A stretch of 64,000 nt of DNA, from contig JAJRSK010000053.1 in assembly GCA_024278835.1 (NCBI GenBank), positions 21,658-85,657 of the forward strand, in the 5' to 3' direction. The position numbers and the translations under genes were made by a program. Below, one piece after another: positions 1 to 64,000 of this stretch (the stretch's first letter is position 1; each line of letters begins with the position of its first letter). The notes below the pieces were generated by a model, which worked only from the letters and a program-made list of their open reading frames with translations, did not search any database and was not told the origin of the DNA. The DNA comes from Campylobacterales bacterium (GTDB lineage Bacteria; Campylobacterota; Campylobacteria; Campylobacterales; QNZT01).

Positions 1-2514
1 AAGATTAAAGTAATTAGTCATCGATTTGATATAGTCATTGTCATACATTTTTTCAGGATGCATAATCCATTGTTTGACCCACTTCTCACCATTTTCATGA
101 CGACCAAGTACACCAACCAAATCTGGTCCAGAACTTACCTTACCGATAACGTGACAACCATTACAACCACCTTCTAGGTATGCTGAATGTCCGCGTTGCT
201 GCGCTTCGCTCATAGGTGATGCAACTTTCTTCACAAGTAAGTCTTTGGCTCTGATTCCAACATCTGCTGTTTTAACCATATACTGCCAAATCATATTTTC
301 AAAAAGAATTGCTTTATCCATGTCTCCAGCTTTCACTGCTTCATCAGATTTCTTCTTCTCTTCTGCGATTTTACCATACTGATCTAAAGCATCTGTCACA
401 AGATTTTTTACCGTGTTATGTTTTTCATAGTGGTTGTCTTTCAAGAACTTAACAACACTTTGAATAACGGCGTCAGTTGCTGTATTTGTCGCTACTGTTT
501 TGTCATACTCCGCTTTGAGTTGTTCAGGTGTCATTTTTGCTATTTTAAGTTTTGCTGCTGCTGTATACTTTTTGTTAGGATCTTTTACAAGTAAATAACC
601 CATCATCTCCAAGTGAAGTGCAGAACAGAACTCTGTACAATAGTAAGGGAATACACCTTCCATATCAGCCGTAAAAGTAACCGCCACTGTTTTACCAGGC
701 TCTAGCGATGTGTGAACATTGTATTGATCGACTGTAAATCCATGTGTCTCATCTTCTGCACGCTCTAAGTTAGTCAAATAGAAAGTAACAGTGTCACCTT
801 TATTAACAGTTAAGTGCTCAGGATTGATGTGAGATCTTACAACGGTTCCATACACATAGACATGGTTACCTTTTCGAACCACTTTTTCTTGTCCAGCAAG
901 TGTTTTACCAACATGCGTTTTACCCGTAAAGGCATTAGTACCCATTTTATATCTTACATGAGGATGCAATTTAGACGCTCTAATTGCCACTGCTTGATGT
1001 GGTTCACCAAGAGGAATTGGCATATCATACAAGAGTTGCATCTTTTTACCCCGGATATCAATCAACTGGTGATTTTGTGGATGCAATGGTCCAATCTCAT
1101 TAAATCTATCAATCGCTAGTTTATTAAGTGCGATGATATACTCACCTTGAGGATCTTCTGTTTTACCTTCCATTCCACATAAGTGACCGATATTGTAGTT
1201 AACATTTTGTCTATCTAGTACCTTACAAGTAAGATAATCCCACTTCACTACTTGACTATCAACATAGAGTGACGTATAAATCTCACCATTATCTTTCCAA
1301 CCTGGTCCAAACTGGTTGTGCAGTGGCCCAAGACCCAACTCTGCTTGACAATGCATCGCTTTTTTCATATCTAAGATAGGTATGCCATAGGGATCTTTAC
1401 CAGCATATTCTTTGTTTTTAATCAACTTTTGAATTTTTGCCCATGAATAAACTGTCGCATGTGTATCTAGTTTACCACACACTACGATATATTTACCATC
1501 TGGAGATACATCTACACCATGTGGAGACTTTGGTTCAGGAACAAGGAAAAGTGCATTGTTTTTAATCGCAACATCCATAGGAACTACTCTATGGTTATTG
1601 ATAATTTTAACATTTTTATCATCTTTTGCAAGTTCTGCCAATTTTTTCCAGTTATACACATGTAAAAAATCCGTATCATTACGGCTACATCCTGCTTCAA
1701 AAGGAGGAAGCCCTTTTTCGATACCACCTGTATACATTTCAGAGTTGAAGCTGTTTGTAAATCCCCACCCATCACAAACTTCTTTACCTGCATCTGAAAG
1801 ATCTTGCATGTAAGGAGGCATTTCAATTGTAAATGATTTTTTAGGTTCTATTTTACCTATCTTTGGATCAAATTTCCAAACAGTCACACCACCACGGTAT
1901 GTCTCTTTATACTCTTCCATCGGGTGATAGTTATTATCTAGAGGTGCACCATACTGACACGCTTCTAAGATACGCTCAGAGTCTGGTGTAAAAAACGCCC
2001 CACCATGATCTGATTTAAATACAGGATTGACCACAATTTGTTTGGTAACAAAGTCTGCTAAATCAATAACTGCTATACGGGGATTGGCTTTATCGTTGAC
2101 AACCAACCATTTACCATCATACTTACCATCAGTTTCTGAGAGTGCTGGGTGGTGTGTATCACCCCAAGTTATCTCTTTACCTCTGATATTTCCCTGCGCA
2201 AGCACTTTTTTGGTGTCATCATCATATCCCCAACCCTGCCATGGCTCTGGTGTAAATACACCAATGTATTTTAAGAGTCTCATAGAAGGAACTCCATATA
2301 CCAACATTTGTCCAGATTGACCACCTGAACTAAACACGATATATTTATCCCGTCCACCACTTGGTGTGTATGTTTTAGCTGCTGCAAGTAAATCAGACTG
2401 TGAAAGACCTCTATCTTTCATAACCTTATCTAGTTCTGTTGCAGCATTACCAAAAGTCATACTAACCATCGTGCCAATTGCGATAATTGACAATTTCTTT
2501 ACGATTGACTTCAT
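1..2514 (-). CDS. nosZ: Sec-dependent clade II nitrous-oxide reductase with C-terminal cytochrome c domain (cNosZ); 3' end runs off the window
   Basis: Not in the ORF track; translated by hand at several points. ATG at 2514 follows RBS AAGGAGG. Reads MKSIVKKLSIIAIGTMVSMTFGNA (Sec-type signal) then TYTPSGGRDKYIVFSSGGQSGQ and GVPSMRLLKYIGVFTPEPWQGWGY. The CuA motif YCTEFCSALHLEM (~601-642) and heme motif CNGCH (151-165) are in the same frame. Confidence 0.96.
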   Translation of the reverse strand, partial: MKSIVKKLSIIAIGTMVSMTFGNAATELDKVMKDRGLSQSDLLAAAKTYTPSGGRDKYIVFSSGGQSGQMLVYGVPSMRLLKYIGVFTPEPWQGWGYDDDTKKVLAQGNIRGKEITWGDTHHPALSETDGKYDGKWLVVNDKANPRIAVIDLADFVTKQIVVNPVFKSDHGGAFFTPDSERILEACQYGAPLDNNYHPMEEYKETYRGGVTVWKFDPKIGKIEPKKSFTIEMPPYMQDLSDAGKEVCDGWGFTNSFNSEMYTGGIEKGLPPFEAGCSRNDTDFLHVYNWKKLAELAKDDKNVKIINNHRVVPMDVAIKNNALFLVPEPKSPHGVDVSPDGKYIVVCGKLDTHATVYSWAKIQKLIKNKEYAGKDPYGIPILDMKKAMHCQAELGLGPLHNQFGPGWKDNGEIYTSLYVDSQVVKWDYLTCKVLDRQNVNYNIGHLCGMEGKTEDPQGEYIIALNKLAIDRFNEIGPLHPQNHQLIDIRGKKMQLLYDMPIPLGEPHQAVAIRASKLHPHVRYKMGTNAFTGKTHVGKTLAGQEKVVRKGNHVYVYGTVVRSHINPEHLTVNKGDTVTFYLTNLERAEDETHGFTVDQYNVHTSLEPGKTVAVTFTADMEGVFPYYCTEFCSALHLEMMGYLLVKDPNKKYTAAAKLKIAKMTPEQLKAEYDKTVATNTATDAVIQSVVKFLKDNHYEKHNTVKNLVTDALDQYGKIAEEKKKSDEAVKAGDMDKAILFENMIWQYMVKTADVGIRAKDLLVKKVASPMSEAQQRGHSAYLEGGCNGCHVIGKVSSGPDLVGVLGRHENGEKWVKQWIMHPEKMYDNDYIKSMTNYFNL

Positions 2515-2579
2515 CGTAATACCTCCTTTATGTAAAATTTCCTACGGGCATATTATAGGAAATATCATGACTAAAGGGG

Positions 2580-2593
2580 TTGATACACATCAA
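2580..2593 (-). promoter_or_regulatory. Crp/Fnr-family (Nss/Fnr) box in the nosZ promoter
   Basis: Perfect TTGAT-acac-ATCAA. A minus-strand TATAAT at 2552-2557 places the box centre near -41.5, the class II activation position. Confidence 0.85.
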
Positions 2594-2667
2594 GAAAACA
2601 AATAATTTTTATATTTAAAGTTAATATTTACGTTATAGTATAAATAATTCTATGCTATACTTCCATC

Positions 2668-3336
2668 ATGATAAGCCAATCCATCCATATCCTCATCCTA
2701 GAAGATGACACCCTTTTTGCGGAGAGTTTAGAAGACTTTTTAGAAGAAGAGGGATTTTTTATCACCCTTGCACATGATGGTGAAAAAGCGTTGGAACTAG
2801 CCTACGAAAAGTATTTTGATTTGTTGTTACTGGATGTCAATGTACCTAAACTCACGGGTTTTGAGTTTCTATCTCATTTGCGAGAAAGACAACAAAATAC
2901 ACCTGCTATCTTCATCACCTCATTTAAAGATAAGCAAAGTATCAAAAAAGGCTTTCTACAAGGGGCGGATGACTATCTCACAAAACCTGTAGATTTAGAT
3001 GAATTGTTATTGCGTATTGTAGCTTTGCTGCGACGCTGCCACAAACTAGAGGAGTCTATCATGATAGGCACTGCCATCTTCTATCCCAAAAAGGGAATCA
3101 TTCACTCCCAAGGAGAGAAATATCAACCATCCAAAAAAGTTATTTTACTCTTAGAACTCCTTATAGCACATCAAAATACTATCGTTTCCACTGAACGTAT
3201 CTATGCGCATCTATGGGCTTGGGATGAGACACCTAGCCCCTCCTCTTTGCGTGTTTATATCAATGATCTCAAGAAGATATTAGGCAAAGAGCATATCATC
3301 AATCATAAAGGCATAGGATATAAACTTGCACTCTAA
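2668..3336 (+). CDS. OmpR-family response regulator
   Basis: Receiver domain (LEDD, DVNVP, GADDYLTKP) plus winged-helix C-terminus (LRVYINDLKK, GIGYKL). Confidence 0.93.
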   Translation: MISQSIHILILEDDTLFAESLEDFLEEEGFFITLAHDGEKALELAYEKYFDLLLLDVNVPKLTGFEFLSHLRERQQNTPAIFITSFKDKQSIKKGFLQGADDYLTKPVDLDELLLRIVALLRRCHKLEESIMIGTAIFYPKKGIIHSQGEKYQPSKKVILLLELLIAHQNTIVSTERIYAHLWAWDETPSPSSLRVYINDLKKILGKEHIINHKGIGYKLAL

Positions 3337-4168
3337 ACACGAAAGTTTTTACTTCAACAACGCCCTTATCATGATAGCTGTTATCAGTCTTGTTTTACTC
3401 TTGGAGTACTTTTTAACACCTTTTATACCACTCACTTCATTGCGTACTATCATCATTATTTTACTAGCATTAGCCGTACATTTTTTTCTCTCTACCTCCC
3501 TGCTTGAACACTACAAAGAACAAGAAAAAAATCTCAAAAATCTCGTTGATGAAACACTACACGAACTCAATACACCTATCAGTACTATCGAAGCCAATCT
3601 CAAAATGTTACAAAACGCACACAGCGATGAAAAAACCCTCAAACGTCTAGCAAGGATAAGCCAAGCGTCTAAAAACCTCAGCCACCTTTATGAAAGTATC
3701 GAGCACTCCATTAAAAATGAGATAGATACACTTGAAAAAGAGACCTTTGAACTGCATAGCCTAGTCAGGGATAGTATAGGAAAAGTGGTCGATATCCAAG
3801 GGGATATCATGATAGAAAATAGTATACCCACTATCATGATAAGTGCTAACAAGAATGGCTTTGAACGCAGCATCGATAACCTCCTCTCCAACGCCATCAA
3901 GTACAACAAAAAAAAGGGATTTGTAAAATTTTATTTGCAAGATAAAAAACTTTTTATTCAAGACTCTGGACATGGGATAGATAGCAAAAATCTTTTTATC
4001 ATCTTTGACAAGTCCTACCAAGAAAACCCCACAACTTTAGGCTTTGGTATAGGTTTAAGTATCGTAAAATCGTATTGTGACAAAGAGAAAATTGATATCA
4101 AAATAGATACAAAGAAGTCCATTGGTACCACTATCATGATGGACTTAAAAAATCTTATTAACGATTAA
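3326..4168 (+). CDS. Sensor histidine kinase
   Basis: Two N-terminal TM helices, H-box TLHELNTP, N-box NLLSNAIKY, G boxes DSGHGI and GFGIGL. Confidence 0.92.
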   Translation: MHSKHESFYFNNALIMIAVISLVLLLEYFLTPFIPLTSLRTIIIILLALAVHFFLSTSLLEHYKEQEKNLKNLVDETLHELNTPISTIEANLKMLQNAHSDEKTLKRLARISQASKNLSHLYESIEHSIKNEIDTLEKETFELHSLVRDSIGKVVDIQGDIMIENSIPTIMISANKNGFERSIDNLLSNAIKYNKKKGFVKFYLQDKKLFIQDSGHGIDSKNLFIIFDKSYQENPTTLGFGIGLSIVKSYCDKEKIDIKIDTKKSIGTTIMMDLKNLIND

Positions 4169-4189
4169 TTAACACTTCCTTGTTATACT
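4158..4189 (+). promoter_or_regulatory. Candidate OmpR-type direct repeat plus extended -10
   Basis: TTAAC at 4158 and 4169 (11-bp spacing), then TGnTATACT ending at 4189, just downstream of the two-component genes. Confidence 0.3.
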
Positions 4190-4246
4190 TCTCTTGTCTA
4201 TGAGAAATTTCCTACAAAAATTTTCAAAGTACAAGGTTGTATATAT

Positions 4247-4882
4247 ATGATATATAAAATGTTTATAACGCTAATACTGCTATCAACCTCCTCATATGGT
4301 AGCCTATACGATAAGGGCGAAAAGATCTACTCTATTATGTGTGATAAAGAGAAGATTTCTACCCTTAGTTATAGCGATGCTGATACGCTTAAACAGCAAA
4401 TAAAAAGCCAAAAACTATGCGGTAATTTAAATGATAAAAAGCTAAATGCTCTTAGCCATTTTCTCACTTCTAAAGAAAAAAGTACCAAAACAAAACATCT
4501 CGTAGTGCCTGAAGAATCTCGTTGTCCTGTTTGTGGTATGTTTATCTCCAAATATCCAAAGTGGGTTGCTATCATCGAAACTAAAGGGGGAGAGAAATAT
4601 TATTTTGATGGTGTCAAAGATATGATGAAATTTTATTTTGATCCTCTCAAGTTTCATCATGATAGGGAAGCAATTTCTCACATCATGGTGAGTGATTATT
4701 ATACGATTGAAGGGATAAATGCTAAAGAGGCTTACTATGTCATCGGCTCCAACATCTATGGACCTATGGGAGAAGAGTTGATACCCTTCAAAACGCAAGC
4801 CGATGCGCAAAACTTCTCGGATGAGCATCACGGAAAAAAGATACTTTCTTTTGATATGATACAAGAAAAATTTCTCTACTAA
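4247..4882 (+). CDS. NosL-family periplasmic (copper-chaperone-like) protein
   Basis: Signal peptide; CPVCGM, FDGVKDM, GSNIYGPMGEELIPF and AQNFSDEHHGK are NosL-domain motifs. Confidence 0.85.
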   Translation: MIYKMFITLILLSTSSYGSLYDKGEKIYSIMCDKEKISTLSYSDADTLKQQIKSQKLCGNLNDKKLNALSHFLTSKEKSTKTKHLVVPEESRCPVCGMFISKYPKWVAIIETKGGEKYYFDGVKDMMKFYFDPLKFHHDREAISHIMVSDYYTIEGINAKEAYYVIGSNIYGPMGEELIPFKTQADAQNFSDEHHGKKILSFDMIQEKFLY

Positions 4883-4933
4883 GGCCAGATCATCAGTACA
4901 CTTACTAAAAGTTTTATCACTGCATTTACACTT

Positions 4934-5101
4934 ATGATAGCACTCTTTAGCTTGCTAATCTTTTCGCCAAAACGCTATCATGATAGTGGTATATCTCCAC
5001 TAATCTCACGCGCAGGATTAGTACAAAGCAAGTCCGCTTATGAAGAGGATTTCTACCCTGCCCTTAAAGCGATCAATTACCAAGGATTTGTCCATGAATA
5101 A
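4934..5101 (+). CDS. Small hypothetical membrane/exported protein (~55 aa)
   Basis: Hand-translated: MIALFSLLIFSPKRYHDSG...FYPALKAINYQGFVHE*. Fills the operon gap, and its end overlaps the permease ATG at 5094. Start uncertain. Confidence 0.45.
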   Translation: MIALFSLLIFSPKRYHDSGISPLISRAGLVQSKSAYEEDFYPALKAINYQGFVHE

Positions 5102-6272
5102 ATCTGCATTTTTAAATTTTTTGTTTCTCTCACTTTACAAGCATAGAGCCAAACATATCGCGATATTTATCATTTCAACGCTGTTAATTTTCCTTCTTTC
5201 ATCGATGACTTTTATCTCCTCAGCCCTACAACAAGAGTCACTAAACACTCTCAAAGGAGAGAGCGACTTTCTACTTCAAAAGATGCGTTCAGGTCAGGCA
5301 GTGGACACACCGATAGCATGGGTAGATGAGATAGAAAAGATACGCGGTGTCTCCGTTGTTACCCCACGCATATATGGCAAATACCTCTTGCCCTATGATG
5401 AAAAGTACTTCACCATCATAGGCGTGGACTTTTTTGACGAACAAATCGTAGCAAACCTTAAAAAACTCTTCTTGGACCTTGATATAAAAAGCTTTTTACA
5501 AAAGGATCAGATGATAGTCGGCGAAGGGGTAAGAGCCTACATGAAACAAAATCACTATGATACATACTTCAACTTTTTAACACCACAAGGCGAAGAAAAA
5601 AGCGTTTCTATTTACGATAACTTTTCTCACGAAGGCAACTTAGTCAGCAATGATCTCATCATCATGAGTGCCGACTTAGCCAGAGAAATTTTGGGTGTCG
5701 ATGAAGAGGAAGTCAGTGACATCTCCATCTCCGTGCCCAACGAAGCTGAGAGGGATAATATCGCCTTTAAATTAAAATCTTTACATTTTGACGCACGCAT
5801 CATCGCCAAAACAGATATGCAAAGTGCCTATGAAAAATTTTATAACTATAAATCAGGGATATTTTTACTACTTTTTATCCTCTCACTTAGTACTTTTATG
5901 CTTATCCTCTACCAAAGATATGCGATGGTAGGTAGCAGCGATAAAAAAGAGATTGCTATCCTAAGGATGCTTGGTTGGAGTATCAAAGATGTACTCAAAC
6001 TCAAACTCTATGAGACACTTTTTATCAGTATATTTTCCTTTATGTTAGGCATCGTTTTGGCTTATGTTTTTGTCTTTGTTTTTAACGCACCCCTACTTCG
6101 TGATATCTTTTTAGGCTTTGGTAACTTAACGAACAACCCTTCGTTTCAACCTGTCATAGATGGAGGATTGATAGCTTCACTCTTTCTCTTTTTTATCTTA
6201 CCTTTTGTCTTTGCCGTTATCATCCCCGTGTGGCGTATCGCTATCATCGACCCTTACGAAGGTATGAAATGA
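5094..6272 (+). CDS. ABC transporter permease, FtsX/MacB-like
   Basis: TM helix, periplasmic domain, then 3 TMs; KKEIAILRMLGWS motif; ATG 5094 follows AAGGA. Confidence 0.85.
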   Translation: MNKSAFLNFLFLSLYKHRAKHIAIFIISTLLIFLLSSMTFISSALQQESLNTLKGESDFLLQKMRSGQAVDTPIAWVDEIEKIRGVSVVTPRIYGKYLLPYDEKYFTIIGVDFFDEQIVANLKKLFLDLDIKSFLQKDQMIVGEGVRAYMKQNHYDTYFNFLTPQGEEKSVSIYDNFSHEGNLVSNDLIIMSADLAREILGVDEEEVSDISISVPNEAERDNIAFKLKSLHFDARIIAKTDMQSAYEKFYNYKSGIFLLLFILSLSTFMLILYQRYAMVGSSDKKEIAILRMLGWSIKDVLKLKLYETLFISIFSFMLGIVLAYVFVFVFNAPLLRDIFLGFGNLTNNPSFQPVIDGGLIASLFLFFILPFVFAVIIPVWRIAIIDPYEGMK

Positions 6273-6286
6273 CAAGGAGTAAAGCA

Positions 6287-6955
6287 ATGATACAGATAAC
6301 AAACCTCAACAAAACATTTCACCCAGACACGGCACGCGCTTTCACAGCACTAGATAGTATCAACTTACAAATCAAAGAAAATGAACTCATCATCCTAAAA
6401 GGCGTCAGTGGTAGTGGCAAATCCACCCTACTTTCCATCATTGCTGGTTTACAAAAACCAACCCATGGAGAACTTTTAGTAGAAGGGGAATCCATCTCTA
6501 AACTTCCCGACTTGCACGCTTCACATTTTCGTGCCTCAAGCATCGGGTTCATCCCCCAAGCCTTCAATCTTTTTGAGACCTTAAGCGTAGAAGAAAATCT
6601 CTCCGTGGCACTCATCCCTCTAGGATTTTCGCCAAAAGAGATAGCCAAAAAAACCCAAAAAGCCCTAGAATTAGCGCTGATATCTCATAAAAGAAAAGAA
6701 CTCATCACTAATCTTTCAGGGGGCGAAAAGCAACGAACTGCCATCGCCAGAGCCCTCGTCAATGACGCGAAAATCATCCTTTGTGATGAACCCACCGCAA
6801 ACCTTGATACCCAAAATAGTAAAAAATTTATCATCATCATAGAAGAGCTTAAACGATTAGGGAAAACCATCATTATTGCCACACATGACCCATTATTTGA
6901 CACCCTATCCTTTAGCGACCGTATCATCAAAATGGAAGATGGAAAAATCTTGTGA
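6287..6955 (+). CDS. ABC transporter ATP-binding protein (LolD/MacB-type)
   Basis: Walker A GVSGSGKST, LSGGEKQR, DEPTANLD, ATHD; RBS AAGGAG before 6287. Confidence 0.92.
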   Translation: MIQITNLNKTFHPDTARAFTALDSINLQIKENELIILKGVSGSGKSTLLSIIAGLQKPTHGELLVEGESISKLPDLHASHFRASSIGFIPQAFNLFETLSVEENLSVALIPLGFSPKEIAKKTQKALELALISHKRKELITNLSGGEKQRTAIARALVNDAKIILCDEPTANLDTQNSKKFIIIIEELKRLGKTIIIATHDPLFDTLSFSDRIIKMEDGKIL

Positions 6956-7920
6956 CTGCCCAAATCCTCTTGCAAAATGAAGTCCTTATCTCTCTCTTTT
7001 CAGAGACACTCATCCTCATCCTCAACATCATCGCTATCATAGGTACCATAAAAATTCTCAAAAACTGGGACTTCAGTTCCACTTCACCCCAACAATATAA
7101 ACTAGAAAAACGTAGCTACCTTATCGTCCTCATCATCACAGTATCGCTACTTTTCAACATCTTACTCTTACCTTATTTTGCCTTTTGCCTTGAGAGTCTC
7201 TCTGCTATCGTACCTGGTGCGATGTGTGGTGCAGGAGTCATCTCTGCCAACCCCTATGGAAACCCTCTACTACTTCTAAAAATCCTCATACTCTTTTTCA
7301 TCGGCATCTGGCTCCTCATCAACCACGAAGATTTAAAAGCCAAAAACTACCCCTATACACGCAAAAAGTTTTGGTTTTTCTCCATCATCTTTATCATGAT
7401 AGCCACTTCTTATATATTAGAAATCGCCTATTTTAGCAATATATCCCTAGAAAAACCCGTCTCATGCTGCTCCGTCATCTTTGGACTTAGTGGTGCCAAC
7501 AGCTTGCCATTTGGCTTAAGCACACTCATGATAGTGGCTATCTTCTATCTACTAGCCTTACTAAGTTTTCTCTTTATATGGCAAAAACAAGCCTTTGCTT
7601 TGGCGTTCTCTAGTATAGGATTTTTATTTGTCGCGTACTACGCGATAACACACTTCTTTGGTACTTATATCTACCAACTCCCCACTCATATATGCCCTTT
7701 TTGTATGTTGCAAGGAGAGTACTACTATGTAGGATACTTGATATGGGGTTTACTCTTTGTAAGCGTATTTTTTGGAATAGCCAACGCAGTCCTAAGACTT
7801 ATCATCGGCAAAGAGTTAGTACGATTTTATCATTATGCCTTTATTACTTTGGTTTCCTTTATCATCATAACAGCTGGATATGTGGTAGTTTATGTTTTGA
7901 AAAATGGGGTTTGGTTATAA
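6952..7920 (+). CDS. Polytopic membrane protein with Cys/His motifs
   Basis: About 8 TM helices; GAMCGAG, SCCS and HICPFC motifs; translationally coupled to the ATPase. Confidence 0.75.
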   Translation: MTAQILLQNEVLISLFSETLILILNIIAIIGTIKILKNWDFSSTSPQQYKLEKRSYLIVLIITVSLLFNILLLPYFAFCLESLSAIVPGAMCGAGVISANPYGNPLLLLKILILFFIGIWLLINHEDLKAKNYPYTRKKFWFFSIIFIMIATSYILEIAYFSNISLEKPVSCCSVIFGLSGANSLPFGLSTLMIVAIFYLLALLSFLFIWQKQAFALAFSSIGFLFVAYYAITHFFGTYIYQLPTHICPFCMLQGEYYYVGYLIWGLLFVSVFFGIANAVLRLIIGKELVRFYHYAFITLVSFIIITAGYVVVYVLKNGVWL

Positions 7921-8228
7921 AAAATACTATCCATAAATAGTGACTTTTTTAACACTTATCTAGCACATTGTTATCACGATGGTAATATTTTAAGAAAAAG
8001 TTTATTTTAAACTTTAAATGATTTTAACTTTACAAATAGTTTCGGGTCTAACCTTATTAGACTTACATTTTGTGATTAGATAAATTATAGGATATCTGAT
8101 TCTTTTATAACCACTCCCTCACAACTTTTTAAAAGTTGGATAAAAACTTTAAAGAAAAACAAAAGTGTCAGATTTTTTGTTATAATGAGTAAAGGGCACC
8201 TCTAAAGATAAAGGCATTGGAGATAATC

Positions 8229-8465
8229 ATGCAAACATTAACAATACAATTCAAAGATGACTTTATGAGTGAGGTTATTAAGTTTATTGAAACAGCAAAA
8301 GATAATATTGTGATAAAGAAAGACAAAAATTTAGAACTTGACCCATATTTTTATGAGAGACAAAAAGATTTACAAAAAATACTAAATGATGATAACCAAA
8401 TGAGAACTCACGATGAGTTGTGGGCTAAAGTACATAAACATCTTGAAAAAACTCACTCCCAATAA
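8229..8465 (+). CDS. Small hypothetical protein, antitoxin-like
   Basis: RBS GGAG; MQTLTIQFKDDF...LDPYFYERQKDL resembles small Campylobacterota proteins found upstream of RelE/ParE toxins (from recall). Confidence 0.55.
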   Translation: MQTLTIQFKDDFMSEVIKFIETAKDNIVIKKDKNLELDPYFYERQKDLQKILNDDNQMRTHDELWAKVHKHLEKTHSQ

Positions 8466-8559
8466 TGCAAATTACTTTTTAATCCTAAAAAAATATTATA
8501 ATAGTTTATGTTTTGAGAAATAGAATCTGCTTATAATGAAAGCTAAAAAAGGAAGATAA

Positions 8560-9297
8560 ATGATGAAAAAATACTTGATATTTTCATACGCAATAATTGG
8601 CTATTTATTTGCACTTAGCACTTTAACTTTTTTGATTTTCTGGGTCTATCCTTGGGACTTTATGCCCTTATATATCGACAATCCTATGAGTAATGTAGGC
8701 ATGAATCCTCTTATCATCGACATCAGTTTATTGCTCTTTTTTGCTTTGCAGCACTCTCTTATGGCTAGAAGTTTTTTTAAAGATGGGTTATTTAAAGACA
8801 TTTCATATGCCGTAAAATCTGCCACTTACTCTCTTGCTTCGTCACTCTGTCTCCTGCTTATCTACTACTTTTGGCAGCCACTTTATGGATATGTTTGGGT
8901 ATTTGAAAACAGCTTTATGTCTTGGGTGCTTAGTGCTGTATATCTCACTGGATGGTTCATTGCCTTTCTTGCTACTTTTATCATTGACCATTTTGAACTT
9001 TTTGGCTTGCATCAAGGATATAGAGTTTTGAAAAACATTCCTGAACCAGAAATTACGTTTCAAGTACGTTATTTTTATAAATATATCAGACATCCTATCC
9101 AGGCAGGTACACTGGTGGGTCTATGGGCGACACCTTCTATGAGTTATACTCATCTATTGTTAAGTATTGGTATGACTATTTATGTATTGATAGGTCTATA
9201 TTTTGAAGAAAAAAGTCTGCTAGTTACTTTTGGTGATGCATACAAAAACTATATGAAAACCACACCTATGTTAATTCCACTTATCAAAAGAAATTAA
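8560..9297 (+). CDS. mddA: Methanethiol S-methyltransferase-like (MddA / isoprenylcysteine carboxyl methyltransferase family)
   Basis: FALQHSLMAR, TFIIDHFELFGLHQ, YKYIRHPI...WATPSMS...HLL, EEKSL...Y..Y...PMLIP. Confidence 0.7.
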   Translation: MMKKYLIFSYAIIGYLFALSTLTFLIFWVYPWDFMPLYIDNPMSNVGMNPLIIDISLLLFFALQHSLMARSFFKDGLFKDISYAVKSATYSLASSLCLLLIYYFWQPLYGYVWVFENSFMSWVLSAVYLTGWFIAFLATFIIDHFELFGLHQGYRVLKNIPEPEITFQVRYFYKYIRHPIQAGTLVGLWATPSMSYTHLLLSIGMTIYVLIGLYFEEKSLLVTFGDAYKNYMKTTPMLIPLIKRN

Positions 9298-9335
9298 CAA
9301 ATCTTCTATCATGATAACTATGCTATAATCCTCTT

Positions 9336-9839
9336 ATGAAAAAATTAGCACCTATATTCACCACTGTACTTATCATGGCTATCATCATGATAATCTTCTT
9401 TTCACTAGCAAAACAAGAGCAAATGATAACGGTCTATAAAGACAACCATACCCAGGAACCACTTAAGCTAAATCTCCACCACCTACAGGATCCCCAATGT
9501 GCCATGGTCGTAGAAAAAAATGAATATGCCGCGCAACTGGCCGCAAAGAGCGGTAAAACTTGGGTATTTGATGATATCGGATGTTTGGTACTATGGCAAG
9601 ATGATAAAGTATTTATGGATGAACCAAGATTGTGGGTTTATACGATGGACTCTAAAAAGTGGATAGACGCCAAAAAAGCACACTACTCTGCTACAGAACG
9701 TACTCCTATGATTCATGGCTTTGGTGCGTATGAATATCCTGATGCAAAACTCATCGACTACGAGGAGATGCGCTTACGCGTGCTTCGTGGCGAAGATATG
9801 ACCAACCCAATTATCCGTAAAAAACTCTTAGGGATATAG
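9336..9839 (+). CDS. NosL-like membrane-anchored protein
   Basis: N-terminal TM; DPQCAM, FDDIGCL, WIDAKKAHY, TPMIHGFGA. Confidence 0.65.
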   Translation: MKKLAPIFTTVLIMAIIMIIFFSLAKQEQMITVYKDNHTQEPLKLNLHHLQDPQCAMVVEKNEYAAQLAAKSGKTWVFDDIGCLVLWQDDKVFMDEPRLWVYTMDSKKWIDAKKAHYSATERTPMIHGFGAYEYPDAKLIDYEEMRLRVLRGEDMTNPIIRKKLLGI

Positions 9840-10547
9840 ATGGACTCTATCAATCTACTCTCTATCATGACCATTGCCTTTTTAGGCTCATTTGGACACT
9901 GCGTAGGGATGTGTGGCGGTATTGTAGTCGCATATACCAGTACCAAAGTAGATGAAAAATGGTCAAAAACCACCCAAGCTTTTGCGCATTTCACCTACTC
10001 TTTGGGGCGTGTGAGCACATATGTACTCTTAGGTGCGCTCTTTGGTTATCTCGGTGGTGTGGCAACGTTTAACAACTATACCAATGGTGGCTTACTCGTC
10101 TTTGCCGGGGTCATCATGATACTAGCGGGGCTCTCTTTGATGGGTAAGGTCAAGTTTCTCACACTCATCGAACACTCTTTTTCAAAGTCCGAATGGTATC
10201 AAAAAAGTTTTCGCTCCCTATTGCACTCTAAAACACTCTTTTCTTTTTATCTATTGGGAATGTTAAACGGGCTTTTACCTTGTGGTTTTGTCTACTTTTT
10301 TGCCATCACTGCGGCAAGTACTGGTAGTGCACTTTGGGGTGCGATAGTGATGTTAGTATTTGGTTTGAGTACTATTCCTGCGATGTTTTCTATGGGATTT
10401 TTTGTGGGTCTATTTAAACAAAGTTCTTTTCGCTCACTTATGATAAAGTTCGCTTCCATCGCGGTCATAGGCTACGGATTGTTTACTATCTATAATGGAT
10501 ATGGATTTATTACAGATCCAACAAGGACGTTGTTACACTGTCACTGA
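9840..10547 (+). CDS. Sulfite exporter TauE/SafE or DsbD_2-family membrane protein
   Basis: GSFGHCVGMCGG, GRVSTY and GMLNGLLPCGFVY motifs. Confidence 0.85.
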   Translation: MDSINLLSIMTIAFLGSFGHCVGMCGGIVVAYTSTKVDEKWSKTTQAFAHFTYSLGRVSTYVLLGALFGYLGGVATFNNYTNGGLLVFAGVIMILAGLSLMGKVKFLTLIEHSFSKSEWYQKSFRSLLHSKTLFSFYLLGMLNGLLPCGFVYFFAITAASTGSALWGAIVMLVFGLSTIPAMFSMGFFVGLFKQSSFRSLMIKFASIAVIGYGLFTIYNGYGFITDPTRTLLHCH

Positions 10548-11200
10548 TGCTTATCATGATAGGGCGTTGGTTCCTTCAGTGAGATACGTCCTTTGCTTCT
10601 TCTTGCTACCGTATCTCTGTAAATCCATGCTTTTTTTATCTCTTCCCGACTCTCACAAGAAAGTTGAGGCTTCTCATACATTCCCTTGGCCTCTCTTTGC
10701 CCTTGTGCCTCATAAAGTACCAGTGCTGTAGCTACAGAGACATTAAGACTTTGTACCATGCCTTGCATGGGGATTGTGATGGTTTTGTCTGCTAACATGA
10801 TAAGCTCTTGCGAAACACCGTCTTTTTCGTTACCCACTATCATGATAGTAGGTAAGGTATAATCCACCTCTCTAAAAGAGATAGCATTTTTATCTAAGTG
10901 CGTAACAATCAGCTGATACCCTTGGGAGTGCTTTTGCTTTAAAAATTGAATCTTCTTCTCTTCATCTATCCTAAAACGATTTACCCAGCGGTGGGCACCT
11001 TGGGTGATAACTTTATGTGTATGAAAATGATTATTATCTTTATGGGTATAAAAAAGTTCTAGTACCCCAACAGCGTCACAGCTTCGAACGATAGCAGAAA
11101 GATTGTGAGCGTCGTGGACATCTTCCAAAAAAAGTAGTAGCGTGGGTTGCTTATTTTGTAGTGTTTTATCTATCTTTTCTTGACGTTTTTCACTATTCAT
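10541..11200 (-). CDS. trmH: tRNA (guanosine-2'-O)-methyltransferase, SpoU family
   Basis: HNLSAIVRSCDAVG, GNEKDGVS, IPMQGMVQSLNVSVA. Confidence 0.88.
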   Translation of the reverse strand: MNSEKRQEKIDKTLQNKQPTLLLFLEDVHDAHNLSAIVRSCDAVGVLELFYTHKDNNHFHTHKVITQGAHRWVNRFRIDEEKKIQFLKQKHSQGYQLIVTHLDKNAISFREVDYTLPTIMIVGNEKDGVSQELIMLADKTITIPMQGMVQSLNVSVATALVLYEAQGQREAKGMYEKPQLSCESREEIKKAWIYRDTVARRSKGRISLKEPTPYHDKHQ

Positions 11201-11205
11201 TTGTG

Positions 11206-11559
11206 TCAGTCATCTAACTCATCCAGTACTTCTACCTGATAGTGTATCAATTCTAATTCTCTTTTGAGATGGGAATTTTCTTCTTTTAGGGCTGTGTAAG
11301 TATGGTATAAACCATTGATTTTTTTACTGCTATAGTAGATTTGGTTACTGATATATATCTTTGGAAGTAGTAAAAGAAGGACGGTAAAAATAGTGATAAA
11401 AACAAAGATGAGATTTTTAAAAGAGATATTTTCTGCCTCATTTAAGGCTTCATCATACTCTTCTAAAAGTAAATCTTTTTCGCGCATATCACTCTCAGTT
11501 GGTACGAAAAATTCTGAGTTTGGAGCTTCTACTTCTAAGGTTTTTTGCAATCTCTTCAC
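11206..11559 (-). CDS. FtsL-like bitopic coiled-coil protein
   Basis: Single TM then coiled coil (LKEENSHLKRELE); directly downstream of rsmH. Confidence 0.6.
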   Translation of the reverse strand: MKRLQKTLEVEAPNSEFFVPTESDMREKDLLLEEYDEALNEAENISFKNLIFVFITIFTVLLLLLPKIYISNQIYYSSKKINGLYHTYTALKEENSHLKRELELIHYQVEVLDELDD

Positions 11560-12406
11560 CTGTTGGGATAATCGGTTTTTTTGTCACAATTTTACCTATA
11601 TCATGATTGTTTCCACAAAGACAACGCATCACTTCTGGTGGACAAATACAGCTTTGACTCCACTCACGAAATGTCTGTTTCACGATACGATCTTCGAGGG
11701 AGTGAAAAGAGATTATAGCCACTAAACATTTAGATAGTTTTAAATTCCTAATAGAATCTAACAATTCTTTTAATTCTCCCAACTCATCATTGACTTCAAT
11801 ACGTATGGCTTGAAAAGGTAAAGTAGCAGGATGAATCTTCTTTGCATACAGATGCTTGGCGATAAATTCGCTTAGCTCTTTAGCAGATTCAAAATATTTC
11901 TCTTCTCTTTTTTTTACTATCAAATCAGCCAATTTTTTATATTCTCTCACTTCACCATAAACTTTAAAAATCTCTTCTAACTCTTCTCTTGTATAATGAT
12001 TCACAACATCATAGGCACTTAGTGCATGTTGAGGATCCATGCGCATATCCAAAATTTCGCTCTCAAAAGAAAATCCCCGACTCATTTTATCCAGCTGCAA
12101 AGAGGAGATACCAATATCTGCCAAAATACCTTTTATATCATAACCCTCAAACTCTTTTATTATAGTAGAAAAGCGTCCTTTGGCGAAAATTATCCTATCA
12201 TGATAGCCCTCTAGCCTCTTTTTGGAAAATGCCAAAGCTTCTTCATCTTGATCTATACAAATCATTTTTATATTGGGGTTTGATGCGAGGATTAGTTCAC
12301 TATGTCCACCATAGCCAACCGTACAATCTACGACATAGCCCTCTTTGATGTCAGCAAAAATTGCCTCTACTTCTGTAGGTAATACGGGAATATGTGGTAT
12401 TTGCAA
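11495..12406 (-). CDS. rsmH: 16S rRNA m4C1402 methyltransferase
   Basis: HIPVL, DCTVGYGGHS, DIGISSLQLD, FQAIRIEVNDEL, ISFHSLEDRIVK. Confidence 0.96.
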   Translation of the reverse strand: MQIPHIPVLPTEVEAIFADIKEGYVVDCTVGYGGHSELILASNPNIKMICIDQDEEALAFSKKRLEGYHDRIIFAKGRFSTIIKEFEGYDIKGILADIGISSLQLDKMSRGFSFESEILDMRMDPQHALSAYDVVNHYTREELEEIFKVYGEVREYKKLADLIVKKREEKYFESAKELSEFIAKHLYAKKIHPATLPFQAIRIEVNDELGELKELLDSIRNLKLSKCLVAIISFHSLEDRIVKQTFREWSQSCICPPEVMRCLCGNNHDIGKIVTKKPIIPTGEEIAKNLRSRSSKLRIFRTN

Positions 12407-12482
12407 ATGAGACCTTTTTTAGAATATTATAACAAATTCGTTATAATTCTAACAAAATTAGCTAGCAAAAAGGGAAATCTCC

Positions 12483-13079
12483 ATGGAAATACACCTCGTA
12501 CAAGAGTTAAAAGCAGCTTCACTCTCCATGTTTTCTAAAAACTTTGTAGGTATATTTCATGGTTCAATCTCAGCCAAAGTAGAAGATGGTAAATTTATCA
12601 TCAATGAACGGGATTCAATCTTTGATCACTTAGAGGATGAAGACTTCATCGAACTCTATACCAAAAAAGATTATCGTTGGACGAGTGCTAGTATTGATGC
12701 GGATATTCATCTTCATATCTATCAAAATATCTCCGAAGCAAAATATATTGCCTATACAATGGCACCTTTTATGACAGCGTACGCTATGAAACATGACATC
12801 ATCATTCCAAAAGATTATTTTGGAGATCAAATAATCGGAGAGCTTGCTGTCTATGACCCTGGTAACTTTGATACTTGGTATGATAGGGCAAAAGATGAAA
12901 TATATAGACATTTTGAAGACACTGATACCGACATGATGATTATCCGTGGGTATGGACTCTATGCCCATTGTCGAGATTTAAATACTTTAATTAAAAAAAT
13001 CGCTATTTTAGAAAACTCTTGTAAGATGCTACACCGTGGTACCCTAGAAAAAAACACTAGAAACTTCTCTATATCTTAA
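12483..13079 (+). CDS. Class II aldolase/adducin N-terminal domain protein
   Basis: FHGSISAK and ASIDADIH.HIY motifs. Confidence 0.75.
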   Translation: MEIHLVQELKAASLSMFSKNFVGIFHGSISAKVEDGKFIINERDSIFDHLEDEDFIELYTKKDYRWTSASIDADIHLHIYQNISEAKYIAYTMAPFMTAYAMKHDIIIPKDYFGDQIIGELAVYDPGNFDTWYDRAKDEIYRHFEDTDTDMMIIRGYGLYAHCRDLNTLIKKIAILENSCKMLHRGTLEKNTRNFSIS

Positions 13080-13201
13080 ATTTTTATAAACCTAAACATA
13101 TAGAATATAAAATTAGGTTTAACTCAGTAAAAACTATAAAGGGTTTTAACTTTTTAGACTATAATGTATTATTATTTATAAATTAAAAGTTAGGGTTATT
13201 G

Positions 13202-14665
13202 ATGATCACATGGATGCAAACGCATAGAAAGTATTTAGTTCCAACAATTTGGATAAGCACTATCGCCTTTGTTGGCGCTGGTTTCGTGGGCTGGGGTGCT
13301 TATGACTATGGAAAGAATAAAAGTGACACCGTGGCACTTGTGGGTGAAAAAGTAGTTAGCGTCAGTGAACTACAGAGTTCTTACTCTAAACTATTTTCTT
13401 ACTACAATCAAGTTTTTGGTGGTACACTTACACAAGAAAAAGCAACACAACTCAACCTTCAAGGTATTGCATTAGAGCAGTTGACGAACCAAGCATTGCT
13501 ACTTAACTACGCAAATGAACTTGGAATCAAGGCACTTGACTCTGAAGTGATCGACCAATACACTTCTATCAAAGCATTTCAAGAAAATGGTGTTTTTAAT
13601 AAAGATACTTATGAAAAGGTACTTCGGGCACAAGGCTTGGATAAAAAATCTTTTGAAAAAGAGTTAGAAAAAAGTGTCATCTTAAAAAAGATGCAAGCAA
13701 TTCTTACACTTCCTGCAACAGAACTTGAAGAAGAAGTTACTTTTTCTGCTTCTTCTTTAGCAGATCACCTCCTCATCAAAAAAATTACCCAAGATTTATC
13801 CGCCATCACTATCGGTGAAGAAGAGTTGAAAAAAGCATGGGAAGATAGCAAAAATGACTATATGAGTCTTATCTCTTATCAACTTGAAACTATCAAAGTA
13901 CCGGCAAGTGATATCACAGTAACAGATACGCAAGTAACAGAATTTTATAATGAGAAAAAATTCAAATTTAAAGATAGCGATGGGAAAATATTAAGCTTTG
14001 AAAAAGCAAAAGATGCTGTGACTAAAGCCACGCAACTAAAAGGAGCTAAAACGGCTGTACTCAAAAAATACCTTGCCTTTAAAAAAGGTGAGATTAGCGC
14101 AGACAACGTGATAAAGGTTGATGCCACAAGTAGTGACTTTCCTTTCCAAGAGCTTAAAGATAAACAAGATGGTTCATACCTCAAAGCAATTGCTTTGGAA
14201 GATGGATACATGACAGCTAGAGTTAAGTCTATCACACAACCACAACCGCTCTCTTTTGAAGATGCTAAAGAGAAAGTTGAAAAAAGATTGCGTCAAGCAA
14301 AAGCAAATGTACTACTGGAAGAAAAAGCTAAAGCCCAAAGTGGAGCACTTAGTGATGGCAAAGACCTTGGATTTATCACAATGAAAGATAGTGATAAGCT
14401 TGAAGGGATTAACCCTCAAGAAGCATCGCAGTTTTTACGCTATGTTTTTTCCAAAGATGATAAAAAGGGTTATTTTATTTCGGGGAATAGTGCCATCGTC
14501 TACAATATAAAAGAGCAAAAACTTTTTGATGCGGAAAAGTTTACAGCCCAAAAAGAGGCAATTGCTAAAGAAGTTGCAAAGATGAAAGAAAATGCCCTAG
14601 AACGTGGATTGGTAAAAGAGTTAAAGAAAAGATATACAATCCAAACATTTTTAAAGGAAGGATAA
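13202..14665 (+). CDS. SurA N-terminal / PpiD-like periplasmic chaperone
   Basis: MITWMQTHRKYLVPTIWISTIAFVGAGFVGWG anchor, FQENGVFNKDTY; lies upstream of ftsA. Confidence 0.85.
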   Translation: MITWMQTHRKYLVPTIWISTIAFVGAGFVGWGAYDYGKNKSDTVALVGEKVVSVSELQSSYSKLFSYYNQVFGGTLTQEKATQLNLQGIALEQLTNQALLLNYANELGIKALDSEVIDQYTSIKAFQENGVFNKDTYEKVLRAQGLDKKSFEKELEKSVILKKMQAILTLPATELEEEVTFSASSLADHLLIKKITQDLSAITIGEEELKKAWEDSKNDYMSLISYQLETIKVPASDITVTDTQVTEFYNEKKFKFKDSDGKILSFEKAKDAVTKATQLKGAKTAVLKKYLAFKKGEISADNVIKVDATSSDFPFQELKDKQDGSYLKAIALEDGYMTARVKSITQPQPLSFEDAKEKVEKRLRQAKANVLLEEKAKAQSGALSDGKDLGFITMKDSDKLEGINPQEASQFLRYVFSKDDKKGYFISGNSAIVYNIKEQKLFDAEKFTAQKEAIAKEVAKMKENALERGLVKELKKRYTIQTFLKEG

Positions 14666-14666
14666 G

Positions 14667-16043
14667 TTGAGTATGATTATTTTAAGCGTCGATATCGGAT
14701 CTACTAAGATATGCGCCATTATCGCTCAAAAGAGTGAAGATGGCATCAAAATTCTTGGAGCTGGTATCTCAAAATCTCAGGGTATCAAAAAAGGTATTAT
14801 CACAAACATAGAACTTGCATCAAGATCGATTAAGCATGCTATCAATGATGCTAAACGTGTGGCAGGTACACACTATGATAGAGTTGTTGTCTCCATCTCT
14901 GGTGCTTACACAAAAAGCGTAGATAGTTATGGTGTAGTCAATGTACCAAACAAAGAGATTGGTATCAAAGAAATCAATCGTGTTTTACAGATGGCAGACC
15001 ACAATGCAAATATCCCAAACGAATATGAAAAGCTACATGTATTACCCTATAATTTCAAAGTAGACGAGCACTCAAATATTGATGATCCTCTTGGCATGAA
15101 TGGTTCTCGTTTAGAAGTACAAGTGCACATCATTACCGTGCTAAAATCAAGCTTAAACAATCTCAAAAAAGCGGTTAAGTCTGCTTCTATAGAGATAGAC
15201 AATATCGTCTTAAATGGATATGCTTCTAGCATCGCTGTTTTAAATGAAGATGAAAAAGAATTAGGTGTTGCCGTGATAGATTTAGGTGGTGCTACGTCAA
15301 ATATTGCGATACATTTAGGAAATTCTATCCGCTATAATGACTTTTTAGGTGTAGGAAGTAATAACGTCACAAATGACCTTTCTATGGCACTTCACACCCC
15401 TATCGGTGCAGCTGAGAGAGTCAAGATAGACTATGGAAGCTTAAAGTCTGACTCTAATGATATCATCGAATTGCCTTCTATAGGTGACGAGTCAAATAGC
15501 AATGATGTCTCTTTAGAAATTGTTACTAATGTCATCTATGCAAGGGTTGAAGAGACCTTGATGATTATAGCAAAATCCATAGACGACAGTGGCTTTAGAG
15601 ATCAATTAGGGGCAGGTATCGTACTCACAGGTGGCTTAACCAAACTTGATGGAATTAGAGAATTAGCACAAGCTATATTTAATAATATGCCGGTAAGATT
15701 AGCCAAGCCAAATGAACATACTATCGAGGGAATGTTTGACACACTCAAAGGCCCTGAGTTTGCAACATCGATAGGTCTGCTTCTTTATGGTACGGGTGGG
15801 TTTACACCTTATGAAATGGATTCTCAGAGGAAACTTCGTTATAAAGATGAAACAATTGAGCCTAGTAAAAATCCAGCAAACTTCGAAGAAGAGGAACAAG
15901 AGGTAAGTAACTTTAACTCTCTTAAAAATGACCTAGAGATAAGTGACAGAAATGATGACTTTACTATTGATGATCTTGTTGGTAGAGATTCTAAGGATAG
16001 TGGTTTACAAAAATTGTGGAATAAAATCACACAACTATTTTAA
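14667..16043 (+). CDS. ftsA: Cell division protein FtsA
   Basis: DIGSTKICA, IDLGGATS, GIVLTGG; precedes ftsZ. Confidence 0.97.
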   Translation: MSMIILSVDIGSTKICAIIAQKSEDGIKILGAGISKSQGIKKGIITNIELASRSIKHAINDAKRVAGTHYDRVVVSISGAYTKSVDSYGVVNVPNKEIGIKEINRVLQMADHNANIPNEYEKLHVLPYNFKVDEHSNIDDPLGMNGSRLEVQVHIITVLKSSLNNLKKAVKSASIEIDNIVLNGYASSIAVLNEDEKELGVAVIDLGGATSNIAIHLGNSIRYNDFLGVGSNNVTNDLSMALHTPIGAAERVKIDYGSLKSDSNDIIELPSIGDESNSNDVSLEIVTNVIYARVEETLMIIAKSIDDSGFRDQLGAGIVLTGGLTKLDGIRELAQAIFNNMPVRLAKPNEHTIEGMFDTLKGPEFATSIGLLLYGTGGFTPYEMDSQRKLRYKDETIEPSKNPANFEEEEQEVSNFNSLKNDLEISDRNDDFTIDDLVGRDSKDSGLQKLWNKITQLF

Positions 16044-16070
16044 AAAATTGATTAAAAAAGAGGAGAAGAA

Positions 16071-17201
16071 ATGTCTAAAAAAATTAGTCCAGTTATAGGT
16101 GCAAAAATCAAAGTTATCGGTGTCGGTGGTGGCGGTGGTAATATGATTAATCATATGATTTCACAAGGTATTGGTGAAATAGAGCTTATTGCAGCAAATA
16201 CAGATGCACAAGCACTTGAAGCTTCACTCGCTGATAAAAAGATCCAGCTAGGTGAAAGAAAGACTAGAGGTCTTGGTGCTGGCATGAAACCTGAAGTGGG
16301 TAAAAATGCTGCCTTAGAGAGTTTTGAAGATTTAAAAGAATCTATGGAAGGTTCAGATATCGTTTTCATCGCAACTGGTATGGGTGGAGGAACAGGTACT
16401 GGTGCTACACCGGTAGTAGCACAAGCAGCTAAAGAAGTTGGTGCCTTAACTGTTTCTGTCGTCACTAAACCATTTGCTTTTGAAGGTAGAAAGAGAACTA
16501 AATTGGCTGATTTAGGTATCGAAGACTTGAAAAAAGAGAGTGATTCTATCGTCGTTATCCCAAATGATAAACTTCTCTCTATTGTTGATAAGAACTTGGG
16601 CATCAAAGAGAGTTTCAGACTTGTTGATGACATTCTTGCCCGTGCTGTTGGTGGTATGAGTGCCGTTGTTCTTTCACATGGTGCAAATGATATCAACCTC
16701 GATTTTGCCGATGTACAAACAGTTATGAGTCATAAAGGTATGGCGATTCTTGGTGTTGGTGAAGCAGAGGGTGACGAATCAGCAGTTGAAGCGGTTAAAA
16801 ATGCTATCGAGTCTCCACTCCTTGATAACTTATCAATTAATGGTGCTATGGGTGTACTTGTACACTTTCACATCAATCCAAACTTCCCATTAACGCAAAT
16901 TCAAGCGGCTATGGAAATCATTTATGATAGTGCTGATGAAGATGCTGATGTTATCTTTGGTACAACAACAAATGAAAGTTTTTCTGAAAATGAAGTCAAA
17001 ATCACTATCGTTGCTACTGGTTTTGACTCAAAAGAAGAAATTTTACCGGCAAACACAGTAACAACAAATGTGATTCAAGAAGTCGCAACACAAGCACAAA
17101 AGGTGAGAACGCCTCAGGTAAGAAAGATAAGTGGCGGTGGTGACTATGTAGATACCACAGACTTGGACTACCCTACTTTTCTTAGAAGACAAATGGACTA
17201 A
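16071..17201 (+). CDS. ftsZ: Cell division protein FtsZ
   Basis: GVGGGGGN, GMGGGTGTG, NLDFADV, C-terminal DYPTFLRRQMD. Confidence 0.99.
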   Translation: MSKKISPVIGAKIKVIGVGGGGGNMINHMISQGIGEIELIAANTDAQALEASLADKKIQLGERKTRGLGAGMKPEVGKNAALESFEDLKESMEGSDIVFIATGMGGGTGTGATPVVAQAAKEVGALTVSVVTKPFAFEGRKRTKLADLGIEDLKKESDSIVVIPNDKLLSIVDKNLGIKESFRLVDDILARAVGGMSAVVLSHGANDINLDFADVQTVMSHKGMAILGVGEAEGDESAVEAVKNAIESPLLDNLSINGAMGVLVHFHINPNFPLTQIQAAMEIIYDSADEDADVIFGTTTNESFSENEVKITIVATGFDSKEEILPANTVTTNVIQEVATQAQKVRTPQVRKISGGGDYVDTTDLDYPTFLRRQMD

Positions 17202-17225
17202 AAAGAAAATTCTCCTTTTCTTTTC

Positions 17226-17251
17226 AGCGCGATGGGCTTTTCCATCGTGCT
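17226..17251. terminator. Hairpin between convergent ftsZ and the Sel1 gene
   Basis: AGCGCGATGGG-cttt-TCCATCGTGCT stem-loop. Confidence 0.6.
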
Positions 17252-17256
17252 ATTAA

Positions 17257-17754
17257 CTAATCTGCTCTCGCTTGATACTCTAACTCTTTTTTACTATACT
17301 GTACATTTGACAACCACTTAAACGCTTCATCCATATCTTTTTTGATTTCCCCTTTTCCTTCTTTATAAATCATGGCTAAATTATACTGAGAAAGGATATC
17401 ACCTTGAACTGCTGCTTTTTTATACAGTGTAACAGCTCTAGGCATATTAGCTGCTACTTTAATGCCGTTTTCATACATAAAACCCAAAAGATATTGTGCT
17501 TCTGCATCACCAGTATTTGCTGCTTTTGATATCCAGTAAAATGCTTTTTTCACATCTACATCAGTTCCTATGCCGTCAAGATACATTTCTCCTAAAAGCG
17601 TTTGCGAATCCACATCCCCACTCTTTGCTAATTGAAAAAATGTCTCATACGCTTTTAAATCTTTTTTACCATCCAAATCACTTAATCCGCTTTTAAAATC
17701 ACTAGCCATTAAGCCTACTGTGACACATAATGCCCCTAAAAATACTTTTTTCAT
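17257..17754 (-). CDS. Sel1/TPR repeat exported protein
   Basis: Signal peptide plus 3 Sel1 repeats (LGEMYLDGIG, LGFMYENGI, LAMIYKEGKG). Confidence 0.9.
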   Translation of the reverse strand: MKKVFLGALCVTVGLMASDFKSGLSDLDGKKDLKAYETFFQLAKSGDVDSQTLLGEMYLDGIGTDVDVKKAFYWISKAANTGDAEAQYLLGFMYENGIKVAANMPRAVTLYKKAAVQGDILSQYNLAMIYKEGKGEIKKDMDEAFKWLSNVQYSKKELEYQARAD

Positions 17755-17874
17755 ATCTATCTCTCCTATAAGTTATTACTCACAGATCGACCAAAGGTAA
17801 TATATATATACCTTAGTATGGAAATTTTTATGATATTAGGGGATTTTTTACATTGTTTGGTAATATTTACTCAC

Positions 17875-18744
17875 TTAGTCAATAAATCTTTTCGTTATTT
17901 TATCATATGCATCTATTCTTCTATCTCTTAAAAATGGCCATATGCGTCTAGTCTCTTCTGCCTTTTGCATATCCACTTCCACGACTGCCACCTCTGCTTG
18001 TTGCCCACAACGGTGCAGATACTCACCCTGTGCCCCTACGATAAAAGAGTTTCCCCAAAATGAGATACCAGACATCACACCTGAATCATCTTTTTCAAAT
18101 CCAACACGATTAACTGCTACCAAAGGTAAAGCGTTTGCTATGGCATGACCTCGTTGCACCGTACCCCACGCATCTAGTTGTCTCTCTTTCTCCTCTTGGC
18201 TATCTTCATCAAACCATCCAATCGCCGTAGGATATAGTAGTATCTCAGCCCCTTTAAGCGCCATCAAACGTGCTGCTTCAGGATACCATTGATCCCAGCA
18301 GATAAGCACACCTAACTTTCCAACACTTGTATCAATAGGCTCAAATCCTAAATCACCTGGTGTAAAATAAAACTTTTCATAAAAACCAGGATCATCAGGA
18401 ATATGCATCTTTCTATATTTTCCTGCGATGGTGCCATCTTTTTCAAAAACTACTGCCGTATTATGATAAAGTCCAATAGCTCTTTTTTCAAAAAGAGACG
18501 TAACCAGAACTACTGCATACTCTTTGGCAACTTTAGCCCAAAACACCAAAGTCTCCTCAAAGTCATCTGCCAAATCAAAATTATCCACATTTTCGCTTTG
18601 ACAAAAATAGTGATTCTCATGCAACTCTTGTAATATGATAAGCTCTGCACCTTTAGCTTTAGCTTCAGTAATCTTTGCAATTGTTTCTTCCCGCATACTA
18701 CTCTTCTCACCAGTAAATGAGAGCTGTATCATGCCTATTTTCAT
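17875..18744 (-). CDS. aguB: Carbon-nitrogen hydrolase, N-carbamoylputrescine amidase-like
   Basis: LQELH, YRKMHIPDDPGFYEKFYF, ICWDQWYPEAAR. Confidence 0.8.
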   Translation of the reverse strand: MKIGMIQLSFTGEKSSMREETIAKITEAKAKGAELIILQELHENHYFCQSENVDNFDLADDFEETLVFWAKVAKEYAVVLVTSLFEKRAIGLYHNTAVVFEKDGTIAGKYRKMHIPDDPGFYEKFYFTPGDLGFEPIDTSVGKLGVLICWDQWYPEAARLMALKGAEILLYPTAIGWFDEDSQEEKERQLDAWGTVQRGHAIANALPLVAVNRVGFEKDDSGVMSGISFWGNSFIVGAQGEYLHRCGQQAEVAVVEVDMQKAEETRRIWPFLRDRRIDAYDKITKRFID

Positions 18745-19886
18745 ATCGTCACACCTTGCAAAGCATTGTGTATACTCAACGCTTGCTTATGCGATTTAAC
18801 ATCGTGTACACGCAAGATACTAGCACCCTCTTCTATCGCTTTTAGATGAATCGCCAAAGTTGCAGGCAACCTCTCTTCTACAGGTGTAGGTAAAATCATA
18901 TCTATCATACTTTTTCTACTAGCCCCAATGAGTAACTCTTTTTGAAAATGTCTGAAATGTCCCAGATGTTTTAAAAGCAAAAGATTATGCTCTAGTGTTT
19001 TACCAAATCCCAGTCCAATGTCTAATATCACATCTTTGATACCAAATTGCTCTGCTTTTTGCAGACGCTCATGGAAAAAAGCATCTACCTCAGCGATAAG
19101 ATTGGTATAGTGAGGACTTACCTGCATCGTTTGTGGTGTGCCTTGCATATGCATCAACACAACGGTAGCTTTATACGATGCAGCAAGTTGACATACTTTA
19201 TCAGAACTTAGTCCTGTGATATCATTGACTATCGTAAAGCCCTTATCAAGTGCATACGCCAAAGGTTTTAAAGCATAACTATCTAGACTAAATCGTACTT
19301 TATCAGCGTAGCGACCAAGATAAATGACATCAATAATTTGTTTCACCCTTCTAAACTCTTCATCCTCGCTCACACTCTCCGCACCAGGTCTTGAAGAAAC
19401 AGCACCGATATCTATAATATCCGCTCCTTCCTCTATCATCTTCTCTATCATGATAGAGTGATTTTTTTCATCAACACGACTATTTTGAAAAAAGCTATCT
19501 TCATTGGCATTAAGTACACCCATGATTTTAGGTTCATAAACTCTTAAACGCAGATATTCTTTGAGTGTTAAAGCCAGCGTTTTTAAGCCAAAAGGTTGTG
19601 CTAACTCTTTTTTTGCCAAAATCTTCAACTGTTTATCCGTAGCAATAAGTAAGGCATCCACTGTCTCATCACGGCAAAGTATCGTATCTTTCTCAACTGC
19701 TAGCTCTGCTCCAATAGAGAGGGCATCTTGTTTGAGTATATTAGCAGCAGGAGTCCTGAGGTCTTTTATATAGAAAAAATGTGTCTGCATCTTCTCCATC
19801 ATGATAAACTTACCCTCTCTGGTAGAACCCACTTTTTCTAATAAGGCTTTTTTGTCACTTGTGTTGGAGAGTTTGGTAATTATCAT
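18741..19886 (-). CDS. folP: Dihydropteroate synthase (Campylobacterota long form)
   Basis: MGVLNANEDSF, DIGAVSSRPG, MHMQGTP, GFGKT, GASRKS, RVHDV. Confidence 0.95.
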   Translation of the reverse strand: MIITKLSNTSDKKALLEKVGSTREGKFIMMEKMQTHFFYIKDLRTPAANILKQDALSIGAELAVEKDTILCRDETVDALLIATDKQLKILAKKELAQPFGLKTLALTLKEYLRLRVYEPKIMGVLNANEDSFFQNSRVDEKNHSIMIEKMIEEGADIIDIGAVSSRPGAESVSEDEEFRRVKQIIDVIYLGRYADKVRFSLDSYALKPLAYALDKGFTIVNDITGLSSDKVCQLAASYKATVVLMHMQGTPQTMQVSPHYTNLIAEVDAFFHERLQKAEQFGIKDVILDIGLGFGKTLEHNLLLLKHLGHFRHFQKELLIGASRKSMIDMILPTPVEERLPATLAIHLKAIEEGASILRVHDVKSHKQALSIHNALQGVTI

Positions 19887-20497
19887 GATAGCTTCCTTCC
19901 CCTTGCATGGTATAGCATCAGTAGTAAAGTTGAAAGTATCGTTTGAGGTCTGGTATTTAACTCTGCTAAGAGTAAAGATTTATTAAAAAGTACCAACTCA
20001 CTCTCTCTTAATTTTATCTTTGCCCCAATCAATGAAACTTTTAACATTGTTTCAATCGTATCTTTTAAAACAATTTTTGAGATATTTTTATTTTTCTTTA
20101 AAAAGTTAAAAATATCCCCTAATTCCATCTTCGCGATATCAATTTCCAAGACAAATGGCTCTTTCTCAAATGCCACACTCTCTATCTGCATACGTGAGCG
20201 AATGGTTGGTAAAAGAGCAGTTTTAGACTTTGCAATGAGGATAAAAACGATATTGCGTGGTGGTTCTTCTAAGAGTTTTAAAAGGGCATTTTGCGCTTCT
20301 ATACGATACGTTGTAGCTACGATGATGAGATGTTTTATGCTCTCTTCTGCTATATAGGCTTCCCTCATCACCATCTTGGCATCATCAACTTTAAACTCAT
20401 CACTAAAGTAGACTTTTGTCAGCTTAGAGTCTATACTGGAAAGTATCTGATTCTTTGCATACTCCATGTCCGCACAGGTCACAATCTTCGCTTCCAT
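19883..20497 (-). CDS. holB: DNA polymerase III subunit delta'
   Basis: AQNALLKLLEEPP, LLPTIRSR; hobA-holB-folP synteny. Confidence 0.88.
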   Translation of the reverse strand: MEAKIVTCADMEYAKNQILSSIDSKLTKVYFSDEFKVDDAKMVMREAYIAEESIKHLIIVATTYRIEAQNALLKLLEEPPRNIVFILIAKSKTALLPTIRSRMQIESVAFEKEPFVLEIDIAKMELGDIFNFLKKNKNISKIVLKDTIETMLKVSLIGAKIKLRESELVLFNKSLLLAELNTRPQTILSTLLLMLYHARGRKLS

Positions 20498-21051
20498 CAA
20501 AGTGCCCCTTCGCTATCCACCTCAGAAAACATGATAGCATCGATACTTTTGTCAAAAAGTGTGATGAGTTGAATCAACTTGATATCAAGATTTTCATCCT
20601 CACAATTCATATAAAAACTATTTTGCGCCCTTTCATTAAAAAGCCATGTCAGTGAATCATCTTTACTTTTTGCTATTTTTGCGCGTGGATGATTGCCTTT
20701 GCCAATATAAAAGTACGTATAACCATTGGGGAAGGATAAAGAGAGCATATCATCTAAAAGTTCCATCTGTTCTGCATCTTTGATACTGTCGACGTGAGGA
20801 AAGATGGAAGAGAGAGAAAGGATAGGTAACAGTGGTCTATCAAAAGAAGCTTTATTCAGTCTATTTAAGATGTACTCACCAAACCACTCTCTATCATTGT
20901 CCGTGATAAGTAAAAAAGTTTGGGCATTAATCAGACGATTGATAGAGGAGGCAACCAAAGGCACCCACTCAAAACGTTTCTCCTCCATCCAAGCAAAGGA
21001 AGAGCCATCTTTACGGATGTTTTCCAATGTCCAAGAGGAGAAGGTTGTCAT
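20497..21051 (-). CDS. hobA: HobA DNA replication initiation regulator
   Basis: WTLENIR...WMEEKRFEWVPL, TDNDREWF, LFDKSIDA; lysC-hobA-holB synteny. Confidence 0.9.
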   Translation of the reverse strand: MTTFSSWTLENIRKDGSSFAWMEEKRFEWVPLVASSINRLINAQTFLLITDNDREWFGEYILNRLNKASFDRPLLPILSLSSIFPHVDSIKDAEQMELLDDMLSLSFPNGYTYFYIGKGNHPRAKIAKSKDDSLTWLFNERAQNSFYMNCEDENLDIKLIQLITLFDKSIDAIMFSEVDSEGAL

Positions 21052-22253
21052 TATTTGTACATCTCATATGCATTGTGAAGCGCACGTACAGCTAACTCAC
21101 TATACTTCTCCGCTACTACCATAGAAATCTTTATCTCAGAGGTACTAATCATCTCGATATTGATATTTTCTTTCGCTAAGGTTTCAAAGGCACGACTCGC
21201 CACACCTGAGTGCGACTTCATCCCTACACCGACAATAGAAACCTTTGCGATATCACTATCAAACTCCAAGTGCGCAGCAGCATTGAGTTCAAGCATAATC
21301 TCTTTTGCTTTTTCCAACTCATTTTCAGGGACGGTAAATCCTAGATTGGTAGAACTATCTTCACCAACATTTTGAATAATCATATCTACGTTGACATTGT
21401 TTTTAGCCAGCGTCGAAAAAATCTCTGCAGCGATGCCCGGCTTGTCACTCACACCACGAAGTGTGATTCTTGCTTGATTTTTATCTACTGCAACACCTGA
21501 AACGATTGGTTTTTCCATAATATTCTCTTCCTTTGTAATCAGCGTTCCTTCATTATCATTGAAAGAACTTCTCGTGACTAAATTAACATTTAATTTTTTA
21601 GCAAGCTCAACAGAACGATTTTGTAAGACTTTTGCACCTAAAGAGGCAAACTCTAACATCTCATCATAAGAGATTTTTTCTATCTTTTTTGCCTTAGGCT
21701 CGATGCGGGGATCAGTGGTATATATCCCATCAACATCGGTATAAATCTCACATAAATCTGCATTCAATGCACCAGCAACTGCCACAGCAGAGAGATCAGA
21801 ACCCCCACGTCCAAGTGTGCTCACCGTGCCATCTTCAGTGATACCCTGAAAACCGGCTACCACGATGACTTTACCCTTTGCCAATTCAGACTTCATCTTT
21901 GTGTTGTCGATATGCTCAATCCGCGCCATCGTATGCACATCATCTGTATAAATCCCTGCCTGTCTCCCCGTTAAGGCAAGAGCGGGAAATCCCATCTCAC
22001 TCAAAGCTATTGCCAAAAGTGCAGACGTTACACGTTCACCAGAACTTAAGAGTATATCCATTTCACGCGCTGAAGGCGTCTCTGAAAAGTGTTGGGCATA
22101 CCCTACCAGCTTATTGGTCTCTCCACTCATCGCAGAGACGACTACCACAACATCATGTCCCTCTTTTTTAGCCTTCGCTACTCTAGAGGCAACATTCCCT
22201 ATGCGCTCTAAGTCTCCGACACTTGTGCCCCCATACTTTTGTACAATCAACAT
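21051..22253 (-). CDS. lysC: Aspartate kinase
   Basis: QKYGGTSVG, TLGRGGSDLSA, two ACT domains, ISTSEIKIS. Confidence 0.97.
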   Translation of the reverse strand: MLIVQKYGGTSVGDLERIGNVASRVAKAKKEGHDVVVVVSAMSGETNKLVGYAQHFSETPSAREMDILLSSGERVTSALLAIALSEMGFPALALTGRQAGIYTDDVHTMARIEHIDNTKMKSELAKGKVIVVAGFQGITEDGTVSTLGRGGSDLSAVAVAGALNADLCEIYTDVDGIYTTDPRIEPKAKKIEKISYDEMLEFASLGAKVLQNRSVELAKKLNVNLVTRSSFNDNEGTLITKEENIMEKPIVSGVAVDKNQARITLRGVSDKPGIAAEIFSTLAKNNVNVDMIIQNVGEDSSTNLGFTVPENELEKAKEIMLELNAAAHLEFDSDIAKVSIVGVGMKSHSGVASRAFETLAKENINIEMISTSEIKISMVVAEKYSELAVRALHNAYEMYK

Positions 22254-22254
22254 A

Positions 22255-22728
22255 CTACAGATATCCCTCTTTCTTAAAATGTGTCAATACCCTCTTATAG
22301 ATAGGTTTTTTGATATTTGATATCGTCTCCATCACCTCTTTGTAGGCGATAAACTTATATGCCATAAACTCTGGTTCTTTTGTATCTAGATTTATCTCAG
22401 CACCTGATTTTAACTTCACTAAAAAATACTTTTGCGTTTGTCCATCAAAAGGATATATCTTTTTCGCACCCTTATTTAGAAATTCATAACTTATCCAGTC
22501 AGGATGTTCTGCAATGATATCTATCTCATCCGTACCAATTTCCTCACGTAATTCTCGGAAAAGTGCTTCCTGCGGTGTTTCACCTTCATCTATACCGCCT
22601 TGAGGAAACTGCCAAGCATCACTTCGGATATCGATACGATTTGCGACCATAATCTCGTTGGTAAAGGGGTATTTTGAAGAGAGTACTATAGCCGCGACAT
22701 TGGGTCTATAGGTTTTTTCTTTTGCCAT
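22255..22728 (-). CDS. rppH: RNA pyrophosphohydrolase
   Basis: YRPNVAA, WQFPQGGIDEGE...RELREEIG Nudix box, GQTQKYF; start placed at ATG 22728 after GAGG. Confidence 0.93.
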   Translation of the reverse strand: MAKEKTYRPNVAAIVLSSKYPFTNEIMVANRIDIRSDAWQFPQGGIDEGETPQEALFRELREEIGTDEIDIIAEHPDWISYEFLNKGAKKIYPFDGQTQKYFLVKLKSGAEINLDTKEPEFMAYKFIAYKEVMETISNIKKPIYKRVLTHFKKEGYL

Positions 22729-22787
22729 CTTTTCCTCTTCTATTTTTATATGATATACTACCAAAAACAAAGTTAAAAAAGGTGCAA

Positions 22788-23843
22788 ATGCTTCTCTACT
22801 TACACATTCCTTTTTGCGATAGCAAGTGTCACTATTGTGCCTTCAACTCTTATACCCATTTGCATCACCTCAGAAAAGCATATATGTCAGCTATCATGAT
22901 ACAGTTAGAAAGCGAATTTGAACGCTTTGAGGTGACTAAGAACTCTATAGAAACACTCTTCATTGGAGGAGGCACACCCTCTTGTGTCTCAGCACAAGAG
23001 TATAAGCCATTTTTTGATTTTATCTCTCCTTTTCTTGCAGCAGATGCAGAGATAAGCACCGAAGCAAATCCAAACTCAGCCACTTTTACATGGCTACAAG
23101 GGATGTATGACTTAGGTGTCAATCGTGTTAGTTTTGGTGTACAAAGTTTTAACGTAGAGAAACTTAAACGTTTAAACCGGAACCACACTCCTTCTGATGC
23201 CCGGCAAGCTATACAAAATGCCAAAAATATAGGCTTCAAAAATCTCTCTCTAGATTTGATATATGGCACAGACATCGATACACAAGCTCTTTTATTGCAC
23301 GATATCGAAACGGCATTTTCTCTACCTATCAACCATATAAGTGCTTATTCGCTTACTATTGAGGAGGGGACAAAGTTTTTTGAGACACCAGAGGTCGCAC
23401 ACGATGATGAGTCACAGGCTTTCTGGTTTGTCAAAGAGATAGAAAAAAGAGGTTTTCAAAGTTACGAAATCTCTAACTTTGGCACATATCAGTCAAAACA
23501 CAACCGAGGTTATTGGGAGTATAAAGATTATTTAGGAGTTGGTTCAGGTGCCGTTGGGTTTTTAAAAGATACGCGTTTTTACACACAAAGTGATGTGCAT
23601 GCCTATATCAAAGACCCTCTAAATATCACTATCGAAGCACTAAATGAAGAAGATATAAAAAATGAGAAAATTCTTCTGGGACTTCGCTCCAATGTAGGAT
23701 TTTCAGAAAGTATACTCAGTCATGATGAACGTCAAAAAGCCCAACATCTTATAGAAGAGAAAAAAATCACCTACCATGATAAGAGATATTATAATAATGA
23801 CTTTTTTCTATCTGATGAACTCACACTCTATATTACTAGCTAA
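22788..23843 (+). CDS. hemW: Radical SAM heme chaperone HemW
   Basis: LYLHIPFCDSKCHYCAF, GGGTPS, YEISNF, HNRGYW. Confidence 0.9.
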   Translation: MLLYLHIPFCDSKCHYCAFNSYTHLHHLRKAYMSAIMIQLESEFERFEVTKNSIETLFIGGGTPSCVSAQEYKPFFDFISPFLAADAEISTEANPNSATFTWLQGMYDLGVNRVSFGVQSFNVEKLKRLNRNHTPSDARQAIQNAKNIGFKNLSLDLIYGTDIDTQALLLHDIETAFSLPINHISAYSLTIEEGTKFFETPEVAHDDESQAFWFVKEIEKRGFQSYEISNFGTYQSKHNRGYWEYKDYLGVGSGAVGFLKDTRFYTQSDVHAYIKDPLNITIEALNEEDIKNEKILLGLRSNVGFSESILSHDERQKAQHLIEEKKITYHDKRYYNNDFFLSDELTLYITS

Positions 23844-24789
23844 GTTTAGACTCTTGTTTAAACTTTTTAGCCAAAGCATAATAAAAAGTAGCACGGTACT
23901 TGTTGCGTGAAGCTTTTAACTCTTCGCATACTTCTTTGATAGCACTATTAAGTACATCATCACCCTCTTTCATCTGTAGCTTTTTCACTAAGAAGTTATT
24001 TCTGACGGTATCCAACTCTTTAGGATCAGAGCATGAGACAAGTTCGGCATCTTTTCTATAGATAGAAGGTCCCAAGTTCTTAACAACAATCGCTAAAAAG
24101 GCTTCATCTACTTTTCCATAATGTTTTGTGATATCGGCACTATAAAGTGCTATTTTTGCTTCTCTTTTGGATGCTGGTTTTGTAGTAGATGCCACCTTCC
24201 TTTTTGCTGCGCTTGGCTTACTTGTCTCATTCTTATTTGATGGGGTTTTCTTTGCTGGTGATTTTTTAGATGTTTCTGTATCCTTAGTAACAGACTTTTC
24301 TACTTTCTTTGCTGCTGTTTTTTCCGTTTTCTTGACTACAGGTTTTTCACTTTTTTTAGGAGCAGATTTTTCAACTACTACCTCTTCTGACTTTTCTTCA
24401 GCTACTGGCTTGACCGCTTCTTTCGTTATTTTTGCCGCTTGCTCTTTCGTCACCTTAGGCTCTTCTTTTTTTGTAGTTGGTTTTTTCTCTGCTTTTTGGG
24501 CAGATGCTCTCATGACTTCATTCGCCGCGTCACTTCTGACACCCTCTTCTACTTTACTCTTAAGTTCCTTGGCTACTTCAACACTTTTTTCTATCTCTTC
24601 TTTGATAGCATCAGGCTGGAGTTTCTCTTTAACCTTTTTAAAATCCTCTTTAAACTCTGCTTCTCTGCGCTTGTTCTCTTCTACAGATATTGCAGCTTCT
24701 TCTGCCCACTTTTTCTTTTTTTCTGTTATCTTTTCACCCACTTTTCCCAAAAGCGACTTTGTTAACTTTACAACGGCTAACTCTTTCAT
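23836..24789 (-). CDS. DUF2853-family protein with long Lys/Glu/Ala-rich N-terminal extension
   Basis: C-terminal LGPSIYRKDAELVSCSDPKELDTVRNNFLVKKL...RNKYRATFYY matches DUF2853 (from recall). Confidence 0.75.
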   Translation of the reverse strand: MKELAVVKLTKSLLGKVGEKITEKKKKWAEEAAISVEENKRREAEFKEDFKKVKEKLQPDAIKEEIEKSVEVAKELKSKVEEGVRSDAANEVMRASAQKAEKKPTTKKEEPKVTKEQAAKITKEAVKPVAEEKSEEVVVEKSAPKKSEKPVVKKTEKTAAKKVEKSVTKDTETSKKSPAKKTPSNKNETSKPSAAKRKVASTTKPASKREAKIALYSADITKHYGKVDEAFLAIVVKNLGPSIYRKDAELVSCSDPKELDTVRNNFLVKKLQMKEGDDVLNSAIKEVCEELKASRNKYRATFYYALAKKFKQESKLS

Positions 24790-24883
24790 AATATTCTCCT
24801 TTAAATTGCTATTTTGTTATTATATCGCAAAATTATTATATTCTTTTAGATACAATAACGCTACTTTAATTACAGGAAATTAT

Positions 24884-25261
24884 ATGTTTGGAATGAGCTT
24901 TGGCGAGATACTTATCATCGCTGTCATCGCGATACTGTTTATAGGCCCCGATAAACTCCCCGATGCGATGGTAAAAGTCGCAAAATTCTTTAGAAGCTTT
25001 AAGAAAACAGTTAATGAGACAAAAGAGAGCATTGAACAAGAGATGCATTTGGCTGAACTAAAAGAAGAAGCTATCTCTTACAAAGAGAAACTTGATGGTG
25101 CTGTTAATGACTTTAAACTCGATACTGATGTTAATATCGTTGATGATTTAAATAAAAGTGTCAAAGAGATAGAAACTTCTGTCAAGCAGATAAGCAGTGA
25201 TAGCAAACCAAAAAAATCAAAGAAAAGTAAGAAAAAGAGCGCTAAGGATCAAGATGTTTAG
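24884..25261 (+). CDS. tatB: Tat translocase TatB
   Basis: MFGMSFGEILIIAVIAILFIGPDKLP; RBS AGGA. Confidence 0.93.
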   Translation: MFGMSFGEILIIAVIAILFIGPDKLPDAMVKVAKFFRSFKKTVNETKESIEQEMHLAELKEEAISYKEKLDGAVNDFKLDTDVNIVDDLNKSVKEIETSVKQISSDSKPKKSKKSKKKSAKDQDV

Positions 25262-25997
25262 TGATTTAAAACCACATCTCATAGAACTTAGAAAGCGATT
25301 GGCTATCTCAGTTGGCTCTATCATCGTACTTTTCTTTGTCATCTTTGCACTTTTTTGGCAACCTATCCTAGACTGGATGACTTTCCCCCTTAAAGAAGTT
25401 TTAGATGAAAACAGTCATATGATATTTACCAAAGTGCAAGAGAAGTTTTTTACAGCACTTAAGGTCTCATTTTTTACGGGCTTTATGGCAGCCCTTCCTA
25501 TTATATTTTGGCAATTTTGGCTTTTTGTCTCTCCGGGTTTATATGCCAATGAGAAAAAGATGGTTTTACCTTTTGTCACCGGTGCTACCAGCATGTTTCT
25601 TATCGGAGCAGCATTTTGTTACTATGTAGTTATCCCTTTTGGTTTTGACTTTCTTATCAATTTTGGTGGGACAGAACAATTCACTGCTATGCCTAGTATC
25701 GGTGAATATGTAGGCTTTTTTACCAAGCTTCTTTTTGGCTTTGGACTTGCTTTTGAGATGCCTGTTATCACCTTTTTATTAGCAGTGCTAGGACTTGTGA
25801 CGGATAAAACATTAAAAGAATTTTTTCGCTACGCACTGGTTATTATCTTCATGGTTTCCGCACTTCTTACACCACCAGATATCTTGACACAGTTTTTGAT
25901 GGCAGGACCTATGATACTCCTTTATGGTCTCTCTATTTTAATAGCCAAAAAAATAAATCCAGAAGAAGCAGAAGAACTGGAAGAGGACGATGCCTAG
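25254..25997 (+). CDS. tatC: Tat translocase TatC
   Basis: HLIELRKRL, FVSPGLYANEK, AFEMPV, LTPPD. Confidence 0.96.
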   Translation: MFSDLKPHLIELRKRLAISVGSIIVLFFVIFALFWQPILDWMTFPLKEVLDENSHMIFTKVQEKFFTALKVSFFTGFMAALPIIFWQFWLFVSPGLYANEKKMVLPFVTGATSMFLIGAAFCYYVVIPFGFDFLINFGGTEQFTAMPSIGEYVGFFTKLLFGFGLAFEMPVITFLLAVLGLVTDKTLKEFFRYALVIIFMVSALLTPPDILTQFLMAGPMILLYGLSILIAKKINPEEAEELEEDDA

Positions 25998-27018
25998 CCC
26001 TAACCCTCTTCTGGTAGACTCGTATGACTATACTCTACCAGAAGAGTTGATTGCTTCTTCTCCTGCTGTCCCTAAAGACTCGGCAAAACTCTTGGTTTAT
26101 AACCGTCAAACTGATACGATCACCCATGCTACGTTTAGAGATATCCACTCTTTTATTCCACAAGATACAACGATAGTGTTAAATGATACCAAAGTGATAA
26201 AAGCAAGAATTTTTGGTGAAAAAAAGAGCGGTGGGAAAGTAGAATTACTCATCAATACTCCTTTAGAAAATAATCAATTTTTAGTCTATATCAGAGGACG
26301 TGTAAAACTCACCACACAGCTCTATTTTGAAGATGGCTTAATCGCCAATATTTTAGCCCTCAATACAGACGGCACCCGAGTAGTTAACTTCTATCATGAT
26401 AAGAAAAAGTTAGACTTTGAGAGCCTAAATATCATACTAAATAAAATCGGTCATATTCCACTACCTTCTTATATCAAAAGAGAAGACTCCAAAGAAGATG
26501 AAAAAGATTATCAAACACTCTTTGCTAAAAAGATAGGTGCCGTAGCAGCACCTACTGCTTCTTTGCATTTTACAGAAGCACTTTTCAAAGAGGTAAAAGA
26601 GAACTTTAATGCACATTTTATTACCCTACACGTGGGGGCTGGGACATTTAAACCTGTTGAATGTAAACAGATTAAAGAACATGTGATGCATAAAGAGTTT
26701 TTTGATATTCCTGCCAAAACAGAAGCATTGCTAAAAAGTGATAAAAATATCTTAGCCGTGGGCACAACCGTCACACGTACTATAGAATACTACGCTAGAG
26801 AAAAAAAAGTACATGGGGAGTCAGATCTCTTTTTACACCCGGAGAACAGACCCCTTCGTGTGACGCATCTCTTAACCAATTTCCATTTACCAAAGTCAAC
26901 ACTACTTATGCTAGTAGCTAGTTTTGTGGGGCTTGAAAAGGCTCTTTCTCTTTATGAAGAGGCAATCAAACAAGAGTATAAATTTTATTCGTATGGTGAT
27001 GCCATGCTGATACTATAA
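25990..27018 (+). CDS. queA: tRNA preQ1 SAM ribosyltransferase-isomerase
   Basis: NDTKVIKAR, AVAAPTASLHF, TLHVGAGTF, TNFHLPKST, FYSYGDAMLI. Confidence 0.97.
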   Translation: MPSPNPLLVDSYDYTLPEELIASSPAVPKDSAKLLVYNRQTDTITHATFRDIHSFIPQDTTIVLNDTKVIKARIFGEKKSGGKVELLINTPLENNQFLVYIRGRVKLTTQLYFEDGLIANILALNTDGTRVVNFYHDKKKLDFESLNIILNKIGHIPLPSYIKREDSKEDEKDYQTLFAKKIGAVAAPTASLHFTEALFKEVKENFNAHFITLHVGAGTFKPVECKQIKEHVMHKEFFDIPAKTEALLKSDKNILAVGTTVTRTIEYYAREKKVHGESDLFLHPENRPLRVTHLLTNFHLPKSTLLMLVASFVGLEKALSLYEEAIKQEYKFYSYGDAMLIL

Positions 27019-27026
27019 GGATTGAA

Positions 27027-27371
27027 ATGATTACGATATATGGCATTAAAAACTGTGACTCGGTGAGAAAAGCAATAAAATATATGAAAAGTAATGATTT
27101 AACATATCAGTTTGTTGACTTTAGAGAAACACCCATTGATGAAAAAAAAATAGCCTTATGGCTTGAAAAAGTCTCTATAGACACACTATTTAACAAACGT
27201 GGAACAACATATAGAAGTTTAAAATTAAAAGAGTTAAACCTGAGTGATGAGGAAAAGGAAGCATGGCTATCTAAAGAATATATGCTTATAAAACGTCCTG
27301 TTCTTGAGTATCATGATAAAGTCATAGTTGGCTTTAATGAGGCAGTTTATGATACAACGTTTACAGGATAA
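27027..27371 (+). CDS. ArsC/Spx/YffB-family protein
   Basis: IYGIKNCDSVRKA, NKRGTTYR, LIKRPVL. Confidence 0.88.
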   Translation: MITIYGIKNCDSVRKAIKYMKSNDLTYQFVDFRETPIDEKKIALWLEKVSIDTLFNKRGTTYRSLKLKELNLSDEEKEAWLSKEYMLIKRPVLEYHDKVIVGFNEAVYDTTFTG

Positions 27372-27789
27372 AGGGAATAATCATCTTTGTTCTCTTTTTG
27401 TATGCTAAGTAATCTTCATGATGATTGCTCCAAAGCTTCTCTTCTTTAAAGGCTTTGAGTGAAACTGCTACTATCATGATACAAAGAGCAAGAACATTGA
27501 TGACATTAAAATGCCACAGTACAATTCCCAAGACAAACAAAATCAAAGAACTATACATAGGGTGTCTTACATAACGATAAGGACCTGTCACAATCAGTTT
27601 TGCATTGTCTCTTATCTCAGGCACGACATTAAAATTACCTACTCTGTTATGTGCAAATATCCATAATGCTGTAACCGTAGCAATGCACAGCAATACCCAC
27701 CAAAATGGTATTATCATGATAGAGGATTTGGGTATCATGATAACAAATATAGCCAAGAACTGTATCCCTACTAAGACCAAAGAATTCAT
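27361..27789 (-). CDS. Isoprenylcysteine carboxyl methyltransferase family protein
   Basis: LIVTGPYRYVRHPMYS, EEK...Y..Y. Confidence 0.85.
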   Translation of the reverse strand: MNSLVLVGIQFLAIFVIMIPKSSIMIIPFWWVLLCIATVTALWIFAHNRVGNFNVVPEIRDNAKLIVTGPYRYVRHPMYSSLILFVLGIVLWHFNVINVLALCIMIVAVSLKAFKEEKLWSNHHEDYLAYKKRTKMIIPFIL

Positions 27790-28169
27790 CGACTAAGCCA
27801 CCGATCAAGTATAATCTGCGCAGCGATAGAGTCCACCTTACCGTCACGTTTTTGTTTTACTTTGCCTTTCATCATCTCTTTCGCTTCCCCACTACTACCA
27901 TACTCATCATGATAAAAAACTTCACCAGAAAATTCTAATAAAGAGACAAAGTGTTCTATACGCCTTGTCATCTCTGCTTCACTACTACCACCCTTTGGCA
28001 GACCAACCACAAGCGTTTTTATCTCCCATTCTATAAGCATAGCATCTACATCTCTTGCTGCTTGATTTCTATTTTTTCTCAAAATGGAAGTTTGTGGAAC
28101 AACTATCTTTTCATCCAAACGTATTGCCACCCCGATACGTTTTAATCCGACATCAATCGCGGCTATCAT
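27786..28169 (-). CDS. ruvX: Pre-16S rRNA nuclease YqgF/RuvX
   Basis: AIDVGLKRIGVA, VVGLP, DEYGSS, DSIAAQIIL. Confidence 0.93.
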   Translation of the reverse strand: MIAAIDVGLKRIGVAIRLDEKIVVPQTSILRKNRNQAARDVDAMLIEWEIKTLVVGLPKGGSSEAEMTRRIEHFVSLLEFSGEVFYHDEYGSSGEAKEMMKGKVKQKRDGKVDSIAAQIILDRWLSR

Positions 28170-28930
28170 GATAAGCTCACTTTAAGATTTTTGATAGTGA
28201 TTTTTCCTTCTAACTCTAACTCATATATCTTATCACCAAACTTTTCTAAACTTTCTGCCAGCGTGGGAGTAGATTTAAAAAAGACCAACTCACCAAGCTC
28301 TTCTTCTGTTATCTTACCAAACTTTGCGATAAAATCATCGATATTTGTGATGATTTCTGCATGCCCCTCACGCAGTAGTTTTTGTGTGCCGAGACTTTCT
28401 CCCACACGTTGTGCAAGGACATAAATCTTTTTGCCCATCTCTATGGCTATTTCCGCACTCCTCATAGTACCAGAGTTTTCATCCGCCTCTGTGATAATCA
28501 ACACCTCTCCCAAAGCCACCACGATACTATTTCGTATCACAAAAGTATACTTTGTCGCACGCATCGTTACTTCATATTCACTCAGAACCAAAGCCTCTTT
28601 TTGCATCGCCTGTATCAACTTTTTATTGACAGCTGGATAGGCGATATCTAGTGAATTTGCCATCACGGCTATGGTATTGGGAAATGCACCATGATGAGAC
28701 ACAGCATCTACACCCATCGCTGCACCACTCACGACTACGATACATAAACTTGAAAATTTTTCTGCTAGTTCTCTTGTCTTCTCTTTAGTATATTGACTAG
28801 GACGACGTGTGCCTACAATAGAAATTTTTCTTTTTTCTAAAAAAGTTTGATTCCCTATAGCATAAAGCTGGGCAGGTGGTTTTTTTAGTTTAGCTAAAGA
28901 GTTGGGGATAGTACAAAGTTTTTCAATCAT
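28166..28930 (-). CDS. dprA: DNA-processing protein DprA
   Basis: ISIVGTRRPS, VSGAAMGVD, FVIRNSIV, EADENSGT. Confidence 0.92.
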   Translation of the reverse strand: MIEKLCTIPNSLAKLKKPPAQLYAIGNQTFLEKRKISIVGTRRPSQYTKEKTRELAEKFSSLCIVVVSGAAMGVDAVSHHGAFPNTIAVMANSLDIAYPAVNKKLIQAMQKEALVLSEYEVTMRATKYTFVIRNSIVVALGEVLIITEADENSGTMRSAEIAIEMGKKIYVLAQRVGESLGTQKLLREGHAEIITNIDDFIAKFGKITEEELGELVFFKSTPTLAESLEKFGDKIYELELEGKITIKNLKVSLS

Positions 28931-29922
28931 AATAACTCATCTATAAAAACCATCTTCACATCTTTGAGTAGATAGGATGCCTCTTTAAATGCTTCAAATG
29001 TTTCAGGACGAGGATGACATATCGCGATAGCTTCACCATGTTTTTTGGCATACCTTACCGCTTTTTTGAGCTGATTTAATATATAAGCGACATCAGGTTC
29101 ATTATCCAAAAAGATATTGCGCTCTAGTACAACTCTGTTATGTAACTTTCCTGTCTCTTTACCTCTAGTATGAGGTGCTGTTTTACTATCTATAAAATTT
29201 ATATCATACTTATCTAAGACACAAAAAAGTCTGTCCATTGCCTTAGCGTCAGAAGTAAATCTGCTACCTGTATGGTTATTGATAGCCACGGCATTTGGAA
29301 AATCTTGATACATAGCAGCAATCTTTTCTTCTATAAGATCAAGAGAATCTGAAACTTCTAAGGTATTCTCTTCGGGTCGAGAAAAATTAAATGCTTCCAT
29401 AGGCATATGTACCATATAACATTTAAATTTTTTTGCAAAAAGTGGTGTATCCCTATGCTTTTGAGTGGCAGGAAAGATTGAAGGGGTGATGGCAAAAGGA
29501 ATCTTTTGAAAAGCCCTTACTTGCTTAGCATTACCTATATCATCCATGATGATGGCCAATCTAGGAACATTGTCAGAAAAAGCTTTTTTAATCCTCTTTG
29601 GTATCTTTACAATCACTTTACAAGAGGGCTTCACTAAAAGAACAGAATGATTGTCATCTTTATGTTTTTGACTATAGATGTAGTCATCAATCTCTGTTGC
29701 GATACTCAAAATATCTGTTTTCTCTTTTTTCTTTATCTCTAACAAGGTTGTTTCAAGTTTTTTTACTTCATCGATCTTTTCATTTACTGGGGCTAAGGGT
29801 TTAGGGGATATATGGGTGGAGGGATGTTTTATATAAAATTTTTCATATATGGCAACACTTAGCAATATCACGGCAACCGCTGCAAATAATGAAAGTGCTA
29901 CATATAAAAAAGTTTTTTTCAT
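28927..29922 (-). CDS. Divergent polysaccharide deacetylase family protein
   Basis: LAIIMDDIG, HMPME, NNHTGS, FIDSKT, IFLDN, AIAICHP. Confidence 0.9.
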   Translation of the reverse strand: MKKTFLYVALSLFAAVAVILLSVAIYEKFYIKHPSTHISPKPLAPVNEKIDEVKKLETTLLEIKKKEKTDILSIATEIDDYIYSQKHKDDNHSVLLVKPSCKVIVKIPKRIKKAFSDNVPRLAIIMDDIGNAKQVRAFQKIPFAITPSIFPATQKHRDTPLFAKKFKCYMVHMPMEAFNFSRPEENTLEVSDSLDLIEEKIAAMYQDFPNAVAINNHTGSRFTSDAKAMDRLFCVLDKYDINFIDSKTAPHTRGKETGKLHNRVVLERNIFLDNEPDVAYILNQLKKAVRYAKKHGEAIAICHPRPETFEAFKEASYLLKDVKMVFIDELL

Positions 29923-29929
29923 ACTACTC

Positions 29930-30175
29930 TTAGTTTTTGCCTAGGGAGATTTCAAGTTCTAACATATCAACTTCATCATTTTTTTCTGTTTTGATATTGA
30001 CGTCAGGAGCGGAGCCTGTATATTTTTTCACCACTTCTAAAATTTCACGTTTTAAATCTTCCAAATAAGGGATATTACAATCTGCTCTCTCAGTTGCCAA
30101 CATAACTTTTAATCTTGCTTTTGCATTGCCAGCAGATGCTTTCTTTTTTCCGAACATTCTCTCAAACAAGGTCAT
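29930..30175 (-). CDS. minE: Cell division topological specificity factor
   Basis: [29 protein letters not shown]. Confidence 0.93.
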
Positions 30176-30972
30176 CCAAATAACCTTTTGAAAAAACCTT
30201 TTTTAGTACTAAGATCTAAAAAAGAAACTTCTTCACCTAAAACGCGTTTAGCGATACGTCTATATGCTTCAGCCGCTAAAGAATTTTTATCATAATAGAT
30301 AGGTTCACCATCATTGGTTGATGTGATAATTTTCTCATCGTCTGGGATCACACCAATAAGTGGCAATGCCAAGATACTTAACACATCTTCCACTGAGAGC
30401 ATAGAACCACTCTCTACCATATCAGGACGCAGTCTATTGATGACAACATGCTTTAGCACTTCTTCACCATCCTTTGCTTTTTGACTTTTTGCATCGATGA
30501 TACCAATGACACGATCAGCATCTCTGACTGCAGATACATCAGGAGTAGACACCACGATAGCACGATCAGCTAAAAAGATTGAGTGTTCAAAGCCACTCTC
30601 GATTCCCGCGGGGGAATCAAGTATGATAAAATCAAATTCTTTTTTAAGTGCGGCAATTAACTCAGCCACTTTTTCTTTGTTAAGTATATCTTTATCACTT
30701 GTCTGAGAAGCTGGTAGAAAATAGAGTGATTTAGATCTTTTATCATTGATGAGTGCTTGAGAGAGATTACATCTACCCTCCATCACATCAATGACATCAT
30801 AGACGATTCTATTTTCAAGACCCAAAATCATATCAAGATTTCTAAGCCCTATATCAAAATCAACAGCAACCACTTTTTTACCAGCTTCTGCTAAACCTAC
30901 AGCGAGATTCGCCGAAAGTGTTGACTTCCCTACTCCCCCTTTTCCAGAGGTGACGGTTATAACTTCTGACAT
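30172..30972 (-). CDS. minD: Septum site-determining protein MinD
   Basis: [29 protein letters not shown]-terminal amphipathic GFFKRLFG. Confidence 0.97.
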
Positions 30973-30983
30973 ATCAGCCTCTT

Positions 30984-32018
<1,035 letters not shown>

Positions 32019-32077
32019 CTATAATATTTTGGGAGATTTTACTACAATGTTTCTTTATACCACCTCACAATAAAAAA

Positions 32078-32518
32078 CTAAAAGAATTTTTTGCGTGTTT
32101 TTAAGATAGTATCACTGTTTAAAAAAGAGCCATCATGATAGGAGTTCTGTTTTACTTTTACTTCCCTAGCAAAGGTGTTAACAGGAGTATAATTTTTCAC
32201 TAACTTTCTTATTTTTTTGCTAGCAGAAAAAGCACTAGGATTTGACTTTTTTACCTCTACTAATATCCTTGCATAATCATCTTTTTTTATATTCACAATA
32301 TAAAATCTATTAAAAATTTTTCCATATTCTACAAAAGTATTGTACTGAGAAAATAGTCGATTTTGGTGCAAAATATTTTTTCTTTCCTTAAAAGCTCCCA
32401 CTTGAATTGCTTCAAAATGCACTGAAATTTCTTCTATTTTTAGATTCTTAGCTGAAGCTGAAGTGAGGGCTGTGAAACTTAAGAGCAGTAAAGTAAACAT
32501 TTTTTTGAGTCTATTCAT
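32078..32518 (-). CDS. Exported hypothetical protein, SPOR-like
   Basis: Signal peptide and an IQVGAF motif. Confidence 0.55.
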   Translation of the reverse strand: MNRLKKMFTLLLLSFTALTSASAKNLKIEEISVHFEAIQVGAFKERKNILHQNRLFSQYNTFVEYGKIFNRFYIVNIKKDDYARILVEVKKSNPSAFSASKKIRKLVKNYTPVNTFAREVKVKQNSYHDGSFLNSDTILKTRKKFF

Positions 32519-32553
32519 ATGATTTTCCTTACCTATTAATTATATATGGCCTA

Positions 32554-32581
32554 ATATCGACAAAACAAGATAGTAAATTTA
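32554..32581 (-). promoter_or_regulatory. Candidate sigma-28 (FliA) promoter
   Basis: Minus strand TAAATTTA-N12-GTCGATAT upstream of the 32518 start; compare TAAAGTTT-N11-GCCGATAA. Confidence 0.4.
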
Positions 32582-32712
32582 AGATTAAATAAAACTGAAA
32601 GTAAACGAATATTAAACAGACTTTAATATATTTCACTATTATTTTATTTTATTGCAATAATAAAATTAAAAAGCTATAATTTTCGAGTCTAAAAAATTTA
32701 AAAGGATTTTGA

Positions 32713-34092
32713 ATGAAAAATTACAAATTATCAACAGCTTTAGCCGTATCTCTAGCTGTCGCATCAACAAGCTTAGTAGCGGACGCTACAGATATCTCTG
32801 GGATTTTACCAAATGCACAACCAGGTGAGTGTTATGCAAAAGTTATCATTCCCGCAAAATTTGAAACTACTACTGAAAAAGTTCTTGCAAAAGAAGCTTC
32901 AGAAAGACTCCAAATTATTCCCGCAAAATATGGAACAGCAAGTGAAAGAATCTTAGTTAAAGAAGCGTCAACTAGACTTTCTGTTATTCCTGCAACATAC
33001 ACTAAAACATCTGAAAAAGTTTTAGTAAGAGATGCAGAAGTTATGTGGCATACAAGCTTAAAAAATTCTATTCCTGTTTCTGCTGAGATTTTAGCTGCGG
33101 CAAAGACAGGTGGTGCTGATATAGATAGCATGGAAGTTGGTTCTTGTTATAGAGAGTATTTCACTCCTGCAACTTATGCAACTTCAAGCCAAACTTATGT
33201 TTCTAAAGAAGCAAGCGCATCTTTAAAAGTTGTTCCTGCAACTTATGAGTATGCAGAAGAGAGAGTACTTGTAAAAGAAGCTTCTCAAAGAATCGTTAAA
33301 GTTCCAGCTACTTATGGCACAGTGAGTGAAAAAGTACTTGTAGAGCCAGAAAAAACAATGTGGAAAAAATCACAATGTAATGGCAGAAACAATGACTGTG
33401 GTGTTATGTGTCTTATCACTACACCTGCTCGATACAAAACAGTTACTAAAAGAGTTGTTAAAACACCTGCGACTACAAAAGTTATTGATATCCCTGCAGT
33501 TTATAAAACTGTTAAAGTTAGAAAACTTGCAACTCCTGCTACAGTACAAGAAATTGCTATTCCTGAGCAAACTTCTTCATACAGTGTTAGAAGCAAAACT
33601 GGTGATGCAACATTTTCATGGGCAAAAGTTGGTTCTAAAACAACTGGCAAATATACAGGTCACCAAGTTTGTAAACTTGCTACGCCTGCACAATACAGAA
33701 CTATCACAAAAACTGTTGTAGCAACACCAGCAACAACTAAAGAGACGGAAATTCCAGCAGTATATAAAGATATCACAGTAACTAAACTTGTTACTCCAGC
33801 AGAAGTAAAAAGAATTGTGATTCCTGAGACTTACCAAACAATTACAAAAAGAGATATGATTTCTCCAAGTTCAGTACAATGGAAAAAAGTTGTATGTCAA
33901 TCAAGCATGGGTACATCTACTTTAAGAGCGGTTCAAACTGCACTTAAAAATGAAGGTCTTTACAAAGGTCCAATCGATGGTATCAATGGTATTTTAACTA
34001 GAAATGCTGTTAAGGCTTACCAAAAAGCACATGGATTATATGTTGGTGGATTAACTCACGAAGTTATGAAGTCACTAGGTGTTTCTTTCTAA
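32713..34092 (+). CDS. Exported repeat protein with C-terminal peptidoglycan-binding domain
   Basis: Signal peptide; repeated (I/V)PAxYxTxxExVLVKEAS units; C-terminal VQTALKNEGLYKGPIDGING..TRNAVKAYQ. Confidence 0.85.
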   Translation: MKNYKLSTALAVSLAVASTSLVADATDISGILPNAQPGECYAKVIIPAKFETTTEKVLAKEASERLQIIPAKYGTASERILVKEASTRLSVIPATYTKTSEKVLVRDAEVMWHTSLKNSIPVSAEILAAAKTGGADIDSMEVGSCYREYFTPATYATSSQTYVSKEASASLKVVPATYEYAEERVLVKEASQRIVKVPATYGTVSEKVLVEPEKTMWKKSQCNGRNNDCGVMCLITTPARYKTVTKRVVKTPATTKVIDIPAVYKTVKVRKLATPATVQEIAIPEQTSSYSVRSKTGDATFSWAKVGSKTTGKYTGHQVCKLATPAQYRTITKTVVATPATTKETEIPAVYKDITVTKLVTPAEVKRIVIPETYQTITKRDMISPSSVQWKKVVCQSSMGTSTLRAVQTALKNEGLYKGPIDGINGILTRNAVKAYQKAHGLYVGGLTHEVMKSLGVSF

Positions 34093-34109
34093 TCTAAACA
34101 TTTAATTAT

Positions 34110-34148
34110 TGATTACTCAGTCGCTGCAGCGGCTGAGTAATCATTTTT
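34110..34148 (+). terminator. Rho-independent terminator
   Basis: TGATTACTCAGTCGC-tgca-GCGGCTGAGTAATCA followed by TTTTT. Confidence 0.8.
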
Positions 34149-34551
34149 ATGCCGCTATTTTCCTACTTGTACTGTCATAAATCTTTTGTAGTAATTTTTT
34201 CATATCTACTGGTTTTGTCAAAAAACAAAATATATTTAATTTGGACAACTTTGTCAAATACTCTATCTCTGCATAGGCAGACAATACTATCACCACTTGG
34301 GAAGGATATACTTTTTGAATCTTCTCTACCATCTCTAAACCATCCATAACTGGCATGTTGATATCTGTGATTACTAAATCAAAGCTCTCATTTTGATATT
34401 TCATCAACCCTTCATAGCCATTTTCTGCATAAACAACTTTCTTAAAAATTTCATTAAACATCTCTAATTTAACATTTTTAAGTTGTTCATTGTCTTCGAC
34501 ATAAAGTAGTGTTAACTCTTTGGTTTGTTCTTTCAATATTTTTATATTCAT
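34147..34551 (-). CDS. Single-domain response regulator
   Basis: LYVEDN, ITDINMPVMDG, LSAY, FLTKP. Confidence 0.9.
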   Translation of the reverse strand: MNIKILKEQTKELTLLYVEDNEQLKNVKLEMFNEIFKKVVYAENGYEGLMKYQNESFDLVITDINMPVMDGLEMVEKIQKVYPSQVVIVLSAYAEIEYLTKLSKLNIFCFLTKPVDMKKLLQKIYDSTSRKIAA

Positions 34552-34773
34552 CTATTTCCTTCCATTTTTCACACAAAATGGTATCCCCCCCACTCTCTGT
34601 ACTAATTCTATATCGGTCATAAATAGAAAAAAACGAATAATAATTTTATAGTAAAAAGAGTTACTGTAAGTAATTACATAAGCACTTGAAGGAAGTACCC
34701 AAAAGATGAAATAGTATGAAATATTGGAGAAATAAAAAGTTTTTATACTTTTCAAGAGAGTTTACAAAAAGTA

Positions 34774-34799
34774 TCAAAAAGCCCAAAAAGGCTTTTTGA
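34774..34799 (-). terminator. Terminator hairpin after acs
   Basis: TCAAAAAGCC-N6-GGCTTTTTGA immediately after the acs stop. Confidence 0.65.
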
Positions 34800-36737
34800 C
34801 TAAGCCTCTTTTACCGCTTTTTCTATCTGTCCGACAACAGCTGGATCTTCTAAAGTAGAAGTATCTTGGGTGATAGCTTCACCAATAGCAATGGAGCGTA
34901 AAATACGTCTCATAATCTTTCCAGAACGCGTCTTGGGAAGCCCTGGAACAACTACTATGTCATCTGCCTTAGCGATGTTTCCAATCTCGCTTGAAAGTAA
35001 ATCATTGATATGTTTTTTCATATCTTTTTCTGCTTCACTTTTTAGTACAACATAGATAAAGATTGATTCACCCTTGATATCATGATGACGACCAACAACC
35101 GCTACTTCAGCAACATAGTCATCTTCTGTCACAACAGCTTCAATCTCTGCTGAGCCCATTCTATGCCCTGAAACATTGATAACATCATCCATGCGCCCGG
35201 TGATAGTAATATAACCATCTTTATCTACATTGGCTCCATCTCCTGTAAAGTAGACAGGTTTACCATCTTTTTTGGCATCTCCAAAATAAGCAGATTTAAA
35301 CCTCTCAGGATCTCCCCAGATATTACGAATCATACTTGGCCAAGGCTTGGTAATACAAAGCAATCCTGTTTCACCTAACTCTTTTGCATTGCCATCTGCA
35401 TCCATCACTTCTGCCATGATCCCAGGTAGTGCATAAGTCGCACAGGCTGGCTTGATAGGTGTAGCCCCAGGAAGTGGTGAAATCATATGCCCACCTGTCT
35501 CAGTTTGCCAGTATGTATCAACGATAGCACACTGACTACCGCCAACGGCTTCATAGTACCATTTCCATGCAGGAGGATCGATAGGTTCACCTACGGTTCC
35601 TAACACTTTTAGACTACTAAGATCATACTTTGAAGGTTCATCTTCACCCATTTTATGCAACACTCTAATCGCTGTAGGTGCCGTGTAAAATTGTGTGATT
35701 TTATGATCTTGTACCATTTTCCAAGCACGCCCAGCATCAGGATAAGTCGGCACACCTTCAAACATCAATGTTGTCGTTCCTGCCGCCAATGGACCATAGA
35801 CGATATAAGTATGTCCTGTGATCCAACCGATATCTGCTGTGCACCAGTAAACATCATCACCTTGCACATCAAAGACCCACTCCATCGTCATCTGTGCCCA
35901 GAGGATATACCCAGCCGTGTTGTGTTGCACCCCTTTTGGCTTTCCTGTACTGCCTGAAGTATAAAGTAAAAAAAGAGGATCTTCACTATCCATTGGTTCA
36001 AATGGGCATTCGTCAGATTCAGCCCCAATAAGCGCGTTATAATCATGGTCTCTCCCCTCTTCCCAGTGGATATCTTCATTGTTTCTCTTTACAACCAAGA
36101 CGGCTTCAACACAATCAATTTTCTTGTCTAATGCATCATCAACAACGGGCTTTAGAAGATAGGGTTTTCCTTTTCTATAAGCACCATCTGCGGTGATAAC
36201 AAGTTTTGCTTTGGCATCTTCGATTCTATCCTTTAGTGCTCCGGCTGAAAATCCACCAAAAACGATCGAGTGAATCGCACCAATTCGTGCACATGCTAGC
36301 ATCGCATAAGCTGCTTCAGGAATCATTGGCATATAGAGAATAACCCTATCACCCTTTTTAACACCAAATTTATTTTTCAAAAGATTGGCAAATTTATTCA
36401 CTCTTTTGCTAAGTTCCGCGTAAGTAATTTTCTCTATATCACCACGATCACCTTCAAACAAAATAGCAACTTTGTTACTCTTTTGGGCTAAATGTCTGTC
36501 GATACATTGATTTGAAACATTGAGCTTACCCTTCGTGAACCACTTGTAAAAAGGGGCATCTGACTCATCAAGCACTTTGTCATAGGAAGCCAACCACTCT
36601 ATCTTTTCATCAGCATACTCTTTCCAAAAACCTTCATAGTCCTCATCCGCTTTTTTCATCAGCGCATTGTACTCATCCATACTCTTTATATGTGCATTTT
36701 TAGAAAATTCTGCATTTGGTTGAAAAATATTTTCCAT
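34800..36737 (-). CDS. acs: Acetyl-CoA synthetase
   Basis: [45 protein letters not shown]. Confidence 0.97.
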
Positions 36738-36815
36738 TTTTATCCTTCGTAAGTTTTATTATTATTTATTATATCCTAAATGCTAACGCTTATCTAGGAG
36801 TTAATTAGGGTTATT

Positions 36816-36835
36816 TAATCTATCATGATAGATTA
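36816..36835. repeat. 20-bp perfect palindrome centred on the iterated motif
   Basis: TAATCTATCATGATAGATTA in the amrB-acs intergenic region. Confidence 0.85.
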
Positions 36836-36850
36836 TTTCAATTTGTAACA

Positions 36851-37651
36851 CTAATACATCGCGACGCTTAAATGTCCTTCTACCCTCACCTTCTCACCTG
36901 TATTGATACTAGAGGTTTGATAATTTAAAATTTGTGGTTTTAAACCCTGTTTTTTAGAAATAGCTATCAACGCCTTGATTGCCATTAATCCTGAAGCATT
37001 ACATCCAGAATGTAGTCTATCATTCTCAAGCATCGTAAGGGCATTGAGATAAGTCGCGTCAATGATACCAAGCTCTTTTTGCTCTTCCAAGTTGCCCAAG
37101 TCCGTACAGATAACCACGATATTTTCTGAATCTCTTAAAGAAGTTTCAATGACTTTTTCAAGCTCCCCTTGCATCACATCCCCATATACAAGCTCAACGA
37201 CTTTCAAATCACCAAGATAATGTTTGATAAAAGGCATTTGCACTTCTGTAGATTCTTCCTTGTGGGCTTTTTTTTCAAAACCAATACCACAAGCATTTTT
37301 TAACATCTCTAAATAAGCTATATCAATCTTTAGTTTTCCACAAGGTGTTTTATAACTTTTATAAAAACTCCCACTTATTCCAGAAAATCTTTTATGTTGA
37401 CTCGGGCCTATCACAATGATTCTCTTCTTGCCTTCGGATTTCTCTTGCAACAATCTATAAGTAAAATTTGCCGTAAATCCAGAGTACAGCATGCCTGCAT
37501 GAGGTACTATCACCGCACGTGGTGTAAAGGCTGGGAGTCTATTCTCGCCAAGTGCATGGTCTAGTTTTTCATTGAAACTCTCTATGAGTGACTCACACTC
37601 TTGGCAGCTCTCTGGATAGAGTGACTCCTGCGCATACATCTTTCTTTTCAT
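36851..37651 (-). CDS. amrB: AmmeMemoRadiSam system protein B (MEMO1 family), degenerate active site
   Basis: RAVIVPHAG.LYSG, IGPS, TPCG.L.ID, STEVQMPFIK, Y.TS. Confidence 0.8.
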   Translation of the reverse strand: MKRKMYAQESLYPESCQECESLIESFNEKLDHALGENRLPAFTPRAVIVPHAGMLYSGFTANFTYRLLQEKSEGKKRIIVIGPSQHKRFSGISGSFYKSYKTPCGKLKIDIAYLEMLKNACGIGFEKKAHKEESTEVQMPFIKHYLGDLKVVELVYGDVMQGELEKVIETSLRDSENIVVICTDLGNLEEQKELGIIDATYLNALTMLENDRLHSGCNASGLMAIKALIAISKKQGLKPQILNYQTSSINTGEKVRVEGHLSVAMY

Positions 37652-38865
37652 AATAGTTCTCCTTGTTTGATAACTTCTTTTACTTCTCCAAAAATTTCCA
37701 GACCAAAAAGTAGAGAATTTTTATCGCCACATATCTTTTTGACACTTGGATTAAAAAGTATGACATCCGCGATATATCCCTCTTGGATCTTACCTACATT
37801 CTCCAACTCTAAAATCTCAGCAGGCACTTCACTCATAAGAGCAATGAGCCTCTGCATATCTATATGTCCTGCCTTTACCAACGATGTATAACAAAGTGCC
37901 AAATATTCCTCTAGCGAATCCACACCATAAGAAGCATCATTAAAAGGGACATCTTTACTATTAAAAGATTTTGCAGCGTGCAATGACGTCAATATATCGA
38001 TTTTACCCACCTTAAGCGCCTCCATCAACTTTCCTCTCTCCCCTTCATCACGTAAAGGAGGCATCAGCTTTGCCAAAGTATTAAAGTCACCACAGGCTTC
38101 ATCGCTGAAAATAAGATGAAAGATAGAAACCTCTGCATAGATCTGAGGATTTGTAAACTTCGCACGCGCAACCATATCGAGAGAAGAAGCAGTTGAAAGG
38201 GATTGAAAAACTGTTTTAGCCCCATAATACTCTGCCATCGCCGACACTTTAGCCACTTCCGAAATCTCACTTACTTTGCTTATCCCAGCCAATCCAAGTT
38301 TAGAAGAAGTCACCCCTTCATGCATAACGCCATTATCATTTAAATCAGGATTATCACAAAAACAAAAAAACGGTACTTTTTTCATCAATGCATACTGCAA
38401 GATACGTCTTAAAAGGTTACCGTTGATATGAGAATTTTCTTGGATGAGCGTCGCGCCAGAACCAAGCAGGCGTGAGATATTGTTTAACTTATTTTTCTCA
38501 CCAACTTGTAAACCTTTGATGGAAAGTTTCATAGCATCATCTAACTTATGTTCCAGTAACTCCATGAAGGTATCACTCTCTACAGAAGGAGTGAAGTCTG
38601 GCATCAAGGCAAAGCTTGTCACACCTGACTTTTTCGCTTTATTTTTAAGTCGTTTGATATGTGCTTTACTTAAAACATCATCTTTAAAACGCACATTGAG
38701 ATCGATGATACCCGGAAGCAGATAGAGTCCCTTTGCATCTATCATGCTAGCTGTTTCTTCTTCTATACACGCATCAATTTTGGCTATTTTATCCTCTTTT
38801 ATCAAAACATCTTTTATGAACTCTTCACCCTCACTAAAGAGCGTGGCATTTTTTATCAATAACAT
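37648..38865 (-). CDS. Dihydroorotase-like amidohydrolase, probably non-catalytic PyrC'
   Basis: LPGIIDLNVRF (lacks HxH), AKLMPPLR, GKIQEGYIAD. Confidence 0.8.
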   Translation of the reverse strand: MLLIKNATLFSEGEEFIKDVLIKEDKIAKIDACIEEETASMIDAKGLYLLPGIIDLNVRFKDDVLSKAHIKRLKNKAKKSGVTSFALMPDFTPSVESDTFMELLEHKLDDAMKLSIKGLQVGEKNKLNNISRLLGSGATLIQENSHINGNLLRRILQYALMKKVPFFCFCDNPDLNDNGVMHEGVTSSKLGLAGISKVSEISEVAKVSAMAEYYGAKTVFQSLSTASSLDMVARAKFTNPQIYAEVSIFHLIFSDEACGDFNTLAKLMPPLRDEGERGKLMEALKVGKIDILTSLHAAKSFNSKDVPFNDASYGVDSLEEYLALCYTSLVKAGHIDMQRLIALMSEVPAEILELENVGKIQEGYIADVILFNPSVKKICGDKNSLLFGLEIFGEVKEVIKQGELL

Positions 38866-38943
38866 TTACTACCTCACTTAACAGCTATTATACTAAAATT
38901 TTTGCTATAATCGCACTTCAATTACATTCAAGGATTTAAAATT

Positions 38944-39426
38944 ATGAAAACATATGATTTTTCAGCAGACGAAATGGCATCATTTCAATATGCTACAATG
39001 AAAACAAACAAGGGTGATATCAAACTCAAGCTTTATGTTGATGAGACACCAAACACCGTAGCAAACTTTGCACACTTAGCCAACGAAGGTTTTTATGATG
39101 ATAAAATCTTCCACAGAGTTATCCCAGGATTTATGGCACAAGGTGGTTGTCCTACAGGCACAGGTACAGGTGGTCCTGGTTGGAGTATCGCATGTGAAAC
39201 AGATAAAAACACCCATAAACACGTCAAAGGAACGCTCTCTATGGCACACGCTGGACCAAACACAGGTGGTAGTCAATTCTTCATCTGCTTTGTAGCTTGT
39301 CCTCACTTAGATGGTGTTCACACAGTATTTGGTGGTATCGAAGAAGGTGATGAAGAGAGTTTCAAAGTACTTGATAGCCTCGAAGGTCATGACAAGATAG
39401 AGTCAGTTACTATTTCTGCCTCATAA
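38944..39426 (+). CDS. ppiB: Cyclophilin-type peptidyl-prolyl isomerase
   Basis: [37 protein letters not shown]. Confidence 0.92.
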
Positions 39427-39433
39427 ACTATCT

Positions 39434-39463
39434 GTTATCATGATAGGCAGCTATCATGATAAC
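39434..39463. terminator. Hairpin built from two copies of the iterated palindrome
   Basis: GTTATCATGATAG-gcag-CTATCATGATAAC, a perfect 13-bp stem between convergent genes. Confidence 0.65.
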
Positions 39464-40116
39464 TATATGCTTCGCATACTCCCTACTACTTTTCCAACAA
39501 CTTCAACGCTACTACTCTCTACAGACTCAATAGAATAAAGCGCATTATCAGAAATCAAATCCAACATCCCATTACTTCTAAGCGATAAGCGTTTGATAAA
39601 CAGACCATTAGGCGTTGCCACGACAAATACCCCACCTCGGTTTATCTCTTTTTGACTACGATTGATAAATACCATGTCATTTTCATAAAAAGTTGGCTCC
39701 ATCGAGTCACCCATGACATTGATAGAGTCGATATACTTTATCTCTCTTTGCCCACCTAACATATCTACCATATGAGGATCTAGCACAACAGAATCATGTG
39801 CTTCATCATCAGTAAATGACCCTCCCCCCGCAGAGGCATAGATATCACCAAAGTAACGGACATTGGCATACTTTTCTGTCTCTTCTTCTAGTGAGCGGGT
39901 AGCTTGATTATAAAAGAGCCAATTGATAGAAATCTTTCTCTGTGCGCAAAAGTTTAGTACCTCTTCATAAGGTACTTTTCCTCTATTTTTCATCGTAGCA
40001 AAAGTAAGATGATTTATCTCTAAGGCATCTGCGATATCTTTATCAAATACCTTTTTATCACCCAACTCTTGGGAGATAACATCTTTTAACTTTGGTAATA
40101 GGTCTTTAAAATTCAT
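39463..40116 (-). CDS. Phage CI-like HTH plus S24 peptidase repressor (LexA-like)
   Basis: HTH (DKDIADALEI...MKNRGKVPY...ISINWL), ASAGGG cleavage region, GDSMEP catalytic Ser, FIKRL catalytic Lys. Confidence 0.9.
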   Translation of the reverse strand: MNFKDLLPKLKDVISQELGDKKVFDKDIADALEINHLTFATMKNRGKVPYEEVLNFCAQRKISINWLFYNQATRSLEEETEKYANVRYFGDIYASAGGGSFTDDEAHDSVVLDPHMVDMLGGQREIKYIDSINVMGDSMEPTFYENDMVFINRSQKEINRGGVFVVATPNGLFIKRLSLRSNGMLDLISDNALYSIESVESSSVEVVGKVVGSMRSI

Positions 40117-40173
40117 TTATAGGCTCCTTTACTATTTTTCAAAGCCCTAAATCTAGGGTTTTTCCTAAAAAAC

Positions 40174-40188
40174 ATTTCATTTTGAAAT
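40174..40188. promoter_or_regulatory. Candidate operator between the repressor and dinB
   Basis: ATTTCA-ttt-TGAAAT dyad; ATTACA half-site-like repeats at ~40215 and ~40235. Confidence 0.3.
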
Positions 40189-40253
40189 ATTATTGTAGCA
40201 TAAAAAATAATTTTATTACAATACGACTATAAAAATTACAAAAGGATTTAAAA

Positions 40254-40337
40254 ATGACTACATTATTAAACATCATAGACCAACTATTAACAGTGATTGA
40301 AAACTCAGTATTAAAGATTAATGAGCTTGTACTTTAA
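40254..40337 (+). CDS. 27-aa small ORF upstream of dinB
   Basis: RBS AAAGGA at 40241, then MTTLLNIIDQLLTVIENSVLKINELVL*; stop is 5 nt before the dinB ATG. Confidence 0.5.
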   Translation: MTTLLNIIDQLLTVIENSVLKINELVL

Positions 40338-40342
40338 CTATC

Positions 40343-41605
40343 ATGATAATGCATCTGGATTTAGATGCATTTTTTGCATCAGCTGAACGGATAGGTAATC
40401 CTCACTTAGATAATATACCTATCGCTGTAGGTGGAAGGGCTGATCCTTTTATCTTTGATAAAACAGCAAAAAGCAAAAAGGTCACTTTGGATAATGCTGG
40501 GGCATTTGTCCCTACCCTTTTTCACAGAGAAATAGCTGCCAATTTTGAGGGCTATTTTAAAGAGAAAGAGAAGATACGTGGCATCATAGTCACCTCCTCC
40601 TACGAAGCCCGTGCCTTTGGCATCAAAACAGCCATGCCACTAGCCCAAGCACTCAAACTCTGCCCTCATCTCACCATCTGCCTGCCTCGCCATCATCTCT
40701 ATCATGAACTCTCCCATAAACTCAAACTCTTTTTAGAAACAAAGATACCTTCTGTGGAACAGTATAGTATTGATGAGTTTTTTGCTGATGTAAGTGGATG
40801 GATAAAAGATGATGAGATTGAAGCATTTGCCAAAGGATTAAAAAAAGAGATTTTAGAAGAGTTTTCTCTACCTATCTCCATAGGTGTTGCCAAGACAAAG
40901 TGGCTGGCTAAGCTCTCCACTAACTTTGCTAAACCTGATGGCGTAAAACTCTTAAAGCCAGAAGATATCTCCTCTTTTATCCATGATATCCCCATAGAAG
41001 AATTCCCTGGAATTGGCAAAGCCACCCAAAAAAAACTTCACCATTATCAGAAAAAAACCCTAGGTGATATAGAAAACTCAAAAAACCTTTTGTACTCATG
41101 GGGAAATAGTGGCAAAGTCCTTTATGATAGAGTTTGTGGCTTAGATCATGATCTTATAGAGCATAAAAGGGATAGAAAATCCATCGGTATTTCACGTACC
41201 TTTGATACCATAGACGATAGAACTGAAATAAAACGACGACTCACTATCCTTTCTCGTCACCTCATATTTTTAGTTTCTAAACTACATTTACATCCCAAAA
41301 CACTTTTTGTAGGTATTCGTTACCAGTATCAGTCAAGTAAAAAACAGATAAGTTTTGAGAGGTTACTGCATGAAGATTTTTTACTAAAGAAAAGCTTAGA
41401 GGTTTTTGAAGAACTAGATATATATCCTAAAAGCAGCGTTATTCGTTTAAGCATATCGCTGACTAATTTTCAAGAAAATCCTATAAAATATCCCTCACTT
41501 TTTGACTATGCAGACGACCGAATATCGCATAAACTAACAGAGAAAACACAAAAGATGCGAGAAAAATATGGCGTGGATATCATCAAGAGAGGGTCTGAGT
41601 TGTAG
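40343..41605 (+). CDS. dinB: Y-family DNA polymerase IV
   Basis: HLDLDAFFAS, SYEARAFGIKTAM, SIDEFF, SIGVAKTKWLAKL, KPDG, PGIGK. Confidence 0.93.
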   Translation: MIMHLDLDAFFASAERIGNPHLDNIPIAVGGRADPFIFDKTAKSKKVTLDNAGAFVPTLFHREIAANFEGYFKEKEKIRGIIVTSSYEARAFGIKTAMPLAQALKLCPHLTICLPRHHLYHELSHKLKLFLETKIPSVEQYSIDEFFADVSGWIKDDEIEAFAKGLKKEILEEFSLPISIGVAKTKWLAKLSTNFAKPDGVKLLKPEDISSFIHDIPIEEFPGIGKATQKKLHHYQKKTLGDIENSKNLLYSWGNSGKVLYDRVCGLDHDLIEHKRDRKSIGISRTFDTIDDRTEIKRRLTILSRHLIFLVSKLHLHPKTLFVGIRYQYQSSKKQISFERLLHEDFLLKKSLEVFEELDIYPKSSVIRLSISLTNFQENPIKYPSLFDYADDRISHKLTEKTQKMREKYGVDIIKRGSEL

Positions 41606-41633
41606 AGGATGCCCTTAAGCACCCTCCAAAGGC

Positions 41634-42179
41634 TTAATAAAGCCCGAATTTATTATCTTTTCTTTTGTAAAGTACGCGTGTTTTATCATCCTTATCGTTA
41701 AAAATCAAAAATTGCTGATTGGTATCTTTTATCATCTCTAACGCTTCTTCGATATCAAGTGGCTTATACAAATCAAGTTCCATAGGGATGATTTCATCTG
41801 TATCTGCTTCGATATTGTCTTCGATATCTTCTGGCTCTAAAAAGTTGAGATTCCCAAAGTCTGTAATCTTCGTGACTCTATGACCTACCTCTTTATCATG
41901 ATAGCGTCTAAGTACCTTCATCGCACGGTCTGTTGCTAAGTCTATCGCAGCATATAAATCTTTATCTTTTTGCTTGATAACTACGGCTGTTTTTTGTGGT
42001 AAGTTTAGATTTAAATCTACCGTAAAACCCTTTTTCCCGTTTCTCTCATCCGCGGCAACAACTACCCTTGTTGAGATGATATCAAGATTAAATTTCTTTA
42101 AACTATCCACTGAATGTTCTATATGCGTTCTTATCGCATCTGTCATATCTAGCTGTCTTGCAGCAACACTTAAGTTCAT
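41634..42179 (-). CDS. raiA: Ribosome hibernation factor (long HPF/RaiA)
   Basis: KDLYAAID...LRRYHDK, KPLDIEEA, VLYKRKDNKFGL; ATG 42179 follows AAAGGGG. Confidence 0.9.
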   Translation of the reverse strand: MNLSVAARQLDMTDAIRTHIEHSVDSLKKFNLDIISTRVVVAADERNGKKGFTVDLNLNLPQKTAVVIKQKDKDLYAAIDLATDRAMKVLRRYHDKEVGHRVTKITDFGNLNFLEPEDIEDNIEADTDEIIPMELDLYKPLDIEEALEMIKDTNQQFLIFNDKDDKTRVLYKRKDNKFGLY

Positions 42180-42252
42180 ATTTTCCCCTTTCAATATTGG
42201 AATAATATACCTTATCATGATACCTAAACTTATGTTTAATTTTTATTAAAAT

Positions 42253-42708
42253 TTAAGGTTTTTGCAGGGTTCTTCTATGAATGACGATAGGCTCCGTTAT
42301 CCCAGTCACATCTTGTCGTACAGAGACTCTCACATCTATCATGACAGTTAAGTTTGATTTATTTGTTTCGATATTGGTAGCCAATGTATGATTGGCATCA
42401 CAATTAACTACTGGTGTTGTTTTATCAAAGATATAATACATTGTTAAATTTGCCTCATGTGTTGGTGTACTTGCATCTGGGTAGGTGATATTGATATTTT
42501 CCACACAAGAGACATTATTCTCATGTCCTGAAATCGCCAAGAGTCCATACTCCACAGCAGAACGTGCGAGCAACTCTGCTTGCTCCTTATAAAAGATATC
42601 AGTCGTTTGCTTGACGGAGGTAGCAGAAAGTGATATCATCAAAGTCATCAGCGTTGATACTACTACAAGTATAATGATAGCCGTTATTAATCCAAACCCT
42701 CTTCTCAT
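42253..42708 (-). CDS. Pilin-like protein (MshP/PilX-like)
   Basis: RRGFGLITAIIILVVV class III-like signal; EQAELLARSAVE. Confidence 0.7.
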   Translation of the reverse strand: MRRGFGLITAIIILVVVSTLMTLMISLSATSVKQTTDIFYKEQAELLARSAVEYGLLAISGHENNVSCVENINITYPDASTPTHEANLTMYYIFDKTTPVVNCDANHTLATNIETNKSNLTVMIDVRVSVRQDVTGITEPIVIHRRTLQKP

Positions 42709-43655
42709 CAAAATATCGCCTTTTCTTTACAAAATCCCACCGGCTCACCCGTGATGTTTCCATCTTGGATACAGACTTTCACTCGAATAGTCTCTCCTAC
42801 TTGCATCACCCTAAAGGTACTGACATGCTCTGCCAATACCGAACTATTGCCATCACTATACTTTTCTCCATACCAAGGCTGATAATTATACTTTAATGTC
42901 AAATTAAAATCATCAGCGCTATTTCCTTCTGGTACAAGAGCATAAGCAGTCCATGCAAGGTAGTACTGCTCACATATATTGAGACTTGCATGTGCTGTAT
43001 CAAATGTTAAGACATCTGTCCCCGTACGAGAAACCGCCAAAGTATAGTTATGATCAGCAAGATTAGACACAGTGTAATCCCAGCCATAGAGAGAAAGATT
43101 AGAATCCCCTTTAGAACATTTAAAGATAAGAACAGGATGATTATTTGCTACTGTAAATCCTGCTTGATCATATGAAAGTGCTTTAATCGTTCTCTCGGCG
43201 ATATTCAAGTCTGAACCCGGTGTTTTTATCTGCGTATTATTGGTATTGGTATCATCATCCACATCGATAAATCCACTCCATCCAGGTTGTGAAAATCCAG
43301 TTGTCGTATTAAATTCCCCTAAAAAGCTCTCATAATCATAGCCTATCCACTCCACCATATCAAAACTAGAGGTATTGATATCTTCTGAATTCATCGCCAA
43401 AAAGTCATTGGTACCTTTTTTTCTCGCTATCATGGTATCTTTGATACGATACTGCAAGCGCTTGGCTATTTGATTGATAAGTGTCTCTGTTTTTTGCTCT
43501 AAATCATTGATGATTTTTGTCTGAATATAACCTTTATACATATGTGAGATGATATCCGTAGCAATCATTGACACGATACCTAACACGACGATAACCATCA
43601 CCAATTCTATCATGGTAAAAGCACGACGTTTGATACTCCTTGCTATTTTTTGCAT
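42708..43655 (-). CDS. Prepilin-type N-terminal protein (MshO-like)
   Basis: RRAFTMIELVMVIVVLGIV. Confidence 0.8.
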   Translation of the reverse strand: MQKIARSIKRRAFTMIELVMVIVVLGIVSMIATDIISHMYKGYIQTKIINDLEQKTETLINQIAKRLQYRIKDTMIARKKGTNDFLAMNSEDINTSSFDMVEWIGYDYESFLGEFNTTTGFSQPGWSGFIDVDDDTNTNNTQIKTPGSDLNIAERTIKALSYDQAGFTVANNHPVLIFKCSKGDSNLSLYGWDYTVSNLADHNYTLAVSRTGTDVLTFDTAHASLNICEQYYLAWTAYALVPEGNSADDFNLTLKYNYQPWYGEKYSDGNSSVLAEHVSTFRVMQVGETIRVKVCIQDGNITGEPVGFCKEKAIF

Positions 43656-44368
43656 TATTTCACCCTCTCATAAAGCTTAGATTGTCCGATGTTGGAGGAG
43701 AAGATTCTAAAAAGAAAAGGGAAATCTCTGTTGATACTTGTGGCATTGAGTTCTATCATCTTGATGTTGGTACTTTTCGTTGCTGTAAAATTGACTGCCG
43801 ATGAGACATTAAAATCAAAAGCGATAGTTTGCTTTGAATAATTGACATCATCTGAGATATAGCGCACACGCGTTGTGAAATTTAAATCTTTATCTAAATA
43901 GTCAAATTTTCCTTGTACTCCTGCCGCACCTGTGGCCGCCACGATAGCAGAGTCCCCATCAAAATCATCGATATCATCAAATTCATCTGCCACCTCTTGA
44001 CCAAGTGAAGCATTTACTTCAGTATCTGTCATCCGTCTTCTTCTATCCTCTTTGATATGTCCTTTTCTTCTATTTTTATCACCATAAGTGATACGATTCA
44101 AAGCACTAGCACCATCAGTCACATCCACAACCCGCACAACCGAACCATTGCTATCAGAAGCATTTTCATCCCACTTAAAGGAGAGGATATTTCCCATCTT
44201 GGTACGTGCTGCCAATATAGACTCTTGCATCAAAGAGAATTGGTTACTTTTTGCACTTTGACCCAGCATCAAAGGTACCGTCATCAGCGCGATGGCAATC
44301 ACAACGATAGAAAATACCAACTCTACTAGAGAAAACCCACTTCTTTTCACATCTTTCCTTTTTACCAA
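43655..44368 (-). CDS. Prepilin-type N-terminal protein (MshD-like)
   Basis: RSGFSLVELVFSIVVI; FDDIDDFDG motif. Confidence 0.8.
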   Translation of the reverse strand: MVKRKDVKRSGFSLVELVFSIVVIAIALMTVPLMLGQSAKSNQFSLMQESILAARTKMGNILSFKWDENASDSNGSVVRVVDVTDGASALNRITYGDKNRRKGHIKEDRRRRMTDTEVNASLGQEVADEFDDIDDFDGDSAIVAATGAAGVQGKFDYLDKDLNFTTRVRYISDDVNYSKQTIAFDFNVSSAVNFTATKSTNIKMIELNATSINRDFPFLFRIFSSNIGQSKLYERVK

Positions 44369-47300
44369 TCTATCTTGGTATTTTTCTTTTTAGAGATATT
44401 GCTATCTACTGTCATACCTATATCTCCTGTCCCTGCCCATGAACCAGTCGAAATAAAGCAGGCTTTAAAAGAGAGTTTATCAGCTTGTGCAGGGTTATGC
44501 TTATCATAGGCAAACCATGCATCTGGTCTCAAGCTAATGCGATCACAATACGGTCGCTTTGCACTAGAAGAGAGAGTTAAATCTACAGCAAACGATGAAG
44601 GAGCTGTCACAGTCAATCCCCCAGTGGTAGAGACAACACTACTTGCATCATAATCACCATATGTCGATTTATGATTCGCATTGAAGATATACCAATTGAC
44701 ATGATCTCTACTTTCATTAAGCCCCGTCATATTAAAAGCCCCTTTATCACAACCACCATCTTCATCACAGTAGACTTCATAAAATAGCCCTGCTCTAAAG
44801 TTTGAGGACTCAATACTCAAATAATCTGGTGCATAGAGCCTTGCATAATAGTATTTCGCCACACCCACATCATTTTCAAAGCCATCACCCTCTACGCCAT
44901 CTTCATCTTCCAGATAGATATAAAGACTACTGCTGTTTAAATCAAAAGGATTTACCGCTGTTGTTTTAGACCTAGCAAAATTTATTCCTAGTATAGGGAA
45001 AGCTTCTCCTGATGAAAAGTTTCCATCACCTGTTTTAAAGTGATTTGGAGCAAGTTGTTGTGTTCTCTCATCACTATATACTTGCATTGAAGGCATCGAA
45101 GTTGCAGGACCAAAAGTATAGTTGATATCCTTGGCATAACAGCCAGCTGTATAATTTGATGCTGTTGTGTCATCATCCAAAAGAGCAGTAATAGTCATAA
45201 ATGCTCGTGCACGCCTTGTACCTGCATCATCTAGATAGGTAAAGGTAGTGTTGTCATCATTTTGTAAATTTACCTCATTTTTAAAACGACTTGGCACAAA
45301 AGAGAATTTTTTAACTCCTTGTATATTACAACCATATTTTCCACCTACCAAAACATTGCTAACACTACCCATGATACAGTCACTCATAGTGCTATCTGTG
45401 CTATTTTGATCACTTAGTGTCCATAGCGTATCTACTAAAGAGACATTAATATCCCCGATATTGTGATAAGTGAATGTTGCGATGGAGGCATTACCATCTG
45501 CAAATGAGAAACTATTAGAATTAATCGTACCACTCTCAGGGGACAATCCACACCCAATAGGTCGTAATAATTCATAATTCATGCTATTTGGAGCAAAATT
45601 CTGATTATAGCTTGAAGCATTGGCTTCTAATGTGAGGTTATAATCTCTACCTCCTTTAAGTGTTGTCTCATTAGCATCCATCATGATAGTTTTTGGTCGG
45701 ATAGCAAAAACATCACTAGAACAAGAGGCTTTACTCACACTTCCAGAGAGATTAAAGACACAATTTCTACAAGTATCTATATCACTTGATGTCCCACACT
45801 CACTCTGACACGCTGTTACACGAGAAGCATCTAACATTGCCTTAAAATCACTCAAACTGTTAGGATTGATACCTGACCATGTCGCATAATCCTTATACTT
45901 ACTCACAGGATAGAGGATTCTAAGACCCAAATTCTTTCCACTATCATGATAGGCTAGTGTCTGCGTAATACGATCCATATCGCTAAAACTCACATAGTGA
46001 CTTGCTAGTGTGGCATAACTTTTACATATCCCTTCACTAACCTCTTCAGTCGCATCTTCAGGGATAGTGGCATTGACATCTGCCAAGTCCAGACGCACTA
46101 CTCCTCTATGCACTCTACTTGTACTAAAGTCACTCTCCAAGGAGACGATATCAACTTGAAAATCTGTATCTACTAACTGTGTATAGAGGTGATTTTCATT
46201 GCCACTATTATCACTTACTCCATCTGTCAGTCCACCTGCATGTGTGATGGAAAAGCCCTTTGGTTTTGCCTGAGATATATAAATACTTTGATTAAAATCA
46301 AAACACTTACTTATTGTTGTCTCTACCACGGCAGGCATATTCTCTATCTCATAAGAGATTTTATAGATATTTTGTGTGAGATTAGTATCAGGCATACCAT
46401 CTATGATACCGTTGTAACGGGAATAGACCTTATCGCCATGATCCATATTTCCACCCTTTACACTATCAGCACCCACACCTACGCGTGCGCTAAATAGTGT
46501 CTGTGGTGTGATATCTCCCTCTGCATTGGTACTATTTATCTCTGTACTTTCCCAGAGGTCATTATGGCTACTATAGCTAGCCTCTCCTACATTTTGTATC
46601 TCTACACTCTCATTAGTATCTTGGTAGATAACATCTACTTCTGTCTTTAAAACGACATTTCTTGCTGTCTCGTTTTCATCATTTTGTATAGAGACTTCAA
46701 AGCCAACTTTATCTCCTAGATAAAATTCTCTGTTGTTTGTTAATGGGCTATAATCCGCATTGGTCATCGTCTCAACATAACACATCTTTGGAAGATAAAG
46801 CTCTGTTGAAAAAGCAAACATCCCAAGATAAAATCTATCTCCCTCTGATGCAACAGTAATATCTGTTGTACTCTGTCCATTACCTATGATGCTACTCACA
46901 TCAAAGGTATCGATATCGATACCAGAAGTGTTGGTTAAGGCAGGTGTTCTTTGTGTATCAATCACACCATCATGAGATATAGTTCCATTAACGATATCAT
47001 CAATAGGATTGAGTGTATTGCTAAGTTTATGTGTCACATTGTTTTCATCTGTGATAGCGATACTATCTTTGAGTGTTAAATCTCCTTCTACACCAAAAAG
47101 GCTCAATTTTGAATTGACCGCACCACTATTTGGTGTCAAAAAACCACTCACTGTCTGTTTGACAAAATCTGGATATTGTTTTGCTTCTTCATATTCATCA
47201 TTTTTCCACACCGCTTGAAAGCCATCAAAAAGGGTGATATTTTTGAGTTTTCTTGTTTGGGTCTTATCTTGTACTACAACAACCAAACTCCAACCAGCAC

Positions 47301-50300
47301 TCAGATTATACCCCTGTGTCGTCTGTATATCCCCAACCCAATATACACCTTTTTTATGACTCTTCACATACTCAGTCACATCAGAAACGCCTTGATAACC
47401 AAATGTATCTGATCCCCATGTCACATCATTTTTCCAATTAAATTTTGTGATGTCACTCTCTACTTCTATATATAAAGATTCACTTTCATGACGTAAATAG
47501 ACATAGTTTGCTCTATCTATCTTACTACTATCTCCAGCATTTCTATCGATGATACCCATCCAGTAAAGTCCAGCCCATACTACTTCATCATTATCCGTGA
47601 TATCTAATGTGGCACTCGTAGAAGATTCATACGGACTACTAGCATCTAGATTGGCATACTCTTGATAGACCCAATCATTCACCGCATACTCAGGTTCTGT
47701 ACAAGTACCTGTACTGCCATTATCACATATAGCTTGATTTCCTATCGTAAAGACATCTCCAAAAATATTGGTGTTGAGATTTCCATTGATGAGCACTTGG
47801 GTAAACTCTCTTAAATTGTCTGCATTTTTATCAAATTGTAGTACTTGCGTACTCTCAGAAGCACTATTATCACTACTATCTACTTCATTGATTAGCGAAG
47901 ATGAGACACTTGCCTTGATACTAACGGTATCATTGATATCAGGAGCTGTTACATTGAGTTGAAAATTTGATGTACTATCGGATGCTAAGGAGTCAAGATG
48001 ACAATGTACCTGTATAGCACTCTGCGTACAGACCCACCCTACACCACTCACGCTATTGTAGGTAAAATTATCACTACTTGTTGTCTCTATGACCACTTCT
48101 ATATCATTTGCTGTGGCACTACTACCACTATTGCTTACAGATAGAAGATAGCTGTAATTCCCCGTCGCTGCAACAGGGTCTTTATCATCACTCACAGATA
48201 AGGATAAGTTGATATTTTCTACTTCTAAAATATCGACAGGTATAGATACCATCTTACCTGCGCTATTTTTATCGCTTACTACCTTCACATCTGTAATAGC
48301 ATAGTGTGCTAGCGTAGAACTTACATCTATCTTGATAGGCGTAGTCTCAGTTCCTAGACTTAGATTACTATCATATAAACATTCAACTACACTTGCACTA
48401 GAGCTACAAGTCCATCCACTCGCGTTAATATCCTCTAAAGAGAGATTATTATCAAGCGATAGGGTGACTTTTATATTACTTGCATCGATATTGCTTTGTA
48501 GACTTCCTGTATTATCATTTTTGACTTTTATTGTATAGGTAAAAGTCTCATTTGTATTGACAGGGTCTTTGCTCACCGTTGCTTGTGAAAAGATAAGTGC
48601 ATTGGTTTTTGCCAAAACCGTAGTGGTAACATTGGCTTCTCTCGTATAGGGGTCTAAATCTGTGCTAAGTTGGACATGGTTGGTGACATTGACTTCATAG
48701 TTTGGCGCTGTAACATGAAAGTATATATCCTTTCCTGTGCCTGTTAGTTGCTGTCCATTGGTATCACAAGATATTTCATGTGTTGAGCTATTATAGTCAC
48801 AACCCCATCCACCACTATCTATAGAGTTTAAAACCACGTCTACGGGTAAAGTATCATAGAGTGTCACACTATCTGTTGTCTTTTGTGAATTGTTGGTGAT
48901 AAAGAGTGAGTAGATAAACTCTTCCCCCTCATAGACAGGATTGGGTGCACTACTAAGATGTATCTTTATCGCCTCTGATGGGGAGAGTAGTGTCACATCT
49001 TTACTTGCACTCACACCTGAGCTATTACGAAGAGATGTCACTTTTGCTGTGTTGGTCACCACTTTATCGCTATTGATTGTACTTGGTGCTGTTACGCTGA
49101 CATTGATATCATCGGCACTTTGACCACTTGCAAGGCTATCTAAAAGACAGGTCACATCATTGCCACTAAGCGTACAATTCCATGCACCGGAGCTAATATT
49201 GGCATCGACAGTGAAATCGCTAGGTATTGTATCGGTAATAGTGAGATTATTCTCTTCACTCGCACCACTATTTGTTACTGAAAGTAGATAAGAGAATGTA
49301 TCATTTTCTAAGATTACATCTTGGGAAGAAGTTTTGTTTATCGTTAAATTGGAGCTATATGCCTCTATAATATCTATACTTTTTGAGGCATTTTTATCTG
49401 CTGTTTGGGCTGTTTTGAGTGTCGCTGTGTTGAGGATGCCTGACCCTAAAGTTGTTGCTTTCAGCGTTACCGCTATACTAGCACTCTCATTGACTGATAA
49501 GTTTCCATCATACGTACAGTCAACACTATTGGACACGACTGCCTGACAGGTCCATGAGGATGCACCAAAGGTATCAATTTTTTGAAATGTAAATTCACTA
49601 GGAAATGTATCAATGATATGCACACCATCTAAAGGTACATTGGAGGTATTGGTCACACTTAGTGTGTAAGTTGTGTTATCATCTATTGCGACAGCATTGT
49701 CGGGGTTGGTTTTAGTAAAGAGTATTGTATAACTGGGATTTACTATACTTATAGGAATGGTCGTAGAGTGATTGATACTTGTTCCTAGTGGTGTATCTGC
49801 TGTAACCGTGCCCGTATTATGATATGCATCAGCCTTAACAGCACCTGTTGCCTGCACCTTTATCAGTATGCCTTTATCAGCACCCTTCACTAAATCATTC
49901 ACTAGCCTACACTCAACATGCTGTCCAGAAGTAGCACCACAATCCCAGTCAGCAGGGATATCAGGTGTCACACTTAAAACAGTAAAGCTTGCATCTACAT
50001 CATCCACAATGGTGACATTACTCTCAGTGACTTTATTGTTTGTTGTCGTATTGCTTACTTTAATCATATAGTCAAAAGTATCGTTTTGTACTATACTACT
50101 GATAATACTACTATCTTTCAATGCCCATTTCACAGCAACTATCGTAGGATTAATCCCACGAACTAAAATCTGTTGCGTATCACTTTTATCGATGGTTCCT
50201 GCGGTATTATACGTGACATTTACATCACTCGCAATATCGATAGAAGTATCTGCCGCTAAAAAATCTGAAATATCTGTGAAATAAAGACTTTTTTTCCCAC

Positions 50301-50997
50301 CATTGGCAGCCAAAATACTATTGAGTGCACACGTCATTTTATTGAGATTTTGTGTACAGTTCCACTCATTACTATCTGAATAAAGATAATGATGCAAACC
50401 TACCCCTACAGTATCTGTGATAGTAACAGTCTTTGTATCTTCTGTACCGATATTTTCTACATCAATGCGGTAGGTAAACTCTTCTTTAGAATCAACACTA
50501 GCCACAAGACTTTTTGAAAATAGTATCTCATGAGATATGAGGGTTTTAGTAAAAGTATTATGTAGCTTAAAAAAACCTTTTGCCAAAAGTACCGAATCCG
50601 AAGAAGTAGCATTATTTTCTACTTTAAAAAAATAACTCTCTCCCGCATAAACACTTTGCGTGGTTTCTACTAGTCTGGGATTATCTTGATATTTAGTCGC
50701 CGTAGCGATAGGATTGCATGAGGCATCTAAAAAGTAGCCATAAGTATTAACAGTATTAACACCATCTTCTTCTGTACGAAGTTCTAGTGTACCATTCTCA
50801 ACAATGTTTATCTTATAGTAAAGTGACTCTCCCGAAGCAGCATCACCATCAATATAAGGTTGATCTATCTCTTGTTGATATGTAGTGCTATTTAATGTCA
50901 ATGTTGCTGTGGGCGCAGCACAAGAAGCCGCGGCATTCATCAAAGAAGGCAGATAGATGGACAATAAAAAAATAACTGATATAACGCTTTTTAACAT
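44362..50997 (-). CDS. 2211-aa secreted adhesin-like protein with DUF11-like Ig repeats and MshQ-like C-terminus
   Basis: Signal peptide; ~7 repeats of K..F.Y.L.VTN...V.ITDTLP...W.C....V.C...L; C-terminal YARLYAPDY and GSWAGTG...KIDW. Confidence 0.8.
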   Translation of the reverse strand: MLKSVISVIFLLSIYLPSLMNAAASCAAPTATLTLNSTTYQQEIDQPYIDGDAASGESLYYKINIVENGTLELRTEEDGVNTVNTYGYFLDASCNPIATATKYQDNPRLVETTQSVYAGESYFFKVENNATSSDSVLLAKGFFKLHNTFTKTLISHEILFSKSLVASVDSKEEFTYRIDVENIGTEDTKTVTITDTVGVGLHHYLYSDSNEWNCTQNLNKMTCALNSILAANGGKKSLYFTDISDFLAADTSIDIASDVNVTYNTAGTIDKSDTQQILVRGINPTIVAVKWALKDSSIISSIVQNDTFDYMIKVSNTTTNNKVTESNVTIVDDVDASFTVLSVTPDIPADWDCGATSGQHVECRLVNDLVKGADKGILIKVQATGAVKADAYHNTGTVTADTPLGTSINHSTTIPISIVNPSYTILFTKTNPDNAVAIDDNTTYTLSVTNTSNVPLDGVHIIDTFPSEFTFQKIDTFGASSWTCQAVVSNSVDCTYDGNLSVNESASIAVTLKATTLGSGILNTATLKTAQTADKNASKSIDIIEAYSSNLTINKTSSQDVILENDTFSYLLSVTNSGASEENNLTITDTIPSDFTVDANISSGAWNCTLSGNDVTCLLDSLASGQSADDINVSVTAPSTINSDKVVTNTAKVTSLRNSSGVSASKDVTLLSPSEAIKIHLSSAPNPVYEGEEFIYSLFITNNSQKTTDSVTLYDTLPVDVVLNSIDSGGWGCDYNSSTHEISCDTNGQQLTGTGKDIYFHVTAPNYEVNVTNHVQLSTDLDPYTREANVTTTVLAKTNALIFSQATVSKDPVNTNETFTYTIKVKNDNTGSLQSNIDASNIKVTLSLDNNLSLEDINASGWTCSSSASVVECLYDSNLSLGTETTPIKIDVSSTLAHYAITDVKVVSDKNSAGKMVSIPVDILEVENINLSLSVSDDKDPVAATGNYSYLLSVSNSGSSATANDIEVVIETTSSDNFTYNSVSGVGWVCTQSAIQVHCHLDSLASDSTSNFQLNVTAPDINDTVSIKASVSSSLINEVDSSDNSASESTQVLQFDKNADNLREFTQVLINGNLNTNIFGDVFTIGNQAICDNGSTGTCTEPEYAVNDWVYQEYANLDASSPYESSTSATLDITDNDEVVWAGLYWMGIIDRNAGDSSKIDRANYVYLRHESESLYIEVESDITKFNWKNDVTWGSDTFGYQGVSDVTEYVKSHKKGVYWVGDIQTTQGYNLSAGWSLVVVVQDKTQTRKLKNITLFDGFQAVWKNDEYEEAKQYPDFVKQTVSGFLTPNSGAVNSKLSLFGVEGDLTLKDSIAITDENNVTHKLSNTLNPIDDIVNGTISHDGVIDTQRTPALTNTSGIDIDTFDVSSIIGNGQSTTDITVASEGDRFYLGMFAFSTELYLPKMCYVETMTNADYSPLTNNREFYLGDKVGFEVSIQNDENETARNVVLKTEVDVIYQDTNESVEIQNVGEASYSSHNDLWESTEINSTNAEGDITPQTLFSARVGVGADSVKGGNMDHGDKVYSRYNGIIDGMPDTNLTQNIYKISYEIENMPAVVETTISKCFDFNQSIYISQAKPKGFSITHAGGLTDGVSDNSGNENHLYTQLVDTDFQVDIVSLESDFSTSRVHRGVVRLDLADVNATIPEDATEEVSEGICKSYATLASHYVSFSDMDRITQTLAYHDSGKNLGLRILYPVSKYKDYATWSGINPNSLSDFKAMLDASRVTACQSECGTSSDIDTCRNCVFNLSGSVSKASCSSDVFAIRPKTIMMDANETTLKGGRDYNLTLEANASSYNQNFAPNSMNYELLRPIGCGLSPESGTINSNSFSFADGNASIATFTYHNIGDINVSLVDTLWTLSDQNSTDSTMSDCIMGSVSNVLVGGKYGCNIQGVKKFSFVPSRFKNEVNLQNDDNTTFTYLDDAGTRRARAFMTITALLDDDTTASNYTAGCYAKDINYTFGPATSMPSMQVYSDERTQQLAPNHFKTGDGNFSSGEAFPILGINFARSKTTAVNPFDLNSSSLYIYLEDEDGVEGDGFENDVGVAKYYYARLYAPDYLSIESSNFRAGLFYEVYCDEDGGCDKGAFNMTGLNESRDHVNWYIFNANHKSTYGDYDASSVVSTTGGLTVTAPSSFAVDLTLSSSAKRPYCDRISLRPDAWFAYDKHNPAQADKLSFKACFISTGSWAGTGDIGMTVDSNISKKKNTKIDW

Positions 50998-51026
50998 AGT
51001 GCTAAACTCTCTTTGGATTTTCTATA

Positions 51027-51292
51027 GGGCACCTCTAAAAATCCTAGTCATTCATAATGGGCTTTAAAAGTGTGAGATTTTGCAAGAGATTTGTGAAAAC
51101 CTAGCCGTAGCTAAGTTGAACAAATATCTTGTGAAAGATTGCACTTTTAAAGCCCACCCTGTGGGCATCACAGATAAGTCCTTGTGCTTGTTTACTTACT
51201 TTTGAATTAGCTAAGGCTAGTCCTGCAAGTAAGTGCCTCGCACAAAAACTTATCTGTGATGTTATGAACGACTAGGGTTTTTAGAGGTGCCC
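51027..51292. mobile_element. 266-bp MITE-like element with ~31-bp terminal inverted repeats and two internal hairpins
   Basis: Left end GGGCACCTCTAAAAATCCTAGTCATTCATAA matches the reverse complement of the right end with 2 mismatches; flanked by TA(TA) on both sides; no long ORF. Confidence 0.75.
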
Positions 51293-51348
51293 TATACATA
51301 TATCGTCCAAAAAGAGAATAAGTACACTATTTTTAGTAAAAAATTAAA

Positions 51349-51807
51349 TTATTTTATTTTATTTGTCTTTTTTAGCACTGCTGGGTTGATGGCAATGAGA
51401 TTGATAATACTCTCCCCTTGTGGTGTGACTTGTCTGTAAGTTTTAAACACACCTTTAATGACTCTTGCTTTTTTATCTAAGATAAACTCTTTTCTACTAT
51501 CTTCGCGCAAACGGATGATATATCTAATCTTCTTATCTACATTTTCTGGATCTTGTGCATGAAAAAGAACATTGGGGCTATGCTTCATACTTTCCTCTAT
51601 CTCTTTAAGCATCTTGTCATCTATCATGATAGAGAGTGTGACAAACTTTTTATCATGCGAGTAGAGAAACTTATTAAGTGATGCTATTTTTTCACTTGAA
51701 GTTAGTGCTCCCTCATGCGCATCAAACTCCTTATCCAACATAAACTGATAAACAAACACTATCATGATAAGCGCTATAGCTATCCATAAGAGTATCTTTT
51801 TAATCAT
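51349..51807 (-). CDS. Hypothetical membrane-anchored protein
   Basis: N-terminal TM helix; translationally coupled to the permease. Confidence 0.7.
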   Translation of the reverse strand: MIKKILLWIAIALIMIVFVYQFMLDKEFDAHEGALTSSEKIASLNKFLYSHDKKFVTLSIMIDDKMLKEIEESMKHSPNVLFHAQDPENVDKKIRYIIRLREDSRKEFILDKKARVIKGVFKTYRQVTPQGESIINLIAINPAVLKKTNKIK

Positions 51808-53009
51808 TATTCATTCCTCAAGGTAGACAATACATCGATATCTGTCGCTTTTTTCGCAGGATAAAATGAAGAGAGCAGGACGATTATTATAGCACCCACA
51901 ACGATAGAGACGAAATCTCCAGAACTTAAATCTAATGGCAATTTTGAAGTACCGTAAACATCTGCTGGTAAAGTCACGATATCAAATCTTCCCAAGAGAT
52001 AAATTCCCGCTAATCCCAAAAAGATACCAAATGCTACCCCCGCAGCCCCTATTACAGAACCCAAGGTAAAAAAAGCATTTTTTATCTCTTTTTTTGTGGC
52101 TCCCAAAGAGAGTAACAGCGCAATTTCTCGTCTTCTATTCATCACCGTCATAAGAAGTGAAGAGATGATATTTAACGATGCCACCAAGATAATCAGCATC
52201 AAGACAATAAAAAGGGCATGCTTTTCCATCGCCATGGCAGCAAAAAGATTGCCATTTTGCTTCCACCAGCCAACTGCTGCGTAAGAAGATGGTAAAAACT
52301 GCGCTATCGCTTTGATATCTTCCATTGGTTTTGATGTAGAGATATGGATACCATCATAGGTTCCCTCTTTGATTTTAAGTACTTTAGAGAGTGCCTTGAT
52401 AGAGGTGTAGATGTACGCATTGTCATAAGCTTGCATACCAGATTTAAAGTCACCTTTATAGGTAAAACGCTTCATCGCAGGAATGAGCGAAAAGCCACCA
52501 GGTTGCGACTGGGTAAAAATCAAGGTTATTTTTTCACCTTTATTTAAAGCGTATGTTGCCCCGATACCATCACCTGTAATCATCTCAAACTTATCTGTCA
52601 TGATAAGTCCATCTGTTGCCTTTTTGATGATTTTATTGATAGCTGCCTCACTCTTAAAATCAACACCAAATATCATCGCTCCTTCCATCATCTTGCCCTT
52701 TTTGACAATGACTTGAGAATTGATATAAGGGCTATAGGTGTAATCGGGGAATTTTTTCTTTAAAGTATCCAACACATACTTATCCACAACCACATCCGCA
52801 CTTCTAGGCAAGATGGTGATAGGATAACTCATCGTAGAAATCTTCTCTTTAAACTCCTTACTGGTACCATTCATGATAGCCATCGCGATGATGAGTACCA
52901 TTAATCCGATAGAAACACCCAAAAAAGCAAGTATTGCTGAGATGGTGATAAAAGGCTGAGATTTATCAAACCTCAGATACTTTTTAACTAGATAAGGGAC
53001 TAAAGACAT
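51807..53009 (-). CDS. Lipoprotein-releasing ABC transporter permease (LolC/E/F-type)
   Basis: KYLRFDK.QPFI, AIMNG, VASLNIISSLLM.VM.RRREIALL, DVYG. Confidence 0.92.
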   Translation of the reverse strand: MSLVPYLVKKYLRFDKSQPFITISAILAFLGVSIGLMVLIIAMAIMNGTSKEFKEKISTMSYPITILPRSADVVVDKYVLDTLKKKFPDYTYSPYINSQVIVKKGKMMEGAMIFGVDFKSEAAINKIIKKATDGLIMTDKFEMITGDGIGATYALNKGEKITLIFTQSQPGGFSLIPAMKRFTYKGDFKSGMQAYDNAYIYTSIKALSKVLKIKEGTYDGIHISTSKPMEDIKAIAQFLPSSYAAVGWWKQNGNLFAAMAMEKHALFIVLMLIILVASLNIISSLLMTVMNRRREIALLLSLGATKKEIKNAFFTLGSVIGAAGVAFGIFLGLAGIYLLGRFDIVTLPADVYGTSKLPLDLSSGDFVSIVVGAIIIVLLSSFYPAKKATDIDVLSTLRNE

Positions 53010-53012
53010 AGA

Positions 53013-55643
53013 TTATTCAGCCAATAGCCCTTTTTTAGGACCACTCATACCACAGCAATTTTTATACTTTTTACCAGATCCACAAGGACATGGTTCATTT
53101 CTAGCAACCTTTTTCTCTATCACTGGTACTTCTTCTTCCAAATTCGTGGCACTTGGATGTTCTAAGACCATATCTTCTGTCGCTGAAGCTTCCATCTCTG
53201 CCATCATCTTTGCCAAAGCTTCTTCTCGCTCTTGCTCACTTCTATCTTCTCTAAGTTGGATGATATGCAAGGTTTTGATACTCTCTGCTTTAATTTTTTG
53301 AATCAAATCCATGAAAAGTTCATAAGACTCTTTTTTATATTCAGTGAGAGGATCTTTTTGATTATATCCACGTAGTCCGATACCCGTCTTTAAGATATCC
53401 ATTTGGTGGAGGTGCTCTCTCCAGGCATTGTCCACCACTTGTAGATAAACAATTCTCTCTATCTCTGAGCGTTGCTTCGCATCCACCGCTTGCATCTTCT
53501 CTTCATACTATGTCACTAAGATAGCCAAGACTTTTTCGTGAATTTTTTCAGCATCCAAGCCTTCAAACTCACTCACAGGGACTTCTATAAAAACTTCTTC
53601 TCTGATAATTGTCACCAATCTTTCTAAATCATATTCATCTTCAGGTAGCGCTTCTAAGATATCACAACGCCCCAGAATTTGCCAGACATAATCTTCTCTG
53701 TTTGATTTTACTTTGGTATCGATCTCGTATTCAGGTGTTAAAAGATCATTACGATAACTATACACCACTTTTCTCTGTTCATTAGCCACATCATCATACT
53801 CTAAGATATGTTTTCGTGACTCATAGTGAAGGTTTTCTACCTTTTTTTGTGCATTTTCAACGGCGCGTGTCACCATCTTTGACTCGATGTGCTCACCCTC
53901 TTCGATACCTAATCTCTCCATAATCCCTTTGATTTTATCTGAACCAAAGATACGAAGCAATCCATCTTCTAAAGAGAGGTAAAATTGGCTAGCTCCCGCG
54001 TCACCTTGACGACCTGAACGACCACGAAGTTGATTATCGATACGACGGGATTCATGTCTCTCAGTTCCTATGATATAGAGTCCGCCAAGTGCTTTAACCT
54101 CATCATTTATCTTGATATCGACACCACGACCCGCCATATTTGTAGCTACCGTTACCGCACCCTTGACACCAGCATTTTCGATGATTTTTGCCTCTTGTTC
54201 ATGCTGTTTTGCATTCAAAACTGAGTGAGGTACTTTCTCTTTTTTCATCAACTCATGCAAGAGTTCACTTTTTTCGATAGAAGCTGTTCCTACGAGGACT
54301 GGTTGCCCTGTTTTTTGTAACTCTTTGATTTTGGCAATTACCGCTTCAAATTTCTCTCTTTCACTTTTGTAGATAAGATCATTCTTATCATCTCTGGTGA
54401 TAGGAAGGTTTGTAGGAATAGAGATAACATCCAAGTTATAAATCTGTGCAAACTCTGTCGCCTCAGTTTGCGCTGTACCCGTCATACCCGCTAGTTTTTC
54501 ATACATTCTAAAGTAGTTTTGAAAGGTGATATCGGCAAGTGTTTGAGACTCTTCTTGGACAACAACACCCTCCTTTGCTTCTAATGCTTGATGTAAACCT
54601 TCAGAAAATCTTCTCCCTTCAGAGAGTCTTCCTGTAAATTCATCGATGATAATCACTTCACCATCTTTTACCACATAGTCTACATCTTTATGAAAGATAT
54701 AATTTGCTTTTAATGCTTGATCTATATGGTGCGAAAGAACGGCATTCTCCAAGCTATAAAGGTTATCAACATCAAAACCTTTTTCTGCTTTGTCTACACC
54801 ATTTTCAGTGAGGATAACGCTTTTATTTTTCTCATCTACGACAAAGTCACCACTATCTTGTTTCACTTCACCTTTTTCATCTTTCTGGGTAGCTTGTGTC
54901 AGAGTAAGTGCTATCTCATTTGCTTTAACATAGTTCTCTAAACCCTTGTTGGTAGGTCCTGAGATAATCAGTGGTGTTCTCGCTTCATCGATGAGGATAG
55001 AATCCACTTCATCCACGATAACAAAGTGATGTTCTCGTTGCGCTTTTTCCTCTTGTGCATATTTCATATTGTCTCTGAGATAATCAAATCCAAACTCATT
55101 GTTCGTACCATAGGTGATATCTGCTGCATACTGTGCTTTTCGTGCAAAATCATCGTGGATATCATTGGTAATAACCCCAACGCTATAACCTAAAAAGTTA
55201 TAAATCACACCCATCTCTTCTGCATCACGAGAAGCGAGATAGTCATTGACGGTGACTAAGTGTACACCCTTGCCTGTCATGGCGTTAAGGATGATAGGAA
55301 GTGTGGCAACGAGGGTTTTACCTTCACCCGTTTTCATCTCTGCTATTTTACCTTCGTGTAGGACTAGCCCTCCCACCATCTGTACATCATGATGACGCAT
55401 ACCAGTCACGCGTTTACTGGCTTCTCTCGTGATAGCGAAAGAGTCATTGAGTACTTCATCCAATGTTCTTAACTCTTTTTGTACCTCTTCTTTAAGGATA
55501 TTAAATGCTTGTTTAAGGGCTTCATCATCCATTCCCTCATATTTTGCTTCTAGCGCATTGATTTGCTCTACTCTCTTAAGATATGCCTTGACTATCTTGT
55601 CATTTTTGGTACCGAAAATTTTACCCGCGATGGTAGCAATCAT
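53013..55643 (-). CDS. secA: Preprotein translocase SecA, interrupted by one in-frame TAG at 53508-53510
   Basis: [46 protein letters not shown] in the first part. The frame continues after TAG (YEEKMQ...WREHL...DPLTEYKKE...[17 protein letters not shown]). Confidence 0.95.
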
Positions 55644-55753
55644 CAACCAGATCCTTCATGTATATAGATTTTGCTCATTTTAACAAATATTTAATTTTGA
55701 TTTGCTAAAGTATGATATAGTTACAACTAATAGAGAAACATCAAGGAATATAA

Positions 55754-56281
55754 ATGCCCATCAAACTGTTCGTGCTATCGAGTCTACTGGCAACAAGCAC
55801 AATCTTTGCCAATAATTTAAATATCCAAACTTTAGAATCAAATTTCAAACAGAGTATCACCAATGATCAAAATGCAAAGATAGTCTACACCGGCAAAATG
55901 TATGCCACACAAGCTAAGAATCAAGCCCTTTGGGAGTATAATGCCCCCATTGTTAAAAAGATTTATTATACAGGTGGAAAGCTAGTCATCATTGAACCTG
56001 AGTTGGAACAAGTTATTTATGCTAAGTTAGATAAAGTACCCAATGTTTTAAAATTGATAAAATCCGCAAAAAAAGTAGCAGAGGATACATTACAAACACG
56101 TTTTAACTCTATCACCTACAATATCCTGATAGAAGGCAATAAAATAATTAATATCACCTACATCGATGAGATGCAAAACTCTGTTGCTATCGAGTTTAGT
56201 GATGAAAAAGTGAATAAATTTTTTAATGATAGTGTGTTTGCTTACACAATCCCAGCGGATTATGATATTTTAGAGCAGTAG
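55754..56281 (+). CDS. lolA: Outer-membrane lipoprotein chaperone LolA
   Basis: Signal peptide, FKQSITN, ALWEYNAP, IIEPELEQV; divergent from secA. Confidence 0.85.
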   Translation: MPIKLFVLSSLLATSTIFANNLNIQTLESNFKQSITNDQNAKIVYTGKMYATQAKNQALWEYNAPIVKKIYYTGGKLVIIEPELEQVIYAKLDKVPNVLKLIKSAKKVAEDTLQTRFNSITYNILIEGNKIINITYIDEMQNSVAIEFSDEKVNKFFNDSVFAYTIPADYDILEQ

Positions 56282-56291
56282 ATAACGCTTC

Positions 56292-56322
56292 TATCATGAT
56301 AGGCTACACACCTATCATGATA
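56292..56322. terminator. Hairpin built from two copies of the iterated palindrome
   Basis: TATCATGATAGG-ctacaca-CCTATCATGATA between convergent lolA and the YcbK-like gene. Confidence 0.65.
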
Positions 56323-56330
56323 AGACTATT

Positions 56331-56909
56331 TTAACCTCTTCTCCAAGTTCTTACAGGACCCACATCGACATGAAGAAAGTGTGATGTAGGATAGTAACCA
56401 ACCCCTCCTCGCTTAAGACCTAACGCCACATCTCTTAATTTTCTCAACGAAACATTTGGTACGTAGATATCTACCGCCTGTCCTTTGATATGATAAGAGT
56501 TTTTAGCCACACCTTCGTGTGTTTTTCTCAATTGTGCATTGGTATGTGCAGAGCGATACCCTGAAACGATATTAAACTGTTTATCATATCCTAGATGTTG
56601 CTTAATCTCATACAGTAAGTTCACAAGCTTAACATCAATACGTGTCATCTCTTTGGCACGGTAGTCGATAAATGCCTTATTGACTTCAAAAAGTCCAGAA
56701 AGTTTGTAGTAGTTTTTTTCAAAGAATGGTGCATAAAATGTTTTATTTAGATGTACGTTATGGAGTTTCAGTACCTTCTTTTCTCCCACTGCCGCTAAGA
56801 TCTCACTTTGAGTCATCATAGCAGCACCCGTAATAATCGCCGACTTTTTTAAGAAATTTCGTCTAGAAATCCCTACAGTTTGCGCTTTTTCAACAATATT
56901 CAAATCCAA
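56331..56909 (-). CDS. YcbK/DUF882 Tat-exported M15 peptidase
   Basis: SRRNFLK Tat motif; SGYRS..TN, SYHIKGQAVD, GGVGYYP..HFLHVDVGPVRTW. Confidence 0.9.
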   Translation of the reverse strand: MDLNIVEKAQTVGISRRNFLKKSAIITGAAMMTQSEILAAVGEKKVLKLHNVHLNKTFYAPFFEKNYYKLSGLFEVNKAFIDYRAKEMTRIDVKLVNLLYEIKQHLGYDKQFNIVSGYRSAHTNAQLRKTHEGVAKNSYHIKGQAVDIYVPNVSLRKLRDVALGLKRGGVGYYPTSHFLHVDVGPVRTWRRG

Positions 56910-56996
56910 ATTGACTCTCCTTAATTATTTTCAATGGCAAAATTATACCTAAAGAAAGTAAACAAAAAAAGCGATAAGTAAACTAGAACTATACTT

Positions 56997-58808
56997 TTAG
57001 TTTTCTAAGAGTTTATATTGGATTTTATCATAGCCATAGATATCCCCTCTGAAATTCACCCCGCCATCTCTATCGGCCCAAGCGGTGTAGTAGCGTATAT
57101 AAACAGGAATGCCATAATCCAAAGAGAGTGATTGACTTTTGCCACTTTTTAGCATTCGCTGCACACTCTCATAAGGGGTTTGTGTATAGTTATCACTCAT
57201 ATACTCAAGCAGGGCTTGCGGTTTATGTAAACGGATACATCCATGACTATAGGCACGCTTTGAGTTTTTAAAAAGTGCTTTTTGTGGCGTATCATGCATA
57301 TAAACAGCATACTTGTTGGGAAACATAAACTTGACATTTCCTAGAGGATTTCCCTTTCCAGCTTGTCTAACAAATGTGTAAGGGAGATGACTATTTTCAT
57401 CATACTGCCACCAATCTATATCAAAACCATCTATCTCTTCTTTTTTATTTTTACTCATCCATTTATAGAGTTTAAATTGACGCGTGGCTAAATAGTCAGG
57501 ATCTTCTTGGATGCGAGGTAGCATCTCTTTTTTGACGATTGAGCTAGGGACTGCCCATGTAGGATTTAAGACCATATAAGAAAAGGTAGAAGTAAATATC
57601 GGTGTTGGATTTTTCTTTTTTCCCACCACGACACGCATCTCTATCTCAGTAAGTCCATCTTTTACAAAGCGCATCTTAAAGTCTGGGATATTGATATAGA
57701 CATAGGCAGAACCAAATGTTTTGCTTTCCCAACGCATTCTTTCTAAATTGAGTTTAATTTTTTTGAGCCGTTTTTCTACAGAGACATTGAGTGCATTGCG
57801 GGTGATATCTGTTAACACCCCTGAAGGCCAGATAGCCATACGCCTTTGATAATGCTTCAATGCATCCTTCATCTCTTGTGTTAGCACCGTGATATCTGGG
57901 TCAAAATAATTTAAATCTCCAGTCAAGTAAAGTCTCTCAGCCATAAGAGGAACTCTTTTTTTAGAAATATTTCCTAACCTTAACTGCTTGCCTCTAGGAA
58001 TCTTTTTCCAACCACCTTGTATAGCTATATTTTTATAAAGTTTATAGGCCTCTTTCATTTGAAAGTAAAGTTTATTGGATGTTGAAAGCCCCAATAACTC
58101 TCTTTCAAGATTTCCACTTTCACTTACCCTTTCTAGAAAAGCGATATAATTCATATCTCGTGATGGATTTTCCCAATTATAGTTGATTTCTTCTTTTTCT
58201 GATTTTGCTCTTAAAATATTATTAAATTTTCTATAGTCAAGTTCACCTTCTCTTAAATCTTTTGCCATCGTCAAAAATGCATCACTCAAGAGCACGTCCA
58301 CCTGTGCAACAGCGACATTTCTGTCCCTATGTGAAAGGTCTACATCATTTTTAAGATCATCCAGTATCCCTACAATCGAAGATAAATGGTACTTACTCTG
58401 CTCTAGCCCTTCCTCACCTGACTTTTCTATCGCATCAACCATTTCAAACAAATTTGCACTGATATCAAAATCTGAAGTAATCCAAAATGTGTTGTAATGG
58501 CGTTTTGCATAAAGTTCTTTAACAGCTCTTGCCTCTTTTAAGTCAGCAGGTGCATATTTACCATATTCTAAGCCATTTAAAATCCCTTTGAGATAAGATC
58601 TTTTACTCTCAACTTTTTCATGCATGGCTCCCAAGCCATTCACCCACGTCGCTGGCTTATTATCCACCGCTTCGGTAGGCTCTTTGACGATATATTCTGA
58701 CTGAATATCACGCATATCATCTAAGGGTATAGACTCTACGATTTCAAGTTCTGCATCTGCAAAAAGTGTCACCGTCATTAAAAGTGTAGAAAAAAGAATA
58801 TTTTTCAT
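56997..58808 (-). CDS. L,D-transpeptidase (YcbB/LdtD-like)
   Basis: NLERMRW, INIPDF, VVVGKKKNPTP, LGNVKFMFPN, YMHDTP, SHGCIRL; alternative start at 58820. Confidence 0.92.
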   Translation of the reverse strand: MKNILFSTLLMTVTLFADAELEIVESIPLDDMRDIQSEYIVKEPTEAVDNKPATWVNGLGAMHEKVESKRSYLKGILNGLEYGKYAPADLKEARAVKELYAKRHYNTFWITSDFDISANLFEMVDAIEKSGEEGLEQSKYHLSSIVGILDDLKNDVDLSHRDRNVAVAQVDVLLSDAFLTMAKDLREGELDYRKFNNILRAKSEKEEINYNWENPSRDMNYIAFLERVSESGNLERELLGLSTSNKLYFQMKEAYKLYKNIAIQGGWKKIPRGKQLRLGNISKKRVPLMAERLYLTGDLNYFDPDITVLTQEMKDALKHYQRRMAIWPSGVLTDITRNALNVSVEKRLKKIKLNLERMRWESKTFGSAYVYINIPDFKMRFVKDGLTEIEMRVVVGKKKNPTPIFTSTFSYMVLNPTWAVPSSIVKKEMLPRIQEDPDYLATRQFKLYKWMSKNKKEEIDGFDIDWWQYDENSHLPYTFVRQAGKGNPLGNVKFMFPNKYAVYMHDTPQKALFKNSKRAYSHGCIRLHKPQALLEYMSDNYTQTPYESVQRMLKSGKSQSLSLDYGIPVYIRYYTAWADRDGGVNFRGDIYGYDKIQYKLLEN

Positions 58809-58888
58809 TTTTGCCTTCATTATTTAAATATATTTTTATAAGTTTCACATAATATTCTTTTAAGATTAATATGTGCTGAAAATAACGC

Positions 58889-59755
58889 TTATTCTTGACA
58901 TTTTTGTAGTGCAAGCCCCTCTCTAAGCCCATCATCTATCACAAGCATCTCACTAAATCCAGCCTCTATCATGATAGCTTTGACCATGAGTACCCCCGCC
59001 ACAATCAAATCGTCACGCCCAACACCCACCCAGCGTTCACGCTCTTTTTTCTCCATAGCAAGCAATCTTTCAAGTGCCTCATCCAAATCATCCAAACCAA
59101 GATGGCTACCATTGACCTTCTTTACATCATAGTGGGCATAATCCAGGCCCATGTTAAATGCAGCGATAGTCGTCGGTGTACCCGCAGTAGCTACAAATAT
59201 CTTAGGCTTTTGCAAGCTGTTGATAAAGTGACTTATCGGATGCACAATGCAATCTATATTTTCCCTCACCCCCTGCGCAGAACCGTACTTTTGCGCCACT
59301 GTCACGATACCGACATCAAAGCTTTTTGACCTATCCCCTATCGTAATCTCCGTAGAACCCCCACCCAAATCCATCAACATATAACTATCATGATAGCCCA
59401 ACTTTTCCAAGCGCCACGACACCGCCAAAGCAGTCAATCTTGCCTCTTGCTTTGCCTCTATCATGATAAAGCGAAGTCCGGTTTTTGCTTCAATAGCTCT
59501 TAAAATCTCTTTGCCATTACTTGCCATACGCACCGCCGCAGTAGTGACCGCATGGGCTTTGGATAAATCAAATAACCCTTTTGCTTCCAAAATAGCATCA
59601 ATGATTCTCTCCAAAGCTTCTTTACTTATCCGCCCACTCTCATGCAAACCATCCGCTGTCTTTACCATGCGCTCAAACTCCTTTATGCGATCTCCGCTTT
59701 CGCAATCCAATTCAACAATTCGTAAGGTATTTGAGCCTAAATCACAAGCTATCAT
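58889..59755 (-). CDS. Ppx/GppA-family phosphatase
   Basis: CDLGSNTLR, TTAAVR, EA, DLGGGSTE, GLREGL. Confidence 0.9.
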   Translation of the reverse strand: MIACDLGSNTLRIVELDCESGDRIKEFERMVKTADGLHESGRISKEALERIIDAILEAKGLFDLSKAHAVTTAAVRMASNGKEILRAIEAKTGLRFIMIEAKQEARLTALAVSWRLEKLGYHDSYMLMDLGGGSTEITIGDRSKSFDVGIVTVAQKYGSAQGVRENIDCIVHPISHFINSLQKPKIFVATAGTPTTIAAFNMGLDYAHYDVKKVNGSHLGLDDLDEALERLLAMEKKERERWVGVGRDDLIVAGVLMVKAIMIEAGFSEMLVIDDGLREGLALQKCQE

Positions 59756-59793
59756 GATAGAATATCTCCAACAATTTTTTAAAGGATAACACA

Positions 59794-60573
59794 ATGCTAC
59801 TTGGAGTCAATATAGACCATATCGCTGTCTTAAGAGAAGCAAGAAAGATAAATGATCCAGATCCACTCGATGCCATCGCCTTAGCAGTGCGTGCAGGTGC
59901 TGACCAGATAACGATACACCTGCGAGAAGATAGACGACATATCAATGATGATGACGCACGCCGTATCATCGCACACTCACCAGTACCAGTCAACTTGGAA
60001 TGCTCTGTCAATCCTGATATCGTTGAGATAGTGGCAGAACTCAAACCTCATCGCGCCACATTTGTACCTGAGAATAGAGAAGAAGTCACTACAGAGGGCG
60101 GATTGAACTTTGAAACACAGTATGCCAATCTGGATAAAGCAGTCCATTATCTCAAAGCCAGAGAAATTGAAACTTCTTTTTTTATCGACCCCACCAAAGA
60201 GGCTATCAAAGCAGCCAAGGGAATTGGTGTAGCGTGGGTAGAACTGCATACTGGTGCTTACGCCAATATCTATGCGATGTTATACTCAAACCTCAAAAAC
60301 ACACCCCATTGTATAAAGGAGCTCGATGTAGAGCGTAGCAAACTAAGCAAGATGTTAAAAGCCTCTTTAGAAGCACTAGAAATTGCGGCAGATGAAGGAG
60401 AAGAGTATGGACTCAAAGTCGCCGCGGGGCATGGCCTCAACTACCAAAATGTCAAAGCTATTTGTGCGCTGCAAAATATCGTAGAACTAAACATCGGACA
60501 GAGTATCATCGCAAGATCAGTTTTTTCAGGTTTTGAAGAGGCTGTAAAAGAGATGAGAGCCCGACTACAATGA
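59794..60573 (+). CDS. pdxJ: Pyridoxine 5'-phosphate synthase
   Basis: LGVNIDHIAVLREAR, HLREDRRHI, ELHTG, AGHGLNY, ELNIGQSII. Confidence 0.97.
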   Translation: MLLGVNIDHIAVLREARKINDPDPLDAIALAVRAGADQITIHLREDRRHINDDDARRIIAHSPVPVNLECSVNPDIVEIVAELKPHRATFVPENREEVTTEGGLNFETQYANLDKAVHYLKAREIETSFFIDPTKEAIKAAKGIGVAWVELHTGAYANIYAMLYSNLKNTPHCIKELDVERSKLSKMLKASLEALEIAADEGEEYGLKVAAGHGLNYQNVKAICALQNIVELNIGQSIIARSVFSGFEEAVKEMRARLQ

Positions 60574-61502
60574 AGCTAGCAATCTCTATTGGTGACTTGA
60601 ATGGTATCGGCATCGAAATCGCACTTACATCTCATGAAGAGATAAAAAAACTCTGCCATCCCCTCTATATCATCAACGATGCCATGTTAGAGCAAGCTAG
60701 CACTCTTTTAGGCTTGCCCATCCCTAAGGATTTTGAAACATATAGCGCAGGGGAAGATTTCACCATCACCCCCAGCCAAGCAACAAAAGAGAGCGGACAA
60801 TACGCTTATGACTCTTTTCTCACCGCCATCGCCCTTTGTCAACAAAACATCACCCAAGGTATCGTCACCCTCCCCATCAACAAAGAAGCATGGGACAAAG
60901 CAGGCGTGGAATACAAAGGGCATACCGATATGCTGGCAGATGTCTTTTCCAAAGAGGCTATCATGATGATTGGCTGTGAAAAGTTATTTGTTGCACTCTT
61001 TACCCACCATATCCCACTCAAAGAGGTACCAAACAACATAAAATCCCAGCCCTTAAAACACTTTATGACTTCTCTCTATCATGAAATAAAAGAAGAAAAG
61101 ATAGGTGTGCTTGGACTCAATCCTCATGCGGGGGACAATGGCGTTATCGGAGATGAGGAAAAAGAGATTAAAAAAGCTATCAAAGAAGCCAATGAAGAGT
61201 TGATGGATGATATCTTTGTAGGACCACTAGTGCCAGATACTGCCTTCACCCCAGCGATGCGAAAAAAGATAAAATACTTTGTCTGCATGTACCATGACCA
61301 AGGACTCATTCCCACTAAAGCCCTCTACTTTGATGAGGGCATCAATGTCTCACTGAACCTTCCTATCATCAGAACTTCCGTAGACCATGGCACGGCATAT
61401 GACAAGGCGTATCATGATAGTAATCCTTCAATACTTTCTTATCTCAATGCTATAAAAGAGGCGGTAAGACTAGGCATAAAAAGAAAAAAGTTTAAGATTT
61501 AG
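60570..61502 (+). CDS. pdxA: 4-hydroxythreonine-4-phosphate dehydrogenase
   Basis: GDLNGIG.EI, GHTD, GLNPHAGD, MYHDQGLIP, RTSVDHGTA. Confidence 0.96.
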   Translation: MKLAISIGDLNGIGIEIALTSHEEIKKLCHPLYIINDAMLEQASTLLGLPIPKDFETYSAGEDFTITPSQATKESGQYAYDSFLTAIALCQQNITQGIVTLPINKEAWDKAGVEYKGHTDMLADVFSKEAIMMIGCEKLFVALFTHHIPLKEVPNNIKSQPLKHFMTSLYHEIKEEKIGVLGLNPHAGDNGVIGDEEKEIKKAIKEANEELMDDIFVGPLVPDTAFTPAMRKKIKYFVCMYHDQGLIPTKALYFDEGINVSLNLPIIRTSVDHGTAYDKAYHDSNPSILSYLNAIKEAVRLGIKRKKFKI

Positions 61503-61504
61503 TA

Positions 61505-61813
61505 TTATGCCTGAGTAAGTGCGAAGGAGTGGATATCAAACACTTCTTTAAGATTTAAATCCTCTAAAAGCTCTACCAATCTTTCATCGTGGATTTTCAT
61601 CGTCAATTTTACTTGCTCTTGCTGTACCAACTTTAGTAGATATCCTATCATAGCAGAAGGCATGGCAAACGAATCGACTATCTCTATCGTAAAGGTATCC
61701 CCACTCACTAAGTTATAGGCATCTATGGTTGATTTTAGTTCGCTAACATCAGCCATACTTCTTATATTTCCTGCTACTTTGATAGACTTTGATAATTTAT
61801 GAATATTTTCCAT
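61505..61813 (-). CDS. STAS-like (anti-anti-sigma-like) small protein
   Basis: DSFAMPSAMIGYLLKL...LVELLEDLNLKEVF has STAS-like spacing; follows the SpoIIE/HATPase gene. Confidence 0.55.
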   Translation of the reverse strand: MENIHKLSKSIKVAGNIRSMADVSELKSTIDAYNLVSGDTFTIEIVDSFAMPSAMIGYLLKLVQQEQVKLTMKIHDERLVELLEDLNLKEVFDIHSFALTQA

Positions 61814-63077
61814 CTCTGTTTCCCTCTTTTTTAAATATTTTTAATACTACTTGGTTACCTTTAGTATTGTAGTAAAAAGCATCCACCAATTTTGATATCA
61901 TCAACAATCCCCTGCCATTAAACTTATCTTTCTTTAAGAGGCGATTCTTCATAATATCGGTACTAAAGCCATCTCCTGCATCTTTAACTTCAACTTTTAG
62001 GGTTTTTTGTCCATTTTCATCTTTCATGTGTAGATTTATATGAATCTTTTTTTCTCCATGTTCTAACTCTTTTTCTTTGACAAGTGCATCATACGTACCA
62101 TTTTCCATATACGATGCTTTTTCATCACCATTTATGCCTAAATTTCCATGCTCATAAGCATTGATGAGCACTTCTGTGAATGCATTTAACATATAAGCAC
62201 TACATTTGGCATCGATATCATTTTCACGTAAAAAAGCTTCTACTGTTTCAATAGCACCATCTAAGGCCTCCATATGACTTTTGATGGAAACTCTTTGTAA
62301 ACAACAGTGGCAACAAACCTCTTTTTCTATGTATAAAAAGGTCATATCATCATCAAAAGTGCCCACCCTCTTTTGGGCACAGGCTAAAAAGTCCTTATAA
62401 TTAATCGCATTTTTAAAATCCTCATCCATATACTCTTTATACATGTGAGAGTCCTCGATGATAGTTTCATTGAGCCCATCACTGTAGATGAGTATCTTTT
62501 TGAAGTTTTTAAGGTTTGTTGTGTTGATTTTAATTTCGGATAAAAAACTTGATAGAGGGAAATTATTTGCTTTGATGTACTCTATAGAGTCATCAAGTGT
62601 TTGTAAAAGCACAGGAGGCATGCCAAATATAGCACTTTGGAGTTGATTTTCTTTAAAATCAAACAACATAAATGAAACAGACACAACCTCATCTGGAAAG
62701 ATAAGACGTTTGATATAGTCATGGTATTCACTAACACAGGATTTTAAATCAAACTCTTTTGTTTCATCATATCTGTCTATATAATAGTTCAAAAAAGAGG
62801 AAGAGATGATAGAAGTGATAGACGCCGTGATACCCTTGCCCATCGCATCCACCAAGAAGAGAAAGATTTTATCTTCTCCCACTTTCCTGATAGAGTAGCT
62901 ATCTCCACTTGGTTGTTGTAGAGGTTTATAAGAGATATCAAAGAACCATCTTCCTCTTTTATTTTCAAAGTATTGATAATAGAGATCATTTCGAAGGGTT
63001 AAAATCTCTTTTTTGAAAACATCATGATGATCTAAATCGTTTTGGACTGCTTTCTCTTCTTTAGTCATATGCATCAT
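61797..63077 (-). CDS. SpoIIE/PP2C phosphatase fused to RsbW-type HATPase
   Basis: SGDSY, DAMGKG, YSDGLNE, DDDMT; EVLINAYEHGN, DAGDGF, GRGLLMI. Confidence 0.85.
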   Translation of the reverse strand: MMHMTKEEKAVQNDLDHHDVFKKEILTLRNDLYYQYFENKRGRWFFDISYKPLQQPSGDSYSIRKVGEDKIFLFLVDAMGKGITASITSIISSSFLNYYIDRYDETKEFDLKSCVSEYHDYIKRLIFPDEVVSVSFMLFDFKENQLQSAIFGMPPVLLQTLDDSIEYIKANNFPLSSFLSEIKINTTNLKNFKKILIYSDGLNETIIEDSHMYKEYMDEDFKNAINYKDFLACAQKRVGTFDDDMTFLYIEKEVCCHCCLQRVSIKSHMEALDGAIETVEAFLRENDIDAKCSAYMLNAFTEVLINAYEHGNLGINGDEKASYMENGTYDALVKEKELEHGEKKIHINLHMKDENGQKTLKVEVKDAGDGFSTDIMKNRLLKKDKFNGRGLLMISKLVDAFYYNTKGNQVVLKIFKKEGNRDGKYS

Positions 63078-63081
63078 TATC

Positions 63082-63999
63082 TCACGTTTTAAATTTTTCT
63101 AAAGAGTTATTTAACTCATCTGCCTTAGAGGCTAATGAGCGAGAAACGCTGTTGACACTCTCTCCTGCTTCTTTGTTTTCATGTGTCACTTCCACGATGC
63201 CTGACATATTGTCAATAAGTTCTTTGGTTCTTTGCGCTATGTAGGTTGTTTTATGGACTGAAACAGACGATATCTCTACACTTTTTCCTAGTTTTTCACT
63301 CGTAGCATTGGCATCTGTAATAAGGTTGTCAGCATCCTCTGAAATTGTCATAAACTCTGAGGACGTACTGCTGATTTCATTGGTGATATTGTGAATAGTT
63401 TGGGTAATGATGTTGACATTGAGATTGATTTCTTGAAGAGACTTTTGTGTTCTCTCTGCTAGTTGTCTCACCTCATCTGCCACGACGGCAAACCCACGAC
63501 CATGTTCTCCTGCCCTAGCTGCTTCGATAGCAGCATTGAGTGCGAGAAGATTGGTTTGGTCTGCTATATCACCGATGATAGAGATGATATCTTTGATTTG
63601 TGTGGCTTGGGTGTTGAGTTCACTCATCTGAGTTGAGAGTCCATCTTGTCTTGCATTCCCTGAGTTTATCTTTTCCACAACATTTTCTAAATCACTGACA
63701 AAATATTCTAGCGTTTTTTGCGTCTCTTCTAAATCCTCAGTTGTAGAGATGACTTGCTCTTTTGTGATATCGAGATTTTGCCCTACATCTCTGATAAGCA
63801 CATTAGCATCTTCAAAAAGTTTCTCCGTTTGGGATATATTTTCAGCCAAGCGTTTTGCTGTATCTTCTAGACCATGACTTGCTTTTTGTGTCTCTAAAGA
63901 GTTGTTTTTTGTATCTTGAATCGTCTCTTTAAAGACAGATATGAGCCTATTAACAGCATCAGCAATCTCTTTTAATTCACCCCTAGAGTCTGTCTTAAT
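63082..63999 (-). CDS. Methyl-accepting chemotaxis protein; 5' end lies beyond the window
   Basis: [38 protein letters not shown]; frame is open to the window edge through a HAMP-like segment ([11 protein letters not shown]). Confidence 0.95.
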
Positions 64000-64000
64000 C

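Follow-up and report, generated by a model that had tools for sequence, protein, structure and literature searches.

Highly iterated or selectively recognised DNA words have been described in several bacteria, among them HIP1 of cyanobacteria and the uptake words of Neisseria. In C. jejuni, transforming DNA is discriminated via methylated RAATTY, with the involvement of CtsM. The uptake sequences DUS and USS are asymmetric, DUS being read by a pilin, and molecular drive by biased gene conversion has been proposed for both and, recently, for HIP1. For HIP1, a role in DNA uptake as a recognition sequence has been put forward (PMC13756078), and a preprint describes that it raised the transformation of a cyanobacterium in a way that depended on methylation, data which prompted the suggestion of a Chi-like role (bioRxiv 10.1101/2024.09.10.611283). 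Its periodicity has been used to argue for a role in chromosome structure (PMC5861425), and Elhai proposed that it provides mismatch repair with a strand signal and tied HIPs to methyltransferases (Elhai 2015). The word analysed here, YTATCATGATAR, is a highly iterated palindrome specific to one genus; it forms a discrete DNA word of 12 bp with dyad symmetry and is similarly scattered through genes and spacers. It matches the uptake sequences in density and length (one per 1.6 kb; 10-12 bp), and DUS, like the 10-mer TATCATGATA, reaches its greatest density in convergent intergenic regions, but YTATCATGATAR differs from DUS and USS in being a perfect palindrome. We found no earlier description of TATCATGATA in the literature searched.

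Within the window, by which we mean the whole stretch of 64,000 nucleotides, 36 exact copies of TATCATGATA were found between 3057 and 61419, compared to an average of 0.17 and at most 2 in dinucleotide shuffles. This reproduced the number and positions given by the first-pass annotation, as well as the flanks it had reported (5' C in 23/36, 3' G in 21/36, the 12-mer CTATCATGATAG in 12/36), and all six of the one-mismatch copies it had named were real (6/6), out of 31 in the window. The motif is not local to the window or the assembly: the whole genome (G000; 2,507,854 bases or 2.51 Mb in 77 contigs, 99.99% complete) contained 1549 copies, approximately one per 1.6 kb, which makes TATCATGATA its commonest 10-mer, and 1236 and 1028 copies were present in two further species of the genus. 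The unit is the 12-mer, with a perfect 6+6 dyad whose flanks are not conserved past position ±1; the residual flank signal is weak and has codon periodicity. The earlier description of a dispersed, highly iterated palindrome behaving like HIP1, DUS or USS was thus upheld, together with its exclusion of a CRISPR or an operator set. The host belongs to the Campylobacterota, as had been stated, and the named relatives nearest to it are MAGs that carry the label Sulfurospirillum sp. or Campylobacterales; it is an uncultured relative of Sulfurospirillum.

The excess of TATCATGATA in G000 survived comparison with a series of null models. Markov models of orders 0-2 gave observed/expected ratios of 101-258 and naive models of orders 6-8 only 1.6-1.0, the latter because their training includes the motif itself and is circular; with motif copies masked during training, orders 3-8 gave 17-61. 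A 6-8th-order Markov model, which had been put forward as a refutation, is therefore invalid as stated, since it absorbs the motif. Under the codon- and dicodon-preserving models that had also been suggested, the excess persisted: 1181 copies were observed in ORFs, compared to 11.3 ± 3.5 expected from a codon-order shuffle and 212 ± 11 from a synonymous-codon shuffle (a number this high because the IMI and YHD peptides are themselves inflated), and the dicodon chain was exceeded approximately 6-fold, for both ATC-ATG-ATA (794 observed, 122.8 expected) and TAT-CAT-GAT (490 observed, 81.3 expected).

Individual copies in the window (exact matches to TATCATGATA, entered with "." as strand; ORF coordinates are those of the window) were located within ORFs, at gene junctions and in spacers. 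Those encoding I-M-I were 3057..3066 (C/G flanks; ORF 2668-3336, +), 3367..3376 (T/G flanks), 3805..3814 and 3832..3841 (the latter two paired at a spacing of 27; all in ORF 3326-4168, +), 7392..7401 (ORF 6952-7920, +), 10838..10847 (12-mer; ORF 10541-11200, -), 19446..19455 (12-mer; ORF 18741-19886, -; outgroups unrelated here), 22892..22901 (ORF 22722-23843, +; outgroups again unrelated), 27472..27481, 27712..27721 and 27733..27742 (the latter two paired at a spacing of 21; all in ORF 27361-27789, -), 31767..31776 (ORF 30984-32006, -), 51622..51631 (12-mer) and 51760..51769 (both in ORF 51349-51807, -), and 58967..58976 (12-mer), 59459..59468 and 59750..59759 (12-mer), all in ORF 58889-59794 (-). 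Y-H-D was encoded by 10552..10561 (ORF 10541-11200, -), 12196..12205 (12-mer; ORF 11495-12406, -), where 19 outgroup loci were gap-free with unrelated codons (mostly F-G/K-D), 26392..26401 (ORF 25990-27018, +), 27309..27318 (ORF 27027-27371, +), 41894..41903 (ORF 41634-42218, -), 45942..45951 (12-mer; 2211-aa DUF11-repeat ORF 44362-50997, -), 59386..59395 (12-mer; ORF 58889-59794, -) and 61410..61419 (ORF 60570-61502, +). At gene junctions, the copy at 19881..19890 spans the ATGA stop/start overlap of ORFs 19883-20500 (-) and 18741-19886 (-), 28164..28173 covers both the dprA stop and the start of the ORF that follows (27786-28169, -), 40339..40348 provides the ATG that is the first start codon of a DinB/Pol IV-like ORF (40343-41605, +), and 42213..42222 contains the start codon of ORF 41634-42218 (-). 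Intergenic copies lay at 4976..4985 (full 12-mer; between ORFs 4247-4882, +, and 5040-6272, +), 9307..9316 (between ORFs 8560-9297, +, and 9336-9839, +) and 36821..36830 (12-mer; between an acetate-CoA ligase ORF, 34800-36737, -, and ORF 36851-37651, -). Two convergent intergenic regions each carried a hairpin built from two copies: 39434..39463, with a 13-bp stem and arms at 39436..39445 (left) and 39452..39461 (right), between ORFs 38944-39426 (+) and 39463-40116 (-) (-17.9 kcal/mol, z -4.6), and 56290..56325, with arms at 56292..56301 (left, 12-mer) and 56313..56322 (right), between ORFs 55754-56281 (+) and 56331-56909 (-) (-16.3 kcal/mol, z -5.5); for each, 0/200 shuffles folded as well.

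A parallel picture was obtained across the genome, where 1174/1549 copies (76%) lay wholly within ORFs with the frame kept, using two frames, both stop-free (752 I-M-I, 422 Y-H-D), and 375 lay outside or across ORFs. YHD (13.9-fold over expectation) and IMI (6.1-fold) were the two most over-represented tripeptides; the proteome is bent by the word, and the use of two frames together with the 375 copies outside or across ORFs places the signal at the DNA level rather than the peptide level. Density per kb was 1.95 in convergent, 1.13 in tandem and 0.93 in divergent intergenic regions and 0.51 in coding DNA, and gene 3' ends were enriched in copies, pairs of which form hairpins of 13 bp there. 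Close pairs were 4.5-fold enriched (61 observed at spacings of 15-30 bp, 13.5 expected), peaked at 21 bp (12 pairs vs approximately 3.8 per position) and were present in ORFs (28) as well as in spacers (23).

Retention of sites between species exceeded that of arbitrary 10-mers 5- to 6-fold: 64/78 G000 sites were kept in G001 (80.3% DNA identity; arbitrary 10-mers 15.7%) and 56/106 in G002 (74.5% identity; arbitrary 10-mers 8.5%). Among 15 sites compared three ways, 4 were common to all species, 5 were found in G000 and G001 only, 3 in G002 only and 1 in G000 only, and 2 had been lost in G000 through single transitions; turnover thus continues, and each lineage has gained sites of its own. The longest copy-free stretches corresponded to three islands (defence, polysaccharide and integrase) and a type I-F cas locus; the word marks native DNA, and acquired islands are without it. 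Hyperabundance of TATCATGATA is limited to one genus, g1, in all three species of which (3/3) the counts above were found, compared to 0-93 copies in 38 other genomes; the 12-mer reached 583, 453 and 262 copies in g1 and 0-15 in 29 further genomes from its family. Different words, TTACATGTAA and TGGTACCA or TAGTACTA, were carried elsewhere in the Campylobacterales: TTACATGTAA had 108-1312 copies in 9/161 genomes of the order, and TRGTACYA had 1403 and 467 copies in 2/4 species of genus g4. Switches from one word to an unrelated one were seen inside single genera, e.g. g4 and g23.

Our best guess, which we put forward tentatively and at somewhat less than an even chance, is that YTATCATGATAR labels self DNA as a palindromic tag and is linked to natural transformation. 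Any sequence-specific process limited to resident DNA would equally be expected to yield conserved sites, copy-free islands and dialects. Two rival processes were weighed, which together with the uptake tag make up the three mechanisms offered in the first-pass annotation. The word could result from DNA methylation and repair as a by-product, or serve them as a tool, a reading we consider rather unlikely: either an orphan methyltransferase modifies the CATG or TCATGA core and a methyl-directed or mismatch-directed repair activity converts near-matches to the complete word in a mutational ratchet, or the methylated word is the strand signal for mismatch repair. All the words found have cores (CATG, TCATGA, ACATGT and GTAC) that are classic targets of type II methyltransferases. 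An intact orphan D12-class N6-adenine methyltransferase, not canonical Dam by NCBIfam, was present in 3/3 species of the genus (82% and 78% identity to the G000 copy; DPPY motif readable in the translated G002 copy), among housekeeping-type genes and with no restriction-type nuclease adjacent. D12 homologues were found in 9/12 genomes with a CATG-cored word and in 0/4 genomes of g4, whose words have GTAC cores. However, D12 was also present in 16/38 relatives without the word (8 full-length at 57-65% identity) and in 4/11 relatives of TTACATGTAA lineages without that word, and was absent from 3/9 TTACATGTAA-rich genomes (G150, 570 copies; G159, 340; G174, 238), so the enzyme is neither necessary nor sufficient for the words. 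With regard to the co-occurrence of motif and methyltransferase, a check suggested by the first-pass annotation, D12 is the only DNA methyltransferase kept across g1, and it does not track the words. The m5C/Vsr version of the ratchet is disfavoured: Vsr was not found in G000 at 99.99% completeness, the two m5C methyltransferases and the N6_Mtase of G000 are not common to the other species of the genus, and the C-to-T neighbour TATTATGATA was 1.8-fold enriched (48 observed, 26 expected), whereas depletion would be expected from a ratchet of the Vsr type. G000 has a MutS1-type protein and no detectable MutL, and any mismatch repair would therefore have to rely on unconventional nicking or an unconventional strand signal, but a MutS1-like protein occurs in 22/24 family genomes and is not word-specific.

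We also regard as rather unlikely, to the same degree, that the word is where an abundant chromosome protein binds as a dimer, with a function in nucleoid organisation or in condensin or segregation loading, or that it is a Chi-like signal without orientation by which the recombination and degradation machinery would know the DNA as self. The perfect dyad suits a homodimer, sites are conserved between species, and close pairs are seen in ORFs and spacers alike; their peak at 21 bp, equal to two helical turns, fits uptake no better than it fits cooperative protein binding. To our knowledge, however, nucleoid, segregation and occlusion sites number in the tens and do not reshape protein sequences, unlike the 1,500 copies and reshaped proteins found here, and a core architectural protein is hard to reconcile with the word switches inside g4 and g23. 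Chi words are strand-oriented and enriched only a few-fold, whereas TATCATGATA is palindromic and 100-250-fold enriched.

Spread of a miniature mobile or REP-like element via a transposase or insertion, to which the high copy number and an intergenic density 2-4 times the coding density might point, is very improbable and already contradicted by the lack of conservation beyond ±1, by the in-frame position of 76% of copies inside ORFs, and by outgroup loci that aligned without gaps at variable protein positions with unrelated codons, which indicates that sites arose by several substitutions and not by insertion. An artefact, be it of assembly, composition or codon and amino-acid usage, for which only the naive high-order Markov ratios and the copies remaining under the synonymous shuffle could speak, is contradicted by the masked and dicodon models, by the inflated IMI and YHD that explain those copies, and by the recurrence of the word at orthologous sites across the assemblies of three species, and can be considered negligible.

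As regards a transformation-linked self-DNA tag, the genome encodes components for DNA uptake, namely ComEC, DprA, three secretins and four HHH_3/ComEA-like proteins; no receptor candidate for YTATCATGATAR was identified. The competence/recombination-mediator gene dprA (28166..28930, -; DNA_processg_A domain, G000:C65:50003-50566, E 1.1e-53), which the first-pass annotation had called consistent with competence, is indeed present alongside other competence genes, but this is weak evidence, as such genes are common in bacteria and their presence does not discriminate. Under this tentative explanation, a genome-wide directional process would write YTATCATGATAR by point substitutions at approximately 1,500 places in native DNA, in spacers, at gene junctions and, in either stop-free frame, within ORFs, and would preserve it there against mutational decay. 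We infer that a dimeric sequence-specific protein may read the word as double-stranded DNA, and that word-bearing DNA, possibly with N6-methyladenine in the CATG core, may be preferentially taken up or recombined. Repeated same-species transformation would then let biased gene conversion spread the word, as in the molecular drive proposed for DUS, USS and HIP1, and TTACATGTAA, TGGTACCA and TAGTACTA of related lineages would be dialects of one system.

A recount of the window returned the same 36 exact copies of the 10-bp palindrome TATCATGATA (hereafter the word) that the first-pass annotation had reported, compared to a mean of 0.17 and a maximum of 2 in 100 dinucleotide-preserving shuffles. 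The flank counts were likewise reproduced (23 copies with a 5' C, 21 with a 3' G, and 12 being the full CTATCATGATAG), and the six single-mismatch copies singled out there are all genuine, out of 31 such copies in the window. The window corresponds to C65:21658-85657 of the source genome, G000. Across the whole of this genome (2,507,854 bases in 77 contigs, 37.6% G+C), the word is present 1549 times, or once per 1.6 kb, and is the commonest 10-mer, with the next-ranked words being its own overlapping extensions. Alignment of all copies gave C (61%) or T (24%) before the word and G (63%) or A (24%) after it, with information beyond the word limited to these ±1 positions; an A-rich tract at −8 was rejected as an extension owing to its three-base codon periodicity (−8, −11, −14, −17, −20). 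Since the added information is confined to the flanking positions and the outer A-richness reflects codon phase, the unit is a discrete dyad-symmetric 12-mer, YTATCATGATAR, in which a 10-bp perfect palindrome is bounded symmetrically by Y and R. The single-mismatch variants in excess are transitions only, mainly at outer positions (CATCATGATA, 274 copies, 4.8-fold; TGTCATGATA, 126 copies, 5.1-fold; TATTATGATA, 48 copies, 1.8-fold), with the remainder at 0.7–1.3-fold of expectation, and the hexamer TCATGA is therefore the strict core. The site avoidance expected of a restriction-modification target was not seen in this genome, where TCATGA is instead abundant (2754 copies, 1902 of them inside ATCATGAT).

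The first-pass annotation had held that the signal should be doubted if its excess vanished under codon- or dicodon-preserving shuffles or under 6–8th-order Markov models. The observed-to-expected ratio was 101–258 under Markov orders 0–2 and 17–61 under orders 3–8 when copies were masked from training. Naive models of orders 6–8 brought the ratio down to 1.6–1.0. Because such models learn the motif's own sub-words, they were discarded as circular, as was the maximal-order test (ratio about 1); masking the motif during training took their place, along with codon shuffles and a dicodon chain. Within rough greedy longest-ORF calls (2433 ORFs, 91.4% of the genome), shuffling codon order within genes left 11.3 ± 3.5 copies and shuffling synonymous codons left 212 ± 11, compared to 1181 observed, the latter survivors reflecting the fact that the protein sequences themselves have been altered. 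The top two over-represented tripeptides of the proteome are Y-H-D (512 observed vs 36.9 expected) and I-M-I (829 vs 135.1). A dicodon chain, whose expectation is itself inflated by the motif, predicted 122.8 occurrences of ATC-ATG-ATA and 81.3 of TAT-CAT-GAT against 794 and 490 observed, and the tenth base of the word was also fixed in 757/794 and 424/490 of these, respectively. Hence, the excess persists under both the codon- and the dicodon-preserving nulls.

Most copies (1174 of 1549) lie wholly within ORFs, while 224 are intergenic and 151 run across ORF ends. Those in ORFs use two frames only, 752 being read as I-M-I and 422 as Y-H-D, since the third would read TGA. Because the word contains both ATG and TGA, copies frequently coincide with gene boundaries. 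About 123 genes start at its ATG and about 65 end at its TGA, in many cases within an ATGA overlap; both counts are approximate as a result of the crude gene calls. In the window, the word spans an ATGA overlap at 19881 and the end of dprA at 28164, holds an ORF start codon at 42213, and supplies the start codon of a Pol IV-like gene at 40339. Convergent spacers were the densest at 1.95 copies per kb, followed by tandem (1.13) and divergent (0.93) spacers and then by ORFs (0.51). Spacing between neighbours is approximately Poisson in the source genome save for two deviations, namely that no pair there is closer than 15 bp and that 61 pairs are separated by 15–30 bp where 13.5 would be expected, peaking at 21 bp (12 pairs). 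Close pairs are present in ORFs and spacers alike, and those at 15–30 bp in convergent spacers fold as 13-bp hairpins, as at 39434-39463 (−17.9 kcal/mol, z −4.6) and 56290-56325 (−16.3 kcal/mol, z −5.5) of the window.

The longest copy-free stretches of the genome are low-G+C accessory regions, comprising a 15-kb defence island (G000:C37:103105-118191, locus L199, 32.6% G+C), a 14-kb type I-F cas locus carrying a Cas2-Cas3 fusion gene (G000:C45:54315-68669, locus L202), a polysaccharide island and an integrase island. The first of these encodes three helicases (UvrD-like, MrfA-Zn-domain and DEAD/ResIII) alongside an Eco57I-like methyltransferase and an AAA_15 ATPase, and resembles a DISARM- or Dpd-like defence locus. 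Within the window, a 2211-aa ORF with DUF11-type repeats on the minus strand (44362-50997), probably a large surface protein, holds a single copy in 6.6 kb. When viral contigs were screened for paired copies, 32 loci came up, none of them word-rich at a chromosome-like density along its length, the matches being tandem repeats or local clusters. A search of sequencing runs returned one strong match, which may be the sample of origin, and two with a small share, and no RNA run was among the matches listed.

The nearest named FtsA records come from metagenome-assembled genomes that carry the labels uncultured Sulfurospirillum sp. or Campylobacterales bacterium (95%, then 84–86% identity), and the FtsA of Sulfurospirillum arcachonense is 69% identical to that of the source genome. 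Among 41 genomes of relatives, the word is abundant in three, which make up the genus: the source genome G000 (1549 copies) and the two other species, G001 (1236 copies in 1.6 Mb) and G002 (1028 copies in 2.3 Mb). The remaining 38 genomes carry 0–93 copies, and counts of the 12-mer over 32 species genomes of the family followed the same division (583, 453 and 262 in the genus; 0–15 in the others). Confinement to the window or to one assembly, the other outcome that the first-pass annotation had set against its proposal, is contradicted by the genome-wide abundance and by these two further species. The highest count outside the genus is that of G013, a member of genus g8 with about 29% G+C in a 20-kb sample, 93 copies of the word in 1.8 Mb, 15 of the 12-mer and a D12-class methyltransferase; such an intermediate level could represent a nascent word, a decaying word or an effect of composition.

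Comparison within the genus revealed both retention and turnover of sites. In 151 kb aligned between G000 and G001 (80.3% identity), 64 sites are common to both, 14 are found in G000 only and 27 in G001 only; in 215 kb aligned between G000 and G002 (74.5% identity), the corresponding numbers are 56, 50 and 30. Thus, 82% and 53% of G000 sites are retained in G001 and G002, compared to 15.7% and 8.5% of arbitrary windows, a retention 5–6 times above a background made up of all 10-mer windows rather than matched palindromes. In a small three-way alignment (22 kb, 15 sites), four sites are present in all three species, five in G000 and G001 only, three in G002 only (with unrelated sequence in the other two species) and one in G000 only, and two have been lost in G000 through single transitions. 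At the positions orthologous to these sites, other genera have unrelated codons in gap-free alignments, as at window position 12196, where F-G/K-D stands in place of the Y-H-D of the genus. Sites therefore arise via several substitutions at variable protein positions and not by insertion.

FtsA-region loci of other lineages are enriched for different palindromes, including TGGTACCA (11 copies in 21 kb), TAGTACTA (11 copies) together with TTAGTACTAA (5 copies), and (T)TTACATGTAA(A), the last at about 20 loci of Sulfurospirillum-type lineages (L055, L057, L059, L062, L063, L086 and others) with named Sulfurospirillum records among them. Over whole genomes, 9 of the 161 examined in the order have 108–1312 copies of TTACATGTAA and the others 0–49; the rich genomes span two families (f23: G053, G084, G098, G112, G174, G150 and G162; f16: G135 and G159) and include one of the six species of genus g23 (G159), and counts in genus g30 range from 49 in G138 up to 1312, with G053, G098 and G112 each above 1000. 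In the sister genus g4, two of four species (G010 and G018; loci L031 and L033) contain 1403 and 467 copies of TRGTACYA, with the other two at background (101 and 127) and 9–263 copies elsewhere in the family, the g4 words being the GTAC-cored palindromes TAGTACTA or TTAGTACTAA, and TGGTACCA. On the basis of these whole-genome counts, highly iterated words are recurrent in Campylobacterales, with dialects differing even within a genus, and all the words seen (TATCATGATA, TTACATGTAA, TGGTACCA and TAGTACTA) have a CATG or GTAC core. Separately, loci of relatives with 51–56% G+C (L047, L049, L114 of G006 and L115 of G007) contain GCGATCGC, which is the cyanobacterial HIP1 word itself, CGATATCG and GATCGATC 4–7 times each per 17–20 kb, about 10–25 times simple expectation at those loci alone.

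The methylation or repair origin around CATG/TCATGA envisaged by the first-pass annotation called for a co-occurring methyltransferase. A regex screen with Pfam found five DNA methyltransferases in the source genome: two m5C enzymes, a D12-class adenine enzyme, an N6_Mtase and an Eco57I-like one. Of PF01555 there were broken, sub-threshold matches but no intact enzyme. The m5C, N6_Mtase and Eco57I-like enzymes were set aside as partners of the word, being either not kept across the genus or located in a copy-free island. The orphan D12 enzyme (G000:C77:12916-13926, plus strand; loci L014 and L017), which neighbours an exonuclease III-type gene and selO, is the sole methyltransferase common to all three species (82% and 78% identity), its G002 copy being intact with an apparent stop codon that is the gene's own terminator. 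NCBIfam gave neither a canonical Dam assignment nor any other informative match for it, a sequence search found no relative in the PDB, and its family is large and about 65% identical across phyla (Campylobacterota and Bacteroidota records). This enzyme does not track the words: apart from all three species of the genus, it is found in 16 of the 38 relatives that lack the word, in 6 of 9 TTACATGTAA-rich genomes (absent from 3), in 4 of 11 relatives of those lineages without TTACATGTAA and in none of the four g4 genomes. The m5C/Vsr form of a repair-driven motif is contradicted, as no PF03852 (Vsr) match exists in the source genome, the m5C enzymes are not shared in the genus, and TATTATGATA is enriched 1.8-fold rather than depleted. 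Taken as a whole, a methylation- or repair-driven origin is unlikely, even with a core of this kind and an adenine methyltransferase kept throughout the genus.

Among other candidates, a MutS1-type protein comprising domains I, II, III and V (G000:C23:1-2793, minus strand, locus L198; cut by the contig end, about 980 aa in relatives) was rejected as a specific partner because 22 of 24 family genomes encode it, and MutL (PF01119) was not detectable in the source genome, which is 99.99% complete. The dprA gene that the first-pass annotation had noticed in the window is indeed there, and the genome further encodes ComEC, four HHH_3/ComEA-like proteins and three secretins, a generic competence machinery. 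No reader, receptor or writer gene was identified among the source-genome candidates examined.

We then compared the word with known systems. HIP1 (GCGATCGC) and our word are both perfect palindromes, over-represented tens- to hundreds-fold (15–300-fold in HIP1 genomes) at about 0.3–2.7 per kb, spread over ORFs and spacers with no conserved flanks and with symmetric extension possible, conserved between genomes above background, replaced by another palindrome in some lineages, and built on a core that overlaps typical methyltransferase targets in genomes with an orphan D12-class adenine methyltransferase; the HIP class is further characterized by cognate orphan methyltransferases that co-occur with HIP1, DmtA for GATC and DmtC for CGATCG (for HIP1, PMC4390886 and PMC5861425). 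Our word is a hyper-abundant perfect palindrome, dispersed and non-mobile, with conserved sites. It is YTATCATGATAR, not GCGATCGC or a derivative, and belongs to the HIP class in the broad sense only. HIP1 has a GATC/CGATCG core and covers a phylum of cyanobacteria, whereas the AT-rich, 10–12-bp word of Campylobacterota has a CATG/TCATGA core, changes between genera and even inside one genus, comes without Vsr or a cognate m5C methyltransferase kept across the genus, and carries the ATG and TGA that shape gene boundaries.

The DUS of Neisseriaceae and USS of Pasteurellaceae, which are 9–12 bp long and recur about once per 1–2 kb, are similar in several respects. Like them, the word is of this length, recurs about once per 1.6 kb in ORFs and spacers, biases peptides, is enriched at 3' ends with inverted pairs forming hairpins, exists in lineage dialects, is scarce in acquired DNA and is accompanied by competence genes. 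However, DUS and USS are asymmetric and oriented, with the pilin ComP as the reader of DUS, while ours is a perfect palindrome. Within the same phylum, the palindromic RAATTY motif of Campylobacter jejuni marks self DNA for transformation, with the adenine methyltransferase CtsM as its writer; that motif is a short degenerate hexamer needing no enrichment, whereas the word is long, exact and amplified more than 100-fold, with methylation putative. Density, 3'-end pairs, peptide bias, dialects and precedents, both from HIP1 and from within the phylum, agree with a reading of the word as a putative self tag linked to transformation, possibly methylated, and this is the reading that we tentatively favour.

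A site for a chromosome-organizing protein, or a Chi-like site, is as unlikely as a methylation- or repair-driven origin. Chi, too, is a short over-represented word marking resident DNA, but it is strand-oriented and modestly enriched, unlike a palindrome enriched 100–250-fold. REP, BIME and MITE elements also reach hundreds to thousands of palindromic copies, some forming intergenic hairpins, yet REPs are 20–40 nt, imperfect, intergenic and mobilized as units, whereas a 12-bp unit mostly within ORFs and made by substitution shows no conserved stretch above 20 nt and no block insertion, so that a mobile element is excluded in practice. So is an artefact, to which the naive Markov ratios might have pointed. 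Collectively, the signal is DNA-level, dyad-symmetric, made by substitution, maintained, native-DNA-specific and divided into lineage dialects, which is the phenomenology of HIP1 and DUS/USS.

Extending the self-tag reading from this word to the order is more doubtful. On such an extension, Campylobacterales would harbour unnoticed, fast-switching palindromic self words, each putatively written by a sequence-specific reader, methyl-paired and coupled to transformation, and this system might be a methyl-tagged counterpart of DUS dialects that sets recombination barriers between lineages. A literature search, judged by titles (and by abstracts for TATCATGATA) and leaving the supplements of the HIP1 papers aside, found neither TATCATGATA nor TTACATGTAA as a genomic feature, and queries covering Sulfurospirillum methylomes and palindromes and "DNA uptake sequence" with genus names found no uptake or HIP-type word for Campylobacterota. 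The word, its phylum and its length are new, and the source genome shows no cognate m5C system.

Hyperabundant short words are rare, and HIP1, DUS and USS have been informative on transformation, self-recognition and molecular drive, the function of HIP1 being still under debate. With the present findings, the phenomenon now includes Campylobacterota, in the form of a longer, AT-rich word, and several alternatives to it are seen in related lineages, cultured Sulfurospirillum among them. Since congeneric species (g4, g23 and g30) can have different words or none, the responsible gene should be findable by simple comparative genomics, and these contrasts (word A, word B, none) provide natural experiments toward a reader or writer gene. 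For the organisms themselves, the word raises the frequency of I-M-I and Y-H-D in proteins, is the source of many start and stop codons, and is a clean marker separating native from acquired DNA; it could be a key to their laboratory transformation, and a self-word system, if true, would bear on the 30-year-old question of HIP1's role.
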